Shown here: positions 1 to 45,120 of the stretch, piece after piece
How the letters are laid out: every line of letters begins with the position of its first letter
How positions within the stretch are numbered: the first letter of the stretch is position 1
From: a bacterium
GTDB lineage: Bacteria > Patescibacteriota > Patescibacteriia > SG8-24
DNA length: 45,120 nt
Direction of reading: 5' to 3'
Assembly (NCBI GenBank): GCA_021824285.1
Contig: JAKAKZ010000006.1
Location: 1-45,120 of the forward strand
Notes under the pieces: model-generated
What the model was told of the DNA's origin: nothing
The model's database searches: none
What the model saw: the letters and a program-made list of their open reading frames with translations, nothing else
Program-made: the position numbers and the translations under genes

Positions 1-1
1 C

Positions 2-847
2 ACGTTCATCTATATTCCGCCGGGCGTGAAAGTCGCCCTGCCTTTCCAGGCCTATTTCCGCATGAACGCGGAACGCGGCGGCCAGTTCGAGCACACGCTC
101 ATCATCCTGGGCGAGGGCGCGGAAGCTACCTATATAGAAGGCTGCAGCGCTCCGCGGTTCGAGGCGTCGGCGCTTCATGCCGGCTGCGTGGAGCTGTTCG
201 TCGGCCGCGGCGCCAAACTGCGCTACATCAGCATCGAGAACTGGAGCAAGAACACCTTTAACCTGAACACCAAGCGGGCGCTGGTCGAGGAAGACGGCAC
301 GATCGAGTGGCTGAACGGCAACATGGGTTCGGGCCGCACCATGCTCTATCCGATGAGCGTGCTGCGCGGCGCCCGCGCCAAATCCGATTCGCTGGGCGTG
401 GCCTTCGCCGGACCCGGGCAGATCCAGGATACGGGCGCCAAGGTGGTACATGCGGCGCCGCACACCAGTTCCACGGTGCGGGCCAAGAGCATCAGCCGTA
501 ACGGGGGCGCCTCCGTGTTTCGCGGCTTAGTGCGCGTGGCGCCGGGCGCGGCCGAGAGCGCGGCCCGCGTGCAGTGCGACGCGCTGGTCGTCGGCGCGGA
601 TTCCGTTTCCGACACCTACCCTTCGATCCGCGTGGACAACGACAGTTCCGATGTGGCCCACGAGGCCACGGTCGGGCGCATCGGCGAGGAGCAGATCTTC
701 TACCTGATGAGCCGCGGTCTTACCGAACAGCAGGCGATCAAGACGGTCGTGGCCGGGTTCGTCGAGCCGGTGATCAAGCGCCTGCCGCTCGAATACGCGC
801 TCGAACTCCAGCGGCTCGTCGAACTGGAGATGGAGGGAGCCGTATGA
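2..847 (+). CDS. sufB: Fe-S cluster assembly protein SufB (5' truncated by window edge)
   Basis: Motifs GQFEHTLII, YIEGCSAP, LHAGCVE, HEATVGRIGEEQIFYLMSRGL, LPLEYALEL; frame is open back to position 2. Confidence 0.96.
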   Translation, partial: TFIYIPPGVKVALPFQAYFRMNAERGGQFEHTLIILGEGAEATYIEGCSAPRFEASALHAGCVELFVGRGAKLRYISIENWSKNTFNLNTKRALVEEDGTIEWLNGNMGSGRTMLYPMSVLRGARAKSDSLGVAFAGPGQIQDTGAKVVHAAPHTSSTVRAKSISRNGGASVFRGLVRVAPGAAESAARVQCDALVVGADSVSDTYPSIRVDNDSSDVAHEATVGRIGEEQIFYLMSRGLTEQQAIKTVVAGFVEPVIKRLPLEYALELQRLVELEMEGAV

Positions 848-1923
848 GCATTTCGTCGCAGAAAATTTCCAGTCAGAACTGGCCGGACCTGAAGTACGGT
901 CTTGGTTTGGCGTTCGATCCAGCGACGGTCGCCTGGCCGACCGGTCTGGCCACGGCGGAACAGGCGCTGGCCGTGCGGGCACCGCAGGGCGTCACGGTCC
1001 GCGCGGGCGGGACATCCGCGGTCGCGCCGAGTGACCGACTTGCGGTCAGTCACCGGTCGGCGGCCAAGGTCTGGCGCGTCGACGTGCCGGCCAATTTCCG
1101 CGCGGTTGAGCCGGTCGTCGTGGACACGCGTTTCAACCCGGGGTTCACGGCAGAGGAAATCGAAATCAGCGTCGGTGCCGGCTCACAGGTATCTTTCGTG
1201 GAGCACGGTCTGCCGGTTTCCGGGTCCGAGCCGGCCTTTCGCAGCGCCCGGTTGCGCCTTACGGCCGGCAGCGGCGCCAAAGTGAATTACGTCCGCCTGC
1301 AGGATGCCCAGCGGAGCGCCGTCGAATGGCATGAGAGCACGGTGCTGATCGGCGCCGGTGCCGAGGTCACATGGCTGGACGCCGTTTTCGGCGGCAATTT
1401 CGCGCATGCCGGCGTGGTCGCATCACTGGTGGGTGAGGGAGCCGCCTTCCGGCACCGGGCGCTGACGTTCGGCGATGCGGGACAGCGGTTTGACCTCATG
1501 GCGACCGCCTCCCACGAGGCTGCGCGCACGGTATCGGATATGGCCGTGCGCGGCGCGGTCGCGGCCGGCGCGAAAGCGATCGTGCGGGGGCGCGTGACCG
1601 TGAAAAATGGTACGATGGGTTGCGTAGGCCGCCAGGAACTGCGCGGCTTCATCCTGGCGCCGGGCGCCGAATTCGACGCCCAGCCGCAGCTCGAGACCGG
1701 CACCGAGGACGTGCGCGCCAGCCACGCGGCCGCCGTCGGCCGGCTGGACCGTGAAAAGCTGTTCTACCTCATGGCGCGCGGATTGGACCGCGCGACCGCC
1801 GTGCGCCTGCTGACCGAAGCCTTCTTCGCGCCGCTTCTCGCCGTGATGCGCGGCTCGGGCCTCGAGGAGGCCGCAGCCTGCATCATCACCGAGCGCCTGA
1901 AGGCGCTCACCGATCGTCTATGA
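844..1923 (+). CDS. sufD: SufD-family Fe-S assembly protein
   Basis: C-terminal PQLE..EDVRASHAAAVGRLDREKLFYLMARGL; ATG 844 overlaps the sufB stop (ATGA), so the track start at 574 is too long. Confidence 0.9.
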   Translation: MSISSQKISSQNWPDLKYGLGLAFDPATVAWPTGLATAEQALAVRAPQGVTVRAGGTSAVAPSDRLAVSHRSAAKVWRVDVPANFRAVEPVVVDTRFNPGFTAEEIEISVGAGSQVSFVEHGLPVSGSEPAFRSARLRLTAGSGAKVNYVRLQDAQRSAVEWHESTVLIGAGAEVTWLDAVFGGNFAHAGVVASLVGEGAAFRHRALTFGDAGQRFDLMATASHEAARTVSDMAVRGAVAAGAKAIVRGRVTVKNGTMGCVGRQELRGFILAPGAEFDAQPQLETGTEDVRASHAAAVGRLDREKLFYLMARGLDRATAVRLLTEAFFAPLLAVMRGSGLEEAAACIITERLKALTDRL

Positions 1924-3149
1924 CGAACCGCCCACCGCTTGACGTCCGCCGCCTGCGGCAGGATTTCCCCCTGCTCGCCGCCGACCCGTCGCTGCATTAC
2001 CTCGATTCCGCGGCCTCTTCCCAGACGCCGGTGCAGGTGCTCGAGGCCATGGACAATTATTACCGGCATTTCCGCGCCAACGTACACCGTGGCATGTACC
2101 GCGCCAGTGAGACGGCCAGCGTCCGTTTCGAAGAGGTGCGCCGCAAGGCCGCGGACCTGATCGGCGCGCATGAGGAGGAGATCGTTTTCACGCGCGGCAC
2201 CACGGAATCGCTCAATGTCCTGGCGATCGCTTTGACCCGGAAGCTCGGGCCGGGCGATGAGGTCTGCCTGTCCGCCCTGGAGCACCACGCCAATCTGGTC
2301 CCCTGGCAGATGGCCGCCAAGGTGCGCGGTTTCGCGCTGAAAGTCCTGCCGCTCGATACCGAGGGCCGGCTGGATCTCGAGGCAGCGCGGACGCTCATCG
2401 GACCGCGCACCAAAGTCGTGAGCGTGGCGCATGTCTCCAACGTGCTCGGCACGATCGTGCCGGTGCAGGAAGTGGCTGCCTTGGCCCACGCGCAGGGTGC
2501 GCTTTGCGTGGTGGATGCGGCCCAGTCCGTCGGCCATCTGCCGATTGACGTACGCCGGTTGGAGATCGATTTTCTGGCCTTCTCCGGCCACAAGGCGCTC
2601 GGCCCGACCGGTACGGGCGTGCTCTGGGGCCGCAAGAGCCTGCTCGACGGGCTGGAACCGGTCTTCTATGGCGGCGACATGATCCAGGAGGTCTTCTGGG
2701 ACCGCGCGACGTGGAACGAAACCCCGTGGAAGTTCGAAGCCGGTACGCCGGATGTCGGCGGCATCATCGGCCTAGGCGCGGCGTGTGACTATCTGCGTCT
2801 CGTCGGCGTGGAAGTCATTCGCCGACATGAGCTGGAGCTCTTGGCTTACGCGTTGGACAAGCTGCGGGCGGTGCCGGGCGTGAAGCTGCTCGGTCCGGCG
2901 CGGGCAGAGGAGCGGAGCGGCGCGATCTCTTTCTCCGTCGCCGGCGTCCATCCTCACGATCTCGCCACCGTGCTCGATACCGAAAACGTGGCCATCCGGG
3001 CTGGGCACCATTGCGCCATGCCGCTCCTGCGCGACCTGGGGCTCATCGAAGGCACGGCGCGCGCCAGCCTGCACCTTTATTCCGTGCCCGAGGACATCGA
3101 TGCCCTAATTACCGGCATCGCCAAGGCACAGAAAATTTTCCGGGTATGA
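1920..3149 (+). CDS. sufS: Cysteine desulfurase SufS
   Basis: YLDSAAS, ANVHRG, EHHANLVPW, PLP lysine in FSGHK, catalytic RAGHHCA; ATGA overlap with sufD. Confidence 0.97.
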   Translation: MTNRPPLDVRRLRQDFPLLAADPSLHYLDSAASSQTPVQVLEAMDNYYRHFRANVHRGMYRASETASVRFEEVRRKAADLIGAHEEEIVFTRGTTESLNVLAIALTRKLGPGDEVCLSALEHHANLVPWQMAAKVRGFALKVLPLDTEGRLDLEAARTLIGPRTKVVSVAHVSNVLGTIVPVQEVAALAHAQGALCVVDAAQSVGHLPIDVRRLEIDFLAFSGHKALGPTGTGVLWGRKSLLDGLEPVFYGGDMIQEVFWDRATWNETPWKFEAGTPDVGGIIGLGAACDYLRLVGVEVIRRHELELLAYALDKLRAVPGVKLLGPARAEERSGAISFSVAGVHPHDLATVLDTENVAIRAGHHCAMPLLRDLGLIEGTARASLHLYSVPEDIDALITGIAKAQKIFRV

Positions 3150-3541
3150 CCGCTGAACCTATTCACGACGCATCCGAGGAGCTTTACCGCGAGCAGCTTT
3201 TGGACCGCTACCGCGAGCCGCAGCACCGCGGACGGCCGGAACGGTTCGATCATAGCCACCGGGAGCTGAACGTTACCTGTGGTGACACTTGCGAGGTCTT
3301 CGTGCGTTTTGACGAAGGTCATGTCGGTGAGGCGCGCTTCGAGGGGCGCGGCTGTGCCATCAGCATGGCCGCCGCCGACCTGCTCATGGAGGCCATGGTC
3401 GGCAAGAGCGCGACTGAGATCAGTGCGCTCACCGAGGCGGATATGCTAAAGATTCTGGGCGTACCGGTCGGACCGGCCCGCCTGAAGTGCGCGACGCTGG
3501 CGCTTAAGACGCTGCAGAAGGCGCTTTTGGAACAGAAATGA
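3146..3541 (+). CDS. sufU: SufU/IscU-family sulfur-transfer scaffold
   Basis: NVTCGD, GCAISMAA, RLKCA (three Cys plus Asp); ATG 3146 overlaps the sufS stop. Confidence 0.92.
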   Translation: MTAEPIHDASEELYREQLLDRYREPQHRGRPERFDHSHRELNVTCGDTCEVFVRFDEGHVGEARFEGRGCAISMAAADLLMEAMVGKSATEISALTEADMLKILGVPVGPARLKCATLALKTLQKALLEQK

Positions 3542-3542
3542 T

Positions 3543-4280
3543 ATGCCACTGGAGATTAAAGGACTAAAAGCCGGACGCGACGGCAAGGAGATCGTGCGCG
3601 GCGTGACTCTGACCCTGGCTTCAGGCGAAGTCGAGGCAGTTATGGGGCCGAACGGCTCGGGCAAATCAACTTTGGCCGGTGCGCTCATGGGCCATCCGGC
3701 ACATCAGGTGCTCGGCGGGCGAATCCTGCTCGACGGCGAGGATATCACCGCTTGGCCGCCGGATCGCCGCTCGCGGGCCGGGATCTTCCTGTCGTTCCAG
3801 AATCCGCCGGAGATCCCCGGCGTCACCGTGGCCAACTTCCTGCGCGCGGCCGTGAACGCCCGCCGCGAGAAGCCGCTGTCCGTGCCGGAGTTCCACGCGC
3901 GGCTCAAGACCGAGATGGCGGAGCTGAAGATGGATCCGTCTTTCGCCTCCCGGAGCCTGAACGAGGGTTTCTCCGGCGGCGAGCGCAAGCGGCTCGAGAC
4001 CCTGCAGCTGATCCTGCTTGCGCCGAAATACGCTATTCTTGACGAGACCGATTCGGGTCTGGACGTGGATGCGCTGCGCACGGTCACCGAAGGCATCGAG
4101 CGGGCCCGGCGGAACGGCACAGGACTGCTCGTCATCACGCATTACACCCGTATTCTGGAACTCCTGAAGCCGACGCATGTCCACGTGCTCGTCGGCGGCC
4201 TCATCGTCCAGAGCGGCGGACCGGAGCTGGCGGCGGAGACGGAGAAGAGCGGATATGACCGCTATCTGAATCAGCAGTAA
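3543..4280 (+). CDS. sufC: Fe-S assembly ATPase SufC
   Basis: MGPNGSGKST, FQNPPEIPGV, NEGFSGGERKR, LDETDSGLDVDAL, ITHY. Confidence 0.97.
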   Translation: MPLEIKGLKAGRDGKEIVRGVTLTLASGEVEAVMGPNGSGKSTLAGALMGHPAHQVLGGRILLDGEDITAWPPDRRSRAGIFLSFQNPPEIPGVTVANFLRAAVNARREKPLSVPEFHARLKTEMAELKMDPSFASRSLNEGFSGGERKRLETLQLILLAPKYAILDETDSGLDVDALRTVTEGIERARRNGTGLLVITHYTRILELLKPTHVHVLVGGLIVQSGGPELAAETEKSGYDRYLNQQ

Positions 4281-4281
4281 T

Positions 4282-4572
4282 ATGGTGTTCAAGGACGAAA
4301 TCATCGAAATCCTGAAGAACTATCTGGATCCGGAAATCGGCGTCGACGTCTGGACGCTCGGTTTCGTGCGCCAGCTCGATTTCGACGAGAAGAAGCAGGC
4401 GCTCAAGCTCGTCATGACGCTGACTTCGCCCATGTGCCCGCTCGGGTCGCAGATGACCGCGGAGCTTGAAAAGAAATTCCGCGACTTGGGCGTCAAGGAT
4501 GTCGCGATTTCCCTGACTTTCGATCCGCCCTGGGAGCCGCCGTCCGAGGTGCGGGAAATGCTGGGGCTTTGA
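4282..4572 (+). CDS. DUF59/SufT-like metal-sulfur cluster assembly factor
   Basis: DPEIG..LG, MTLTSPMCP, FDPPW motifs; last gene of the suf operon. Confidence 0.92.
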   Translation: MVFKDEIIEILKNYLDPEIGVDVWTLGFVRQLDFDEKKQALKLVMTLTSPMCPLGSQMTAELEKKFRDLGVKDVAISLTFDPPWEPPSEVREMLGL

Positions 4573-4709
4573 AGTGGAGAGTTTGCAGCGGGAAGCGTGA
4601 AGGGTAGAGTCTGGAGTGAAAGAGAAAACCGCGCTTGGTAGCGCGGTTTTCGATTTATCAGAGTCGAAGCCTTCTTTAATTCCTAACTTCAAACTCCCCA
4701 CTTCACACT
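4573..4709. repeat. Degenerate 7-bp periodic arrays in inverted orientation flanking a terminator
   Basis: AGTGGAG AGTTTGC AGCGGGA AGCGTGA AGGGTAG AGTCTGG AGTGAAA (4573-4621); CCTAACT TCAAACT CCCCACT TCACACT (4682-4709). Confidence 0.65.
4624..4651. terminator. Bidirectional intrinsic terminator between the convergent suf operon and ahpC
   Basis: Perfect 12-bp inverted repeat GAAAACCGCGCT-tggt-AGCGCGGTTTTC. Confidence 0.85.
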
Positions 4710-4712
4710 TCT

Positions 4713-5234
4713 TCAGGCTTTCCCCAGCGTCTTCTCGCCCGGCTTCCAGCCGAGTTGGCAGAGCTCGCCGGTCTGGAGCGCGGCGAGCACGCGTAGGGTC
4801 TCATCCACGTTGCGGCCGATGCTGTTGTCGTGGTAGAGGGCGTAGCGCAGGTTGCCGTCCGGATCGATGATGAACGTGCCGCGGGTGGCGACGCCGTCAT
4901 CCTCGAGGTAGACGCCATAGGCGCGAGAGACCTCGTGCCTCTGGTCGGCGAGCAGGGGATAGTTGATGTCGCCGAGGCTGCCGGCCAGCCAGGCCTTGTG
5001 CGAGTGCTTCGAGTCGGTGGAAGCGCCGAACACCATGGCGTTCAGCTTCTTGAATTCCTCGATGCGCGTCGAGAAGCCGGTGATCTCGGTCGGGCAGATG
5101 AAGGTGAAGTCGAGCGGGTAGAAGAAGAGCACGACCCACTTGCCCCTCTGCTCCGTGAGCTTGAAGTTCTTGAATTCGCCGTGCAGCACGCCCTCAAGGG
5201 CGAAGTCCGGCGCTGGTTTTCCGATGTTCGGCAT
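4713..5234 (-). CDS. ahpC: 2-Cys peroxiredoxin (AhpC/Prx1)
   Basis: FFYPLDFTFICPTEI, RGTFIIDPDG, IGRNVDE, resolving Cys in GELCQLGW. Confidence 0.95.
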   Translation of the reverse strand: MPNIGKPAPDFALEGVLHGEFKNFKLTEQRGKWVVLFFYPLDFTFICPTEITGFSTRIEEFKKLNAMVFGASTDSKHSHKAWLAGSLGDINYPLLADQRHEVSRAYGVYLEDDGVATRGTFIIDPDGNLRYALYHDNSIGRNVDETLRVLAALQTGELCQLGWKPGEKTLGKA

Positions 5235-5266
5235 AGATTTGGTGAGTGATGGATGGTTAAAGTCGA

Positions 5267-5872
5267 TTACTGCCGATGGTCGGCCAGGCGGTACTTCTCG
5301 GCGATGACTGCGGCAGCCCGCCAGTCGACGTGGCGCATGAAGGTCTCGATGTACTTCTTGCGCGCCGTGGCGTAGTCCACGAAGTAGGCGTGCTCGTAGA
5401 CATCGAGCACAAGGAGCGGGATGGCGCCCCAGATGCCGCCCTGGTTGTGCAGGTCGGCGATGTAGTTGTGCAGCTTGCCGTCGGCCAGGTCAAAGGCCAG
5501 GACGACCCAGCCGCGGCTGGCGAGGCCGAGCGCGGCGAATTCCTCGGACCACTTTTCGAGCGAGCCGAAGTCCTGGGCGATCCAGTCCTTCACCGGACCG
5601 GCATCGGCATTGCCGCCGTCGGTCAGGTTGTCGAAGTAGCGCTCGTGCAGGATGACGCCGTTTAGGGCGAAACCTTCCTCGAGCTTGAGTTCGCGGAGCT
5701 GGCTGAACGTGGCGTTCGCCGCGGCGCGGTCGGCCGCGGTGAGCGCGGTCCTGATCTCGTTGACCTTCTTGACGTAGCCGGCATAGAGCACGTCATGGTG
5801 TTCGGCCAGCTGCTTTTCCGAGAGCCCGGCCAGTTCCTTGTACTTGAGCGGTTTCACGGTAAATTCAGACAT
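5267..5872 (-). CDS. Fe/Mn superoxide dismutase family protein
   Basis: EHHDVLYAGYV, LHERYF, SRGWVVL, LDVYEHAYFVDY. Confidence 0.92.
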   Translation of the reverse strand: MSEFTVKPLKYKELAGLSEKQLAEHHDVLYAGYVKKVNEIRTALTAADRAAANATFSQLRELKLEEGFALNGVILHERYFDNLTDGGNADAGPVKDWIAQDFGSLEKWSEEFAALGLASRGWVVLAFDLADGKLHNYIADLHNQGGIWGAIPLLVLDVYEHAYFVDYATARKKYIETFMRHVDWRAAAVIAEKYRLADHRQ

Positions 5873-6014
5873 ATGTCAGGGTTAGATATTTATTTCAGGT
5901 GCCGACTCCGGCTCCTGAACGTGTTATAATACCACAGGCAAGATAGGATTTCATAGTTAGGGTCAAGACCCGTCTAAATTTCGGCGCCGGTTCCGGCGGC
6001 TAACCTCAGAGGTT

Positions 6015-6353
6015 ATGATCGGTCAGAGCAAAAACAGCCATTCTTCCCGGATATTGCGCATTGGTTACGGGCTGCTTGCCGCGCTGCTTCTGGCCGGCAG
6101 CGGGTGCGTCGAACTGGTGCCACGCGGGAATCCGGCGGTGACCTCCGACTCTGCGGCGGAAACCCAGGCGACGACTGGGGAAGGAACTGCAACCACTGAC
6201 GGTGTGGCGTCCGCGGCGGAGGTGCCGGCGGCCACGGACATGGCCGCGACCGTGGATAAGGCTCAACCCACTGGAGATGCCGGTGAGGCGACCGCAACAT
6301 CTGACGTAACAGGAGATACGACCGCCACTTCCGACAATGCGGCCAGCCAATGA
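6015..6353 (+). CDS. Putative lipoprotein, Thr/Ala/Asp-rich low complexity
   Basis: Basic N-terminus, hydrophobic stretch, LLAGSG-C lipobox-like motif; followed by a terminator. Confidence 0.65.
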   Translation: MIGQSKNSHSSRILRIGYGLLAALLLAGSGCVELVPRGNPAVTSDSAAETQATTGEGTATTDGVASAAEVPAATDMAATVDKAQPTGDAGEATATSDVTGDTTATSDNAASQ

Positions 6354-6364
6354 GCCGGAAGAAT

Positions 6365-6388
6365 AGCGCCGTCCGAGCGGCGCTTTTT
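6365..6388 (+). terminator. Intrinsic terminator
   Basis: AGCGCCG-tccgag-CGGCGCT followed by TTTT. Confidence 0.75.
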
Positions 6389-6415
6389 CGATTGCCGTAG
6401 AATCCTAGTAACGCC

Positions 6416-6444
6416 TTGATATTTGGCCGTAACTGCGCTATATT
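6416..6444 (+). promoter_or_regulatory. Sigma70-like promoter of thiI (very short leader)
   Basis: TTGATA-17 nt-TATATT, 12 nt before the ATG. Confidence 0.6.
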
Positions 6445-6456
6445 TCAGCGACTTTT

Positions 6457-7632
6457 ATGTTCGATACGGTCGTCATCCGCACCAACGAACTCTGCCTTAA
6501 GGGCGGCAACCGGGCGTTCTTCGAGAACCGCCTGCTTGAGGATGCACGCGGCCGCCTACGGGACATTCCGGGACTGAAGTACCGGCGTGACCAGGGCAAG
6601 ATTGTCATTCAGCGCGACGGAGTGTTGAACGACGATGAGACCGCGGCCATTCGGACCGCGCTCTCGACCGTCTTCGGCATCGGCAACTGGTCGTTCGCGG
6701 CCGGCTGCGCCAAGGACCTTGATGTCGTCGCCCAGACCACGGCCCGGGCGCTCGCGGACCGGCAGGGGAGCTTCAAGATCGAATCTCGGCGCGAGGACAA
6801 GTCGTATCCCCTGGAATCCATCCAATTGTCCCAGGAGATCGCCAAGCGCCTTCTGCCGTTGGTTCCGCATCTTACGGTGGACGTGCATGAGCCGGATACC
6901 ACGATTACGGTGAGCGTCCTAAAGGACGGCATGCGGGTGCAGGCCGGGCGGGAGGAGGGTCTCGGCGGTCTGCCGGCTGGTTCAGCCGGTCGTCTGGCTT
7001 GCCTGCTTTCCGGCGGCATCGATTCGCCCGTGGCGGCCTGGCGGATGATGCGCCGCGGTTGCCGTGCCGTGCTCGTGCACTGCCACAGCTATCCGTACGT
7101 GAGCGATGCCTCTATCCAGAAGGTGCGGCGGCTGGCCGAGCGGCTGGCAGAATTCCAGGGCGAGACCCTGCTTTACCTCGTGCCGATTTCCGAGGCCCAG
7201 CAGGCCATCGTGGCGAAAGCCCCGGAACCGCTGCGCGTCGTGCTGTATCGCCGGTTCATGCTGCGTGCCGCGGAAGAGATCGCCCGGCGCAACAAGGCAC
7301 ACGGCACGGTCACGGGCGACAGCGTCGGCCAAGTGGCCTCGCAGACGCTTGAGAACCTGCGGGCCGTCTCCGCTGTCGCGACTTTGCCGATCCATCGGCC
7401 GCTCGTGGCGAACGACAAGGAGGAGACCGTGGCCATCGCCAAGCGCATCGGCACCTACGCCACGTCCATCGAGGCGCAGGACGACTGCTGCAGCCTGTTC
7501 ATGCCGCGCGCGCCCGAGCTCCGGGCCACGGCCGAGGAATGTGCGGCCGCGGAAGAGCTGTATGATGTGCCTGGCCTGCTGCGGGCGGCGCTCGAGAAGG
7601 CGGAGAAGGTCGAGTTCCGCCGCCGAAAATGA
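6457..7632 (+). CDS. thiI: tRNA 4-thiouridine synthase ThiI (no rhodanese domain)
   Basis: ELCLKGGNR, THUMP region, GLGGLPAG, PP-loop LLSGGIDSPVA, GDSVGQVASQT, DDCC. Confidence 0.95.
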   Translation: MFDTVVIRTNELCLKGGNRAFFENRLLEDARGRLRDIPGLKYRRDQGKIVIQRDGVLNDDETAAIRTALSTVFGIGNWSFAAGCAKDLDVVAQTTARALADRQGSFKIESRREDKSYPLESIQLSQEIAKRLLPLVPHLTVDVHEPDTTITVSVLKDGMRVQAGREEGLGGLPAGSAGRLACLLSGGIDSPVAAWRMMRRGCRAVLVHCHSYPYVSDASIQKVRRLAERLAEFQGETLLYLVPISEAQQAIVAKAPEPLRVVLYRRFMLRAAEEIARRNKAHGTVTGDSVGQVASQTLENLRAVSAVATLPIHRPLVANDKEETVAIAKRIGTYATSIEAQDDCCSLFMPRAPELRATAEECAAAEELYDVPGLLRAALEKAEKVEFRRRK

Positions 7633-7646
7633 TACTATTTGAGCAA

Positions 7647-7727
7647 GTTTAAAGTTTAGGGTTTAGAGTTTAGGGTTTGAACGGCATTATGGCGATAACT
7701 TTCAACTCTAAGCTTTAAACTCTAAAC
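7647..7727. repeat. Inverted heptamer arrays (GTTTARR)n ... (TYTAAAC)n
   Basis: GTTTAAA GTTTAGG GTTTAGA GTTTAGG GTTTGAA (7647-7681); TTTCAAC TCTAAGC TTTAAAC TCTAAAC (7700-7727). Confidence 0.85.
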
Positions 7728-7734
7728 CACCACA

Positions 7735-8406
7735 ATGGGCACCCTCTACGTCATCGCTACGCCAATCGGCAATCTGGAGGACGTCACCTTCCGGGCGGTG
7801 GAGACCTTGAAGTCTCTCGACCTCCTGCTCTGCGAGGATACCCGCGTCACGCGGCGGCTTTTGGACAGATATAATATAGAGGTGCGCACCGAAAGCTATC
7901 GGGAGCAGGTGCATTTTCAGAAGATCACGCACGTGGCCGAACTCCTGCGGGAAGGGAAGCGGGTCGGTATCGTCTCGGACGCCGGCACGCCCGGCATCTC
8001 TGATCCCGGGTTCCGGCTGGTGCGCGACGTGCTGGCGGCTGTGCCGGACACGACGGTCGTGCCGATTCCTGGTCCGTCGGCCGTGGTCGCGGCGCTTTCC
8101 GTCTCCGGCCTGCCCTCCGACTCCTTCGTCTTCCTGGGTTTTCCGCCGCACAAGAAGGGCCGGAGCGCGCTATTCAAGGAAGCCATGAGCCAGGACAGGA
8201 CGACCGTGCTTTACGAGTCCACGCACCGCATTGAGAAGGCGCTGGCCGAGATCGCGGCGCTCGACCCGAACCGCCAGCTGGCCGTCGGCCGCGAACTGAC
8301 CAAGATGTTCGAGACGGTCTACCGCGGCACGGCCGCCGAAGTCATGGCGGCGCTCGAAATGACGTCCACAAAAGGAGAGTTTGTCATCGTAATTGCGCCG
8401 AAGTAA
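7735..8406 (+). CDS. rsmI: 16S rRNA C1402 2'-O-methyltransferase RsmI
   Basis: LYVIATPIGNLED, CEDTR, VSDAGTPGISDPG, RELTKMFE, KGEFVIV. Confidence 0.97.
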   Translation: MGTLYVIATPIGNLEDVTFRAVETLKSLDLLLCEDTRVTRRLLDRYNIEVRTESYREQVHFQKITHVAELLREGKRVGIVSDAGTPGISDPGFRLVRDVLAAVPDTTVVPIPGPSAVVAALSVSGLPSDSFVFLGFPPHKKGRSALFKEAMSQDRTTVLYESTHRIEKALAEIAALDPNRQLAVGRELTKMFETVYRGTAAEVMAALEMTSTKGEFVIVIAPK

Positions 8407-8407
8407 G

Positions 8408-8470
8408 TTGCGGAGATGCGAAGACGCGGAGCGACGGAGCATCTTACTCCGCATCTCCGCTTCTCCGCGC
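8408..8470. repeat. Inverted octamer arrays (NNRCGGAG)n ... (CTCCGCNN)n
   Basis: TTGCGGAG ATGCGAAG ACGCGGAG CGACGGAG (8408-8439); CTCCGCAT CTCCGCTT CTCCGCGC (8447-8470). Confidence 0.85.
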
Positions 8471-8483
8471 CTCAATCACTATT

Positions 8484-9995
8484 ATGCCCAAATACTACCT
8501 CACCACCCCCATCTACTACGTGAACGACGTGCCGCACATCGGCCATTTCTACACGACCGTGGCCGCGGACGTGCTGGCGCGCTACCGCCGCCGGCGCGGC
8601 GACGAGGTGATGTTCCTCACGGGCACGGACGAGAACAGCCAGAAGAACGTCGAGGCCGCAGCCAAAAACGGCTACGCAGAGATCCAGCCGTACCTTGACA
8701 TGATGTCCGGACGCTGGCGCGAGACCTGGACCGCGCTCGACATTTCCTTTGACGATTTCATCCGCACCACCGAGGACCGGCACAAGAAAGCCGTGGAGAA
8801 ATTCTGGCGCGCGGTGGAGGCGAAGGGGGACATCTACCAGGGCGACTACGAGGGGCTGTACTGCGCGGGCTGCGAGGCCTTCGTGCTCGAGTCCGAGCTC
8901 GTGGACGGCAAATGCGCCATTCACAAGAAGGAGCCCAACCGGCTGAAGGAGAAGAACTGGTTTTTCCGCCTGTCCGGCTACCGCGAGAAGCTCCTGGCAC
9001 ACATCGACGCGCATCCGGAGTTCATCCAGCCGGTCGGCCGGCGCAACGAGGTCCGGAGCTACGTGGACAAGTTCATGTCCGACGTCAGCATCTCCCGCGA
9101 ATCCATGAAATGGGGAATTCCCGTGCCCGGCGACGCGAAGAGCGTCATTTACGTCTGGTTCGACGCCCTGATCAACTACTTGTCGGGCGTGGGCTACGGC
9201 ACGGACGACGCCGCATTCGCCAAATGGTGGCCGGCGGACCTGCATCTCGTGGGCAAGGACATCATCAAGTTCCACTGCGCGCTCTGGCCGGCGATGCTCC
9301 TGTCCGCCGGGCTGCCGCTGCCGCGCACGGTCTTCGCGCACGGCTTCTTCACCGTGAACGGCGACAAGATGTCCAAGTCGCTCGGTAACGTGGTGGATCC
9401 GAAAGGGGTTTGCGCCACCTATGGGATAGACCCAGTGCGCTACTTTCTCCTGCGCGAGATCGGCTTCGGCAGCGATGGCGACTTTTCGCTCGCGCGGCTG
9501 GCCGAACGCTACGCCGGAGATTTGGGCAACGACCTCGGCAATCTGCTGCATCGGACGCTCTCCATGACCGAAAAATATTTCGCCGGGAAGGTTCCGGCAC
9601 CCGCCACGGGCGACACGGCCGCGGTCTGGACGGCCTATGAGGCGGCCATGGACGGGCTGGATTTCGCCGCCGCGCTCGATGCGGCCTGGGGACTGATGCG
9701 CGACTCCAACCGTCTGGTGGACACCGAAAAGCCGTGGGTGCTGGCCAAAACCGACACGGTTCGGCTTGCAAACGTCATGTATACGCTCCTGGAGCGCCTA
9801 CGCCAGCTTTCCTGGCTTTTGGAGCCGTTCCTGCCGCATATCGCGCCGAAAATCCGCGAACAGCTCGGTTGCGCGGCCGCGGAACAGGGCAAAACATGGG
9901 AACAGGCCAAGATTTGGGGCGGACTGCCGGAGGGTGGTACAATCTCCAAAGGGGAACCCCTTTTCCCCAGGCTCGAAGAGCCGAAAAAAGCCTAA
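8484..9995 (+). CDS. metG: Methionine--tRNA ligase (short form without C-terminal tRNA-binding domain)
   Basis: TTPIYYVN, HIGH, zinc knuckle CAGC..CAIH, YVWFDAL, KMSKS. Confidence 0.98.
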   Translation: MPKYYLTTPIYYVNDVPHIGHFYTTVAADVLARYRRRRGDEVMFLTGTDENSQKNVEAAAKNGYAEIQPYLDMMSGRWRETWTALDISFDDFIRTTEDRHKKAVEKFWRAVEAKGDIYQGDYEGLYCAGCEAFVLESELVDGKCAIHKKEPNRLKEKNWFFRLSGYREKLLAHIDAHPEFIQPVGRRNEVRSYVDKFMSDVSISRESMKWGIPVPGDAKSVIYVWFDALINYLSGVGYGTDDAAFAKWWPADLHLVGKDIIKFHCALWPAMLLSAGLPLPRTVFAHGFFTVNGDKMSKSLGNVVDPKGVCATYGIDPVRYFLLREIGFGSDGDFSLARLAERYAGDLGNDLGNLLHRTLSMTEKYFAGKVPAPATGDTAAVWTAYEAAMDGLDFAAALDAAWGLMRDSNRLVDTEKPWVLAKTDTVRLANVMYTLLERLRQLSWLLEPFLPHIAPKIREQLGCAAAEQGKTWEQAKIWGGLPEGGTISKGEPLFPRLEEPKKA

Positions 9996-10007
9996 TCGAA
10001 TAGCCTT

Positions 10008-10520
10008 ATGACCACCGTGGATTTCGTCATCCTGGTTCTGCTGGGCGGTTTTACGCTGTTCGGGCTGTGGTTCGGCGTCATTCACATGATCGGGTCGTTC
10101 GTCGCCCTGGTGCTGGGGGCCTATGCAGCGGGGCACTATTATGAGGCTTTTGCCCAATGGATCGCCGGACTCACCGGCGGGAACCTGAATTTCTGGCGCT
10201 TGGCCTCGGTCTTCATCGTCTACGTGCTGGTCAATCGGCTGGTCGGGCTTCTCTTCTGGCTGGCTGAAAAAATATTCAATTTCGTGGCGGTCATACCGTT
10301 CCTCAAGAGCTTCAATCGGCTGCTCGGCGCGGCGCTCGGGCTCATCGAGGGCACGTTCGTGGTCGGCCTCGGCGTCTGGTTTGCGGCGCGTTTCCCGTTT
10401 TCGCCGTCTTTCACCGCCGCCCTGCAGGGTTCGCCGATCGCCCACGCCGTGCTCGGCGTCGGCTCGGTGCTCGCGCCGCTCCTGCCGGCCGCCGCGCGCC
10501 TGCTCAAGTCGGTGATCTGA
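10008..10520 (+). CDS. CvpA-family membrane protein
   Basis: N-terminal VDFVIL..GLWFG, several TM segments, NRLLGAALGLIEG. Confidence 0.85.
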   Translation: MTTVDFVILVLLGGFTLFGLWFGVIHMIGSFVALVLGAYAAGHYYEAFAQWIAGLTGGNLNFWRLASVFIVYVLVNRLVGLLFWLAEKIFNFVAVIPFLKSFNRLLGAALGLIEGTFVVGLGVWFAARFPFSPSFTAALQGSPIAHAVLGVGSVLAPLLPAAARLLKSVI

Positions 10521-10521
10521 T

Positions 10522-11364
10522 ATGCCGTACCTGATCGATACGCATGCGCATCTGGACGCGGACATCTACGCCAACGAGCTCGATATCGTGATCAAGGCGG
10601 CGCTCTCCGAGGATGTCTGGATGGTGACGCTCGGCAGCGATTACGCCTCGTCCGTGCGCGCCGTGGAGATCGCCGAACGCTATCCGACCGGCGTCTTTGC
10701 GGCTATCGGCCTGCATCCGAACCGGGTGCCGTTGGACCTCGGTTCCGCGGAGAAACCGCTGCAGCTGGAGAAGTTCGCTGAGCTGGCGATGCACCCGAAG
10801 GTGGTGGCGCTCGGCGAGACCGGTCTGGATTTCAGCGACCTGCCGCAGGGCAGCCGCGGCGGCCAGGAAGAGCAGCTGGCGGAACGGCTGAAGGCCAGCC
10901 AGAAAGTCGTCTTCGGCAAGTTCCTGGACCTGTCGCGCGAATTGCGCCTGCCGCTCCTGCTGCACTGCCGTGACGCCTATGAGGACATGTTCGGCATGCT
11001 CGAGACGTGGGACAAGACGACGCGCGGCTTCGATTCGCGCGGCATCCTGCACGGCTTCAGCGGTTCCTGGAAGGATGCCAAGCGGTTTTTCGGTCTGGAT
11101 TTCCTGATTTCCGTGACCGGCATCATCGCGCACGGCGCCTACCAGTCGGAACTGACCAGGAAGGCGCCGCTGTCGCGTCTCGTGCTGGAGAGCGATTGTC
11201 CGCACCTGACGGCCATGCCGTGGAACCTGCGGCGCAGCGAGCCCGGCTACCTGCCTTCCGTGCTGTCTTCGGTTGCCGGTACGCGCCGCGAAGCACCGGA
11301 GCTGGTGGCCCAGGAGACGACGCGCAACGCGCTTAATGTCCTTAAGAAGATAGCGCGCTCCTAG
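10522..11364 (+). CDS. TatD-family hydrolase/nuclease (paralog 1)
   Basis: IDTHAHL, IGLHP, GETGLDF, LHCRDA, LHGF, LESDCP. Confidence 0.92.
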   Translation: MPYLIDTHAHLDADIYANELDIVIKAALSEDVWMVTLGSDYASSVRAVEIAERYPTGVFAAIGLHPNRVPLDLGSAEKPLQLEKFAELAMHPKVVALGETGLDFSDLPQGSRGGQEEQLAERLKASQKVVFGKFLDLSRELRLPLLLHCRDAYEDMFGMLETWDKTTRGFDSRGILHGFSGSWKDAKRFFGLDFLISVTGIIAHGAYQSELTRKAPLSRLVLESDCPHLTAMPWNLRRSEPGYLPSVLSSVAGTRREAPELVAQETTRNALNVLKKIARS

Positions 11365-11372
11365 CGGGCGGA

Positions 11373-11457
11373 AGATGAAAGCTCGGAATCCAGAGCCTGG
11401 AGATGTACGTTAGCTTCAGCCCACCGGCTTTAAGCTTTCAGCGCCCTGCTGTAAGCT
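11373..11457. repeat. Degenerate 7-bp periodic inverted arrays between the tatD paralogs
   Basis: AGATGAA AGCTCGG AATCCAG AGCCTGG AGATGTA; GTTAGCT TCAGCCC ACCGGCT TTAAGCT TTCAGCG CCCTGCT GTAAGCT. Confidence 0.55.
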
Positions 11458-11460
11458 CGG

Positions 11461-12360
11461 ATGACTATGCCCAACCAGCGTGCCCGTTACGTCGACGCCC
11501 ACTGCCACGTGAACTTCAACGCCTATGGTGACGAGACCGAGGCGGTGGTGGCGCGCGCCAGGGCGGCCGGAGTCGCCATGGTGGCCGTCGGTTCGCGCTT
11601 CGAGACGAGCGTGTCGGCCTGCGGGTGCGCCGATCTGCACGACAACGTCTGGGCGGTGGTCGGCATGCATCCGACCCACTGCTTCGATTCTTTCGAGGAT
11701 CCGGCGGAAGAGGGGAGCGGCCGGCACGAGAAATTCGATCCGGCGCGCTATCTTGCCCTGGCCAGGACGCACAAGAAGGTCATCGCCATCGGCGAGTGCG
11801 GTATCGACTATTATCATCTGCCGGCCAAGGTGGAGCTTCCGCAGGTGCGCGAACGGCAGATGGACGTCCTGCGGCAGCATGCGGACATCGCTTTGGAGTC
11901 CGGCCGGCCGCTCATGATCCACACGCGTGACGGCAAGGGCGGCGAAAGCGCGCACACGGATGTGCTGGCCGTGCTCCGCGAATATGCCGCGGCGGGTAAG
12001 CCGCTCCGCGGCGATATTCATTGCTTCAGCGGCCGGTGGGCCGAGGCCGAGCAGTATCTGGATTTCGGCTTTTACCTTTCCTTCACGGGCAATCTGACCT
12101 ATCCGCCACGGTCGGCTGAAAAGAAGGCCGGGGAGACGCTGGCGGATGTCGTGCGGCGCATGCCCTTCGACCGCATCATCGCGGAGACCGATGCGCCGTA
12201 CCTGGCGCCCGTGCCGCACCGCGGCGAGCGTAACGAGCCGGCCTATGTCCTGGAAGTCGTGAAGAAGATCGCCGAGATCCGCGGCGTCAGCGAGGCAGAG
12301 GCCCAGAGCCAGATCCTGGAGAACACGGAGCGGATGTATGGGGTGGAGTTTGTCTGGTAG
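11461..12360 (+). CDS. TatD-family hydrolase/nuclease (paralog 2)
   Basis: VDAHCH, VGMHP, IGECGIDY, IHTRD, IHCFSG, ETDAPYLAPVPHRGERNEP; alternative start at 11467. Confidence 0.94.
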   Translation: MTMPNQRARYVDAHCHVNFNAYGDETEAVVARARAAGVAMVAVGSRFETSVSACGCADLHDNVWAVVGMHPTHCFDSFEDPAEEGSGRHEKFDPARYLALARTHKKVIAIGECGIDYYHLPAKVELPQVRERQMDVLRQHADIALESGRPLMIHTRDGKGGESAHTDVLAVLREYAAAGKPLRGDIHCFSGRWAEAEQYLDFGFYLSFTGNLTYPPRSAEKKAGETLADVVRRMPFDRIIAETDAPYLAPVPHRGERNEPAYVLEVVKKIAEIRGVSEAEAQSQILENTERMYGVEFVW

Positions 12361-12374
12361 ATCGGTTGGTTTGG

Positions 12375-12495
12375 GGGTCGGAGAGTCGAAGGGTCGGAAG
12401 GTGGTGATGTTTTTAAAATCAAAAATCGCGTCCTCAGACGCGGTTTTTATTTTCGCTTTTAGACCCTTAAACTTTTAAACCCTTACACCCATAAA
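12375..12495. repeat. Degenerate 8-bp periodic arrays flanking a terminator
   Basis: GGGTCGGA GAGTCGAA GGGTCGGA (12375-12398); CTTTTAGA CCCTTAAA CTTTTAAA CCCTTACA CCCATAAA (12456-12495). Confidence 0.7.
12421..12453 (+). terminator. Intrinsic terminator after tatD
   Basis: AAAAATCGCGTC-ctca-GACGCGGTTTTT then ATTTT. Confidence 0.8.
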
Positions 12496-12530
12496 ATAAA
12501 GAGGCCCGACACGTGTACCGTGTCGGGCCT
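12493..12530 (-). terminator. Intrinsic terminator of the minus-strand orphan gene
   Basis: AGGCCCGACAC-7 nt-GTGTCGGGCCT with a T-rich tail on the minus strand. Confidence 0.8.
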
Positions 12531-12558
12531 GCAGTTTACTACTGGCCGCAGAGGCTGC

Positions 12559-13839
12559 CTAGCCGCCCGAGGGCAGCTTGCCGGTGAGGGCGGCGAGTGC
12601 GGCGAGGCCCTTCACGGGCTCCGCCTTCTTCTCCGTCTTCTTGGCCGCGGCCTTGGGCTGCTTGGCCGCCTGCACCAGGGCCTCGTACCGCCGCTTCGCT
12701 CCCGAGTTCTCCCGCTCGATCATCTTCTTGACCTGCGGGTCCGCGTTCTCCGGCACCGGCTTGTAGACCGGCTCCTGGATCGCGCTGGCCCTGACCTCGA
12801 CGGTCGGCTCCGGCGCGGGCTCGGCGGCGGTCAGGGCCACCTCGGTCTTGACCGTCTCGCTCACCGTCGGCGTCTCCGCCAGCGGCAGCTCCACGTTCTC
12901 GACCTCGATGTCCTCGGCCTTGGCGGTCACGGTCGGCTCGGCCATGGGCGCCTTGGTGATCGCGATCATCACGACCCCCTCGGCGGCCTCGGCCTGGACC
13001 TTCCCGGTCTCGGCCTTGCCCTGGCGCTTCGCCTGCCGCTCCTCGCGGCGCAGCTCCTCGTTGAGCTTCAGCGCGGTCTCGTAGACCGTCTTCAGCTCGC
13101 GGATGTGCTCCTCGACCATGCGACGGGCCTCCGGCACCCGGCCGACCCGAGCCTTGTCGGACTCGAGCTGGGACCGGAGCTTGTTGTGGCAGGCGTTGAT
13201 GACCGCCGTCGGGGCCTTGGGGTTCTTCACCCCGAGGACCTCGAAGACGTTCCGCAGCTGCCCCCGGTACTGCACGAGCCCCATCTGGACCTGCTGGTCC
13301 TTGGAGACCGTGTCGCCGAGCTTCGCGCTGCCGCCCACCGTCTGCTCCGTCACGAACCCCTTGGCGACGAAGCTGAAGCCGTCCGGGCTGATCACGCCGC
13401 GGTAGCGGCGGACCTCGTTCACCGCGGGCTGGAAGCCGTGCTCCACGTAGGCGAACTGCCCGTTGGGCATGTACGCCAGGCAGAACTTGCTCCCGTCGCC
13501 GCGCTTGTGCTCCCGGAACTTCAGGTCCGCGTGCAGCGCGTTGCGGAGCGCCGCGTCAGTCATCCAGACCTCCTGGGGGAGGCCGTCGGTGCTGATGGGG
13601 GCCGCGAAGAGCCGCTTCCCCATGTCCCACCGCAGGCAGCGGTAGGAGACTTCGGGGTTGGGGTTGAAGCGGATGACGGGGTGCGTGAGCCGCCCGTCGC
13701 CGCCCTCGCACACCTTGGCGCCGTAGTCGTCGACGTCGAAGATGATGTCGGCGATCTCGGGCTCGGGGAGGCGGTTGCGGCTGTCCTGGTTGCGGCGGTT
13801 CTGCTGGGGACGGCGGTTGTTGCGGTTGTCTCGGTTCAT
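12559..13839 (-). CDS. Hypothetical 426-aa protein: R/N/Q-rich N-terminus, beta-rich region, degenerate J-like domain, Glu/Pro/Ala/Lys-rich tail
   Basis: Strong GC3 bias in this frame, SD AGGAG before ATG 13839, own promoter and terminator; segment NVFEVLGV...KLRSQLESDK...IRELKTVYETAL. Confidence 0.8.
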   Translation of the reverse strand: MNRDNRNNRRPQQNRRNQDSRNRLPEPEIADIIFDVDDYGAKVCEGGDGRLTHPVIRFNPNPEVSYRCLRWDMGKRLFAAPISTDGLPQEVWMTDAALRNALHADLKFREHKRGDGSKFCLAYMPNGQFAYVEHGFQPAVNEVRRYRGVISPDGFSFVAKGFVTEQTVGGSAKLGDTVSKDQQVQMGLVQYRGQLRNVFEVLGVKNPKAPTAVINACHNKLRSQLESDKARVGRVPEARRMVEEHIRELKTVYETALKLNEELRREERQAKRQGKAETGKVQAEAAEGVVMIAITKAPMAEPTVTAKAEDIEVENVELPLAETPTVSETVKTEVALTAAEPAPEPTVEVRASAIQEPVYKPVPENADPQVKKMIERENSGAKRRYEALVQAAKQPKAAAKKTEKKAEPVKGLAALAALTGKLPSGG

Positions 13840-14050
13840 TTCGGTCTCCTGGATACCCCATTCTGCTGGGGTCGGCATGGGGCCCGCTCCTCCGGATGAG
13901 GAAACGGGCAGTTTAGGTGGACGTCGGCCACGATGGCTTCGGTCCGTCAAGCTGCGGTTTGACACATCCTTCGGTCGCTGCGGTGCCCAGGCCAGGGGCG
14001 AAATTTGGCCAAAACTAGCTCCTTGTTTGGGTTTGTCTGTTGCCTCTGCG

Positions 14051-14098
14051 GTTTTCAAAGGACGTGCTATTCATATCATATTTTGGGCATTTTGTCAA
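14051..14098 (-). promoter_or_regulatory. Sigma70-like promoter followed by a boxA-like motif
   Basis: Minus strand: TTGACA-17-TATGAA (TGn-extended), 6 nt, GTCCTTTGAAAAC. Confidence 0.6.
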
Positions 14099-14222
14099 GA
14101 TTGGTTGACATCGGCGGAGATAAAAAGGAAAATATCCGCTTCCTATGCTTAAACCACTAGCGCCCAATCGCCAGATATGGTAAGAAGCCGCCAGGCTTAA
14201 GTGCCCGTATATCCGCGTATTT

Positions 14223-15617
14223 ATGTCCGAAGGGACGTCGCCGAGCGTACTGACCGCCGAGCCTGTTTCGGAAAACCAGGAAAAGACGCAACCCGAAGCC
14301 GCGCCCAAGAAGCGCCGGTTCGTGGCCTACCGCCTCGAACGCGACGCTCAGGCGGCTTCATTTTATTTCAATGAAGAATTCGAGGAGTGGGATCGCGCCG
14401 CCGCGGAGTACCGGCTCAAGCGCAGCCGCGCGGCCATCGCCGTACCGGCCGAGGCCCAGCGCCGCTTTATGGCCGGCGACGACGCCTTCCGCGTCACACT
14501 GGCGGAATTCTGCAACGGACTGCGCCGCGAGCTCGACGGCCGAGGCGTGAAGATGTATTTCGACATCGCCAAGGGCGAGGAAGCGGCAACGCCGGTCCGC
14601 GCCAAATGGACCTACTACCTGATGGGCCGCCGCGTGGACGAGTTGCTGGAGTGGGAACTCCTGCCGCCGGTCCGCGAGATGATCCGCGTGGCCGAGACGA
14701 ACCGCCATCTTTGGCCGCAGGTGGAAGGCGGGGAGGCGGTCGATGCGGAAACGGAGACCGAAGCGTTCCGCCGCCTGCGTCAGCTGCACCGGAAGTACGG
14801 CACTTGCCGCTATTACGAGACGCGCGAATGGAAACTCTGGTTCGGCCGGGCCATGCAGGCGAAGCGCGACCGGCTGATCACCGGCGAGCTCCAGCGGCTG
14901 TGCGACGAGCAGTTCCCCAGCGAGCCTTTCGGTCCGCGAGTGGAGCCGATTGCCGAGGAACTGGACGCGGTCATCCGTGCCAAGATCGTGGCCGAGGCCG
15001 AGGCCCTGCTTGAGGGCGTGGTTGGTCGCATGGACCTGCCGGCGGACGGCAGCACGGAAAGTTCGGCGGAACGCCACATTTCCGGACTGGCCAAATCGCT
15101 CGTCGAGCTGCTGTCGAACCGCTATAACGCCCAGTGTGAACGCCGCGCGGGGCGCGATTCCGTAGCCGCTTTGGTCCGCGAGACGCTCGACTTGCGCCGT
15201 CAGATTCGGGCGCGGGAAGAGGCTCGGACGGCTGCGGCCGCGGAGGAGATCTGCCGCCGGCTGGAGGACGGCGCGGGCGGCTTTAGCGTGGATATCGGTT
15301 CGGCGGAGGAGGGGCTGGAGCAGGTGCTGCGCCGCGTCACCGAGCGTTTTGTGAAGTACCCGCTGTCTGGCCTGCCGGAGGAGGCCGAGTACGATTCCGG
15401 TGCCGTGGAGATCATCGCTTCGCGCATCCGTATGTTGGCCTTCGGCGAGGCGACGCCGGCGCTCTCGGCCAAGTTCCGCAGCAATGTCGCGTCCTACGAT
15501 TCGGCGAGCGGCCGTCTGACCGTGCATGATGCGCGCCGCCTGGAATCCTTCGTCAACCGCCTCTACGCCGGGGTGGCGCCGAAGAGCGTCGCGAGCGAGA
15601 TGGCGCCGACCGCATGA
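14223..15617 (+). CDS. Hypothetical protein (464 aa, charged, probably helical)
   Basis: Long ORF with genome-typical codon bias and an AT-rich upstream region; no recognisable motif. Confidence 0.75.
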   Translation: MSEGTSPSVLTAEPVSENQEKTQPEAAPKKRRFVAYRLERDAQAASFYFNEEFEEWDRAAAEYRLKRSRAAIAVPAEAQRRFMAGDDAFRVTLAEFCNGLRRELDGRGVKMYFDIAKGEEAATPVRAKWTYYLMGRRVDELLEWELLPPVREMIRVAETNRHLWPQVEGGEAVDAETETEAFRRLRQLHRKYGTCRYYETREWKLWFGRAMQAKRDRLITGELQRLCDEQFPSEPFGPRVEPIAEELDAVIRAKIVAEAEALLEGVVGRMDLPADGSTESSAERHISGLAKSLVELLSNRYNAQCERRAGRDSVAALVRETLDLRRQIRAREEARTAAAAEEICRRLEDGAGGFSVDIGSAEEGLEQVLRRVTERFVKYPLSGLPEEAEYDSGAVEIIASRIRMLAFGEATPALSAKFRSNVASYDSASGRLTVHDARRLESFVNRLYAGVAPKSVASEMAPTA

Positions 15618-15685
15618 CGTCAATTGACATCGGTCTTTTTTCCGTGACATGATGACGCCATAGGCACTTATATCCGGAGATAATT

Positions 15686-15850
15686 ATGACCCTGCCCGCC
15701 TGGCAAATCGAAGAGATCGAAAAGGAGCGGCGACGTCGGGAACAGCCGGAGCGGGAAAGACCGCGTCTGCCGGTGCCGGAGCCGCCGCCACCGCCGGAGA
15801 AAGAACCGGACCGCAAAAAGGACGATGGCGTCATAACCATCGACTTGTGA
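15686..15850 (+). CDS. Small protein (54 aa, absent from the ORF track): MTLPAWQIEEIEKERRRREQPERERPRLPVPEPPPPPEKEPDRKKDDGVITIDL
   Basis: Promoter TTGACA(15624)-18-CATGAT, SD GGAG, ATG 15686 to TGA 15850, immediately followed by a terminator. Confidence 0.75.
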   Translation: MTLPAWQIEEIEKERRRREQPERERPRLPVPEPPPPPEKEPDRKKDDGVITIDL

Positions 15851-15867
15851 CGGACTACAATGGAGAC

Positions 15868-15898
15868 AGCCGTCCGCTTCGGGCGGCTTTTCTTTTTG
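15868..15898 (+). terminator. Intrinsic terminator
   Basis: AGCCGTCC-gcttc-GGGCGGCT followed by TTTCTTTTT. Confidence 0.8.
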
Positions 15899-15994
15899 TA
15901 TTGCCGCTGTCATGGCGTTCCATGACGTCTTTCAGCTTTAAAAAGGTAAAGTTGTTGTCTAGGCGCATGACAGCGTGATATCATGTCCGCAAAT

Positions 15995-16768
15995 ATGGAC
16001 GCTGTCCGTCTGCTGGAACAATTGGGACTGCCGCAACGGGAGATACGCGTCTACCTGGCCCTACTGACCGGAGGGCCTTCTTCGGTCCGGAAATTGGCCA
16101 AGGACACCGGCCTGAATCGCGGCAGCGCCTATGACGCGCTGAAATCCCTGCAGCAGCGCGGTCTCACGGGCATGTACCAGAAGCATAAGAAGCAGTTCTT
16201 TATGGCCGAAGAGCCGGAAAAGCTCTTGGACCTCGTGGAGCTTCAGGAGCGCTCGATCGTCTCGCTCAAACGCGGCGTCTCCGAAGCGCTGCCGGAGCTG
16301 CGGTCGCTTTATGTCCACGGCGGGAGCAAGCCGGTGGTCAAGTATTATGAGGGCCCGAAGGGCGTGAACATCATCCTGCATGACGTCCTGCGGACGATGT
16401 CCGAGAGCGCCGACAAGACCTACCGCGTCTACTCGTCCGTGGCTTTGCGTGAATATATCTACAAGGAATTTCCGCACTTCACGAAGGAACGGGTGGCCCG
16501 CGGCCTGCATGTGCGGGTCATCGCGGTTGGGGCCGGCGGCGCGGAGCAGCCGCTGTCGGAGCGGCGCTGGCTGCCGGCGCAGGACGGTTCGCCGACCTAC
16601 AATATCGTCTATGGCGGCAAGGTGGCTTTCCTGTCGCAGGACGGCCGTGGCGCGCTCATCGGCGTGCTCGTCGAGGACGAGCGGGTGGCCCAATCGGAGC
16701 GGCTTATCTTCGATCATGTCTGGGCCACGCTGGAGCAAGTGAAAACGCCGGTATGCGCTCGGTCGTGA
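15995..16768 (+). CDS. TrmB-family HTH transcriptional regulator
   Basis: LEQLGL..REIRVYLALL..G, HTH RGSAYDALKSLQQRGL, KPVVKYYEG; ATG 15995 preferred because the -10 TATCAT overlaps ATG 15983. Confidence 0.88.
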   Translation: MDAVRLLEQLGLPQREIRVYLALLTGGPSSVRKLAKDTGLNRGSAYDALKSLQQRGLTGMYQKHKKQFFMAEEPEKLLDLVELQERSIVSLKRGVSEALPELRSLYVHGGSKPVVKYYEGPKGVNIILHDVLRTMSESADKTYRVYSSVALREYIYKEFPHFTKERVARGLHVRVIAVGAGGAEQPLSERRWLPAQDGSPTYNIVYGGKVAFLSQDGRGALIGVLVEDERVAQSERLIFDHVWATLEQVKTPVCARS

Positions 16769-17712
16769 CCATCGGCGGGGGCACCGGGCAGTTCACCCTG
16801 CTTACGGGGCTGAAGAAATTCCCCGTGCGGCTGACGGCCGTGGTCTCGATGGCCGACGACGGCGGCTCGACCGGCGTGCTGCGCGACGAGCTCGGGGTGC
16901 TCCCCCCAGGGGACATCCGGCAGTGCCTCGTGGCGCTCGCCGAGGCCGACAGCGTGATGCGTGAGCTCTTCAGTTACCGGTTCGAGCAGGGCGGCATGCG
17001 CGGCCATAATTTCGGCAATCTCTTTCTGTCGGCGCTCGAGAAGCTCACCGGCAGTTTCGAAGAGGCGGTGCGCGTCTCCGGTTCGGTGCTCGCCACGCGG
17101 GGTACGGTGATTCCCGTGACTACGACGCCGATCAGCCTGGTCAACGACGCGGCGGAAGGCGGACGGGGCGAGAAGGCGGTCAATGACCGGCCCGTGCGCG
17201 ATCCGGCTGCCTTGCGGCTCGAACCGGCGGCCTTCGCCAACCCCCGGGCCGTGGAAGCCATCGAACAGGCCGACCTCATCGTCATCGGGCCGGGCAATCT
17301 CTACTGCAGCATCATCCCGAACCTGCTCGTGCGCGGCGTGGCCGAGGCCGTCCGCCGGTCGCCGGCCACGGTGGTCTACAACTGCAATCTGATGACTAAA
17401 GCCGGCCACACCGACGGTTTCGGCGTGGACGATTTCGTGCGCTCCATCGAGCGGCATATCGGTGAAGGACGGATCGATTTCGTGACCTTCAATGAGGCGG
17501 CACCCGACGCGGACCTCGTGGCCCGCTACGCGGAGGAGGGGACGCCGGTGCGCGCGCCGTCCGTTCCGGACCGGCGGCACTTGGCCGCGGACCTCTTGAG
17601 CCGTAGTGCGCCGGTCGAGCGGCCGGGCGATCCGCTGCGGCGGACGCTCATCCGTCATGACCCGGACGCCCTGGCCGCGCTCATCGTGCGCGAGTGCCTA
17701 AAGGGCGTTTGA
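16753..17712 (+). CDS. YvcK/GlmR (UPF0052, CofD-related) family protein
   Basis: VVTIGGGTG, ADDGGSTGVLRDELGVLPPGDIRQCL, GHNFGNL, GPGNLYCSIIPNL, RHDP. Confidence 0.93.
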   Translation: MRSVVTIGGGTGQFTLLTGLKKFPVRLTAVVSMADDGGSTGVLRDELGVLPPGDIRQCLVALAEADSVMRELFSYRFEQGGMRGHNFGNLFLSALEKLTGSFEEAVRVSGSVLATRGTVIPVTTTPISLVNDAAEGGRGEKAVNDRPVRDPAALRLEPAAFANPRAVEAIEQADLIVIGPGNLYCSIIPNLLVRGVAEAVRRSPATVVYNCNLMTKAGHTDGFGVDDFVRSIERHIGEGRIDFVTFNEAAPDADLVARYAEEGTPVRAPSVPDRRHLAADLLSRSAPVERPGDPLRRTLIRHDPDALAALIVRECLKGV

Positions 17713-17713
17713 G

Positions 17714-17796
17714 ACGCGGAGTGACGGAGTTGCGGAGGTTAGGAGCAATCGGCGTCGTCTCCTTCACCTCACCGCGACCTCGCCTCTTCTCCAACC
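17714..17796. repeat. Octamer array of the same family as 8408-8470 with a degenerate complementary arm
   Basis: ACGCGGAG TGACGGAG TTGCGGAG GTTAGGAG (17714-17745) then a CTCC/CCTC-rich tract. Confidence 0.7.
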
Positions 17797-18432
17797 ATGC
17801 TTATCATTCTCGACTTTGACTATACTCTTTTCGACACGGCGCGTTTCAAGGACGCGCTTGTCGCCGTGGTGGAGAAATGCGGGCCGACCCGCGAGGAGGT
17901 CCTGCGGAGCTATTCGGATGTGGTCAACCGGCCGGGTTGCGGCTACGACTACGATCCGGACCTGCAGCTGGAGCTTCTGGCGTCGCGCCTGACCTGTCCG
18001 CTCCACGAGGTGCGGGCAGCGCTCGACGCCGTGGCCGCACGGGCCGCAGCTTTCGTCTATCCTGGGGCGGCCGATTTTCTGGATGCCTTGCGCAGCCGCG
18101 GCCATCGGCTGGTTCTCCTGACGCTCGGCAACGATTCCTGGCAGCGGCTCAAGGTTCGGCATTCCGGTTTGGCGGAGCGTTTTGATACGTACGAGACCAC
18201 GTTACAGGACAAGGCGGCTGCGTTGCGACGGATCGCCGCCGCCGGCGAGGCCGTTGTCGTGAACGACAACGGTCGCGAAGTGGCGGCCATGCGGCGTTCC
18301 GTTCCTGGCTTGGCCTACATCATCAAACGCGGGCCAAAACCGCTGCCGGACGATCCCTCCATTCCGGTCTGTGACACCTACGGGGAAATTTTGGAGGTCA
18401 TTGACGGCTTGGCCGCGGCCCAGATGCGTTGA
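17797..18432 (+). CDS. HAD-superfamily hydrolase
   Basis: Motif I ILDFDYTLFD, YPGAADFL, motif II LLTLG, motif III K (QDK), motif IV-like VVVND. Confidence 0.85.
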   Translation: MLIILDFDYTLFDTARFKDALVAVVEKCGPTREEVLRSYSDVVNRPGCGYDYDPDLQLELLASRLTCPLHEVRAALDAVAARAAAFVYPGAADFLDALRSRGHRLVLLTLGNDSWQRLKVRHSGLAERFDTYETTLQDKAAALRRIAAAGEAVVVNDNGREVAAMRRSVPGLAYIIKRGPKPLPDDPSIPVCDTYGEILEVIDGLAAAQMR

Positions 18433-18516
18433 GGCCGAGGGTGACTGTTGGGTTCCGTGCGCCAATCGGCTAATCTGGTATTATTGTGTCTGTTTTCCGG
18501 TCACCGATCGTTGCCC

Positions 18517-19803
18517 ATGCGCTTCATCACCGACCTCCACATCCATTCCCGTTATTCGCGTGCCTGCTCCAAGCATCTTTCGGCGCCCAACTTGGCGGCG
18601 TGGGCGGCGGCCAAAGGCATCGACATTTTGGGCACCGGTGATTTTACCCATCCGGCCTGGCGGGCCCACCTTGAGGAAAATCTCGAGCCGGCGGAGGACG
18701 GCCTGTTCCGTGTGCGGTCCGGCATCGCCGAAGGCCGAGCTGACGGTTACGTTCCGGCGCCGACGGCCGCGCAGTCGCGGCCGGTGCGTTTTCTGCTTTC
18801 CGGCGAGATTTCCTGCATCTACAAGAAGAACGGCCGGACGCGCCGTCTGCATCTGGTCGTCCTCGCACCGTCGTTTGCGGCCGCAGAACTTTTGGCCAAG
18901 CGTCTGGAAGGCGATGGGTTCAACCTGCGTTCGGACGGCCGGCCGATTCTCGGTCTCGACGCCAAGGAGCTGCTCCGTTATGCGCTTGAGGCGGATCCGG
19001 ATTTCCTGGTGATCCCGGCGCACGCCTGGACACCGTGGTATTCGGTGTTCGGTTCCGAGTCCGGCTTCGATTCGCTGGAGGAGTGCTTCGAGGAGCTGAC
19101 GCCGCAGATTCACGCCATCGAAACCGGCCTGTCGTCTGATCCGCCGATGAACTGGCGGCTGTCCGCTCTCGATTCGGTGATGCTTGTCTCTAATTCGGAC
19201 GCGCATGGCGTGCGTAATCTTGGCCGCGAGGCCAACGTTTTCGATTTCGCCGCGCCGAGTTACGGCGCATTAGCCGACACATTGCGACAGCGCGATCGGA
19301 AGCGGTTTCTTTACACCATCGAATTCTTTCCGGAAGAGGGGAAATACCACGTGGACGGCCATCGTGTCTGTGATTTTCGCTGCGAGCCGGAGCAGACCGA
19401 GAAGCTGAAAGGACTCTGTCCAAAGTGCGGCAAACCGCTGGTGCGCGGCGTGTTGGGGCGCGTGCACGCCCTCGCCGACCGCCCGATCGGCGCACGACCC
19501 AAGGCGGCGGTGCCGTTCCGGAGCCTCGTGCCGCTCGAGGAATTGATCGGCGGCGCGCTGCATGTCGGTCGCGCCTCCAAGAAGGTCTTCGCTTCCTATT
19601 CGCAGCTCTTGACCAGGGTCGGGCCGGAGTTCGACGTGCTGCTGGACGCTCCGCTCGAGGAGATCGCCGCGGCTTCGACGGAACGCATCGCCGAGGCGGT
19701 GGAACGGATGCGCGCCGGTCGGCTGGCCATCACGCCGGGCTATGACGGAGTTTTCGGCACCGTGCGGGTGTTCGAGGAAAAAAAACAGGTTCGCCCAAGG
19801 TAA
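18517..19803 (+). CDS. Endonuclease Q-family (PHP domain plus Zn finger) protein
   Basis: DLHIHSRYSRA, GTGDFTHP, PAHAWTPW, ETGLSSDP, NSDAH, GKYH.DGHRVC..CPKCG, PGYDGVFG. Confidence 0.9.
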   Translation: MRFITDLHIHSRYSRACSKHLSAPNLAAWAAAKGIDILGTGDFTHPAWRAHLEENLEPAEDGLFRVRSGIAEGRADGYVPAPTAAQSRPVRFLLSGEISCIYKKNGRTRRLHLVVLAPSFAAAELLAKRLEGDGFNLRSDGRPILGLDAKELLRYALEADPDFLVIPAHAWTPWYSVFGSESGFDSLEECFEELTPQIHAIETGLSSDPPMNWRLSALDSVMLVSNSDAHGVRNLGREANVFDFAAPSYGALADTLRQRDRKRFLYTIEFFPEEGKYHVDGHRVCDFRCEPEQTEKLKGLCPKCGKPLVRGVLGRVHALADRPIGARPKAAVPFRSLVPLEELIGGALHVGRASKKVFASYSQLLTRVGPEFDVLLDAPLEEIAAASTERIAEAVERMRAGRLAITPGYDGVFGTVRVFEEKKQVRPR

Positions 19804-19828
19804 ACTGGAAATGTGAACTCTGCCGCAG

Positions 19829-19876
19829 TTGACCCACGCGGTATCGTATGGCAGGCTCACTGAAGCACCTTTGAGC
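19829..19876 (+). promoter_or_regulatory. Sigma70-like promoter plus boxA-like motif
   Basis: TTGACC-17-CAGGCT (TGn-extended), 7 nt, GCACCTTTGAG. Confidence 0.55.
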
Positions 19877-19902
19877 GGCGCGAGAATGCGCGGGAGTCGG
19901 TC

Positions 19903-20346
19903 ATGGCGCTTCGCGACGAAGCGGACTGGCAGGGCATTAGCTTCGTGAGCACCAACGTCGTCGGCAGCCTCCGCAAGAAGTCGCTGGTCGTGGACGGTTA
20001 CCAGTACGCCACCGAAGAGGAGGCGATGCTCGCCGAGATGCTGCTGCAGCAGGGGATTCAGTTCACGCCGAACGTTTCCTTCGGCATCGTCATGCCGACG
20101 CGCGGCGGGGCGACGGTCCCGTTCGTTCCGGACTTCATCTTCAACGGACGGGCCTACGTCTGGTCCGACAATGACGGCGAAATCCTGGTCCACGGTCTTG
20201 AGGCCAAGGGCAAGAAGGGAAAGACCCAGAAGGTCAGCCTCCTGTTCGCCCAGCGGCGGGTTCGCGTGCTGCTTTTGCGGAATCCGGTCATCCGTCGGTT
20301 CCACGATTCCGGCAATCCGTTGCCGCTCCGACCGTTCGTGCCATAG
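19903..20346 (+). CDS. Putative PD-(D/E)XK nuclease, T7 endonuclease I-like (paralog A)
   Basis: YATEEEAMLAEML..GIQF, FVPDFIF, HGLEAKG; SD GGGAG; own terminator. Confidence 0.7.
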   Translation: MALRDEADWQGISFVSTNVVGSLRKKSLVVDGYQYATEEEAMLAEMLLQQGIQFTPNVSFGIVMPTRGGATVPFVPDFIFNGRAYVWSDNDGEILVHGLEAKGKKGKTQKVSLLFAQRRVRVLLLRNPVIRRFHDSGNPLPLRPFVP

Positions 20347-20374
20347 CGCTCCTACTTGGGGGCGTTTTTTCTTT
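20347..20374 (+). terminator. Intrinsic terminator
   Basis: CGCTCCT-actt-GGGGGCG followed by TTTTTTCTTT. Confidence 0.75.
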
Positions 20375-20431
20375 GGCCGCCGCGCGGCCGCTCACCAGCC
20401 GCCGGAATGCCGCCAGATAGAAAGGGCCGCC

Positions 20432-20477
20432 TTGACCGCTGCCGCCGCGCATGTCAGGCTCGGATCGTTCTTTCCAT
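20432..20477 (+). promoter_or_regulatory. Sigma70-like promoter plus boxA-like motif
   Basis: TTGACC-17-CAGGCT (same hexamers as paralog A), 6 nt, GTTCTTTCCA. Confidence 0.55.
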
Positions 20478-20509
20478 CGGCCTCGGTGAGGTCGGATCGG
20501 AGCTGTCTC

Positions 20510-21004
20510 ATGTCGCTTAGCGACCAGGCAGATTGGGACGGGATTCAGATGGAATCCGCGGCTGTCGGCGCGAGGACGCGCCGGCGCCGGTGGCGCATCG
20601 ACGGAGTGCAGTACGTCTCCGAAGGCGAAGCGCTGTTGGCCCGACTGCTCATATTCATGGACATACCCTTCACGCCCGACGTGCCCATCCTGCTTAGACG
20701 GGAAGACGGACGAGCACCCTCGATACTGTACGTCCCGGATTTCATCCTGGATCGGGCCGCCTACATCTGGAGCTGGCCCAACGGTCGTCGGGAGGTCATC
20801 CACGGGCTGGAGGTCAAGGGTTCGACCAGGCCTCTTCCCGGAGTTGGGCGGCCGGTCAAGAAGTCCTATCGGCGCACGTTGGGCAAGATCATCCGCCTGC
20901 GTCAGGAGCGCAACATCAACGTGCTCCTGCTCACGGACCGCGAAGTCAGGCGCTACTTCCGTCACGGCCGCTTGCCGTTGCGCCCCCTGCCCGAGGCCCG
21001 GTGA
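20510..21004 (+). CDS. Putative PD-(D/E)XK nuclease, T7 endonuclease I-like (paralog B)
   Basis: Start fixed by alignment with paralog A (MSLSDQADWDGI vs MALRDEADWQGI); YVSEGEALLARLL, YVPDFIL, HGLEVKG, LPLRP. Confidence 0.7.
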   Translation: MSLSDQADWDGIQMESAAVGARTRRRRWRIDGVQYVSEGEALLARLLIFMDIPFTPDVPILLRREDGRAPSILYVPDFILDRAAYIWSWPNGRREVIHGLEVKGSTRPLPGVGRPVKKSYRRTLGKIIRLRQERNINVLLLTDREVRRYFRHGRLPLRPLPEAR

Positions 21005-21022
21005 CGCTGCAGACATACGTCG

Positions 21023-21050
21023 AAACCCCGCCGTCGCCGGCGGGGTTTTC
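21023..21050 (+). terminator. Intrinsic terminator of nuclease paralog B
   Basis: AAACCCCGCCG-tcgc-CGGCGGGGTTT. Confidence 0.8.
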
Positions 21051-21065
21051 CATATTGTGCCGCAA

Positions 21066-21096
21066 TAGAAACGCCCCCGCGGAATCCGCGGGGGCG
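21066..21096 (-). terminator. Intrinsic terminator of the response regulator
   Basis: CGCCCCCGCGG-aat-CCGCGGGGGCG with TTTCTA following on the minus strand. Confidence 0.75.
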
Positions 21097-21117
21097 CAAG
21101 TCTTTCGGGGTCCGGAT

Positions 21118-21489
21118 TCAGCCGGTAAGGTGCTTCCGGATCGTGGACACGAGGTGGTCGATGTCGAAGGGCTTCTTGATGACCTCGTTGATGTCCCGCA
21201 GGTTCTCGGAACCGTCGAACGCCTTGCCGGTCATCAGCACGATCGGCTTCTTGAAGCCGTGGTCGCGCAGCCGCAGGGCCAGGCCGATGCCGTCGAGGGC
21301 GTCGGGCGGCATCTGCAGGTCGGTGAGCACCAGGTCGGGTTCGAAACCACCGTGCGCGACGAGGTGCAGGGCGGCGGTCGGCCCATCGGCCGTGCAGACC
21401 GTCACGTCGGTCAGGGACATCTTCAGCACGCGCTCGATGACGAGGCGCAACGAGTGCTCGTCGTCGACGACGAGGATGTTCAAAGCCAT
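21118..21489 (-). CDS. Single-domain (CheY-like) response regulator
   Basis: ILVVDDE, phosphoacceptor DLVLTDLQMP, DG, VLMTG, KPF. Confidence 0.92.
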   Translation of the reverse strand: MALNILVVDDEHSLRLVIERVLKMSLTDVTVCTADGPTAALHLVAHGGFEPDLVLTDLQMPPDALDGIGLALRLRDHGFKKPIVLMTGKAFDGSENLRDINEVIKKPFDIDHLVSTIRKHLTG

Positions 21490-21498
21490 GTGTTTCCT

Positions 21499-21589
21499 TT
21501 CTGAAAGAGCCAGTTTTCTGTATCATTCCGAAGAAGGACGGGCCAACTACGGAACAAGGCAGATTAGCATTTTTTCGGCCGCCTGTCAA
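21499..21589 (-). promoter_or_regulatory. Promoter and boxA-like motif of the response regulator
   Basis: Minus strand: TTGACA-17-TAATCT (TGn-extended); GCTCTTTCAGAA immediately before SD AAGGA. Confidence 0.6.
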
Positions 21590-21593
21590 TCCT

Positions 21594-24500
21594 GTGCCGC
21601 CCAAATCCAAGTCAGCCGCCGAGCCGAATAAGGCGCAAAACGCCGCCGAGGCGGAAAACCCGCTATTCGCTGGCCTCAATGAGGCACAGCACCGCGCGGT
21701 CCTGCATGGGCAGGGGCCGCTCTTGATCGTTGCCGGAGCCGGCACAGGCAAGACCACGGTCATCACGCGCCGCATCGCCTGGCTCATCACGAGCGGCCGG
21801 GCCAAATCCGACGAGATTCTGGCGCTTACTTTCACCGATAAGGCGGCCGGTGAAATGACTGAACGCGTGGAAACGCTGCTGCCGCTCGGTTACGTGGACC
21901 TGTGGGTCTCGACTTTCCACGCTTTCTGCCAGCGTCTCCTCGCCGAGCACGCGCTCGACATCGGCCTGCCCACGGAGTTCCGGCTGCTGGGGGGTACGGA
22001 TGCGTATCTGCTGGTCCGTAAGAATTTCGACCGGTTCGCGCTCGACTATTATCGGCCGCTCGGCAATCCGACCAAATTCGTGCACGCGCTCCTGCAGCAC
22101 TTCAGCCGCGCCAAAGACGAGGCGGTCTCGCCGGAGGAGTATCTGGCGCACGCCAAAGAGGCGGCGCTCGACAAGGACCAGGCCCAGGCGGCGGAGGAAT
22201 CGAGTCGCCTCACCGAACTGGCGAACGCATATCATGCCTATCAGCGCCTGCTCTTGGACGAGGGAGTGCTTGACCTCGGTGACCTGCTCGTCGCCGTGCT
22301 GCGGCTTTTGCGCACACGGCCGCGCATCCTGGAAAAATACCGCAAGCAATTCAAGTACGTGGTGGTGGACGAGTTCCAGGACACCAATTGGGCGCAGTAC
22401 GAGCTGCTCAAGCTGCTCGTCCCGCCGGACGGCAATCTGGTCGTGGTGGGCGACGACGACCAATCCATCTACAAGTTCCGCGGCGCCTCGGTGGCCAATA
22501 TCCTGCAGTTCAAGAACGACTTCCCGACGGCCCGCGAGATCGTGCTGACGCGCAACTACCGTTCGCGCCAGAACATCCTCGACCTCTCCTATGCCTTCAT
22601 CCAGCGCAACAACCCGAACCGCCTGGAGGCGAAGCTTGCGGCCGCGGGCGGCGGCGCGGCGGTCATCTCGAAGCGCCTCGTGGCCGAGAACGGCGGGACG
22701 GGGGAGATCAAGCACCTGCATTTCATGACGCTGGAGCAGGAGGCTAGAGGCGTTGCCGACAAGATCGAAGAACTGAAGGCGGCGGCCAAGGATCGTAATT
22801 GGAGCGATTTTTGCGTCTTGGTGCGCTCCAATTCAGGAGCCGACGATTTCAGCCGCGAGTTTCAGCGGCGCGGCATCCCGTTTCAGTTTCTGGCGCTTAA
22901 GGGACTGTACGCCAAGCCGGTGGTCATGGATTGCCTGGCCTGGTTCCGCCTGCTTGATGATCGCCACGAGAGCAGCGCCATGTACCGCCTGCTGTCTTCG
23001 CCGCCATATCGCATCGAGGGAAGCGACCTTGTCGCCCTGGCGCATGAGGCGGCCAAGAAAGCCGAATCCATCTACGAAGTGTCGCGGCGGCACGCTGTCT
23101 TACCGGGGCTTTCCGCCGCCACCCGCGGCCAGCTCGACCGCCTGTTGGCGCAGGTCGAGGCACACACGCAGCTGGCCCGCGACCGAAGCGTCAGCGAGCT
23201 CCTCGTGAAGTTTCTCTATGACTCTGGCTACATGGAGGAATTCACCCACGACGATTCGCAGGATGCGCGCGAGCAGGTTTCGTACCTGAAACAGCTCCTG
23301 GAGCGCATCCGCCGCTTCGAGCTCGGCCACGAGGAACCGACCCTGCGTCACTTCATGGAGGAGTTTGCCCTGGAGCGAGAATCAGGCGAGGAAGGCGGGC
23401 TGTCTTTCGACGCCGAATCCGGTCCGGACATGGTGCGCATCATGACCGTACATGCGGCCAAAGGTCTGGAGTTCCCGTTCGTCTTCGTGGTCAACATGGT
23501 GGACAAGCGGTTTCCGACCGTGGCGCGGGGCGGCGGCATCGACTTGCCGGACGCGTTGACCAAGGAGATCGTGCCGGAGGGGGACGTGCATCTCGAGGAG
23601 GAACGCCGGCTGATGTACGTGGCCATGACCCGCGCCAAGGAGGGGCTTTACTTCACTTCCGCCGACGATTACGGCGGCAAGACCAAGAAGAAGCTGTCGC
23701 GCTTCATCCTGGAGCTGGGCTTCGAGAAGCCGGCGGGAGCGGTCGCGCCGGAAGTGGCACTCGCGCCGCTCGCTGCCGCGCCGGTCGCCAAGCGTCCGGA
23801 CTACGAACTGCCGCCCTACGTCAGCTTCACTCAGCTCGCGGCCTACGACAAATGCCCGTTGCAGTACAAGTTCGCCCACGTCATCCGCATCCCGGTCTTC
23901 GGCAAGCCGCAGTTGAGCTTCGGCAAGACCATCCACGCCACATTGGAAAAATTTCTCAAGGAGCTGTCCCAGCGCCGCGCCGCGGCGCAGGGTTCGCTCT
24001 TCGGCGGGCCGGAGGCCGCGCCGGCCGGCGCCGGTCAGCTGCCGGTCTCGCGCGACGAGCTCCTGGAGATGTATGCCGCCGCCTGGCAGGACGATTGGTA
24101 TCCCGACAAGCCGACCAAGGAGTCCTACCGCAAGAAGGGCCGCGAACTTCTCGAACGGTTTTACGCGCAGGCCGAGCAGGAACGGCCCGACCCGCTTTAT
24201 CTGGAAAAGGATTTCACGCTGAAAGTCGGTGCGCATTCCATCCGCGGCAAGATTGACCGTATCGACCGGCTGCCGGACGGTCCGGACAAGGACCAGGTCG
24301 AGATCCTGGACTACAAGACCGGCACGCCCAAGGAGGATGGCGAGCTGCGGCCCGAAGACAAGCGGCAGCTGCTCCTGTACCAGGCGGCGGTCGCCCGCCT
24401 GTTCGGCCTCAAGCCGGTGCGATTGACCTATCATTACCTGGAAGACGGTTCTCGGGTAAGCTTCTTGGGTACGGACAAGGATCTCACCAAATTCGATCAG

Positions 24501-24608
24501 GAGCTGGAGGACCAGATCGGGCGCATTAAAGGAGGGGATTTCGCCCCCAAGCCCGGGATGCACTGCCGGTTCTGCGATTTCGCCAATATTTGCGAATTCC
24601 GCGAATAG
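21594..24608 (+). CDS. UvrD/PcrA-like SF1 helicase fused to a C-terminal PD-(D/E)XK nuclease with a 4-Cys staple (AdnAB/AddB-like)
   Basis: AGAGTGKT, TFHAF, VVDEFQD, VGDDDQSIYKFRGA, NYRS, MTVHAAKGLEF, EERRLMYVAMTRA; C-terminal DKCP..GKIDRID..LDYKTG..CRFCDFANIC; exact start (GTG 21594) uncertain. Confidence 0.93.
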   Translation: MPPKSKSAAEPNKAQNAAEAENPLFAGLNEAQHRAVLHGQGPLLIVAGAGTGKTTVITRRIAWLITSGRAKSDEILALTFTDKAAGEMTERVETLLPLGYVDLWVSTFHAFCQRLLAEHALDIGLPTEFRLLGGTDAYLLVRKNFDRFALDYYRPLGNPTKFVHALLQHFSRAKDEAVSPEEYLAHAKEAALDKDQAQAAEESSRLTELANAYHAYQRLLLDEGVLDLGDLLVAVLRLLRTRPRILEKYRKQFKYVVVDEFQDTNWAQYELLKLLVPPDGNLVVVGDDDQSIYKFRGASVANILQFKNDFPTAREIVLTRNYRSRQNILDLSYAFIQRNNPNRLEAKLAAAGGGAAVISKRLVAENGGTGEIKHLHFMTLEQEARGVADKIEELKAAAKDRNWSDFCVLVRSNSGADDFSREFQRRGIPFQFLALKGLYAKPVVMDCLAWFRLLDDRHESSAMYRLLSSPPYRIEGSDLVALAHEAAKKAESIYEVSRRHAVLPGLSAATRGQLDRLLAQVEAHTQLARDRSVSELLVKFLYDSGYMEEFTHDDSQDAREQVSYLKQLLERIRRFELGHEEPTLRHFMEEFALERESGEEGGLSFDAESGPDMVRIMTVHAAKGLEFPFVFVVNMVDKRFPTVARGGGIDLPDALTKEIVPEGDVHLEEERRLMYVAMTRAKEGLYFTSADDYGGKTKKKLSRFILELGFEKPAGAVAPEVALAPLAAAPVAKRPDYELPPYVSFTQLAAYDKCPLQYKFAHVIRIPVFGKPQLSFGKTIHATLEKFLKELSQRRAAAQGSLFGGPEAAPAGAGQLPVSRDELLEMYAAAWQDDWYPDKPTKESYRKKGRELLERFYAQAEQERPDPLYLEKDFTLKVGAHSIRGKIDRIDRLPDGPDKDQVEILDYKTGTPKEDGELRPEDKRQLLLYQAAVARLFGLKPVRLTYHYLEDGSRVSFLGTDKDLTKFDQELEDQIGRIKGGDFAPKPGMHCRFCDFANICEFRE

Positions 24609-24613
24609 CCCCT

Positions 24614-24895
24614 ATGCAGCCGATTTGCGAACTTCTGCCCAAGACCGTGAAAAAGGATGATGTGGAGCGGCATGTCCGCGGCGCCTTGGTGTCGCGGGCC
24701 GCGGCGGAAGCCCTGGGCTCCATCCTGCTCATGCCCGGCGCATTCCGTCCTCGCTCGTTTCGGGACGGCGTGCTGACCCTGGCTTGCCGCCGACCGCTTC
24801 TGGGCAAGGTCATCAGCGATCGCCAGGCGGAGCTGGTTACGGCCGTGAACCGGCGGCTTGGATTTCCGGCGGTCCGAAGGATAAGGACTTATTGA
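24614..24895 (+). CDS. DciA/DUF721-family protein
   Basis: 93 aa; pattern RSFRDGVLTLAC....ELVTAVNRRLG..AVRRIR resembles DUF721. Confidence 0.7.
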   Translation: MQPICELLPKTVKKDDVERHVRGALVSRAAAEALGSILLMPGAFRPRSFRDGVLTLACRRPLLGKVISDRQAELVTAVNRRLGFPAVRRIRTY

Positions 24896-24897
24896 GA

Positions 24898-24932
24898 TAA
24901 GCCGTAAGCCCAAAGCGCTAAGCTCCGAGCTT
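24898..24932. repeat. Heptamer array (single arm)
   Basis: TAAGCCG TAAGCCC AAAGCGC TAAGCTC CGAGCTT. Confidence 0.6.
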
Positions 24933-24939
24933 TCACCAA

Positions 24940-25374
24940 ATGACTCTCCGTCAATATCTCACCATGATGAGCGCCGGGACGGCCGCGGCCTGGGCCGCGA
25001 TCGCCGTCATCGTCACGCAGGTCGATCCGGCGGATGCGCCGGCACCGGTCGTCGTCATCCTGTACTTGGCGTTCCTGGTCGCGCTGACCGGTACCTTCGC
25101 GGTGCTGGGCTTTCTTGCCAGGATTTTCGTTTTGCGGAAGACTTTCCGGCTGTCGCATCAGGTCATGGTCTCGTTCCGGCAGGCCGCGCTGCTCGCCGTT
25201 GTCGCGGTACTCGCCCTGTTCCTGGAGAGCCGCGCCCTGCTCAACTGGTGGAACGGGATGCTTCTTGCTCTCATGGTGACGGCCGCTGAATTTTTTTTCA
25301 TCTCCGCCACTTCCCGCAGCGCGCGGAGCCCCTCGCGCGCGCGTCCGGTTGACCGCGACATGGACCTGCATTAG
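24940..25374 (+). CDS. Hypothetical membrane protein (about 4 TM)
   Basis: Four hydrophobic segments, VDP and SFRQA motifs. Confidence 0.8.
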   Translation: MTLRQYLTMMSAGTAAAWAAIAVIVTQVDPADAPAPVVVILYLAFLVALTGTFAVLGFLARIFVLRKTFRLSHQVMVSFRQAALLAVVAVLALFLESRALLNWWNGMLLALMVTAAEFFFISATSRSARSPSRARPVDRDMDLH

Positions 25375-25518
25375 GCTGACGCCGCAAAGCAGTATCTCGT
25401 TGCCCAGTACCTGCGACAGCGAAGCGGCGGCTGCGGTCTTCCGCACGTTTAAACTTTGCCGCCCGCAGCTCCAGACTGGCCTTAAGCGTCGGTATTTTTT
25501 TGGCTTTACCCAGCAGAC

Positions 25519-25547
25519 TTGCGCCATAAAGACGTCATGGTTATACT
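25519..25547 (+). promoter_or_regulatory. Sigma70-like promoter of the mre operon
   Basis: TTGCGC-17-TATACT. Confidence 0.6.
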
Positions 25548-25590
25548 GCCACCGTCAGCGCATCTCCTTAATGCGCGTTGAACAAAAGAG

Positions 25591-26661
25591 ATGTTCAAGA
25601 GGATCATGGGAAAATTTACGCGGGATTTAGGCATTGACCTCGGCACGGCCAACACTTTGGTGTTCTGCCGCGATAAGGGCATCATCATCAACGAGCCTTC
25701 GGTCGTGTCGATCAACACGCGTTCCGGCCAGATCCTGGCGGTCGGCCATGCGGCCAAGGACATGATCGGCAAGACGCCGAACTACATCGCCACCGTGCGG
25801 CCGCTCGTGGCCGGAATCATCTCCGATTTCGAAGTCACGGAAAAGATGCTGCGCTATTTCATTGAGAAGGCCCATAAGGATGGCTTCGCGCTCTTGCCGC
25901 GACCGCGCGTGATCATCGGCGTGCCGCTCGACCTGACTGAAGTGGAACGCAAGGCCGTGGAGGACGCGGCCATGAATGCCGGCGCGCGCGAGGTCTATCT
26001 GGTCGAGGAACCGATGGCCGCGGCCATCGGAGCGCGTCTGCCCATCACGGAACCGGTCGGCAACATGATCATCGATATCGGCGGCGGGACAACGGAAATC
26101 GCGGTCATCTCCCTTTCAGGCGTAGTCACCTGGAAGTCCCTGCCCATCGCCGGCGACGAGTTTAACCGCAATATCGTGCAGTTTGCCCGCGAACGGTTCA
26201 ACCTGCTGCTTGGCGAAAAAGTCGCGGAACAGATCAAGATGCGCATCGGGACGGCGGCGGAGCCGGCGGCGCCGCTGCAGATGGAGATGCGCGGCCGCGA
26301 CATGATCTCCGGTCTGCCGCGTGAGATCATGGTGACCGACGGCCAAATCCGGGAGGCGCTCTCCAAATCCGTCAAAGCCATCGTGGATAACGTGAAGGCC
26401 ACGCTCGAGCTGACACCGCCGGAATTGGTGGCCGACATCTACGAGCGAGGCATCGTCATGACCGGCGGCGGCTCCACGCTCGCCGGCCTCGATAAGGTGA
26501 TTTCCGAGGCGGCCGAGATTCCGGTGCGGGTGGCCGATGACGCCCTGACCTGCGTGGTGCGCGGCACGGGCCTCTTGCTTGATGCGCCGGACCTGCTTGA
26601 TACCATCGCGCTGCCGTCTTCGGTGGAGAACGCGCGCGAGCGTCGTAGGATTCCGGCCTGA
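25591..26661 (+). CDS. mreB: Rod shape-determining protein MreB
   Basis: DLGIDLGTANT, NEPSVV, EEPMAAAIGA, DIGGGTTE, TPPELVADI, TGGG; alternative start at 25606. Confidence 0.98.
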   Translation: MFKRIMGKFTRDLGIDLGTANTLVFCRDKGIIINEPSVVSINTRSGQILAVGHAAKDMIGKTPNYIATVRPLVAGIISDFEVTEKMLRYFIEKAHKDGFALLPRPRVIIGVPLDLTEVERKAVEDAAMNAGAREVYLVEEPMAAAIGARLPITEPVGNMIIDIGGGTTEIAVISLSGVVTWKSLPIAGDEFNRNIVQFARERFNLLLGEKVAEQIKMRIGTAAEPAAPLQMEMRGRDMISGLPREIMVTDGQIREALSKSVKAIVDNVKATLELTPPELVADIYERGIVMTGGGSTLAGLDKVISEAAEIPVRVADDALTCVVRGTGLLLDAPDLLDTIALPSSVENARERRRIPA

Positions 26662-26735
26662 GCCTAACCCGGACTTTTTCGAGGAGACCGGCCGCCGTCC
26701 CGCACTTGCGTCCGGGGCGGCGGTCTCTTGTTTAT

Positions 26736-27530
26736 ATGCGCAGCAGCCTATCCAATACCTTGCGTAGTCCGCTCTGGATCGCCGCTGCCGCAGCGGCGGT
26801 GCTTCTGCTGATCTTCAGCGGACGTATTTTCGGCGTCTTTTCCCGCGGCCTGCGCGCCGCGGCCGGCGTGCTGCACGCTCCGGCAACGGCGTTAGGCAAC
26901 TGGTGGGATGCGAGTCCAACGCCGGACGAGGCTGACGAGAAAATGCTGTCGGCGGTTGCCGACATCCGCCGGCTGTCGGCAGAAAACGCGGAACTGCGGG
27001 CCGCTTTGGGTTACCGTGAAAAGCATCCGGATGCTCTCGTGGCGGCCCGAGTGATTTCTGAATCGGATGACGCCTCTTTGGCCGCCCTGCGTATCGACCG
27101 CGGTTCGGAAGACGGTTTGGCCGCCGGCCAGGCCGTTATCATCGGCGACGGCGTGCTGGTCGGACGGCTGCGCAGCGTCAGCCGCTATTCGGCGGTTGTG
27201 CTGCTCATCACCGACTCCCGCAGCCGTCTCGCGGTGTCTGCTGGCGACTTGACCGAGACCATCGGCGTGCTGGAAGGAGACCGCGGGTTGAGCGTCGGCG
27301 TTTCGCTCATCCCGCAATCCGTGCCGCTCACGGTCGGCGACGTGATTGTCACTTCCGGACTGGAACCGGGCATCCGTCGCGGATTTGCCGTCGGTTCCGT
27401 GGAGAAGATCGAGAAGAGCGTTCAAGCCTCGTTCCAGTCGGCGGTGATCAAGCCGTTTTCTCTGGGCCGCCATCCCAGCGTCGTTCAGGTGGTCGTGCCG
27501 GCGCCAGAAATGCGGGCAGCCACGGAGTGA
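26736..27530 (+). CDS. mreC: Rod shape-determining protein MreC
   Basis: N-terminal TM, coiled coil ENAELRAAL, IDRGSEDG, LVGR, GDVIVTSG. Confidence 0.92.
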   Translation: MRSSLSNTLRSPLWIAAAAAAVLLLIFSGRIFGVFSRGLRAAAGVLHAPATALGNWWDASPTPDEADEKMLSAVADIRRLSAENAELRAALGYREKHPDALVAARVISESDDASLAALRIDRGSEDGLAAGQAVIIGDGVLVGRLRSVSRYSAVVLLITDSRSRLAVSAGDLTETIGVLEGDRGLSVGVSLIPQSVPLTVGDVIVTSGLEPGIRRGFAVGSVEKIEKSVQASFQSAVIKPFSLGRHPSVVQVVVPAPEMRAATE

Positions 27531-28057
27531 GTATGCTGAAGCGATTTTTCATGGTCTGCGGCGTGGCTGGTTTGGCCGTCCTGGAGGCGGCAGCCTTGGC
27601 GATTCTCCCTTGGCCCATGCCGATGCTGCGTTTCAGCCTGATTGCCGTCACGAATCTCGTGACTTCATTCCGCATCGGACTGGCATGGTCGGCGGCCTTG
27701 GCGGCCGGTCTCGTGCTCGACCTGCTGATGCCTTGGCCGCCGGGTTGCGGCACCCTGGGGATGCTTGCGGTAGTGGCCGTGCTGACGCCGCTGACCACGC
27801 GCGTGCTGACCCATATCTCCCTGCCGTCGCTTGTCGGCATCAATGTCATCGCCTTTGCGGTCTTCAATCTCACCGCCACGGCGGTTCGTTCGGCATCCGA
27901 TCTTCTGGAGAGCGGTCATCCGCATTTCTGGCCGGCGGGCGGCTTCTGGCTGTTCGGTCTGGCGCTCCTGACCCAGACGGCGCTCGCGGCTCTCTGGCAG
28001 GTCGTGGCGCGCAAAGTCCACCGTTCGCTCGTCTCTTCATTCCTGGTGCTGCGCTGA
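27527..28057 (+). CDS. mreD: MreD-like membrane protein
   Basis: Multi-TM protein with AGLVLDL motif, between mreC and mrdA; GTGA overlap with mreC. Confidence 0.65.
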   Translation: MSMLKRFFMVCGVAGLAVLEAAALAILPWPMPMLRFSLIAVTNLVTSFRIGLAWSAALAAGLVLDLLMPWPPGCGTLGMLAVVAVLTPLTTRVLTHISLPSLVGINVIAFAVFNLTATAVRSASDLLESGHPHFWPAGGFWLFGLALLTQTALAALWQVVARKVHRSLVSSFLVLR

Positions 28058-28058
28058 T

Positions 28059-30095
28059 ATGGCCCATTTGCCTGATGACCGCGGATTCGGCGAGCTGTTC
28101 CCGCGGTTTGAGGATAATCGGAACTTGACGGTGCGGCGCACGGAGAAGGACGCGCCGTTCGAGGCGTCGCCGGAGGAGGAGCAGTTTGGCGATCCATCCG
28201 CGGCGGAATACCTCGGGGCGGCGGTGCGTCCGGCCCGCCTGCACATCATGCTGCTGGCCGTACTTGCGCCCTTGCTCGCGGTCGTCGTACGCACGGGCCA
28301 ACTGCAGCTGTCGCAGGGCGGCGACCTGTCGCGGAAGGCCGAAAGCAATCGCCTGCGGACGGAGCGCGTTCCGGTCGAGCGCGGCATCATCTACGACAGT
28401 GCCGGCCGGCCGCTGGTCTCCAACGTACCCAGCTTCAGCGCGACAGTGGTGCCGGCCGACTTGCCGCGGGACCCGCAGATGCGGCGCGAGACTTTGGCGC
28501 GGGTGGCGTCGCTTTTGGGCCAGAAGCCGATGGATATCGAAAAGGCCATCGCCGAATACGGCGTCAATCGGCAGGATCCGGTCGTGATCGCTGACGACAT
28601 TCCGCACGATGAGGCGGTTCTGGTTTCCGTGGAAGCCTCGCGGACGCCGGCGCTTGGCCTGGATATCGGCACCCGCCGCGAATATCCGCTTGCCGACTCT
28701 GTGCCGTCCTTGGCGCACGTGCTCGGCTACGAGTCGCGCGTCACGCAGGCCGACCTGGACCGCGCGGCGGACAGCCAGTACGCGCCGACTGATCTGATCG
28801 GTAAAATGGGCTTGGAACGTTTTTATGAGTCGGCTCTGCGCGGCAGTCCTGGGGAACGGCGGGTGGAGGTCGATGCCGTCGGCCGACGCAAGCGCACGGT
28901 TTCCGAGAATCGCGGGACGAAGGGGACTAGCCTGGTGCTCGCTTTAGATCTGGATCTGCAGCGGGAGGCCGAAGCGGCCCTGCGTGACGAGCTGAAGCTG
29001 ACCCACAAGAGCCGCGGCAGCGTCGTGGTGCTGGACCCACGCACCGGCGAAGTCCGGGCCCTCGTCAGCTGGCCGTCGTTCTCCAACGAGCTATTCGCCC
29101 AAGGTATCGGCGCGTCGGCCTATTCCGAACTGATCAGCGACAAGGATAAACCGCTGTTCATGCGGGCCATCGCCGGCTCCTTGCCGGCCGGTTCGACCTT
29201 CAAGCCGGTGATCGGCGCAGCCGCCCTGGAGGAGAAGATAGTCACGCCGAGCACCACTTTCATGTCCACGGGCGGACTGAAGGTCGGGCAATGGTTCTTT
29301 CCTGACTGGAAAGCCGGCGGCCATGGGCCGACCGATCTGGCCAAGGCCATCGCCGAGTCGGTGAACACCTACTTCTATACTGTGGGCGGCGGCTATGACC
29401 GCCAACCGGGCTTGGGCCCATGGAGGATCGCGTCTTACGCTGCGCGTTTCGGTTTCGGTATGCCTCTCGGCATCGATCTGCCCGGCGAACAGGGCGGTTT
29501 TCTGCCGACGCCCGAATGGAAAGAGCAGACTCGTCACGAGGTCTGGTACATCGGCGACACCTATCATGTGGCGATCGGACAGGGTGACGTGCTGGTGACG
29601 CCACTGCAGATCGCGGCGATGACCACGGTCTTCGCGAACGGCGGCACGCTCTATGAGCCGCATCTGGTCAGCGTGGACATCGCGGCCGACGGCTCGCGTC
29701 AGGAGATCCACCCGACCGTCTTACGGAGCCAGGTGGTCAGCGCCCCGTCGATCGAGGCAGTGCGGCGCGGCATGCGGCAGACGGTCACGGCCGGCAGTGC
29801 CCGCTCGCTCGGAGACCTGCCGGTGGCCGTGGCCGCGAAGACCGGTACGGCCCAATGGAGTTCGGACAAGTCAACGCACGCCTGGTTCACCTCATTCGCG
29901 CCATACGACAAACCGCAGCTCACCGTGACGGTCCTGGTGGAGGAAGGAGGGGAAGGATCGTCGGTGGCTGCACCGATAGCCAAACGCATATACGGCTGGT
30001 ATTTCCGCGACAAGTCGAAGCCTTATGTGCCGTACCGACCGACAGTACCGGTGCCGACGCAGATTACGGCGACGGTCGATCGGCTGGTCGAATGA
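28059..30095 (+). CDS. mrdA: Penicillin-binding protein 2
   Basis: RGIIYD, REYP, IGKMGLE, SxxK (GSTFK), SxN (SVN), KTG. Confidence 0.95.
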   Translation: MAHLPDDRGFGELFPRFEDNRNLTVRRTEKDAPFEASPEEEQFGDPSAAEYLGAAVRPARLHIMLLAVLAPLLAVVVRTGQLQLSQGGDLSRKAESNRLRTERVPVERGIIYDSAGRPLVSNVPSFSATVVPADLPRDPQMRRETLARVASLLGQKPMDIEKAIAEYGVNRQDPVVIADDIPHDEAVLVSVEASRTPALGLDIGTRREYPLADSVPSLAHVLGYESRVTQADLDRAADSQYAPTDLIGKMGLERFYESALRGSPGERRVEVDAVGRRKRTVSENRGTKGTSLVLALDLDLQREAEAALRDELKLTHKSRGSVVVLDPRTGEVRALVSWPSFSNELFAQGIGASAYSELISDKDKPLFMRAIAGSLPAGSTFKPVIGAAALEEKIVTPSTTFMSTGGLKVGQWFFPDWKAGGHGPTDLAKAIAESVNTYFYTVGGGYDRQPGLGPWRIASYAARFGFGMPLGIDLPGEQGGFLPTPEWKEQTRHEVWYIGDTYHVAIGQGDVLVTPLQIAAMTTVFANGGTLYEPHLVSVDIAADGSRQEIHPTVLRSQVVSAPSIEAVRRGMRQTVTAGSARSLGDLPVAVAAKTGTAQWSSDKSTHAWFTSFAPYDKPQLTVTVLVEEGGEGSSVAAPIAKRIYGWYFRDKSKPYVPYRPTVPVPTQITATVDRLVE

Positions 30096-30125
30096 CGGCC
30101 GAACCTTGCCCGGGCGAATTCCGCC

Positions 30126-30154
30126 TTGACCGGCTAATGGTTTTTTCCTATATT
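30126..30154 (+). promoter_or_regulatory. Sigma70-like promoter of greA-lysS
   Basis: TTGACC-17-TATATT. Confidence 0.65.
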
Positions 30155-30232
30155 TAAGCGGTCAAAACCGAAGCCGACGACACCGCGCGGACCGCGCGGG
30201 ATTGATAGTTTTGCCCGATAGGGCGCACCGCT

Positions 30233-30691
30233 ATGTCCGGACCGTTCTACGTTTCCGCCGAAGGAATGAAGAAAATGGAAGATGAACTGGCCTATCTCAA
30301 GACGGCTAAACGCCTGGAGATGTCTGAACGCATCGAAAAGGCCAAGGACTTGGGCGACCTGCGCGAAAACGCCGACTATCAGGAGGCCAAGGACGAGCTG
30401 GCCAGCGTGGAAAGCCGCATCCTGGAGCTCTCCGATGCGCTGAAGCGCGCGGTCATCATCGAGGCGGCCGCCGGCGACATGGTGACGCTCGGGGCCAGCG
30501 TGACGGTGGCGGTCGGCGGCAAGGAAAAGGTCTTCCGGGTCGTCGGTTCGCATGAGGCGAACCCTTTGCAGGGCCTGATCTCCAATGAATCGCCCCTGGG
30601 CCGGGCCCTCCTGGGAAAGAAGGTCGGCGAGAGCGCCGAAGTGGCCGCCCCGTCGGGCACCATACGGTACGAAATCAGGAAAATCGGTTGA
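30233..30691 (+). CDS. greA: Transcription elongation factor GreA
   Basis: GDLRENADYQEAK, ISNESPLGRALLG. Confidence 0.97.
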   Translation: MSGPFYVSAEGMKKMEDELAYLKTAKRLEMSERIEKAKDLGDLRENADYQEAKDELASVESRILELSDALKRAVIIEAAAGDMVTLGASVTVAVGGKEKVFRVVGSHEANPLQGLISNESPLGRALLGKKVGESAEVAAPSGTIRYEIRKIG

Positions 30692-30697
30692 ATTAAT

Positions 30698-32200
30698 ATG
30701 CAATCAGAAAATCCCATCGAGGAGTCGGCCGTACGTCTGGAACGGCTTAACGCGCTCATCGCCGACGGCATCGATCCATATCCGTCGGCGAGCGCCCGCA
30801 CCCACAAGATCAGCCGGCTGCTTGCGGAGTTTGAGGCGCTGGTGGCCTCCCAGGAACCGGTCACGGTCGCCGGCCGCATTCGGGCCGTCCGCGGCCACGG
30901 TGGCGCGGCCTTCGCCGACTTGGAGGACGAATCCGGCAAGATCCAGCTGCATCTCAAGTCTGACGTGCTCGGCGCGGCCAAGTTCGCGTTTTTCGAGAAT
31001 CGCGTCAATCTCGGGGATTTCCTGCAGATCACGGGTGCGGCCTTCGTCACGCGCCGCGGCGAGAAGTCGTTGGAGGCACGCGATTTGACGGTCCTCACCA
31101 AGGCGCTGGCGCCGTTGCCGGACAAATGGCACGGCCTCACGGACGTGGAGATCCGCTACCGCAAGCGCTACCTGGACCTCATCGCCAGCCCGGAGGTCCG
31201 CGGCATTTTCCGCAAGCGGTCGCTTATCGTGCAGACCATCAGAGATTTTTTCCACCGTGAGGGTTTCATGGAAGTGGAGACGCCGATCCTGCAGCCCATC
31301 GCCGGCGGCGCGACCGCCCGCCCGTTCATCACGCACCATAATGCCCTGGACATCGATCTCTACCTGCGGATCGCCCCGGAGCTTTATCTCAAGCGTCTGG
31401 TCGTGGGCGGCTTCGAGCGCGTTTTTGAGATCGCCCGCTGTTTCCGCAACGAGGGCATCGACCACGCCCATAATCCGGAATTCACGCAGATCGAGTTCTA
31501 CCAGGCTTATGCCGACTACAACGACCTGATGGCCCTGACCGAGCGCCTGCTGCCGGAGATCGTCGGCAAGGTGACGGGCGGCAATACGCAGGTGACTTAT
31601 GCCGGCAAGACGGTCGATTTTGCGGCACCCTACCCGCGACTCAGTTTCCGCGATGCGCTCTTGGAGTACGGCGATTTCGACATCGAGAAGTATCCGGACC
31701 GCCATTCGTTGGCCAAGGCGGCGGCCGCTTGCGGCGTAGCTGTTGAGGACAAGGACGACCGTGGCGCCATTTTCGACAATCTTTACAAGAAGTTCGTCCG
31801 CCCGCGGATTGTGAACCCCACCTTTATCATCGACCAGCCGGTGGAGCTGTCGCCGCTCGCCAAGAAGAAGCGCGGCGACCAGCGTTACGTGGAGCGGTTC
31901 CAGCTGGTGCTCGCTGAAGGCACGGAACTGATCAATGCCTTTTCGGAGCTGAACGATCCGATCGACCAGCGTCAGCGCTTCGAAGAGCAGGAGCGGTTGC
32001 GCGAAAAGGGCGATGAGGAGGCCCAGCACATGGACGAGGACTACGTCGAGGCGCTGTCCGTCGGCCTGCCTCCCACGGCTGGTTTCGGCATGGGCATCGA
32101 TCGCCTGACTGCCATCCTGACCGATTCGCACAATCTCAAGGAAGTGATCCTTTTCCCGACTTTACGCCCTCTGCCGCCGGAGGCGGACAAGAAAGGCTGA
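30698..32200 (+). CDS. lysS: Lysine--tRNA ligase (class II)
   Basis: RYRKRYLDL, GGATARPF.THHNAL, LRIAPELYLKRL, FRNEG, NAFSELNDP, GLPPTAGFGMGIDRL. Confidence 0.98.
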   Translation: MQSENPIEESAVRLERLNALIADGIDPYPSASARTHKISRLLAEFEALVASQEPVTVAGRIRAVRGHGGAAFADLEDESGKIQLHLKSDVLGAAKFAFFENRVNLGDFLQITGAAFVTRRGEKSLEARDLTVLTKALAPLPDKWHGLTDVEIRYRKRYLDLIASPEVRGIFRKRSLIVQTIRDFFHREGFMEVETPILQPIAGGATARPFITHHNALDIDLYLRIAPELYLKRLVVGGFERVFEIARCFRNEGIDHAHNPEFTQIEFYQAYADYNDLMALTERLLPEIVGKVTGGNTQVTYAGKTVDFAAPYPRLSFRDALLEYGDFDIEKYPDRHSLAKAAAACGVAVEDKDDRGAIFDNLYKKFVRPRIVNPTFIIDQPVELSPLAKKKRGDQRYVERFQLVLAEGTELINAFSELNDPIDQRQRFEEQERLREKGDEEAQHMDEDYVEALSVGLPPTAGFGMGIDRLTAILTDSHNLKEVILFPTLRPLPPEADKKG

Positions 32201-32205
32201 AAAAA

Positions 32206-32808
32206 ATGAAAATATTGGTCGGTACAGCCAATCCCGGCAAGGCTCGCGAGCTCGTGGAGCTGCTGGCCGGAACCGGCATCGAAGTCGTCTCGCTTCGCGA
32301 TGTCGGACTCTCGGCCATTGAGGAGACCGGGACGACTTTCGAGGAGAACGCCCTGCTTAAGGCCCGCACCTACGCCGCGGCGAGCGGACTGCCGTGCCTC
32401 GCTGACGATGGGGGACTGGAGATAGATGCCTTGGACGGCGCGCCGGGCGTCTATTCGCACCGCTGGGCCGGCGAACAGGCGTCGGATTTCGATTTGGCCG
32501 AGAAGGTCATCGTCAGTTTGGCCGACGTGCCGGCTGACGGCCGGTCGGCTCGGCTGCGCACGGTCCTGGCGTTCACGATGCCCGATGGCGAAAGCCTGAC
32601 CGTCGACCGTTCCATCGCCGGACGGATCGCGATGTCATATGATCGAGCCAAAATCCAATCCGGCTATCCCTACCGTTCGCTGCTCATCGTGGACCGTTAC
32701 GGGAAGTTGTTCGCGGATCTGACACACGAGGAGCATGAGGCGGTAAACCATCGTAGGGCCGCGTTGCGGGAGATACTGCCGACCGTCATCGAGATGCTGA
32801 AAGTTTAG
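32206..32808 (+). CDS. HAM1/RdgB-family non-canonical purine NTP pyrophosphatase
   Basis: TANPGKARE, EETGTTFEENALLKA, LADDGGLEIDALDGAPGVYS, NHR. Confidence 0.9.
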   Translation: MKILVGTANPGKARELVELLAGTGIEVVSLRDVGLSAIEETGTTFEENALLKARTYAAASGLPCLADDGGLEIDALDGAPGVYSHRWAGEQASDFDLAEKVIVSLADVPADGRSARLRTVLAFTMPDGESLTVDRSIAGRIAMSYDRAKIQSGYPYRSLLIVDRYGKLFADLTHEEHEAVNHRRAALREILPTVIEMLKV

Positions 32809-32849
32809 AGCTGCCCCGCCTCCTATCTTTAGTCTGAGATGGCGGGAAA

Positions 32850-32931
32850 AGTTGGGAGTTATTCGTCCTAAATTGCGCTCAACAGCGCAATTTTTTATAA
32901 ACATTTAGCGCTAAACCGTAAACTCCCAACT
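32850..32931. repeat. 11-bp inverted repeat and heptamer array enclosing a terminator
   Basis: AGTTGGGAGTT (32850-32860) / AACTCCCAACT (32921-32931); TAAACAT TTAGCGC TAAACCG TAAACTC CCAACTC. Confidence 0.6.
32870..32896 (+). terminator. Intrinsic terminator
   Basis: AAATTGCGCT-caac-AGCGCAATTT followed by TTT. Confidence 0.8.
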
Positions 32932-33007
32932 CCTTCAGCGGCAATGCTTGCCGCAAGCCACTCGCCGTGGCATGATAAAGGAGCGCAGAGTGCGCATATT
33001 TTTGCTT

Positions 33008-34276
33008 ATGATCGACATCAAACTCGTGCGGGAAAATCCGAACGGCGTGCGCCAGGGAGCGGCCGCCAAGAATGTGGACGTGGACATCGACGCCATCCTG
33101 AAACTGGACTCCGAACGCCGTCGGCTGATCGGCGAATCGGAAAAACTGAAGGCGGACCAGAACCGCGCCTCCGACGAGATCTCCAAGGAGAAAGATGCGG
33201 CGGCACGCCAGGCTAAGATCGCCGTCGTGAAGGAGTCAAAGGAAAAGATGAAGGCACTCGAGTCAGAGCTGCAGGCCGCCGAGGCGGCGCTCGACAAGGC
33301 CCTGCGGCTCATACCGAACCTGCCGCGTCCCGACGTGAAGATCGGCAAGGACGATACTTTCAACTACGTGATCCGTAGCTTCAAGGAACCGACCAAGTTC
33401 GGTTTCGAACCGAAGGATTACATGACGCTTGGCGAGGCGCTCGACATCATCGACACGGAGCGGGCCGCCAAGGTCTCAGGCGCCCGTTTCGGCTACCTCA
33501 AGGGCGATGGGGCCATGCTGGAGTTTGCCTTAGTTCAGTACGCGCTGCATCTGCTGGCGGCCGAGGGTTTTACGCCGGTAGTGCCGCCGGTGATGGTGGG
33601 TGAACGCGCGATGGCGGCGATGGGATACCTGGATCGCGGCCGCGATGAGATTTACCGTCTGCAGGAAGACAATCTCTATCTCGTCGGCACCTCCGAGCAG
33701 TCCATCGGTCCGATGCACATGGACGAGACGTTCCGCGAGGCCGAGCTGCCGCGCCGCTATGTGGGTTTCTCGACCTGCTTCCGCCGTGAGGCCGGCTCCT
33801 ACGGCAAGGACACGCGGGGCATCCTGCGCGTGCACCAGTTCGACAAGCTGGAGATGTTCTCCTTCACCGTGCCGGAGAAGTCCGACGACGAGCATCTCAA
33901 GCTATTGGCGCTGGAAGAGAAGCTGCTGCAGGGCCTGGGCCTGCCGCACCACGTGCTCGGTATCTGTTCCGGCGATCTCGGCGATCCGGCGGCTCGGAAA
34001 TACGACTTGGAGACCTGGATTCCGTCGCAGAAGACCTACCGCGAAACGCATTCGACTTCTACCTGCACGGATTACCAGTCGCGCCGCCTGAACATCCGGG
34101 TGCGGCGCGATGACGGACGGATGGAGTTCGTGCACACGTTGAACGGCACGGCCTTCGCCATCGGCCGCATCATCATCGCCATCATCGAGAATTTCCAGCA
34201 GGCCGACGGTTCCATCGAGATTCCGGCGGTCTTAGCGCCCTACATGGGCGGCAAGACGCATATCCGTCCGGCCTGA
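33008..34276 (+). CDS. serS: Serine--tRNA ligase
   Basis: MIDIKLVREN, KVSGARF, LVGTSE, CFRREAGSYGKDTRG.LRVHQF, HTLNGTA; promoter TTGCCG(32948)-17-CATGAT. Confidence 0.98.
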   Translation: MIDIKLVRENPNGVRQGAAAKNVDVDIDAILKLDSERRRLIGESEKLKADQNRASDEISKEKDAAARQAKIAVVKESKEKMKALESELQAAEAALDKALRLIPNLPRPDVKIGKDDTFNYVIRSFKEPTKFGFEPKDYMTLGEALDIIDTERAAKVSGARFGYLKGDGAMLEFALVQYALHLLAAEGFTPVVPPVMVGERAMAAMGYLDRGRDEIYRLQEDNLYLVGTSEQSIGPMHMDETFREAELPRRYVGFSTCFRREAGSYGKDTRGILRVHQFDKLEMFSFTVPEKSDDEHLKLLALEEKLLQGLGLPHHVLGICSGDLGDPAARKYDLETWIPSQKTYRETHSTSTCTDYQSRRLNIRVRRDDGRMEFVHTLNGTAFAIGRIIIAIIENFQQADGSIEIPAVLAPYMGGKTHIRPA

Positions 34277-34284
34277 AACCGCCT

Positions 34285-35427
34285 ATGGCCCGACCCCAGG
34301 GGACCAAGACCTGGATCGAAGTTTCCCGCGGCGCGCTCCGCGCCAATGCGGCGGCTTTGAAACGTTCGGCACCGAACAGCCGGCTCATTTGCGTGGTCAA
34401 ATCCAACGCCTACGGCCACGGCACGGCGGAGACGGTCCGGGCCCTGCGCGGCCGAGCGGACTGGTTTGCGGTCGACTCTTTGGCGGAAGCGCAGGCCGTG
34501 CGGTCGGCTGCGGCGGCCGAACCAGTCCTGATATTGGGCTACACGCTCCACGAAAACCTGAAGGCTGCCGTCCGGTCCGGCTTCCGTCTCACCGTTTACA
34601 ATCCAGAAACGGCTCGGCAGCTGGCTGTCTTGGCCACCGCCCGCCATCCGGCGCATGTCCACCTGAAAATCGAAACCGGAACGTCGCGGCAGGGGATACT
34701 GGAGGACGACCTGCCGGCGCTCTTGAGGATCCTGCGGCGCAATCCGCACGTCATCGTGGAAGGCGCTTCGACGCACTTCGCCAATATCGAAGACACCACG
34801 GATTCGTCCTACGCCCGCGGCCAGCTGCGCCGCTACCTGAAAGCGGTGGCGGTCATCGAGTCCAGCGGCCGTCCGGTCGCCGTGAAGCACACCGCCTGCA
34901 GTGCGGCGGCCATACTTTTTCCGGAAACGCATTTCGATGCCGTGCGGACGGGGATCGCTCTTTATGGGCTTTGGCCGTCGGCGGAAACGAAAGTCTCGGC
35001 GCGGTCTTCCGGCCGTTCCCTGGAATTGCGCACCGCGCTCGTCTGGAAGACGCTCGTGGCGCAGGTCAAGGCGCTGCCGGCCGGAACGCCGGTGAGTTAC
35101 GGATTGACCGAGAAGCTGACCCGCCGCTCCAATGTGGCCGTGATGCCGATTGGCTACTGGGACGGGCTGGACCGCGGCCTGTCATCGGTCGGGCATGTCC
35201 TGATTCGCGGTCGTCGGGCCAAGATCCTCGGTCGCGTCTGCATGAACATGTGCGTCGTGGACGTGACGGAGATTCCTGGCGTTCGGCCGGAGGATGAAGC
35301 CATCATCATCGGACCACAAAAAGAAGAACGCATTGCGGCGGAGGAAGTCGCGCGTCAGCTCGGCACCATAAATTATGAAGTGGTCACTCGCATCAACCCG
35401 ACGCTTCCTCGGGTGCTGGTCGCCTGA
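34285..35427 (+). CDS. alr: Alanine racemase
   Basis: VVKSNAYGHG, HLKIETG, THFA, RTGIALYG, VSYG, GRVCMN, GTINYE. Confidence 0.97.
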   Translation: MARPQGTKTWIEVSRGALRANAAALKRSAPNSRLICVVKSNAYGHGTAETVRALRGRADWFAVDSLAEAQAVRSAAAAEPVLILGYTLHENLKAAVRSGFRLTVYNPETARQLAVLATARHPAHVHLKIETGTSRQGILEDDLPALLRILRRNPHVIVEGASTHFANIEDTTDSSYARGQLRRYLKAVAVIESSGRPVAVKHTACSAAAILFPETHFDAVRTGIALYGLWPSAETKVSARSSGRSLELRTALVWKTLVAQVKALPAGTPVSYGLTEKLTRRSNVAVMPIGYWDGLDRGLSSVGHVLIRGRRAKILGRVCMNMCVVDVTEIPGVRPEDEAIIIGPQKEERIAAEEVARQLGTINYEVVTRINPTLPRVLVA

Positions 35428-35432
35428 CGCTT

Positions 35433-36599
35433 ATGCCCAATAGCCGCAGGAAAATCCGGGTCGCGGTAATCTACGGCGGCCAATCAGGCGAGCATGAGGT
35501 TTCCGTGCAGACCGCGGCTTCCGTGCTCGCGGCGCTCAACCCGAGGCGCTATGAAATTCTGCCCGTCCTTGTCGATCGTGAAGGACGCTGGTCCGTAGAA
35601 ACAGCACTCTTGCCGGCCGCACGGCACGGCCGTCCGCCGGTCAGTGGGCCCCGTGCTCTGCTGCCGAACGGCGGTACCGTGGCCTTGAGCCTGCCCAACG
35701 GACGTCAGGCGGAAAGGATCGACTTCGTCCTGCCGCTCATCCACGGCACCGGCGGGGAAGACGGCTGTCTGCAAGGTCTCCTGGAGCTGACTGGCTTGCC
35801 ATATGCCGGTAGCGGCGTGTTGGGTTCGGCGCTCGGCATGGATAAGATCGCGCAGAAGATGGTCTTGGCCCAGGCGGGCCTGCCGCTTGTCGCCTATCGC
35901 CATTTTACGGATGCGGATTGGACTGGCGAGCGGTCACGCATCATCGCGGAGATTGAAGAGGCGCTCGGCTATCCGTGCTTCGTCAAACCGGCAAATCTCG
36001 GTTCGTCGGTCGGCATCAGCAAGGCCCATCACCGCCGGGAACTGCTCGCGGGCGTTGTTGACGCATTGCGCTATGACCGCCGCATCATCGTGGAGCGCGC
36101 CGTGCCTCAGGCGCGGGAAATTGAGTGCGGCGTGCTCGGCAACGACCGGGCTCGAGTCTCGGTCTTCGGCGAGATTCGCCCATCCAACGAGTTCTACGAT
36201 TACGACGCCAAATACTTGAGCGGCAAATCAGCAATGGAGATTCCGGCCGATCTGCCCGCTGAAACGTGCCGCGAGATGGCCGAGATGGCGCGGAACGCGT
36301 TCCGGGCCTTGGACTGCGCCGGCATGGCCCGCGTCGACTTCCTGGTAGCGCGCGCGACGAACGATATCTACCTGAACGAAGTCAACACCGTCCCGGGCTT
36401 CACGCGGCACAGCATGTTCCCTAGGCTTTGGGAGGCGAGCGGGTTGCCGTATGCGGGCCTGTTGGATGAGCTGATCGCCGCGGGCCTGGAACGTCACCGC
36501 ACCCGCGCCTCGCTCCAGCGTATATATGAAACCGCTGCGCAAGCAGCGGCTACCAGGAAAACTTCACGCGTCCGCCGCAAAGCACCCCGTAGAAGTTAA
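35433..36599 (+). CDS. ddl: D-alanine--D-alanine ligase
   Basis: GGQSGEHEVS, HGTGGEDG, GSSVG, FYDYDAKY (Tyr omega loop, D-Ala-D-Ala type), RVDF, NEVNTVPG. Confidence 0.96.
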   Translation: MPNSRRKIRVAVIYGGQSGEHEVSVQTAASVLAALNPRRYEILPVLVDREGRWSVETALLPAARHGRPPVSGPRALLPNGGTVALSLPNGRQAERIDFVLPLIHGTGGEDGCLQGLLELTGLPYAGSGVLGSALGMDKIAQKMVLAQAGLPLVAYRHFTDADWTGERSRIIAEIEEALGYPCFVKPANLGSSVGISKAHHRRELLAGVVDALRYDRRIIVERAVPQAREIECGVLGNDRARVSVFGEIRPSNEFYDYDAKYLSGKSAMEIPADLPAETCREMAEMARNAFRALDCAGMARVDFLVARATNDIYLNEVNTVPGFTRHSMFPRLWEASGLPYAGLLDELIAAGLERHRTRASLQRIYETAAQAAATRKTSRVRRKAPRRS

Positions 36600-36602
36600 G
36601 GT

Positions 36603-37640
36603 ATGTTCGGACTTCAGCCGCGCCCCCAGCGCCGAAAATTCAAGGATTTCGCCAGGAACCAGTACGGCCACGCCGGCGGTTTTAACCATCGTTCTTCCCG
36701 CAAGCCCGCGCCGGCACGACGTGCCGTGCTGGCCGTTTTTCTGGCGGCGCTCGCGGCCGTGGTCGTCGGCACGGTTTTTTGGTTCGTCGCTTGGGGCGGC
36801 ACGCTGCGGGTGACCGAAATTGACGTGCGCGGCGCTTCGCCGGCGACCGAGAAGCGGATCCGTGCCCTGGTCGATGAGAGCTTGGCCGAGCGGATTCTGG
36901 GTTTCCTGCCGCGCACTAACGTACCCTTGTTCGATTCAGCCGCGCTTGAATCCGCCATTCGCCGGAATTTTTTCCTGGATTCGCTGACCGTCACGACGCG
37001 CCTGCCTCGCAACCTGACCGTGGAAGTGAAGGAGAAGCAGGTCCGGGCCGTGATGATCTCGGGCAGCCGCTTCCTAGGGCTCGATGCCTCCGGATTCGTG
37101 GTGCGCGACCTGACCGACAAGGAGGTCCGGGATATCGTGGACCTGCCGGAAGACATGGCCGGGCTCATGGCACCGTCGCTTGGCGCCGAGCAGATTGTCC
37201 TGCCCAAGGAGGCTGCGGGCGGCTCGGTAAGGAAGAACCGCAACCCTTTACCATTGTGCGTGGACGGCACGCACTATGACACGGCCCGCCCCGGCGATCC
37301 TACGCCGGGTAAACAGGTCTTTTCGCCGGCCATCATGGAACTTGTCATGACGGCCTATTCGCGCCTGCCGGATATCGCCGGGCCGGTGCGCTGGTTCAAG
37401 GTGGACGAGGCCGGCGAATCGGTGCAGGCCACACTGACAGACGGTTGGGACGCCTACTTCACTTCTGCTCTGCCTTTTGACAAGCAGGGCAGCAACTTGG
37501 TCCTGGTCCTCAAGGACAAGGTCAAGGACCGGATTGCTGACCTTCTATATATAGATCTGCGCTACAACGAGAGGATTTTCATCAAATATAAGGAGGGGAC
37601 TGCGGCGGGGGATAGCTCGGCCGCCCCGCCGAAGCCTTGA
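36603..37640 (+). CDS. ftsQ: FtsQ/DivIB-like cell division protein
   Basis: Basic N-terminus, single TM, POTRA-like LPRNLTVEVKE, C-terminal YIDLRY; follows ddl. Confidence 0.75.
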   Translation: MFGLQPRPQRRKFKDFARNQYGHAGGFNHRSSRKPAPARRAVLAVFLAALAAVVVGTVFWFVAWGGTLRVTEIDVRGASPATEKRIRALVDESLAERILGFLPRTNVPLFDSAALESAIRRNFFLDSLTVTTRLPRNLTVEVKEKQVRAVMISGSRFLGLDASGFVVRDLTDKEVRDIVDLPEDMAGLMAPSLGAEQIVLPKEAAGGSVRKNRNPLPLCVDGTHYDTARPGDPTPGKQVFSPAIMELVMTAYSRLPDIAGPVRWFKVDEAGESVQATLTDGWDAYFTSALPFDKQGSNLVLVLKDKVKDRIADLLYIDLRYNERIFIKYKEGTAAGDSSAAPPKP

Positions 37641-37653
37641 TTTTAAGGCTAAC

Positions 37654-37700
37654 TTGCCAAGTTTCGACCATCTGTTAAGGTGGTTTTTGTCCTTTACAAC
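37654..37700 (+). promoter_or_regulatory. Promoter plus boxA-like motif of ftsH
   Basis: TTGCCA-16-TAAGGT (TGn-extended), 7 nt, GTCCTTTACAAC. Confidence 0.5.
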
Positions 37701-37711
37701 GAAGGTTCTCA

Positions 37712-39499
37712 ATGCAAGCCAAAAAGACGATTTTGCTCTGGCTGCTTCTGACCGGATTGTTTCTGCTCATCTGGCGCGCCACCATGGAAGCCAACCGGAA
37801 CGAGCAGACCGAGGTCGGCGTCGGTGAGATCGTCCGACTGGCCGAAACCGGTGAAGTGAAATCCGTGGTCATCGAAGGGAATTCGGTCACCCTGACGCCG
37901 GGCGCGACGAGCGCGTCGCACGTCAGGTACGTGGCCATCGCCGACAGCGCCAAACCGGAACTGATCCGGATCCTGGTGGAGCGGCACATCCCGTTCGAAG
38001 AGCGGGTGCCTTCGCAGTTCATGCCGATGGTCATCAGCATGCTGCCGTGGGTCGTCCTGGCCATCGTGCTCGTGTTCTTCATGAGCAGCATCGGCTCGCA
38101 ATCGCGGAACGCCAGCGCCCAGATCAAGTCCAAGTCCAAGATGGCCGAAAACGTCGCAACCAGATTCAGCGACGTGGCCGGCGTGGACGAGGCGGTCGAG
38201 GAGGTACGCGATCTTGTCTCATTCCTCAAGCGCCCGAAGGATTTCGGTCGTCTGGGCGGCCGCGTGCCCAAGGGCGTGCTCTTGGCCGGACCGCCCGGTA
38301 CGGGCAAGACGCTGCTGGCGCGGGCCGTGGCCGGCGAGGCCGGAGTCCCGTTCATTTCCGGCAGCGCCTCCGAGTTCGTGGAGATGTTTGTCGGCGTCGG
38401 CGCTTCGCGCGTCCGCGACCTGTTCGCGGAGGCCCGCCGGCACGCCCCGGCCATCATCTTCATCGATGAGATCGATGCCGTCGGGCGCAAGCGCGGCGGC
38501 GTGTCGAGCGGCAGCCACGAGGAACGTCAACAGACGCTCAACCAGATTCTGGTCGAGATGGACGGCTTCGCGGAGAACAGCGGAGTCATCGTGCTCGCGG
38601 CGACCAACCAGCCGGAGGTACTCGACGGCGCGCTTTTGCGCGCCGGGCGGTTCGACCGGCGGGTCTACATGCCGCTGCCCGACGTCCGCGGCCGCGAGGC
38701 CATCCTCAAGGTCCACGCCAAGAACAAGAAGTTCGACGACACCGTTGATCTGACAATTCTGGCCCGAGGCACCGCCGGAATGACCGGTGCGGATCTCGAG
38801 ATGCTGCTCAACGAAGCGGCGCTCTATGCTGCCAAGCTTGGCCATCCGGCGATCAGCGGTTCCGATCTGGAGTACGCGCGTGACAAGGTCATCGCCGGAC
38901 CGGAACGCAAGAGCTCGCTGCTCACGCCGCGCATCAAGTCCGTCGTCGCTTACCATGAGGCGGGCCACGCCGTCACGGCCTGGTTCACCAAGAACTGCGA
39001 CCCGGTCTACAAGGTCTCGGTCGTGCCGCGCGGCTCGTCCCTGGGCCATACCCAGATCTTGCCGCAGGGCGACCGGCCCCTGAAGAGCCGCAATCAGCTG
39101 CTCGACGAGCTGGTCTGCCTGTTCGGCGGACGGGCGGCGGAGAAGAAGGTCGCCAGCGGCGACTTCACTACCGGCGCCTCGGACGATATCGAGCGGGCGA
39201 CGGCTATCGCTCGGCGGATGGTCACCGATTGGGGCATGGCCGAGAACCTCGGTCAGCGCACCTTCGGCGAAAAGGAGCACGGCATCGTTTTCGAGAACGA
39301 ACGCCGCGACTACTCCGATGCCACGGCGGATCTGATCGACAAGGAGATCAGGCGCATCCTGGATCAGGCGTTCGGCCGGACGGAAAACGTCCTGACGGAA
39401 CACTGGGATAGGGTAGTGGCACTGGCCGAGGCTCTGCTGGCCGAGGAGACCGTCGACGGAGCCAGGCTGGTGCAGCTGCTCGGCGAACGTCCAGAGTAA
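37712..39499 (+). CDS. ftsH: ATP-dependent zinc metalloprotease FtsH
   Basis: Two TM segments, [51 protein letters not shown]. Confidence 0.96.
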
Positions 39500-39504
39500 A
39501 TCCA

Positions 39505-39538
39505 GACCCCACGTACTCGTGGGGTTTTTTATTTTTTT
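39505..39538 (+). terminator. Intrinsic terminator of ftsH
   Basis: ACCCCACG-tact-CGTGGGGT followed by a long T tract. Confidence 0.88.
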
Positions 39539-39598
39539 GCAGTGGTTTTAGTTAGATGTTTTTTGTGGTCAGAATTTGAAGATTAATTTGCTGAAATA

Positions 39599-40003
39599 TT
39601 GTACGACACTAGTACCTTGCGCTATGCCAAATTTCTAAGGTCTTTGCGCCAGCTCTGTGCAGCAGGCTCACACTTGCTTGAATTTACGGTTGGACTCGCA
39701 GCCCGCCCAGAAGATTCCGAGGGCAATTGGCAGCGGTTGTATATAGAACCACGAGCTCATGGTTCCATCCTGACCGATTCCGTACAGCCGGTTCGAAAAG
39801 CTCTGGCGCTGGTACTTGGGGACTCCGAAAAATCTCCTGGAGCCGTATAGGGACATGGCTAAGTTGTATACGAGCCGAGATCGAGCAACGGCCAAAGGCT
39901 CGGTTCAGTTCAGGGCGTTACCGCAACTGGTGGCACGGTGATCGTGGAATTGATAGTTGTGGAGTTGGAAGACGGTAGTTCGCGCCAGTTTTTACAGCTT
40001 TAG
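39599..40003 (+). pseudogene. Possible degraded low-GC ORF (83 aa, continues in frame past two stops)
   Basis: ORF 39599-39850; same frame resumes after TAG and TAA as VVYEPRSSNG...IVELIVVELEDGSSRQFLQL; atypical composition, no recognisable family. Confidence 0.25.
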
Positions 40004-40089
40004 ATGTTTAGGTTAATGGCGGGTTAAGTGTCGTCTAAGGTTTATTGTGCGACACCAACCAGCCTTATCCCCCGGTGAGGCTTACAGCT

Positions 40090-40116
40090 AAAAACCGCAC
40101 CTGAGGTGCGGCCTTT
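40090..40116 (-). terminator. Terminator (possibly bidirectional) of the tagA-gltX-M23 operon
   Basis: AAAAA-CCGCACC-tga-GGTGCGG-CCTTT. Confidence 0.75.
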
Positions 40117-40132
40117 GATCGCTTCTGGCGCG

Positions 40133-41389
40133 TCAGAATTTCGTCAGGTAGTCCAGTGGATCGACCGGAAAGCCCTTGACGCGAGTCTCGAAATGCAGGT
40201 GCGGTCCGGTGGTCAGTTTGCCGGCGCCAGGCGTGCCCGGGGTGCCTCCCGAGTATCCAATCACCTCTCCCCGCTCGACGAACGTGTCCTCTTTAGCCGT
40301 GATCCTCGACAGATGACCGTAGACGGTAGAGACGTCGCCGCTGTGCAGAATCATCACGTAGCTGTAACCGTAGCCCGCGTCCTTCGCGCGGCCGACGATG
40401 CCAGCGGCCGCAGCGCGCACCGGCGTCCCTTGGCCACAGCGGATGTCGATGGCCGGATGCTCAAATACGTACCGGAATGGGTAGCTGGGGTCATGGAAAT
40501 ACGTCGAGATGCCGCGAGCCGGGTCGACAGGCCAGGACAGGACCGTTTCCTGGCGCGACAGCCGATCAGCGATATCCGTCTTCTCGCGCAGCGATTTTTC
40601 CAGGTTGTTGATGTCCCGGTCGGCCTGCGCCTGCTCGGTCTTAAGATCGGCCAGCAGGTAACGATATTCGAGCTCCGACGATTTGGTCTCGATTAGGATG
40701 GATTGCTTGAGCGTTCGTTGGTCCTCAAGATCGCCGCGGGCCACTTCCAAATCACGCTTTCGCTGGGCAACTTCCTGCTGCGCCTTGGAGCGTGAATCTT
40801 TCTCGTCCGCCAGCGCCGCGGCGGCCTCCTTGAGGCGTGCCAGCGCCCTCATCACGCCGCCCTGCAGCTCCGCAATGCGCTGCAGACCGTTGAAGAATTC
40901 GGAGAAGGAATCATAGGACAGCACGATCTCCAGCGCCGAGCGGCGGTAACCGGCTGCCTCTAGCTTCCGCAGAAGTGCCGCAATCAGCGTGCGTTCGCGG
41001 TCCGCTTGGCGCAGCTGCATCGCCATCCGCTCGTCCAGAGAGCGGATCTCAAGTTCCAAGGACCTGACCTCACCGCTCGCCACGTCGATGTCAAGCTGAG
41101 TTTTGGCGATGGTGTTGTCCATGAGGGCGATCTGGTCCTCGATGTCCGCGCCTTCCGCCTTCTTCTGCATGACCAGATTCCGATACTGTTCGATTTTCTG
41201 GTTGAGCCCATCCAGGCTGGCCTTCTTCCGGGCGACGTCGCCGTTAATGCTGTTGATCTGGTCCTGGATATCGCTCAAGGCTTGCGTGTCCGCAGCCGCA
41301 TGCGCGGGCCAGGAGGCGACGCATAGCGTGCCGACGACAAATAGCGCGGCCAGTCGACGAGCCAGAAATGTACGGCGGCATTGAGTCAT
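40133..41389 (-). CDS. Secreted coiled-coil M23 peptidase (EnvC/MepM-like)
   Basis: Signal peptide (AHA-A), long coiled coil, WPV, HPAID, YGHLS, TTGPHLHFE; start overlaps the gltX stop (TAATG). Confidence 0.9.
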   Translation of the reverse strand: MTQCRRTFLARRLAALFVVGTLCVASWPAHAAADTQALSDIQDQINSINGDVARKKASLDGLNQKIEQYRNLVMQKKAEGADIEDQIALMDNTIAKTQLDIDVASGEVRSLELEIRSLDERMAMQLRQADRERTLIAALLRKLEAAGYRRSALEIVLSYDSFSEFFNGLQRIAELQGGVMRALARLKEAAAALADEKDSRSKAQQEVAQRKRDLEVARGDLEDQRTLKQSILIETKSSELEYRYLLADLKTEQAQADRDINNLEKSLREKTDIADRLSRQETVLSWPVDPARGISTYFHDPSYPFRYVFEHPAIDIRCGQGTPVRAAAAGIVGRAKDAGYGYSYVMILHSGDVSTVYGHLSRITAKEDTFVERGEVIGYSGGTPGTPGAGKLTTGPHLHFETRVKGFPVDPLDYLTKF

Positions 41390-42975
41390 TAAAGTAGAGA
41401 GATGGCGGCTTCGACCCGTTCCAGGGTGCGTTTTTTGCCGATGGCCCAGGCGATTTCGAATGGGCTTGGCGACCGTTCGCGACCGGATAGGGCGACCCGG
41501 AAAGGCCAAAGCGTATCGGCGTTGGTCCAGCCTCGTTCGGCCACGAAGGGTATGATTTCGGCCTCCAAGAGTTTGGGGTCGGAAAAGTATTTTTCCGACA
41601 GTCCGGCCAGGCGGTCGCGCAGGCCGTAAAGCCTCTCTTTGGCCACCTCGGGCGTGGACTTCTTCCATGGTATCATATCGCGCGACAGCTCGACTTTGGA
41701 CGTAAAGAAGTAGCCGGTCGTGGCCGCAAAATCTTTCAAGGTCTTCGCCCGGCCCTTTTCGAGAGCCACGGACCGCCGCAGCGCTTCCCTGTCCACCGGC
41801 GACCCATCGGCCGCCTTGATGCCTCCGTCAACCTCCGTCAGCACGCCGTCAATCCGCAGGAACGGGATGACCACCTCGGTCAGCTCCTCGTCGGGCATCT
41901 CCTTCATGTATTCGCCATTCAACCAGTCGAGTTTTTCGCGATTGAAGACCGCACCGGCCTTATTGACCTTTTCGAGCCTGAATTCGCGAGCCAGTTCGTC
42001 CTTAGAGTATTTTTCGCGGTCTCCACTGGGATTCCAGCCCAGCAGGGCCACAAAATTAATCATGGCCTGCGGCAGATAGCCCTGGGCGCGGTAATCCTCT
42101 ACCGCCACGTCACCCTGCCTCTTCGAAAGTTTTGTGCGGTCCGGATTTAGCAGCAACGGCAGGTGGGCAAAGGCCGGAGGTTCCCAACCCAGGGCGCGGT
42201 AGAGCAATAAGTGCTTGGGCGTAGAGGGCAACCACTCTTCACCGCGTATGACCTGGGTAATCTCCATCTCGTGGTCATCGACTACGTTCGCCAGATGATA
42301 CGTGGGGAAACCGTCGGATTTGAGCAGTACCTGGTCATCCACGGACGAGTAATCGAAACGCACCAAACCGCGAATGCTGTCCGTAAACTCCACGCGTCCG
42401 ACGCGGTCCGGCACACGAAGGCGAATCACGTAAGGGCTTTCGGCCGCCAGCGCCGCACTCTCCTCTCCGGTCAGGCCTCGGCAGTTGCGGGCATGTGGCA
42501 CGAGGCCGGGCAGCGGCGCCGCATCAGACGAGGCCCTGTCTTTCTTTAACGACTCAATCTCTTCCGGGGTGCAGAAACAGCGGTAGGCGTAGCTTTGGCC
42601 GCTCGCCTCTTCGGTCTTTCCGAGCAGTTCTTCGGCATAATGGCGGTATTTCTCGGTACGCGCTGACTGCACGTACGGTCCGTATGCACCGCGCTCCTGG
42701 ACGGATCCGTCCGGCGCCAGAAATGGCCCCTCGTCAGGAGTGAGTCCGGCCCATTTGAGGGTCCGCAGGATGTTCTCTACCGCGCCCTCAACGTAGCGCG
42801 TGCGATCGGTATCTTCTATGCGCAAGACGAAAATCCCCCCGTGGTGTCGGGCAAACAGCTCGTTGTAGAGGGCCGTGCGAAGGCCGCCAATGTGCAGGTA
42901 GCCGGTCGGCGACGGCGCGAAGCGCACGCGCGGGACCCGCGCTTCGGTAGATTGGTTCATAGTCTGGTGAATCAT
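41389..42975 (-). CDS. gltX: Glutamate--tRNA ligase
   Basis: RVRFAPSPTGYLHIGG, LRIEDTD, PTYHLANVVDD, RGEEW, KLSKR; alternative start at 42960. Confidence 0.98.
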   Translation of the reverse strand: MIHQTMNQSTEARVPRVRFAPSPTGYLHIGGLRTALYNELFARHHGGIFVLRIEDTDRTRYVEGAVENILRTLKWAGLTPDEGPFLAPDGSVQERGAYGPYVQSARTEKYRHYAEELLGKTEEASGQSYAYRCFCTPEEIESLKKDRASSDAAPLPGLVPHARNCRGLTGEESAALAAESPYVIRLRVPDRVGRVEFTDSIRGLVRFDYSSVDDQVLLKSDGFPTYHLANVVDDHEMEITQVIRGEEWLPSTPKHLLLYRALGWEPPAFAHLPLLLNPDRTKLSKRQGDVAVEDYRAQGYLPQAMINFVALLGWNPSGDREKYSKDELAREFRLEKVNKAGAVFNREKLDWLNGEYMKEMPDEELTEVVIPFLRIDGVLTEVDGGIKAADGSPVDREALRRSVALEKGRAKTLKDFAATTGYFFTSKVELSRDMIPWKKSTPEVAKERLYGLRDRLAGLSEKYFSDPKLLEAEIIPFVAERGWTNADTLWPFRVALSGRERSPSPFEIAWAIGKKRTLERVEAAISLL

Positions 42976-42976
42976 A

Positions 42977-43723
42977 TCAGTGTTTTTCGGTCAGGACCAA
43001 GTAAGGAAATACCGCCACGGCGTTCCAAATGCGGCGCCAGCGCCAGGGCTCACGGCAGAGCCGCCAGGCCCACTCGAGCCCCAAGCGCCGGAAAATCCAT
43101 GGGGCACGCCGGATCTTACCGGCCAAAAAATCGAATGTGCCGCCGACGCCGACGGCCAGGCGCACGGACGGCAATCCGTGGATATTGTCGGCAATCCATT
43201 TTTCCTGTGCGCCGTGACCGAAAGCGACGAGCAGGACATCAGGCCGCCGAGCGGCAATGCGCTCCAGGCCACTAGCGGCGATAACAAGGTGTCCGGACGC
43301 ATCGAAACTTACCCGACCGCCGCTGTCGGTGCCGGAGATGACGAGAGCGGGAAACTCGCGCTTCAGCGCGGCCGCGGCCGCGGCCGCTACGCCTTCCGCA
43401 GCTCCCAACAGGTAAAGGCTCCTTCCTTCTTGCGCGCAGATGTTCGCCAAGACGGACACCAGATCCACACCAGTAAGCCGCACAGGCTTACGTACGCCTC
43501 GCCAACTGGCGGCCAAGGCCAACCCCTTACCGTCGCAGACTGCCAGGTCGGCCCTGGAAAGAATGTCGCGGAAACGGGCATCTCTGGCAGCCAAAACAAG
43601 CATTTCCGGATTTGGCGTCGTCACCAAATGGAATCTGCCGTCACTAATCATCTTTTTCAGGCGGTCCCTTGCTTCCATTACGGTCATGAAATCAATCGGC
43701 ACGCCAAGGATTGTCTTCCGCAT
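42977..43723 (-). CDS. WecB/TagA/CpsF-family glycosyltransferase
   Basis: ILGVPID, VTTPNPE, DG, RLTGVDL, QEKWI, GVGGTFDF, GLEWAWRL..EPWRWRR. Confidence 0.93.
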   Translation of the reverse strand: MRKTILGVPIDFMTVMEARDRLKKMISDGRFHLVTTPNPEMLVLAARDARFRDILSRADLAVCDGKGLALAASWRGVRKPVRLTGVDLVSVLANICAQEGRSLYLLGAAEGVAAAAAAALKREFPALVISGTDSGGRVSFDASGHLVIAASGLERIAARRPDVLLVAFGHGAQEKWIADNIHGLPSVRLAVGVGGTFDFLAGKIRRAPWIFRRLGLEWAWRLCREPWRWRRIWNAVAVFPYLVLTEKH

Positions 43724-43791
43724 AATATAGCTAATTTTAGCAGTATCCGGGTTTCTGGCAACCTGAAGTAAAGTCTCTGGCGCCACCCCGC

Positions 43792-43819
43792 TTGACAGCG
43801 GCGTATCGTTAAGTAAAAT
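43792..43819 (+). promoter_or_regulatory. Sigma70-like promoter of clpB
   Basis: TTGACA-16-TAAAAT. Confidence 0.7.
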
Positions 43820-43824
43820 ATGAG

Positions 43825-43851
43825 TTAGCACTCTTTAGTCGAGAGTGCTAA
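43825..43851 (+). promoter_or_regulatory. CIRCE element (HrcA operator)
   Basis: Perfect consensus TTAGCACTC-tttagtcga-GAGTGCTAA between the promoter and the clpB start. Confidence 0.97.
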
Positions 43852-43868
43852 CAGACCTTACATGACCT

Positions 43869-45120
43869 ATGTTGCCCAATAATTTCACGACAAAATCACG
43901 GGAGGCGCTGGAGGCGGCGCAAAAAATCGCCCTGGAGGCCCAAAATCCGGAATTCCATCCCCTGCACCTCTTGGCCGCGCTGCTGGGTCAGGCGGACGGC
44001 GTGGTCGAATCCGTCCTGAAGAAAATGGGAGTGAATCTGGAGCAGGTCCGGCGGGAGACCGATGAGGCCATCGGACGTCTTGCGGCCACAGACCAGGACA
44101 GCGAGGTGCTGCAGCTCATGATGCATCCGGCGCTCGCCAAGGCACTGCGCCAGGCAGAAAAGGAGGCCGCGAAGTTCGGCGACCAGTACATCTCCACCGA
44201 ACATCTGCTTTTGGGCCTGCTGCAGGCGGACTCCCCCGCCGCCAAGCTGCTCGAGGCCCACAAAGTCACCCACGACCAGGTCCTGCATACGCTCGTGGAG
44301 ATCCGCGGCACGCAGCGCGTGGACTCGCCGGAGCCGGAGGCCAAATATCAAGCATTGACTAAATATTCACGCAATCTTACGGCGCTGGCCCGCCAGGAAA
44401 AACTCGATCCGGTGATCGGCCGCGACCAGGAGATCCGCCGCGTCATGCAGGTCCTGACGCGCCGGACCAAGAATAACCCGGTGCTGATCGGCGAGGCCGG
44501 AACCGGCAAGACGGCCATCGCCGAAGGACTGGCCCAGCGCATCGTCGCGGGCGACGTGCCGGAGTCACTCAAGGACAAGGAGCTGGTCTCGCTCGACATC
44601 GGCTCCATGGTCGCTGGCTCGAAGTTCCGGGGCGAGTTCGAGGAGCGCCTGAAGGCCGTCATTAAGGAGGTCGAGCAGTCCGCCGGCAAGATCATCCTTT
44701 TCATCGACGAACTGCATACGCTCGTCGGCGCCGGCAGCGCTGACGGCGGCTCGCTCGACGCCTCCAATATGCTCAAACCGGCGTTGGCCCGCGGTGAGCT
44801 GCGGGCCGTGGGCGCCACGACGCTCCGGGAATACCAGAAGCACATCGAAAAAGACCCGGCCCTGGAGCGCCGCTTTCAGCCGGTCATGGTCGCTGAACCT
44901 TCTTCGGAAGACGCCATCGCCATCCTGCGCGGCATCAAGGACCGCTACGAAGTGCATCATGGCGTACGCATCACTGACCCGGCCATTGTGGCGGCCGTGA
45001 AACTGACGGCTCGCTACATTCAGGACCGGTTCCTGCCTGATAAGGCCGTGGACGCCATCGACGAGGCCGCATCGGCCTTGCGCATGGAAATCGATTCTGA
45101 ACCCGAGGAACTGGACGCCA
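43869..45120 (+). CDS. clpB: Chaperone ClpB (3' truncated; absent from the ORF track because the stop is outside the window)
   Basis: [71 protein letters not shown]-domain start [13 protein letters not shown]. Confidence 0.93.

Follow-up and report, generated by a model that had tools for sequence, protein, structure and literature searches.

Published accounts describe several systems with which the motif analysed here can be compared. In gamma-proteobacteria, boxA sites follow the consensus GYTCTTTAANA, lie no more than 50 nt from starts, including those of suhB and rpsJ, and number 0-7 per genome; their placement before Nus factor genes forms a pattern of Nus autoregulation (PMC5725501). 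The B. subtilis box AUGAUCUUUGAAA, which is placed after a 5' hairpin, binds NusB as detected by NMR (PMC13753749). Recognition by the NusB-NusE pair is confined to 8 nt, of which positions 2, 5 and 6 cannot be altered without abolishing function (PMC3177189). At the level of DNA, a 'start' element has been described in which +1 is a purine and the next base a pyrimidine, with T tracts in the initially transcribed region in many bacteria (PMC12641261). The heptamer considered below, GYYCTTT in DNA, coincides with the published 8-nt NusB-NusE core, which is of the N-G-C/U-U-C-U-U-U type (PMC3177189), and, on comparison with UGCUCUUUAACA and AUGAUCUUUGAAA, with the GAUCUUU inside the NusB-binding B. 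subtilis box (PMC13753749).

The motif was reported from a window of 45,120 nucleotides, the whole stretch of DNA that was analysed, in the 1.33-Mb genome of a tiny uncultured bacterium (G000), for which gene calls were made in this analysis. All five strings listed in a preliminary description were located as reported, and four of them, at the J-like orphan, nuclease genes A and B and ftsH, indeed begin 6-7 nt past a -10-like hexamer. The predicted promoter of the J-like orphan, read by eye on the minus strand (14070-14098), consists of TTGACA (14098-14093), a 17-nt spacer and TATGAA (14075-14070); its motif GTCCTTTGAAAAC (14051-14063, minus strand), with GTCCTTT then GAAAAC from 14063, the predicted +1, lies 6 nt past the -10 and is one of only 16 matches in the genome to CTTT[GA]A[CA]AA. 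The open frame of this gene (12559-14058, minus strand) has no Pfam family, and our own gene caller puts its start at 13878; after a strong SD (14024-14019) come an out-of-frame TTG and then a frame of 22 codons, so a long leader is possible. On the plus strand, nuclease gene A has a predicted promoter at 19829-19857 (TTGACC 19829-19834, a 17-nt spacer ending in TGG, CAGGCT 19852-19857) and the 8-letter variant GCACCTTT at 19865-19872, 7 nt past the -10 and 31 nt before the ATG at 19903. Its paralogue, nuclease gene B, has the same arrangement at 20432-20460 (TTGACC 20432-20437, 17 nt ending in TGT, CAGGCT 20455-20460), with GTTCTTT at 20467-20473, 6 nt past the -10 and 36 nt before the ATG at 20510. 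The -10 hexamers of both nuclease genes are poor (2/6 letters), yet TG stands directly upstream of each. At ftsH (promoter 37654-37681, plus strand; TTGCCA 37654-37659, 16-nt spacer, TAAGGT 37676-37681), GTCCTTT occupies 37689-37695, 7 nt past the -10, followed by an SD-like AAGG at 37702-37705 and the ATG at 37712. The fifth site had been described as abutting the SD of an orphan response regulator gene, and it does lie beside it: on the minus strand, GCTCTTT (21504-21510) stands 4 nt before the SD AAAGGA and 50 nt past the -10 of the promoter at 21561-21589 (TTGACA 21589-21584, 17-nt spacer, TAATCT 21566-21561), and is thus of a leader-internal type rather than at +1. A strict promoter scan of 12000-22000 listed none of the promoters paired with motif sites in that region; a scan of the same region gave terminator-like hairpins after nuclease gene A (20345-20366), the response regulator gene (21097-21071) and the J-like gene (12530-12502). 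The genes mreB, greA, serS, thiI and that of a TrmB-family regulator carry no motif at the corresponding place, as had been claimed. Counted over both strands, the window contains 33 copies of the loose motif, so the signal is carried by its position and not by its presence.

The proposed positional enrichment was confirmed across the genome, on a far larger scale than the preliminary description had reported. GYYCTTT was found 15-40 nt before the start codon in 87 of 884 promoter-proximal genes, with an antisense count of 7, and the strict heptamer 20-32 nt before the start gave 81 sense and 2 antisense occurrences among 936 genes. The heptamer lies about 35 nt past TTGAC, and the pattern TTGAC-N29-33-GYYCTTT had 51 matches, against 4 for the reversed pattern and 3 with N49-53. 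In 213 stringent intergenic promoters, the loose motif started 6-10 nt past the -10 in 18 cases and over the next 23 positions in 12; when the 86 motif-bearing promoters of G000 were considered, 68 had the motif start 7-10 nt past the -10. Counts of single-letter variants showed each of the seven positions to be specific, with GTCCTTT the commonest form (32 sense, 1 antisense, 1.6 expected) and G-N-N-C-N-U-U as the wider skeleton. No conserved 3' half follows CTTT, where G is depleted (18/106). Promoter geometry predicts that the G of the heptamer is +1 or leader-internal. The heptamer is an element specific in position and strand, located where a class of mRNAs is predicted to begin.

The genes so marked had been described as stand-alone and non-core. 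Stand-alone genes are enriched among them (79/85 marked, compared with 565/746), whereas their accessory status was borne out in part: marked genes are short and poorly annotated, with a Pfam family in 26/76 against 48/74 controls and none in 50/76 against 26/74, but FtsH, two ClpP proteins, guanylate kinase and M50 proteases also belong to the class. An SD is present in 82 of the 87 marked genes, at a spacing of 0-22 nt from the motif and mostly 4-9 nt, a link that is partly circular because our own start caller rewards an SD. The skeleton was found in 72 of 102 short SD-led leaders and in none of 62 predicted leaderless promoters; the heptamer was present in only 2 of 284 operon-internal genes, at the +1 position in none of 45 tRNA upstream regions, and at neither of the two 16S promoters of G000. 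A short SD-led leader is a stronger correlate of the motif than accessory status.

Enrichment of the signature was detected in 21 of 23 genomes of the family, 5 of 13 of the sister family and about 9 of 120 across the phylum. At ftsH, 7 of the 10 orthologous loci read share the TAAGGT -10. Six of the 10 relatives have GTTCTTT, GGTCTTT or GTTCCTTT downstream of a hairpin, about 25-30 nt past the -10 and at a distance of 21-24 nt from the ATG; a seventh relative (G012) has TCTTTGACAAC, which contains the core CTTTGACAA of its own 16S-leader box. Several genes of G000 likewise carry the heptamer 25-50 nt past the -10 and behind a hairpin. The G of the heptamer is retained in the ftsH orthologues even where it is not +1; judged from these predicted leaders, the heptamer is not merely a start-site preference.

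The anticipated match to the boxA of the organism's own rRNA operons largely failed, as what is conserved in the rRNA leaders is TTGACAA, and CTTT there is preceded by purines rather than by G-Y-Y. The 16S leader box of G000 is GGGACTTTGACAATG; in the 16S leaders read from 21 genomes it is CTTTGACAAT or a near variant, with purines before CTTT in this family. The sequence in the 14 23S leaders read is N-T-T-G-A-C-A-A-Y-T-G-A-A, and most of them lack CTTT. In a common register, the mRNA motif shares only G2, C5, U7 and U8 with these boxes, and because the word differs from the organism's own rRNA leader box, we do not file the heptamer as a proven BoxA.

The presence of Nus factors was verified: G000 encodes NusB (C10:5569-5946), NusG (C59) and S10 (C14). 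Rho, whose presence was likewise to be confirmed, was not recovered, since its RNA-binding domain was not found in the 96%-complete genome; classical anti-Rho antitermination therefore has no obvious role here. In one relative (G007), searches with the family model and with the G000 protein both failed to find NusB, although 15 pattern matches were counted against 3; the missing NusB is weak evidence, as this assembly consists of 70 contigs. The motif stands before rpsJ across the whole order, and in the sister family it is conserved before nusB as well. G[AGT]TCTTT precedes the rpsJ start in 17 of 18 family genomes, and in the sister family G[AC][TC]CTTT adjoins the ATG of rpsJ in 10 of 10 genomes and G[TC]CCTTT(T) that of nusB in 7 of 7 loci read; GCTCCTT adjoins the nusB ATG in G000, whose nusG lacks the motif. 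The sister family does not generally place the heptamer against the ATG: each genome has 3-19 matches to GYYCTTT(N)ATG and 13-37 to the reversed pattern, and the 3 matches in one genome (G025) belong to rpsJ, nusB and an ATG whose frame ends after 30 codons. Within the family, many occurrences upstream of nusB are the end of the rpmF terminator hairpin and its T tract, and the rpsJ heptamer sits in the spacer of a predicted leaderless promoter, so that it would be present in RNA only on read-through from tuf.

We consider the heptamer, tentatively, to be a BoxA-type candidate site for NusB-S10 (NusE) in short mRNA leaders, which is the most likely reading of these sequences. G-[U/C]-[C/U]-C-U-U-U would be an RNA-level element located upstream of the SD and downstream of the 5' end or of a hairpin there; the NusB-S10 heterodimer would bind it 0-22 nt upstream of the SD and, by analogy with E. 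coli suhB, could thereby control access of the 30S subunit. Its placement at +1 in this genome may simply reflect leaders of 20-32 nt that leave no room for anything else, and in relatives with longer leaders the heptamer would come after a 5' hairpin, as the box does in rRNA operon leaders. If this is true, translation of about 100 mostly lineage-specific genes would be tied to the free NusB-S10 pool and hence to rRNA synthesis, and NusB and S10 may control far more than rRNA in this bacterium and its relatives. The scale tells against this reading: with at least 87 sites and the skeleton in most short SD-led leaders, one would sooner think of a routine component of leaders than of a regulon.

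Part of this evidence can be read at the level of the ribosome, with the pyrimidine tract, where the 30S footprint begins on its 5' side, serving as a landing or enhancer site for an S1-like protein or the 30S platform that aids very short SD-led leaders. The position of the heptamer, mostly 4-9 nt upstream of an SD and 20-32 nt before the start, fits this explanation, as does an encoded S1-like protein (418 aa, 4 domains), and a frequency of 72/102 in short SD-led leaders is what a general part would show. However, such an enhancer is expected at any SD, and its S1-type form is not borne out, as the heptamer accompanies 82 of 394 promoter-proximal SD genes but only 2 of 65 operon-internal ones. 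S1 has a loose pyrimidine preference, for which the heptamer is too specific a word. In the sister family, nusB and rpsJ are SD-less and the heptamer adjoins the ATG, which leaves no upstream-enhancer role possible, and the association with the SD is itself partly circular, given a start caller that favours one. We regard this explanation as unlikely. A somewhat less probable alternative is a DNA-level promoter element, in which a lineage-specific start and initially transcribed sequence sets the start site or eases escape at weak -10s that contain G or C. The 7-10-nt register in 68/86 promoters supports it, the purine +1 and the pyrimidine after it agree with the published 'start' element (PMC12641261), and TAAGGT- or TAGGGT-type -10 hexamers preceded by TG are frequent at motif promoters. 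Nevertheless, a general 'start' element is not borne out: a pyrimidine precedes the G in only 53 of 106 cases, which is no enrichment, and the heptamer is absent from leaderless promoters (0/62), from both 16S promoters and from +1 of the tRNA upstream regions. The heptamers 25-50 nt past the -10 behind a hairpin, in ftsH orthologues and several G000 genes, also tell against a promoter element, as do those adjoining sister-family start codons with no promoter in register.

An RNA-binding factor other than NusB-S10, for example a protein whose targets include the 16S 3' tail, could act on mRNA stability or translation, and we consider this just as improbable as a promoter element. The tail ends in CACCTCCTTT and shares TCCTTT with the commonest heptamer variant, that is, 6 of the 7 letters of GTCCTTT; the strand specificity of the heptamer, its independence of the start site in relatives and its lineage-restricted enrichment (21/23 in the family, about 9/120 in the phylum) would suit such a factor. 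Yet no candidate protein was found, a search for cold-shock-domain proteins, binders of similar words, gave none, and the heptamer at nusB and rpsJ start codons in particular would be left without explanation. Least probable by far is that the heptamer mimics an anti-SD and pairs with its own SD in a 5' hairpin that masks the ribosome site. CCTTT is complementary to SDs of the AAGG/AGGA type, and the leaders of ftsH and the response regulator gene would allow a stem of 4-5 bp; but in 12 of the 87 genes the motif and the SD-like tetramer are 3 nt or less apart, where no hairpin is possible, and pairing of the heptamer does not exceed that in shuffled leaders (predicted unpaired probability 0.56 compared with 0.52, p = 0.17). 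Short spacing and pairing no higher than in shuffles thus disfavour a mimic; the same values give no sign of selection for an unpaired heptamer.

Set against the systems described above, the heptamer resembles the 'start' element of Kuo et al. 2025 in its purine +1 followed by a pyrimidine, 7-8 nt past the -10, with T's soon after; it differs in having seven specific letters instead of three, in being limited to one promoter class and in lying away from the start site in relatives (PMC12641261). With the rRNA leader antiterminator of E. coli and B. subtilis, the ftsH orthologues and several G000 leaders share the order of hairpin then box, and the GAUCUUU of the NusB-binding B. subtilis box is the form seen before rpsJ in this lineage, although here the heptamer is carried by protein-coding, SD-led, single-gene transcripts (PMC13753749). 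The mRNA boxA of gamma-proteobacteria, as at suhB and, putatively, at rpsJ and other genes (Baniulyte et al. 2017, PMC5725501), has the same first seven letters, GYTCTTT, and lies within 50 nt of the start codon and near the SD. It also stands before the Nus factor gene rpsJ, to which this lineage adds nusB, and the conservation of the heptamer at both genes matches the Nus autoregulation pattern reported there (PMC5725501). Unlike that boxA, with its AANA tail, the heptamer has no conserved tail and usually forms the first letters of the predicted transcript, and Rho, which completes repression at E. coli suhB, was not found in G000 (PMC5725501). The largest contrast is one of scale, with at least 87 sites per genome here against 0-7 in gamma-proteobacteria (PMC5725501).

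Across the source genome, G000 (1.33 Mb, 63% G+C, 75 contigs, completeness estimate 96%), the loose motif G-Y-(N)-Y-CTTT reaches 1.06 per kb in intergenic DNA and 0.30 per kb in coding DNA, a 3.5-fold difference, with raw motif counts inflated because a repeated element of about 45 nt and a palindrome contain motif-like words. Among 213 stringent intergenic promoters it starts 6–10 nt past the −10 hexamer in 18, against 12 across the following 23 positions, and in an alignment of all 1948 TTGAC words of the genome YCTTT peaks at +36 to +40 (72, against about 3.7 per position elsewhere). The strict heptamer GYYCTTT lies 20–32 nt before the start codon 81 times in sense and twice in antisense orientation (936 genes with at least 40 nt free upstream). 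Unbiased word counts in the windows −48 to −8 of 884 genes gave GTCCTTT 32 times in sense and once in antisense (1.6 expected), GTTCTTT 23 times and once, GCTCTTT 22 and 3 times, and GCCCTTT 14 and 2 times, single-letter variants of the heptamer being rare at each position in these 884 upstream windows. For the spaced pattern TTGAC-N29-33-GYYCTTT there are 51 matches; reversing the pattern gives 4, and lengthening the gap by 20 nt gives 3. There is no conserved tail in the mRNA motif, CTTT being followed by G in just 18 of 106 cases. The repeated element (GCGGGACCCCGCCTTCTTTGACTGAAGATAGGGGGCGGGGCAACTC and variants) lies near tRNA genes on contigs C4, C7, C8, C10, C39, C42, C72 and C75, and the separate palindrome (GGGGACAGTCCC...GGGACTGTCCCC) on C17 and C39.

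The preliminary description of the window had proposed a boxA-like motif at +1 of stand-alone, non-core genes, and the five strings that it reported, in the leaders of the J-like orphan, nucleases A and B, ftsH and the response regulator, are all where it placed them. At the J-like orphan, both nuclease-like paralogues and ftsH, the motif G falls 6–7 nt past a −10-like hexamer, which itself follows a TTGAC or TTGCC −35 by 16–17 nt; the response-regulator site lies 50 nt past the −10 and 4 nt ahead of the Shine-Dalgarno site (SD). With 33 copies of the loose motif in the window, the information lies in its position alone. As had been described, mreB, greA, serS, the TrmB-family gene and thiI are without the motif at the corresponding place; of the terminators ascribed to the motif genes, terminator-like hairpins are present 3' of three. 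None of these window promoters was listed by the strict promoter scan, and nuclease genes A and B have a weak −10, CAGGCT, with TG in front. The two nuclease promoters (19829–19857 and 20432–20460, plus strand) share the same unusual arrangement of TTGACC, 17 nt ending in TG-N, and CAGGCT, and the promoter appears to have been duplicated along with the gene, for which no Pfam family was found in either paralogue. In the leader of the J-like orphan (14010–14024, minus strand), AAGGAG forms a strong SD. The TTG after it begins a frame of 22 codons that is not in register with the long ORF and may represent a small upstream ORF; alternatively, the true start is at another place. An Rfam scan of the window returned no family at the gathering score. 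The sequencing runs listed as containing window 30001–40000 are four DNA runs of one study, with no RNA run among them. The window is an entire 45-kb contig (C5), and its housekeeping genes include those for Suf, ThiI, MetRS, MreBCD, PBP2, GreA, LysRS, SerS, Ddl and FtsH.

Among the 884 genes with at least 60 nt free upstream, 87 have the heptamer G 15–40 nt before the start, against 7 in antisense. An SD is present in 82 of these 87 and in 312 of the 797 others (odds ratio 25), an association that is partly circular because start choice in the rough gene calls (1245 genes, simple codon-bias caller, SD-aware starts) rewards an SD. The heptamer occurs in only 2 of 284 operon-internal genes, and the 60 nt downstream are free of any same-strand gene in 79 of 85 motif genes, compared with 565 of 746 (p = 1e-4). 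When 507 promoters, predicted with generic matrices, were sorted on the distance from −10 to start codon, the motif was present in none of the 62 leaderless-type promoters (5–14 nt) and in 52 of the 130 in the 27–40 nt class. The wider skeleton G-N-N-C-N-T-T, set post hoc from data already inspected, is carried by 72 of the 102 SD-bearing members of this class (2.8% expected), by 27 of 128 promoters at 40–70 nt and by 10 of 135 at 70 nt or more. The motif was found at +1 in none of 45 tRNA upstream regions and at neither of the two 16S promoters.

Motif genes have a median length of 194 aa, against 243 aa. The Pfam comparison covered the 76 of 87 motif genes that lie within 40 fetched stretches and the window, and a random 74 of the 409 controls from those stretches (797 controls overall); a family at E ≤ 1e-6 was assigned to 26 of the 76 and to 48 of the 74 (p = 3e-4), one of these controls (window 12559–13878) being really the J-like orphan, mislabelled because its called start lies far from the motif. 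The annotated motif genes encode FtsH, two ClpP, three M50, M48, M3 and trypsin-like proteases, four HAD hydrolases, guanylate kinase and similar proteins, and none is a core information-processing gene; genes for IF3, release factors, RpoA, DnaG, Pol I, ThrRS and SmpB are found in the control set. The proposed class of stand-alone, non-core genes therefore holds as a tendency and not as a rule (79/85 stand-alone, 26/76 with a Pfam family).

The observation is confirmed and extends to a lineage-wide signature. In the family of G000, 21 of 23 genomes have the promoter-plus-heptamer pattern at no less than three times its reversed control (such as 54 against 3 or 41 against 3). This ratio is reached by 5 of the 13 sister-family genomes and by none of four more distant members of the class; across the phylum, sampled evenly, about 9 of 120 genomes have a similar excess, G000 the highest. 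The relatives compared have genomes of 0.7–1.6 Mb. Among named records, the best FtsH matches share just 52–53% identity (Candidatus Gracilibacteria and Peribacteria MAGs) and the others are spread over several phyla, which says little about affiliation. Orthologues of ftsH were matched in 39 of 41 genomes and the loci of the 10 best relatives were read. The TGCTAAGGT-type promoter is kept in these; 6 of the 10 have a hairpin, then GTTCTTT, GGTCTTT or GTTCCTTT, 21–24 nt before ATG, a further relative (G012) has a hairpin, then TCTTTGACAAC, within which lies CTTTGACAA, the core of the 16S box in that genome, and three are unclear.

The word also recurs upstream of rpsJ and nusB. Between tuf and rpsJ (30 loci read), 17 of 18 family genomes have G[AGT]TCTTT, placed in the spacer of a predicted leaderless promoter of rpsJ; 10 of 10 sister-family genomes have GATCTTT or GCCCTTT immediately before the ATG, and the word is absent from two class-level genomes. 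Of 30 nusB loci, 27 were read, the others being one at the edge of a contig and two AT-rich ones from class-level genomes. Upstream of nusB, all 7 sister-family loci have G[TC]CCTTT(T) next to the ATG and G000 has GCTCCTT there, and most occurrences in the family of G000 are ambiguous, consisting of the end of the rpmF terminator hairpin and its T tract. The nusG gene of G000 has no motif. The ATG-adjoining arrangement is uncommon in the sister family, in which GYYCTTT(N)ATG occurs 3–19 times per genome, against 13–37 for the reversed pattern. Two of the three matches in the sister-family genome G025 are at rpsJ and nusB, and the third is an ATG whose frame closes after 30 codons; 15 further matches were fetched, 10 of them closed within 31 codons and 5 open for 68–228 codons.

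Other leader types were seen in the same genome. G-poor, CA-rich repeats (AAACTCCA, CTCCACACTCC, CTAAACC), often with a terminal CTYCCGAT, run right up to the ATG in genes that have no SD, and up to the mature 5' end in at least six tRNAs; they occur genome-wide and, in the window, upstream of 7735 (plus), 5234 and 5872 (both minus) and serS (near 32900–32947, plus). ACTCCA is found 36 times in sense and once in antisense in the upstream windows of the 884 genes. No TTGACA/TATAAT is evident within these CA-rich signatures, which may represent a different promoter or leader class. Many mRNAs are predicted to be leaderless, the start codon lying 5–14 nt past a near-consensus −10 at 62 of 507 promoters, as at thiI (window 6416–6456, plus strand), and 768 of the 1245 genes have no SD by the scorer used. 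Upstream of a ClpB-like gene (start 43869), a TTGACA promoter (43792–43797) precedes a perfect inverted repeat, TTAGCACTC-N9-GAGTGCTAA (43825–43851, plus strand), a putative CIRCE/HrcA heat-shock operator.

BoxA is the RNA site of the NusB–S10 (NusE) heterodimer, and the Nus factors are viewed as confined to rRNA, phage and a few mRNAs. NusB–NusE recognise 8 nt of BoxA, and function is lost on changes at positions 2, 5 and 6 (PMC3177189); in gamma-proteobacteria the consensus is GYTCTTTAANA, present 0–7 times per genome no more than 50 nt from a start, notably at suhB and rpsJ, and the suhB BoxA represses translation (PMC5725501); and in the rRNA operons of B. subtilis a small hairpin comes first, then AUGAUCUUUGAAA, bound by NusB (PMC13753749). 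The heptamer is the published BoxA core, and our preferred reading, possible if short of probable, is that it serves as a BoxA-type NusB–S10 site in short mRNA leaders, acting beside the SD. The comparisons at ftsH, rpsJ and nusB favour a role at the RNA level with a link to Nus factors. We class it as putative and not as a proven BoxA, because another word is conserved in the organism's own rRNA leaders. The 16S gene (within contig C63, 1–3981) is isolated, preceded by two strong promoters in tandem and followed by a terminator of its own, and is unlinked to the 23S gene; as the latter is cut by the end of contig C6, 23S leaders were taken from relatives. The 16S leader of G000 carries GGGACTTTGACAATG, overlapping the processing stem; in 21 genomes the 16S leaders keep CTTTGACAAT or near variants, with purines ahead of CTTT in the family of G000, and in 14 relatives the 23S leaders have N-T-T-G-A-C-A-A-Y-T-G-A-A in common. 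Because these leaders keep other letters, aligning the rRNA boxes with the mRNA heptamer in one register leaves only G, C and TT shared. CTTT[GA]A[CA]AA has just 16 sites in the genome, 10 of them intergenic, including the 16S leader, the J-like orphan and a leader on contig C21. In this last (minus strand), a full rRNA-type box (GGAACTTTGACAATC) stands behind a TGCTAAGGT promoter and a GC-rich hairpin, about 35 nt before an unannotated 330-aa gene (position 27529). A separate word in the 16S leader of G000, GGTTCTTT, is read as coincidence because the hairpin that holds it is not sequence-conserved in relatives.

G000 encodes NusB, NusG, S10 and a 4-domain S1-like protein; a Rho RNA-binding domain was not found in this 96% complete genome. 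In a relative from the same family, G007, rated 100% complete (70 contigs), neither the Pfam model nor the G000 protein as query found NusB, and the genome still has a modest excess of the promoter-plus-heptamer pattern. A role in contacting the ribosome, to which the company of the SD would be suited, is unlikely; pairing with 16S rRNA is rejected, the 16S gene having 0 sites complementary to the heptamer (0.58 expected). We rate somewhat lower, and about equally, two further readings. One is an element of the polymerase start or of the initially transcribed region, which would accord with the predicted +1 position; at ftsH, the word, its G included, is conserved in orthologues that carry it after a hairpin and so not at +1. 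The other is recognition by a different RNA-binding factor; cold-shock proteins bind similar words, and were dropped as readers because no cold-shock domain was found in G000. A hairpin masking the SD is very improbable and is rejected as a general function, because the heptamer lies within 3 nt of the SD in 12 of 87 genes and its predicted pairing does not differ from that in shuffled leaders (unpaired probability 0.56 against 0.52, p = 0.17).

If the heptamer is a NusB–S10 site, a wider scheme can be drawn, which we regard as doubtful: in this Rho-less, ultra-small order, NusB–S10 would have been recruited from rRNA operons to about 100 stand-alone, SD-led mRNAs headed by a minimal BoxA. The level of free NusB–S10 would reflect ribosome synthesis and would gate the translation or elongation of a lineage-specific surface, protease and orphan proteome; nusB and rpsJ would be autoregulated by NusB–S10 sitting on their start codons. 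Were the BoxA-core reading true, a heptamer heading about one-tenth of the genes would make NusB–S10 a global regulator and provide a simple link between ribosome production and accessory proteome expression in candidate-phyla-radiation bacteria, whose gene regulation is, to our knowledge, almost unknown. Should another factor read the heptamer, three separable expression classes would still stand (leaderless; G-poor, CA-rich leaders; heptamer-plus-SD leaders), and the sequence rule from the heptamer can improve the annotation of start sites and operons in the lineage.

Our literature search, judged by titles, found no report of the motif or of boxA in Patescibacteria or the candidate phyla radiation; the supplementary tables of PMC5725501 (putative boxA lists) and PMC12641261 (where per-species start-region data include one species of the radiation) lay outside the search. 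BoxA-like words in mRNA leaders are themselves known; those described here differ in their larger scale, in their predicted position as the first letters of the transcript and in their phylum, and as far as this search shows, their occurrence in this form in Patescibacteriota is new.
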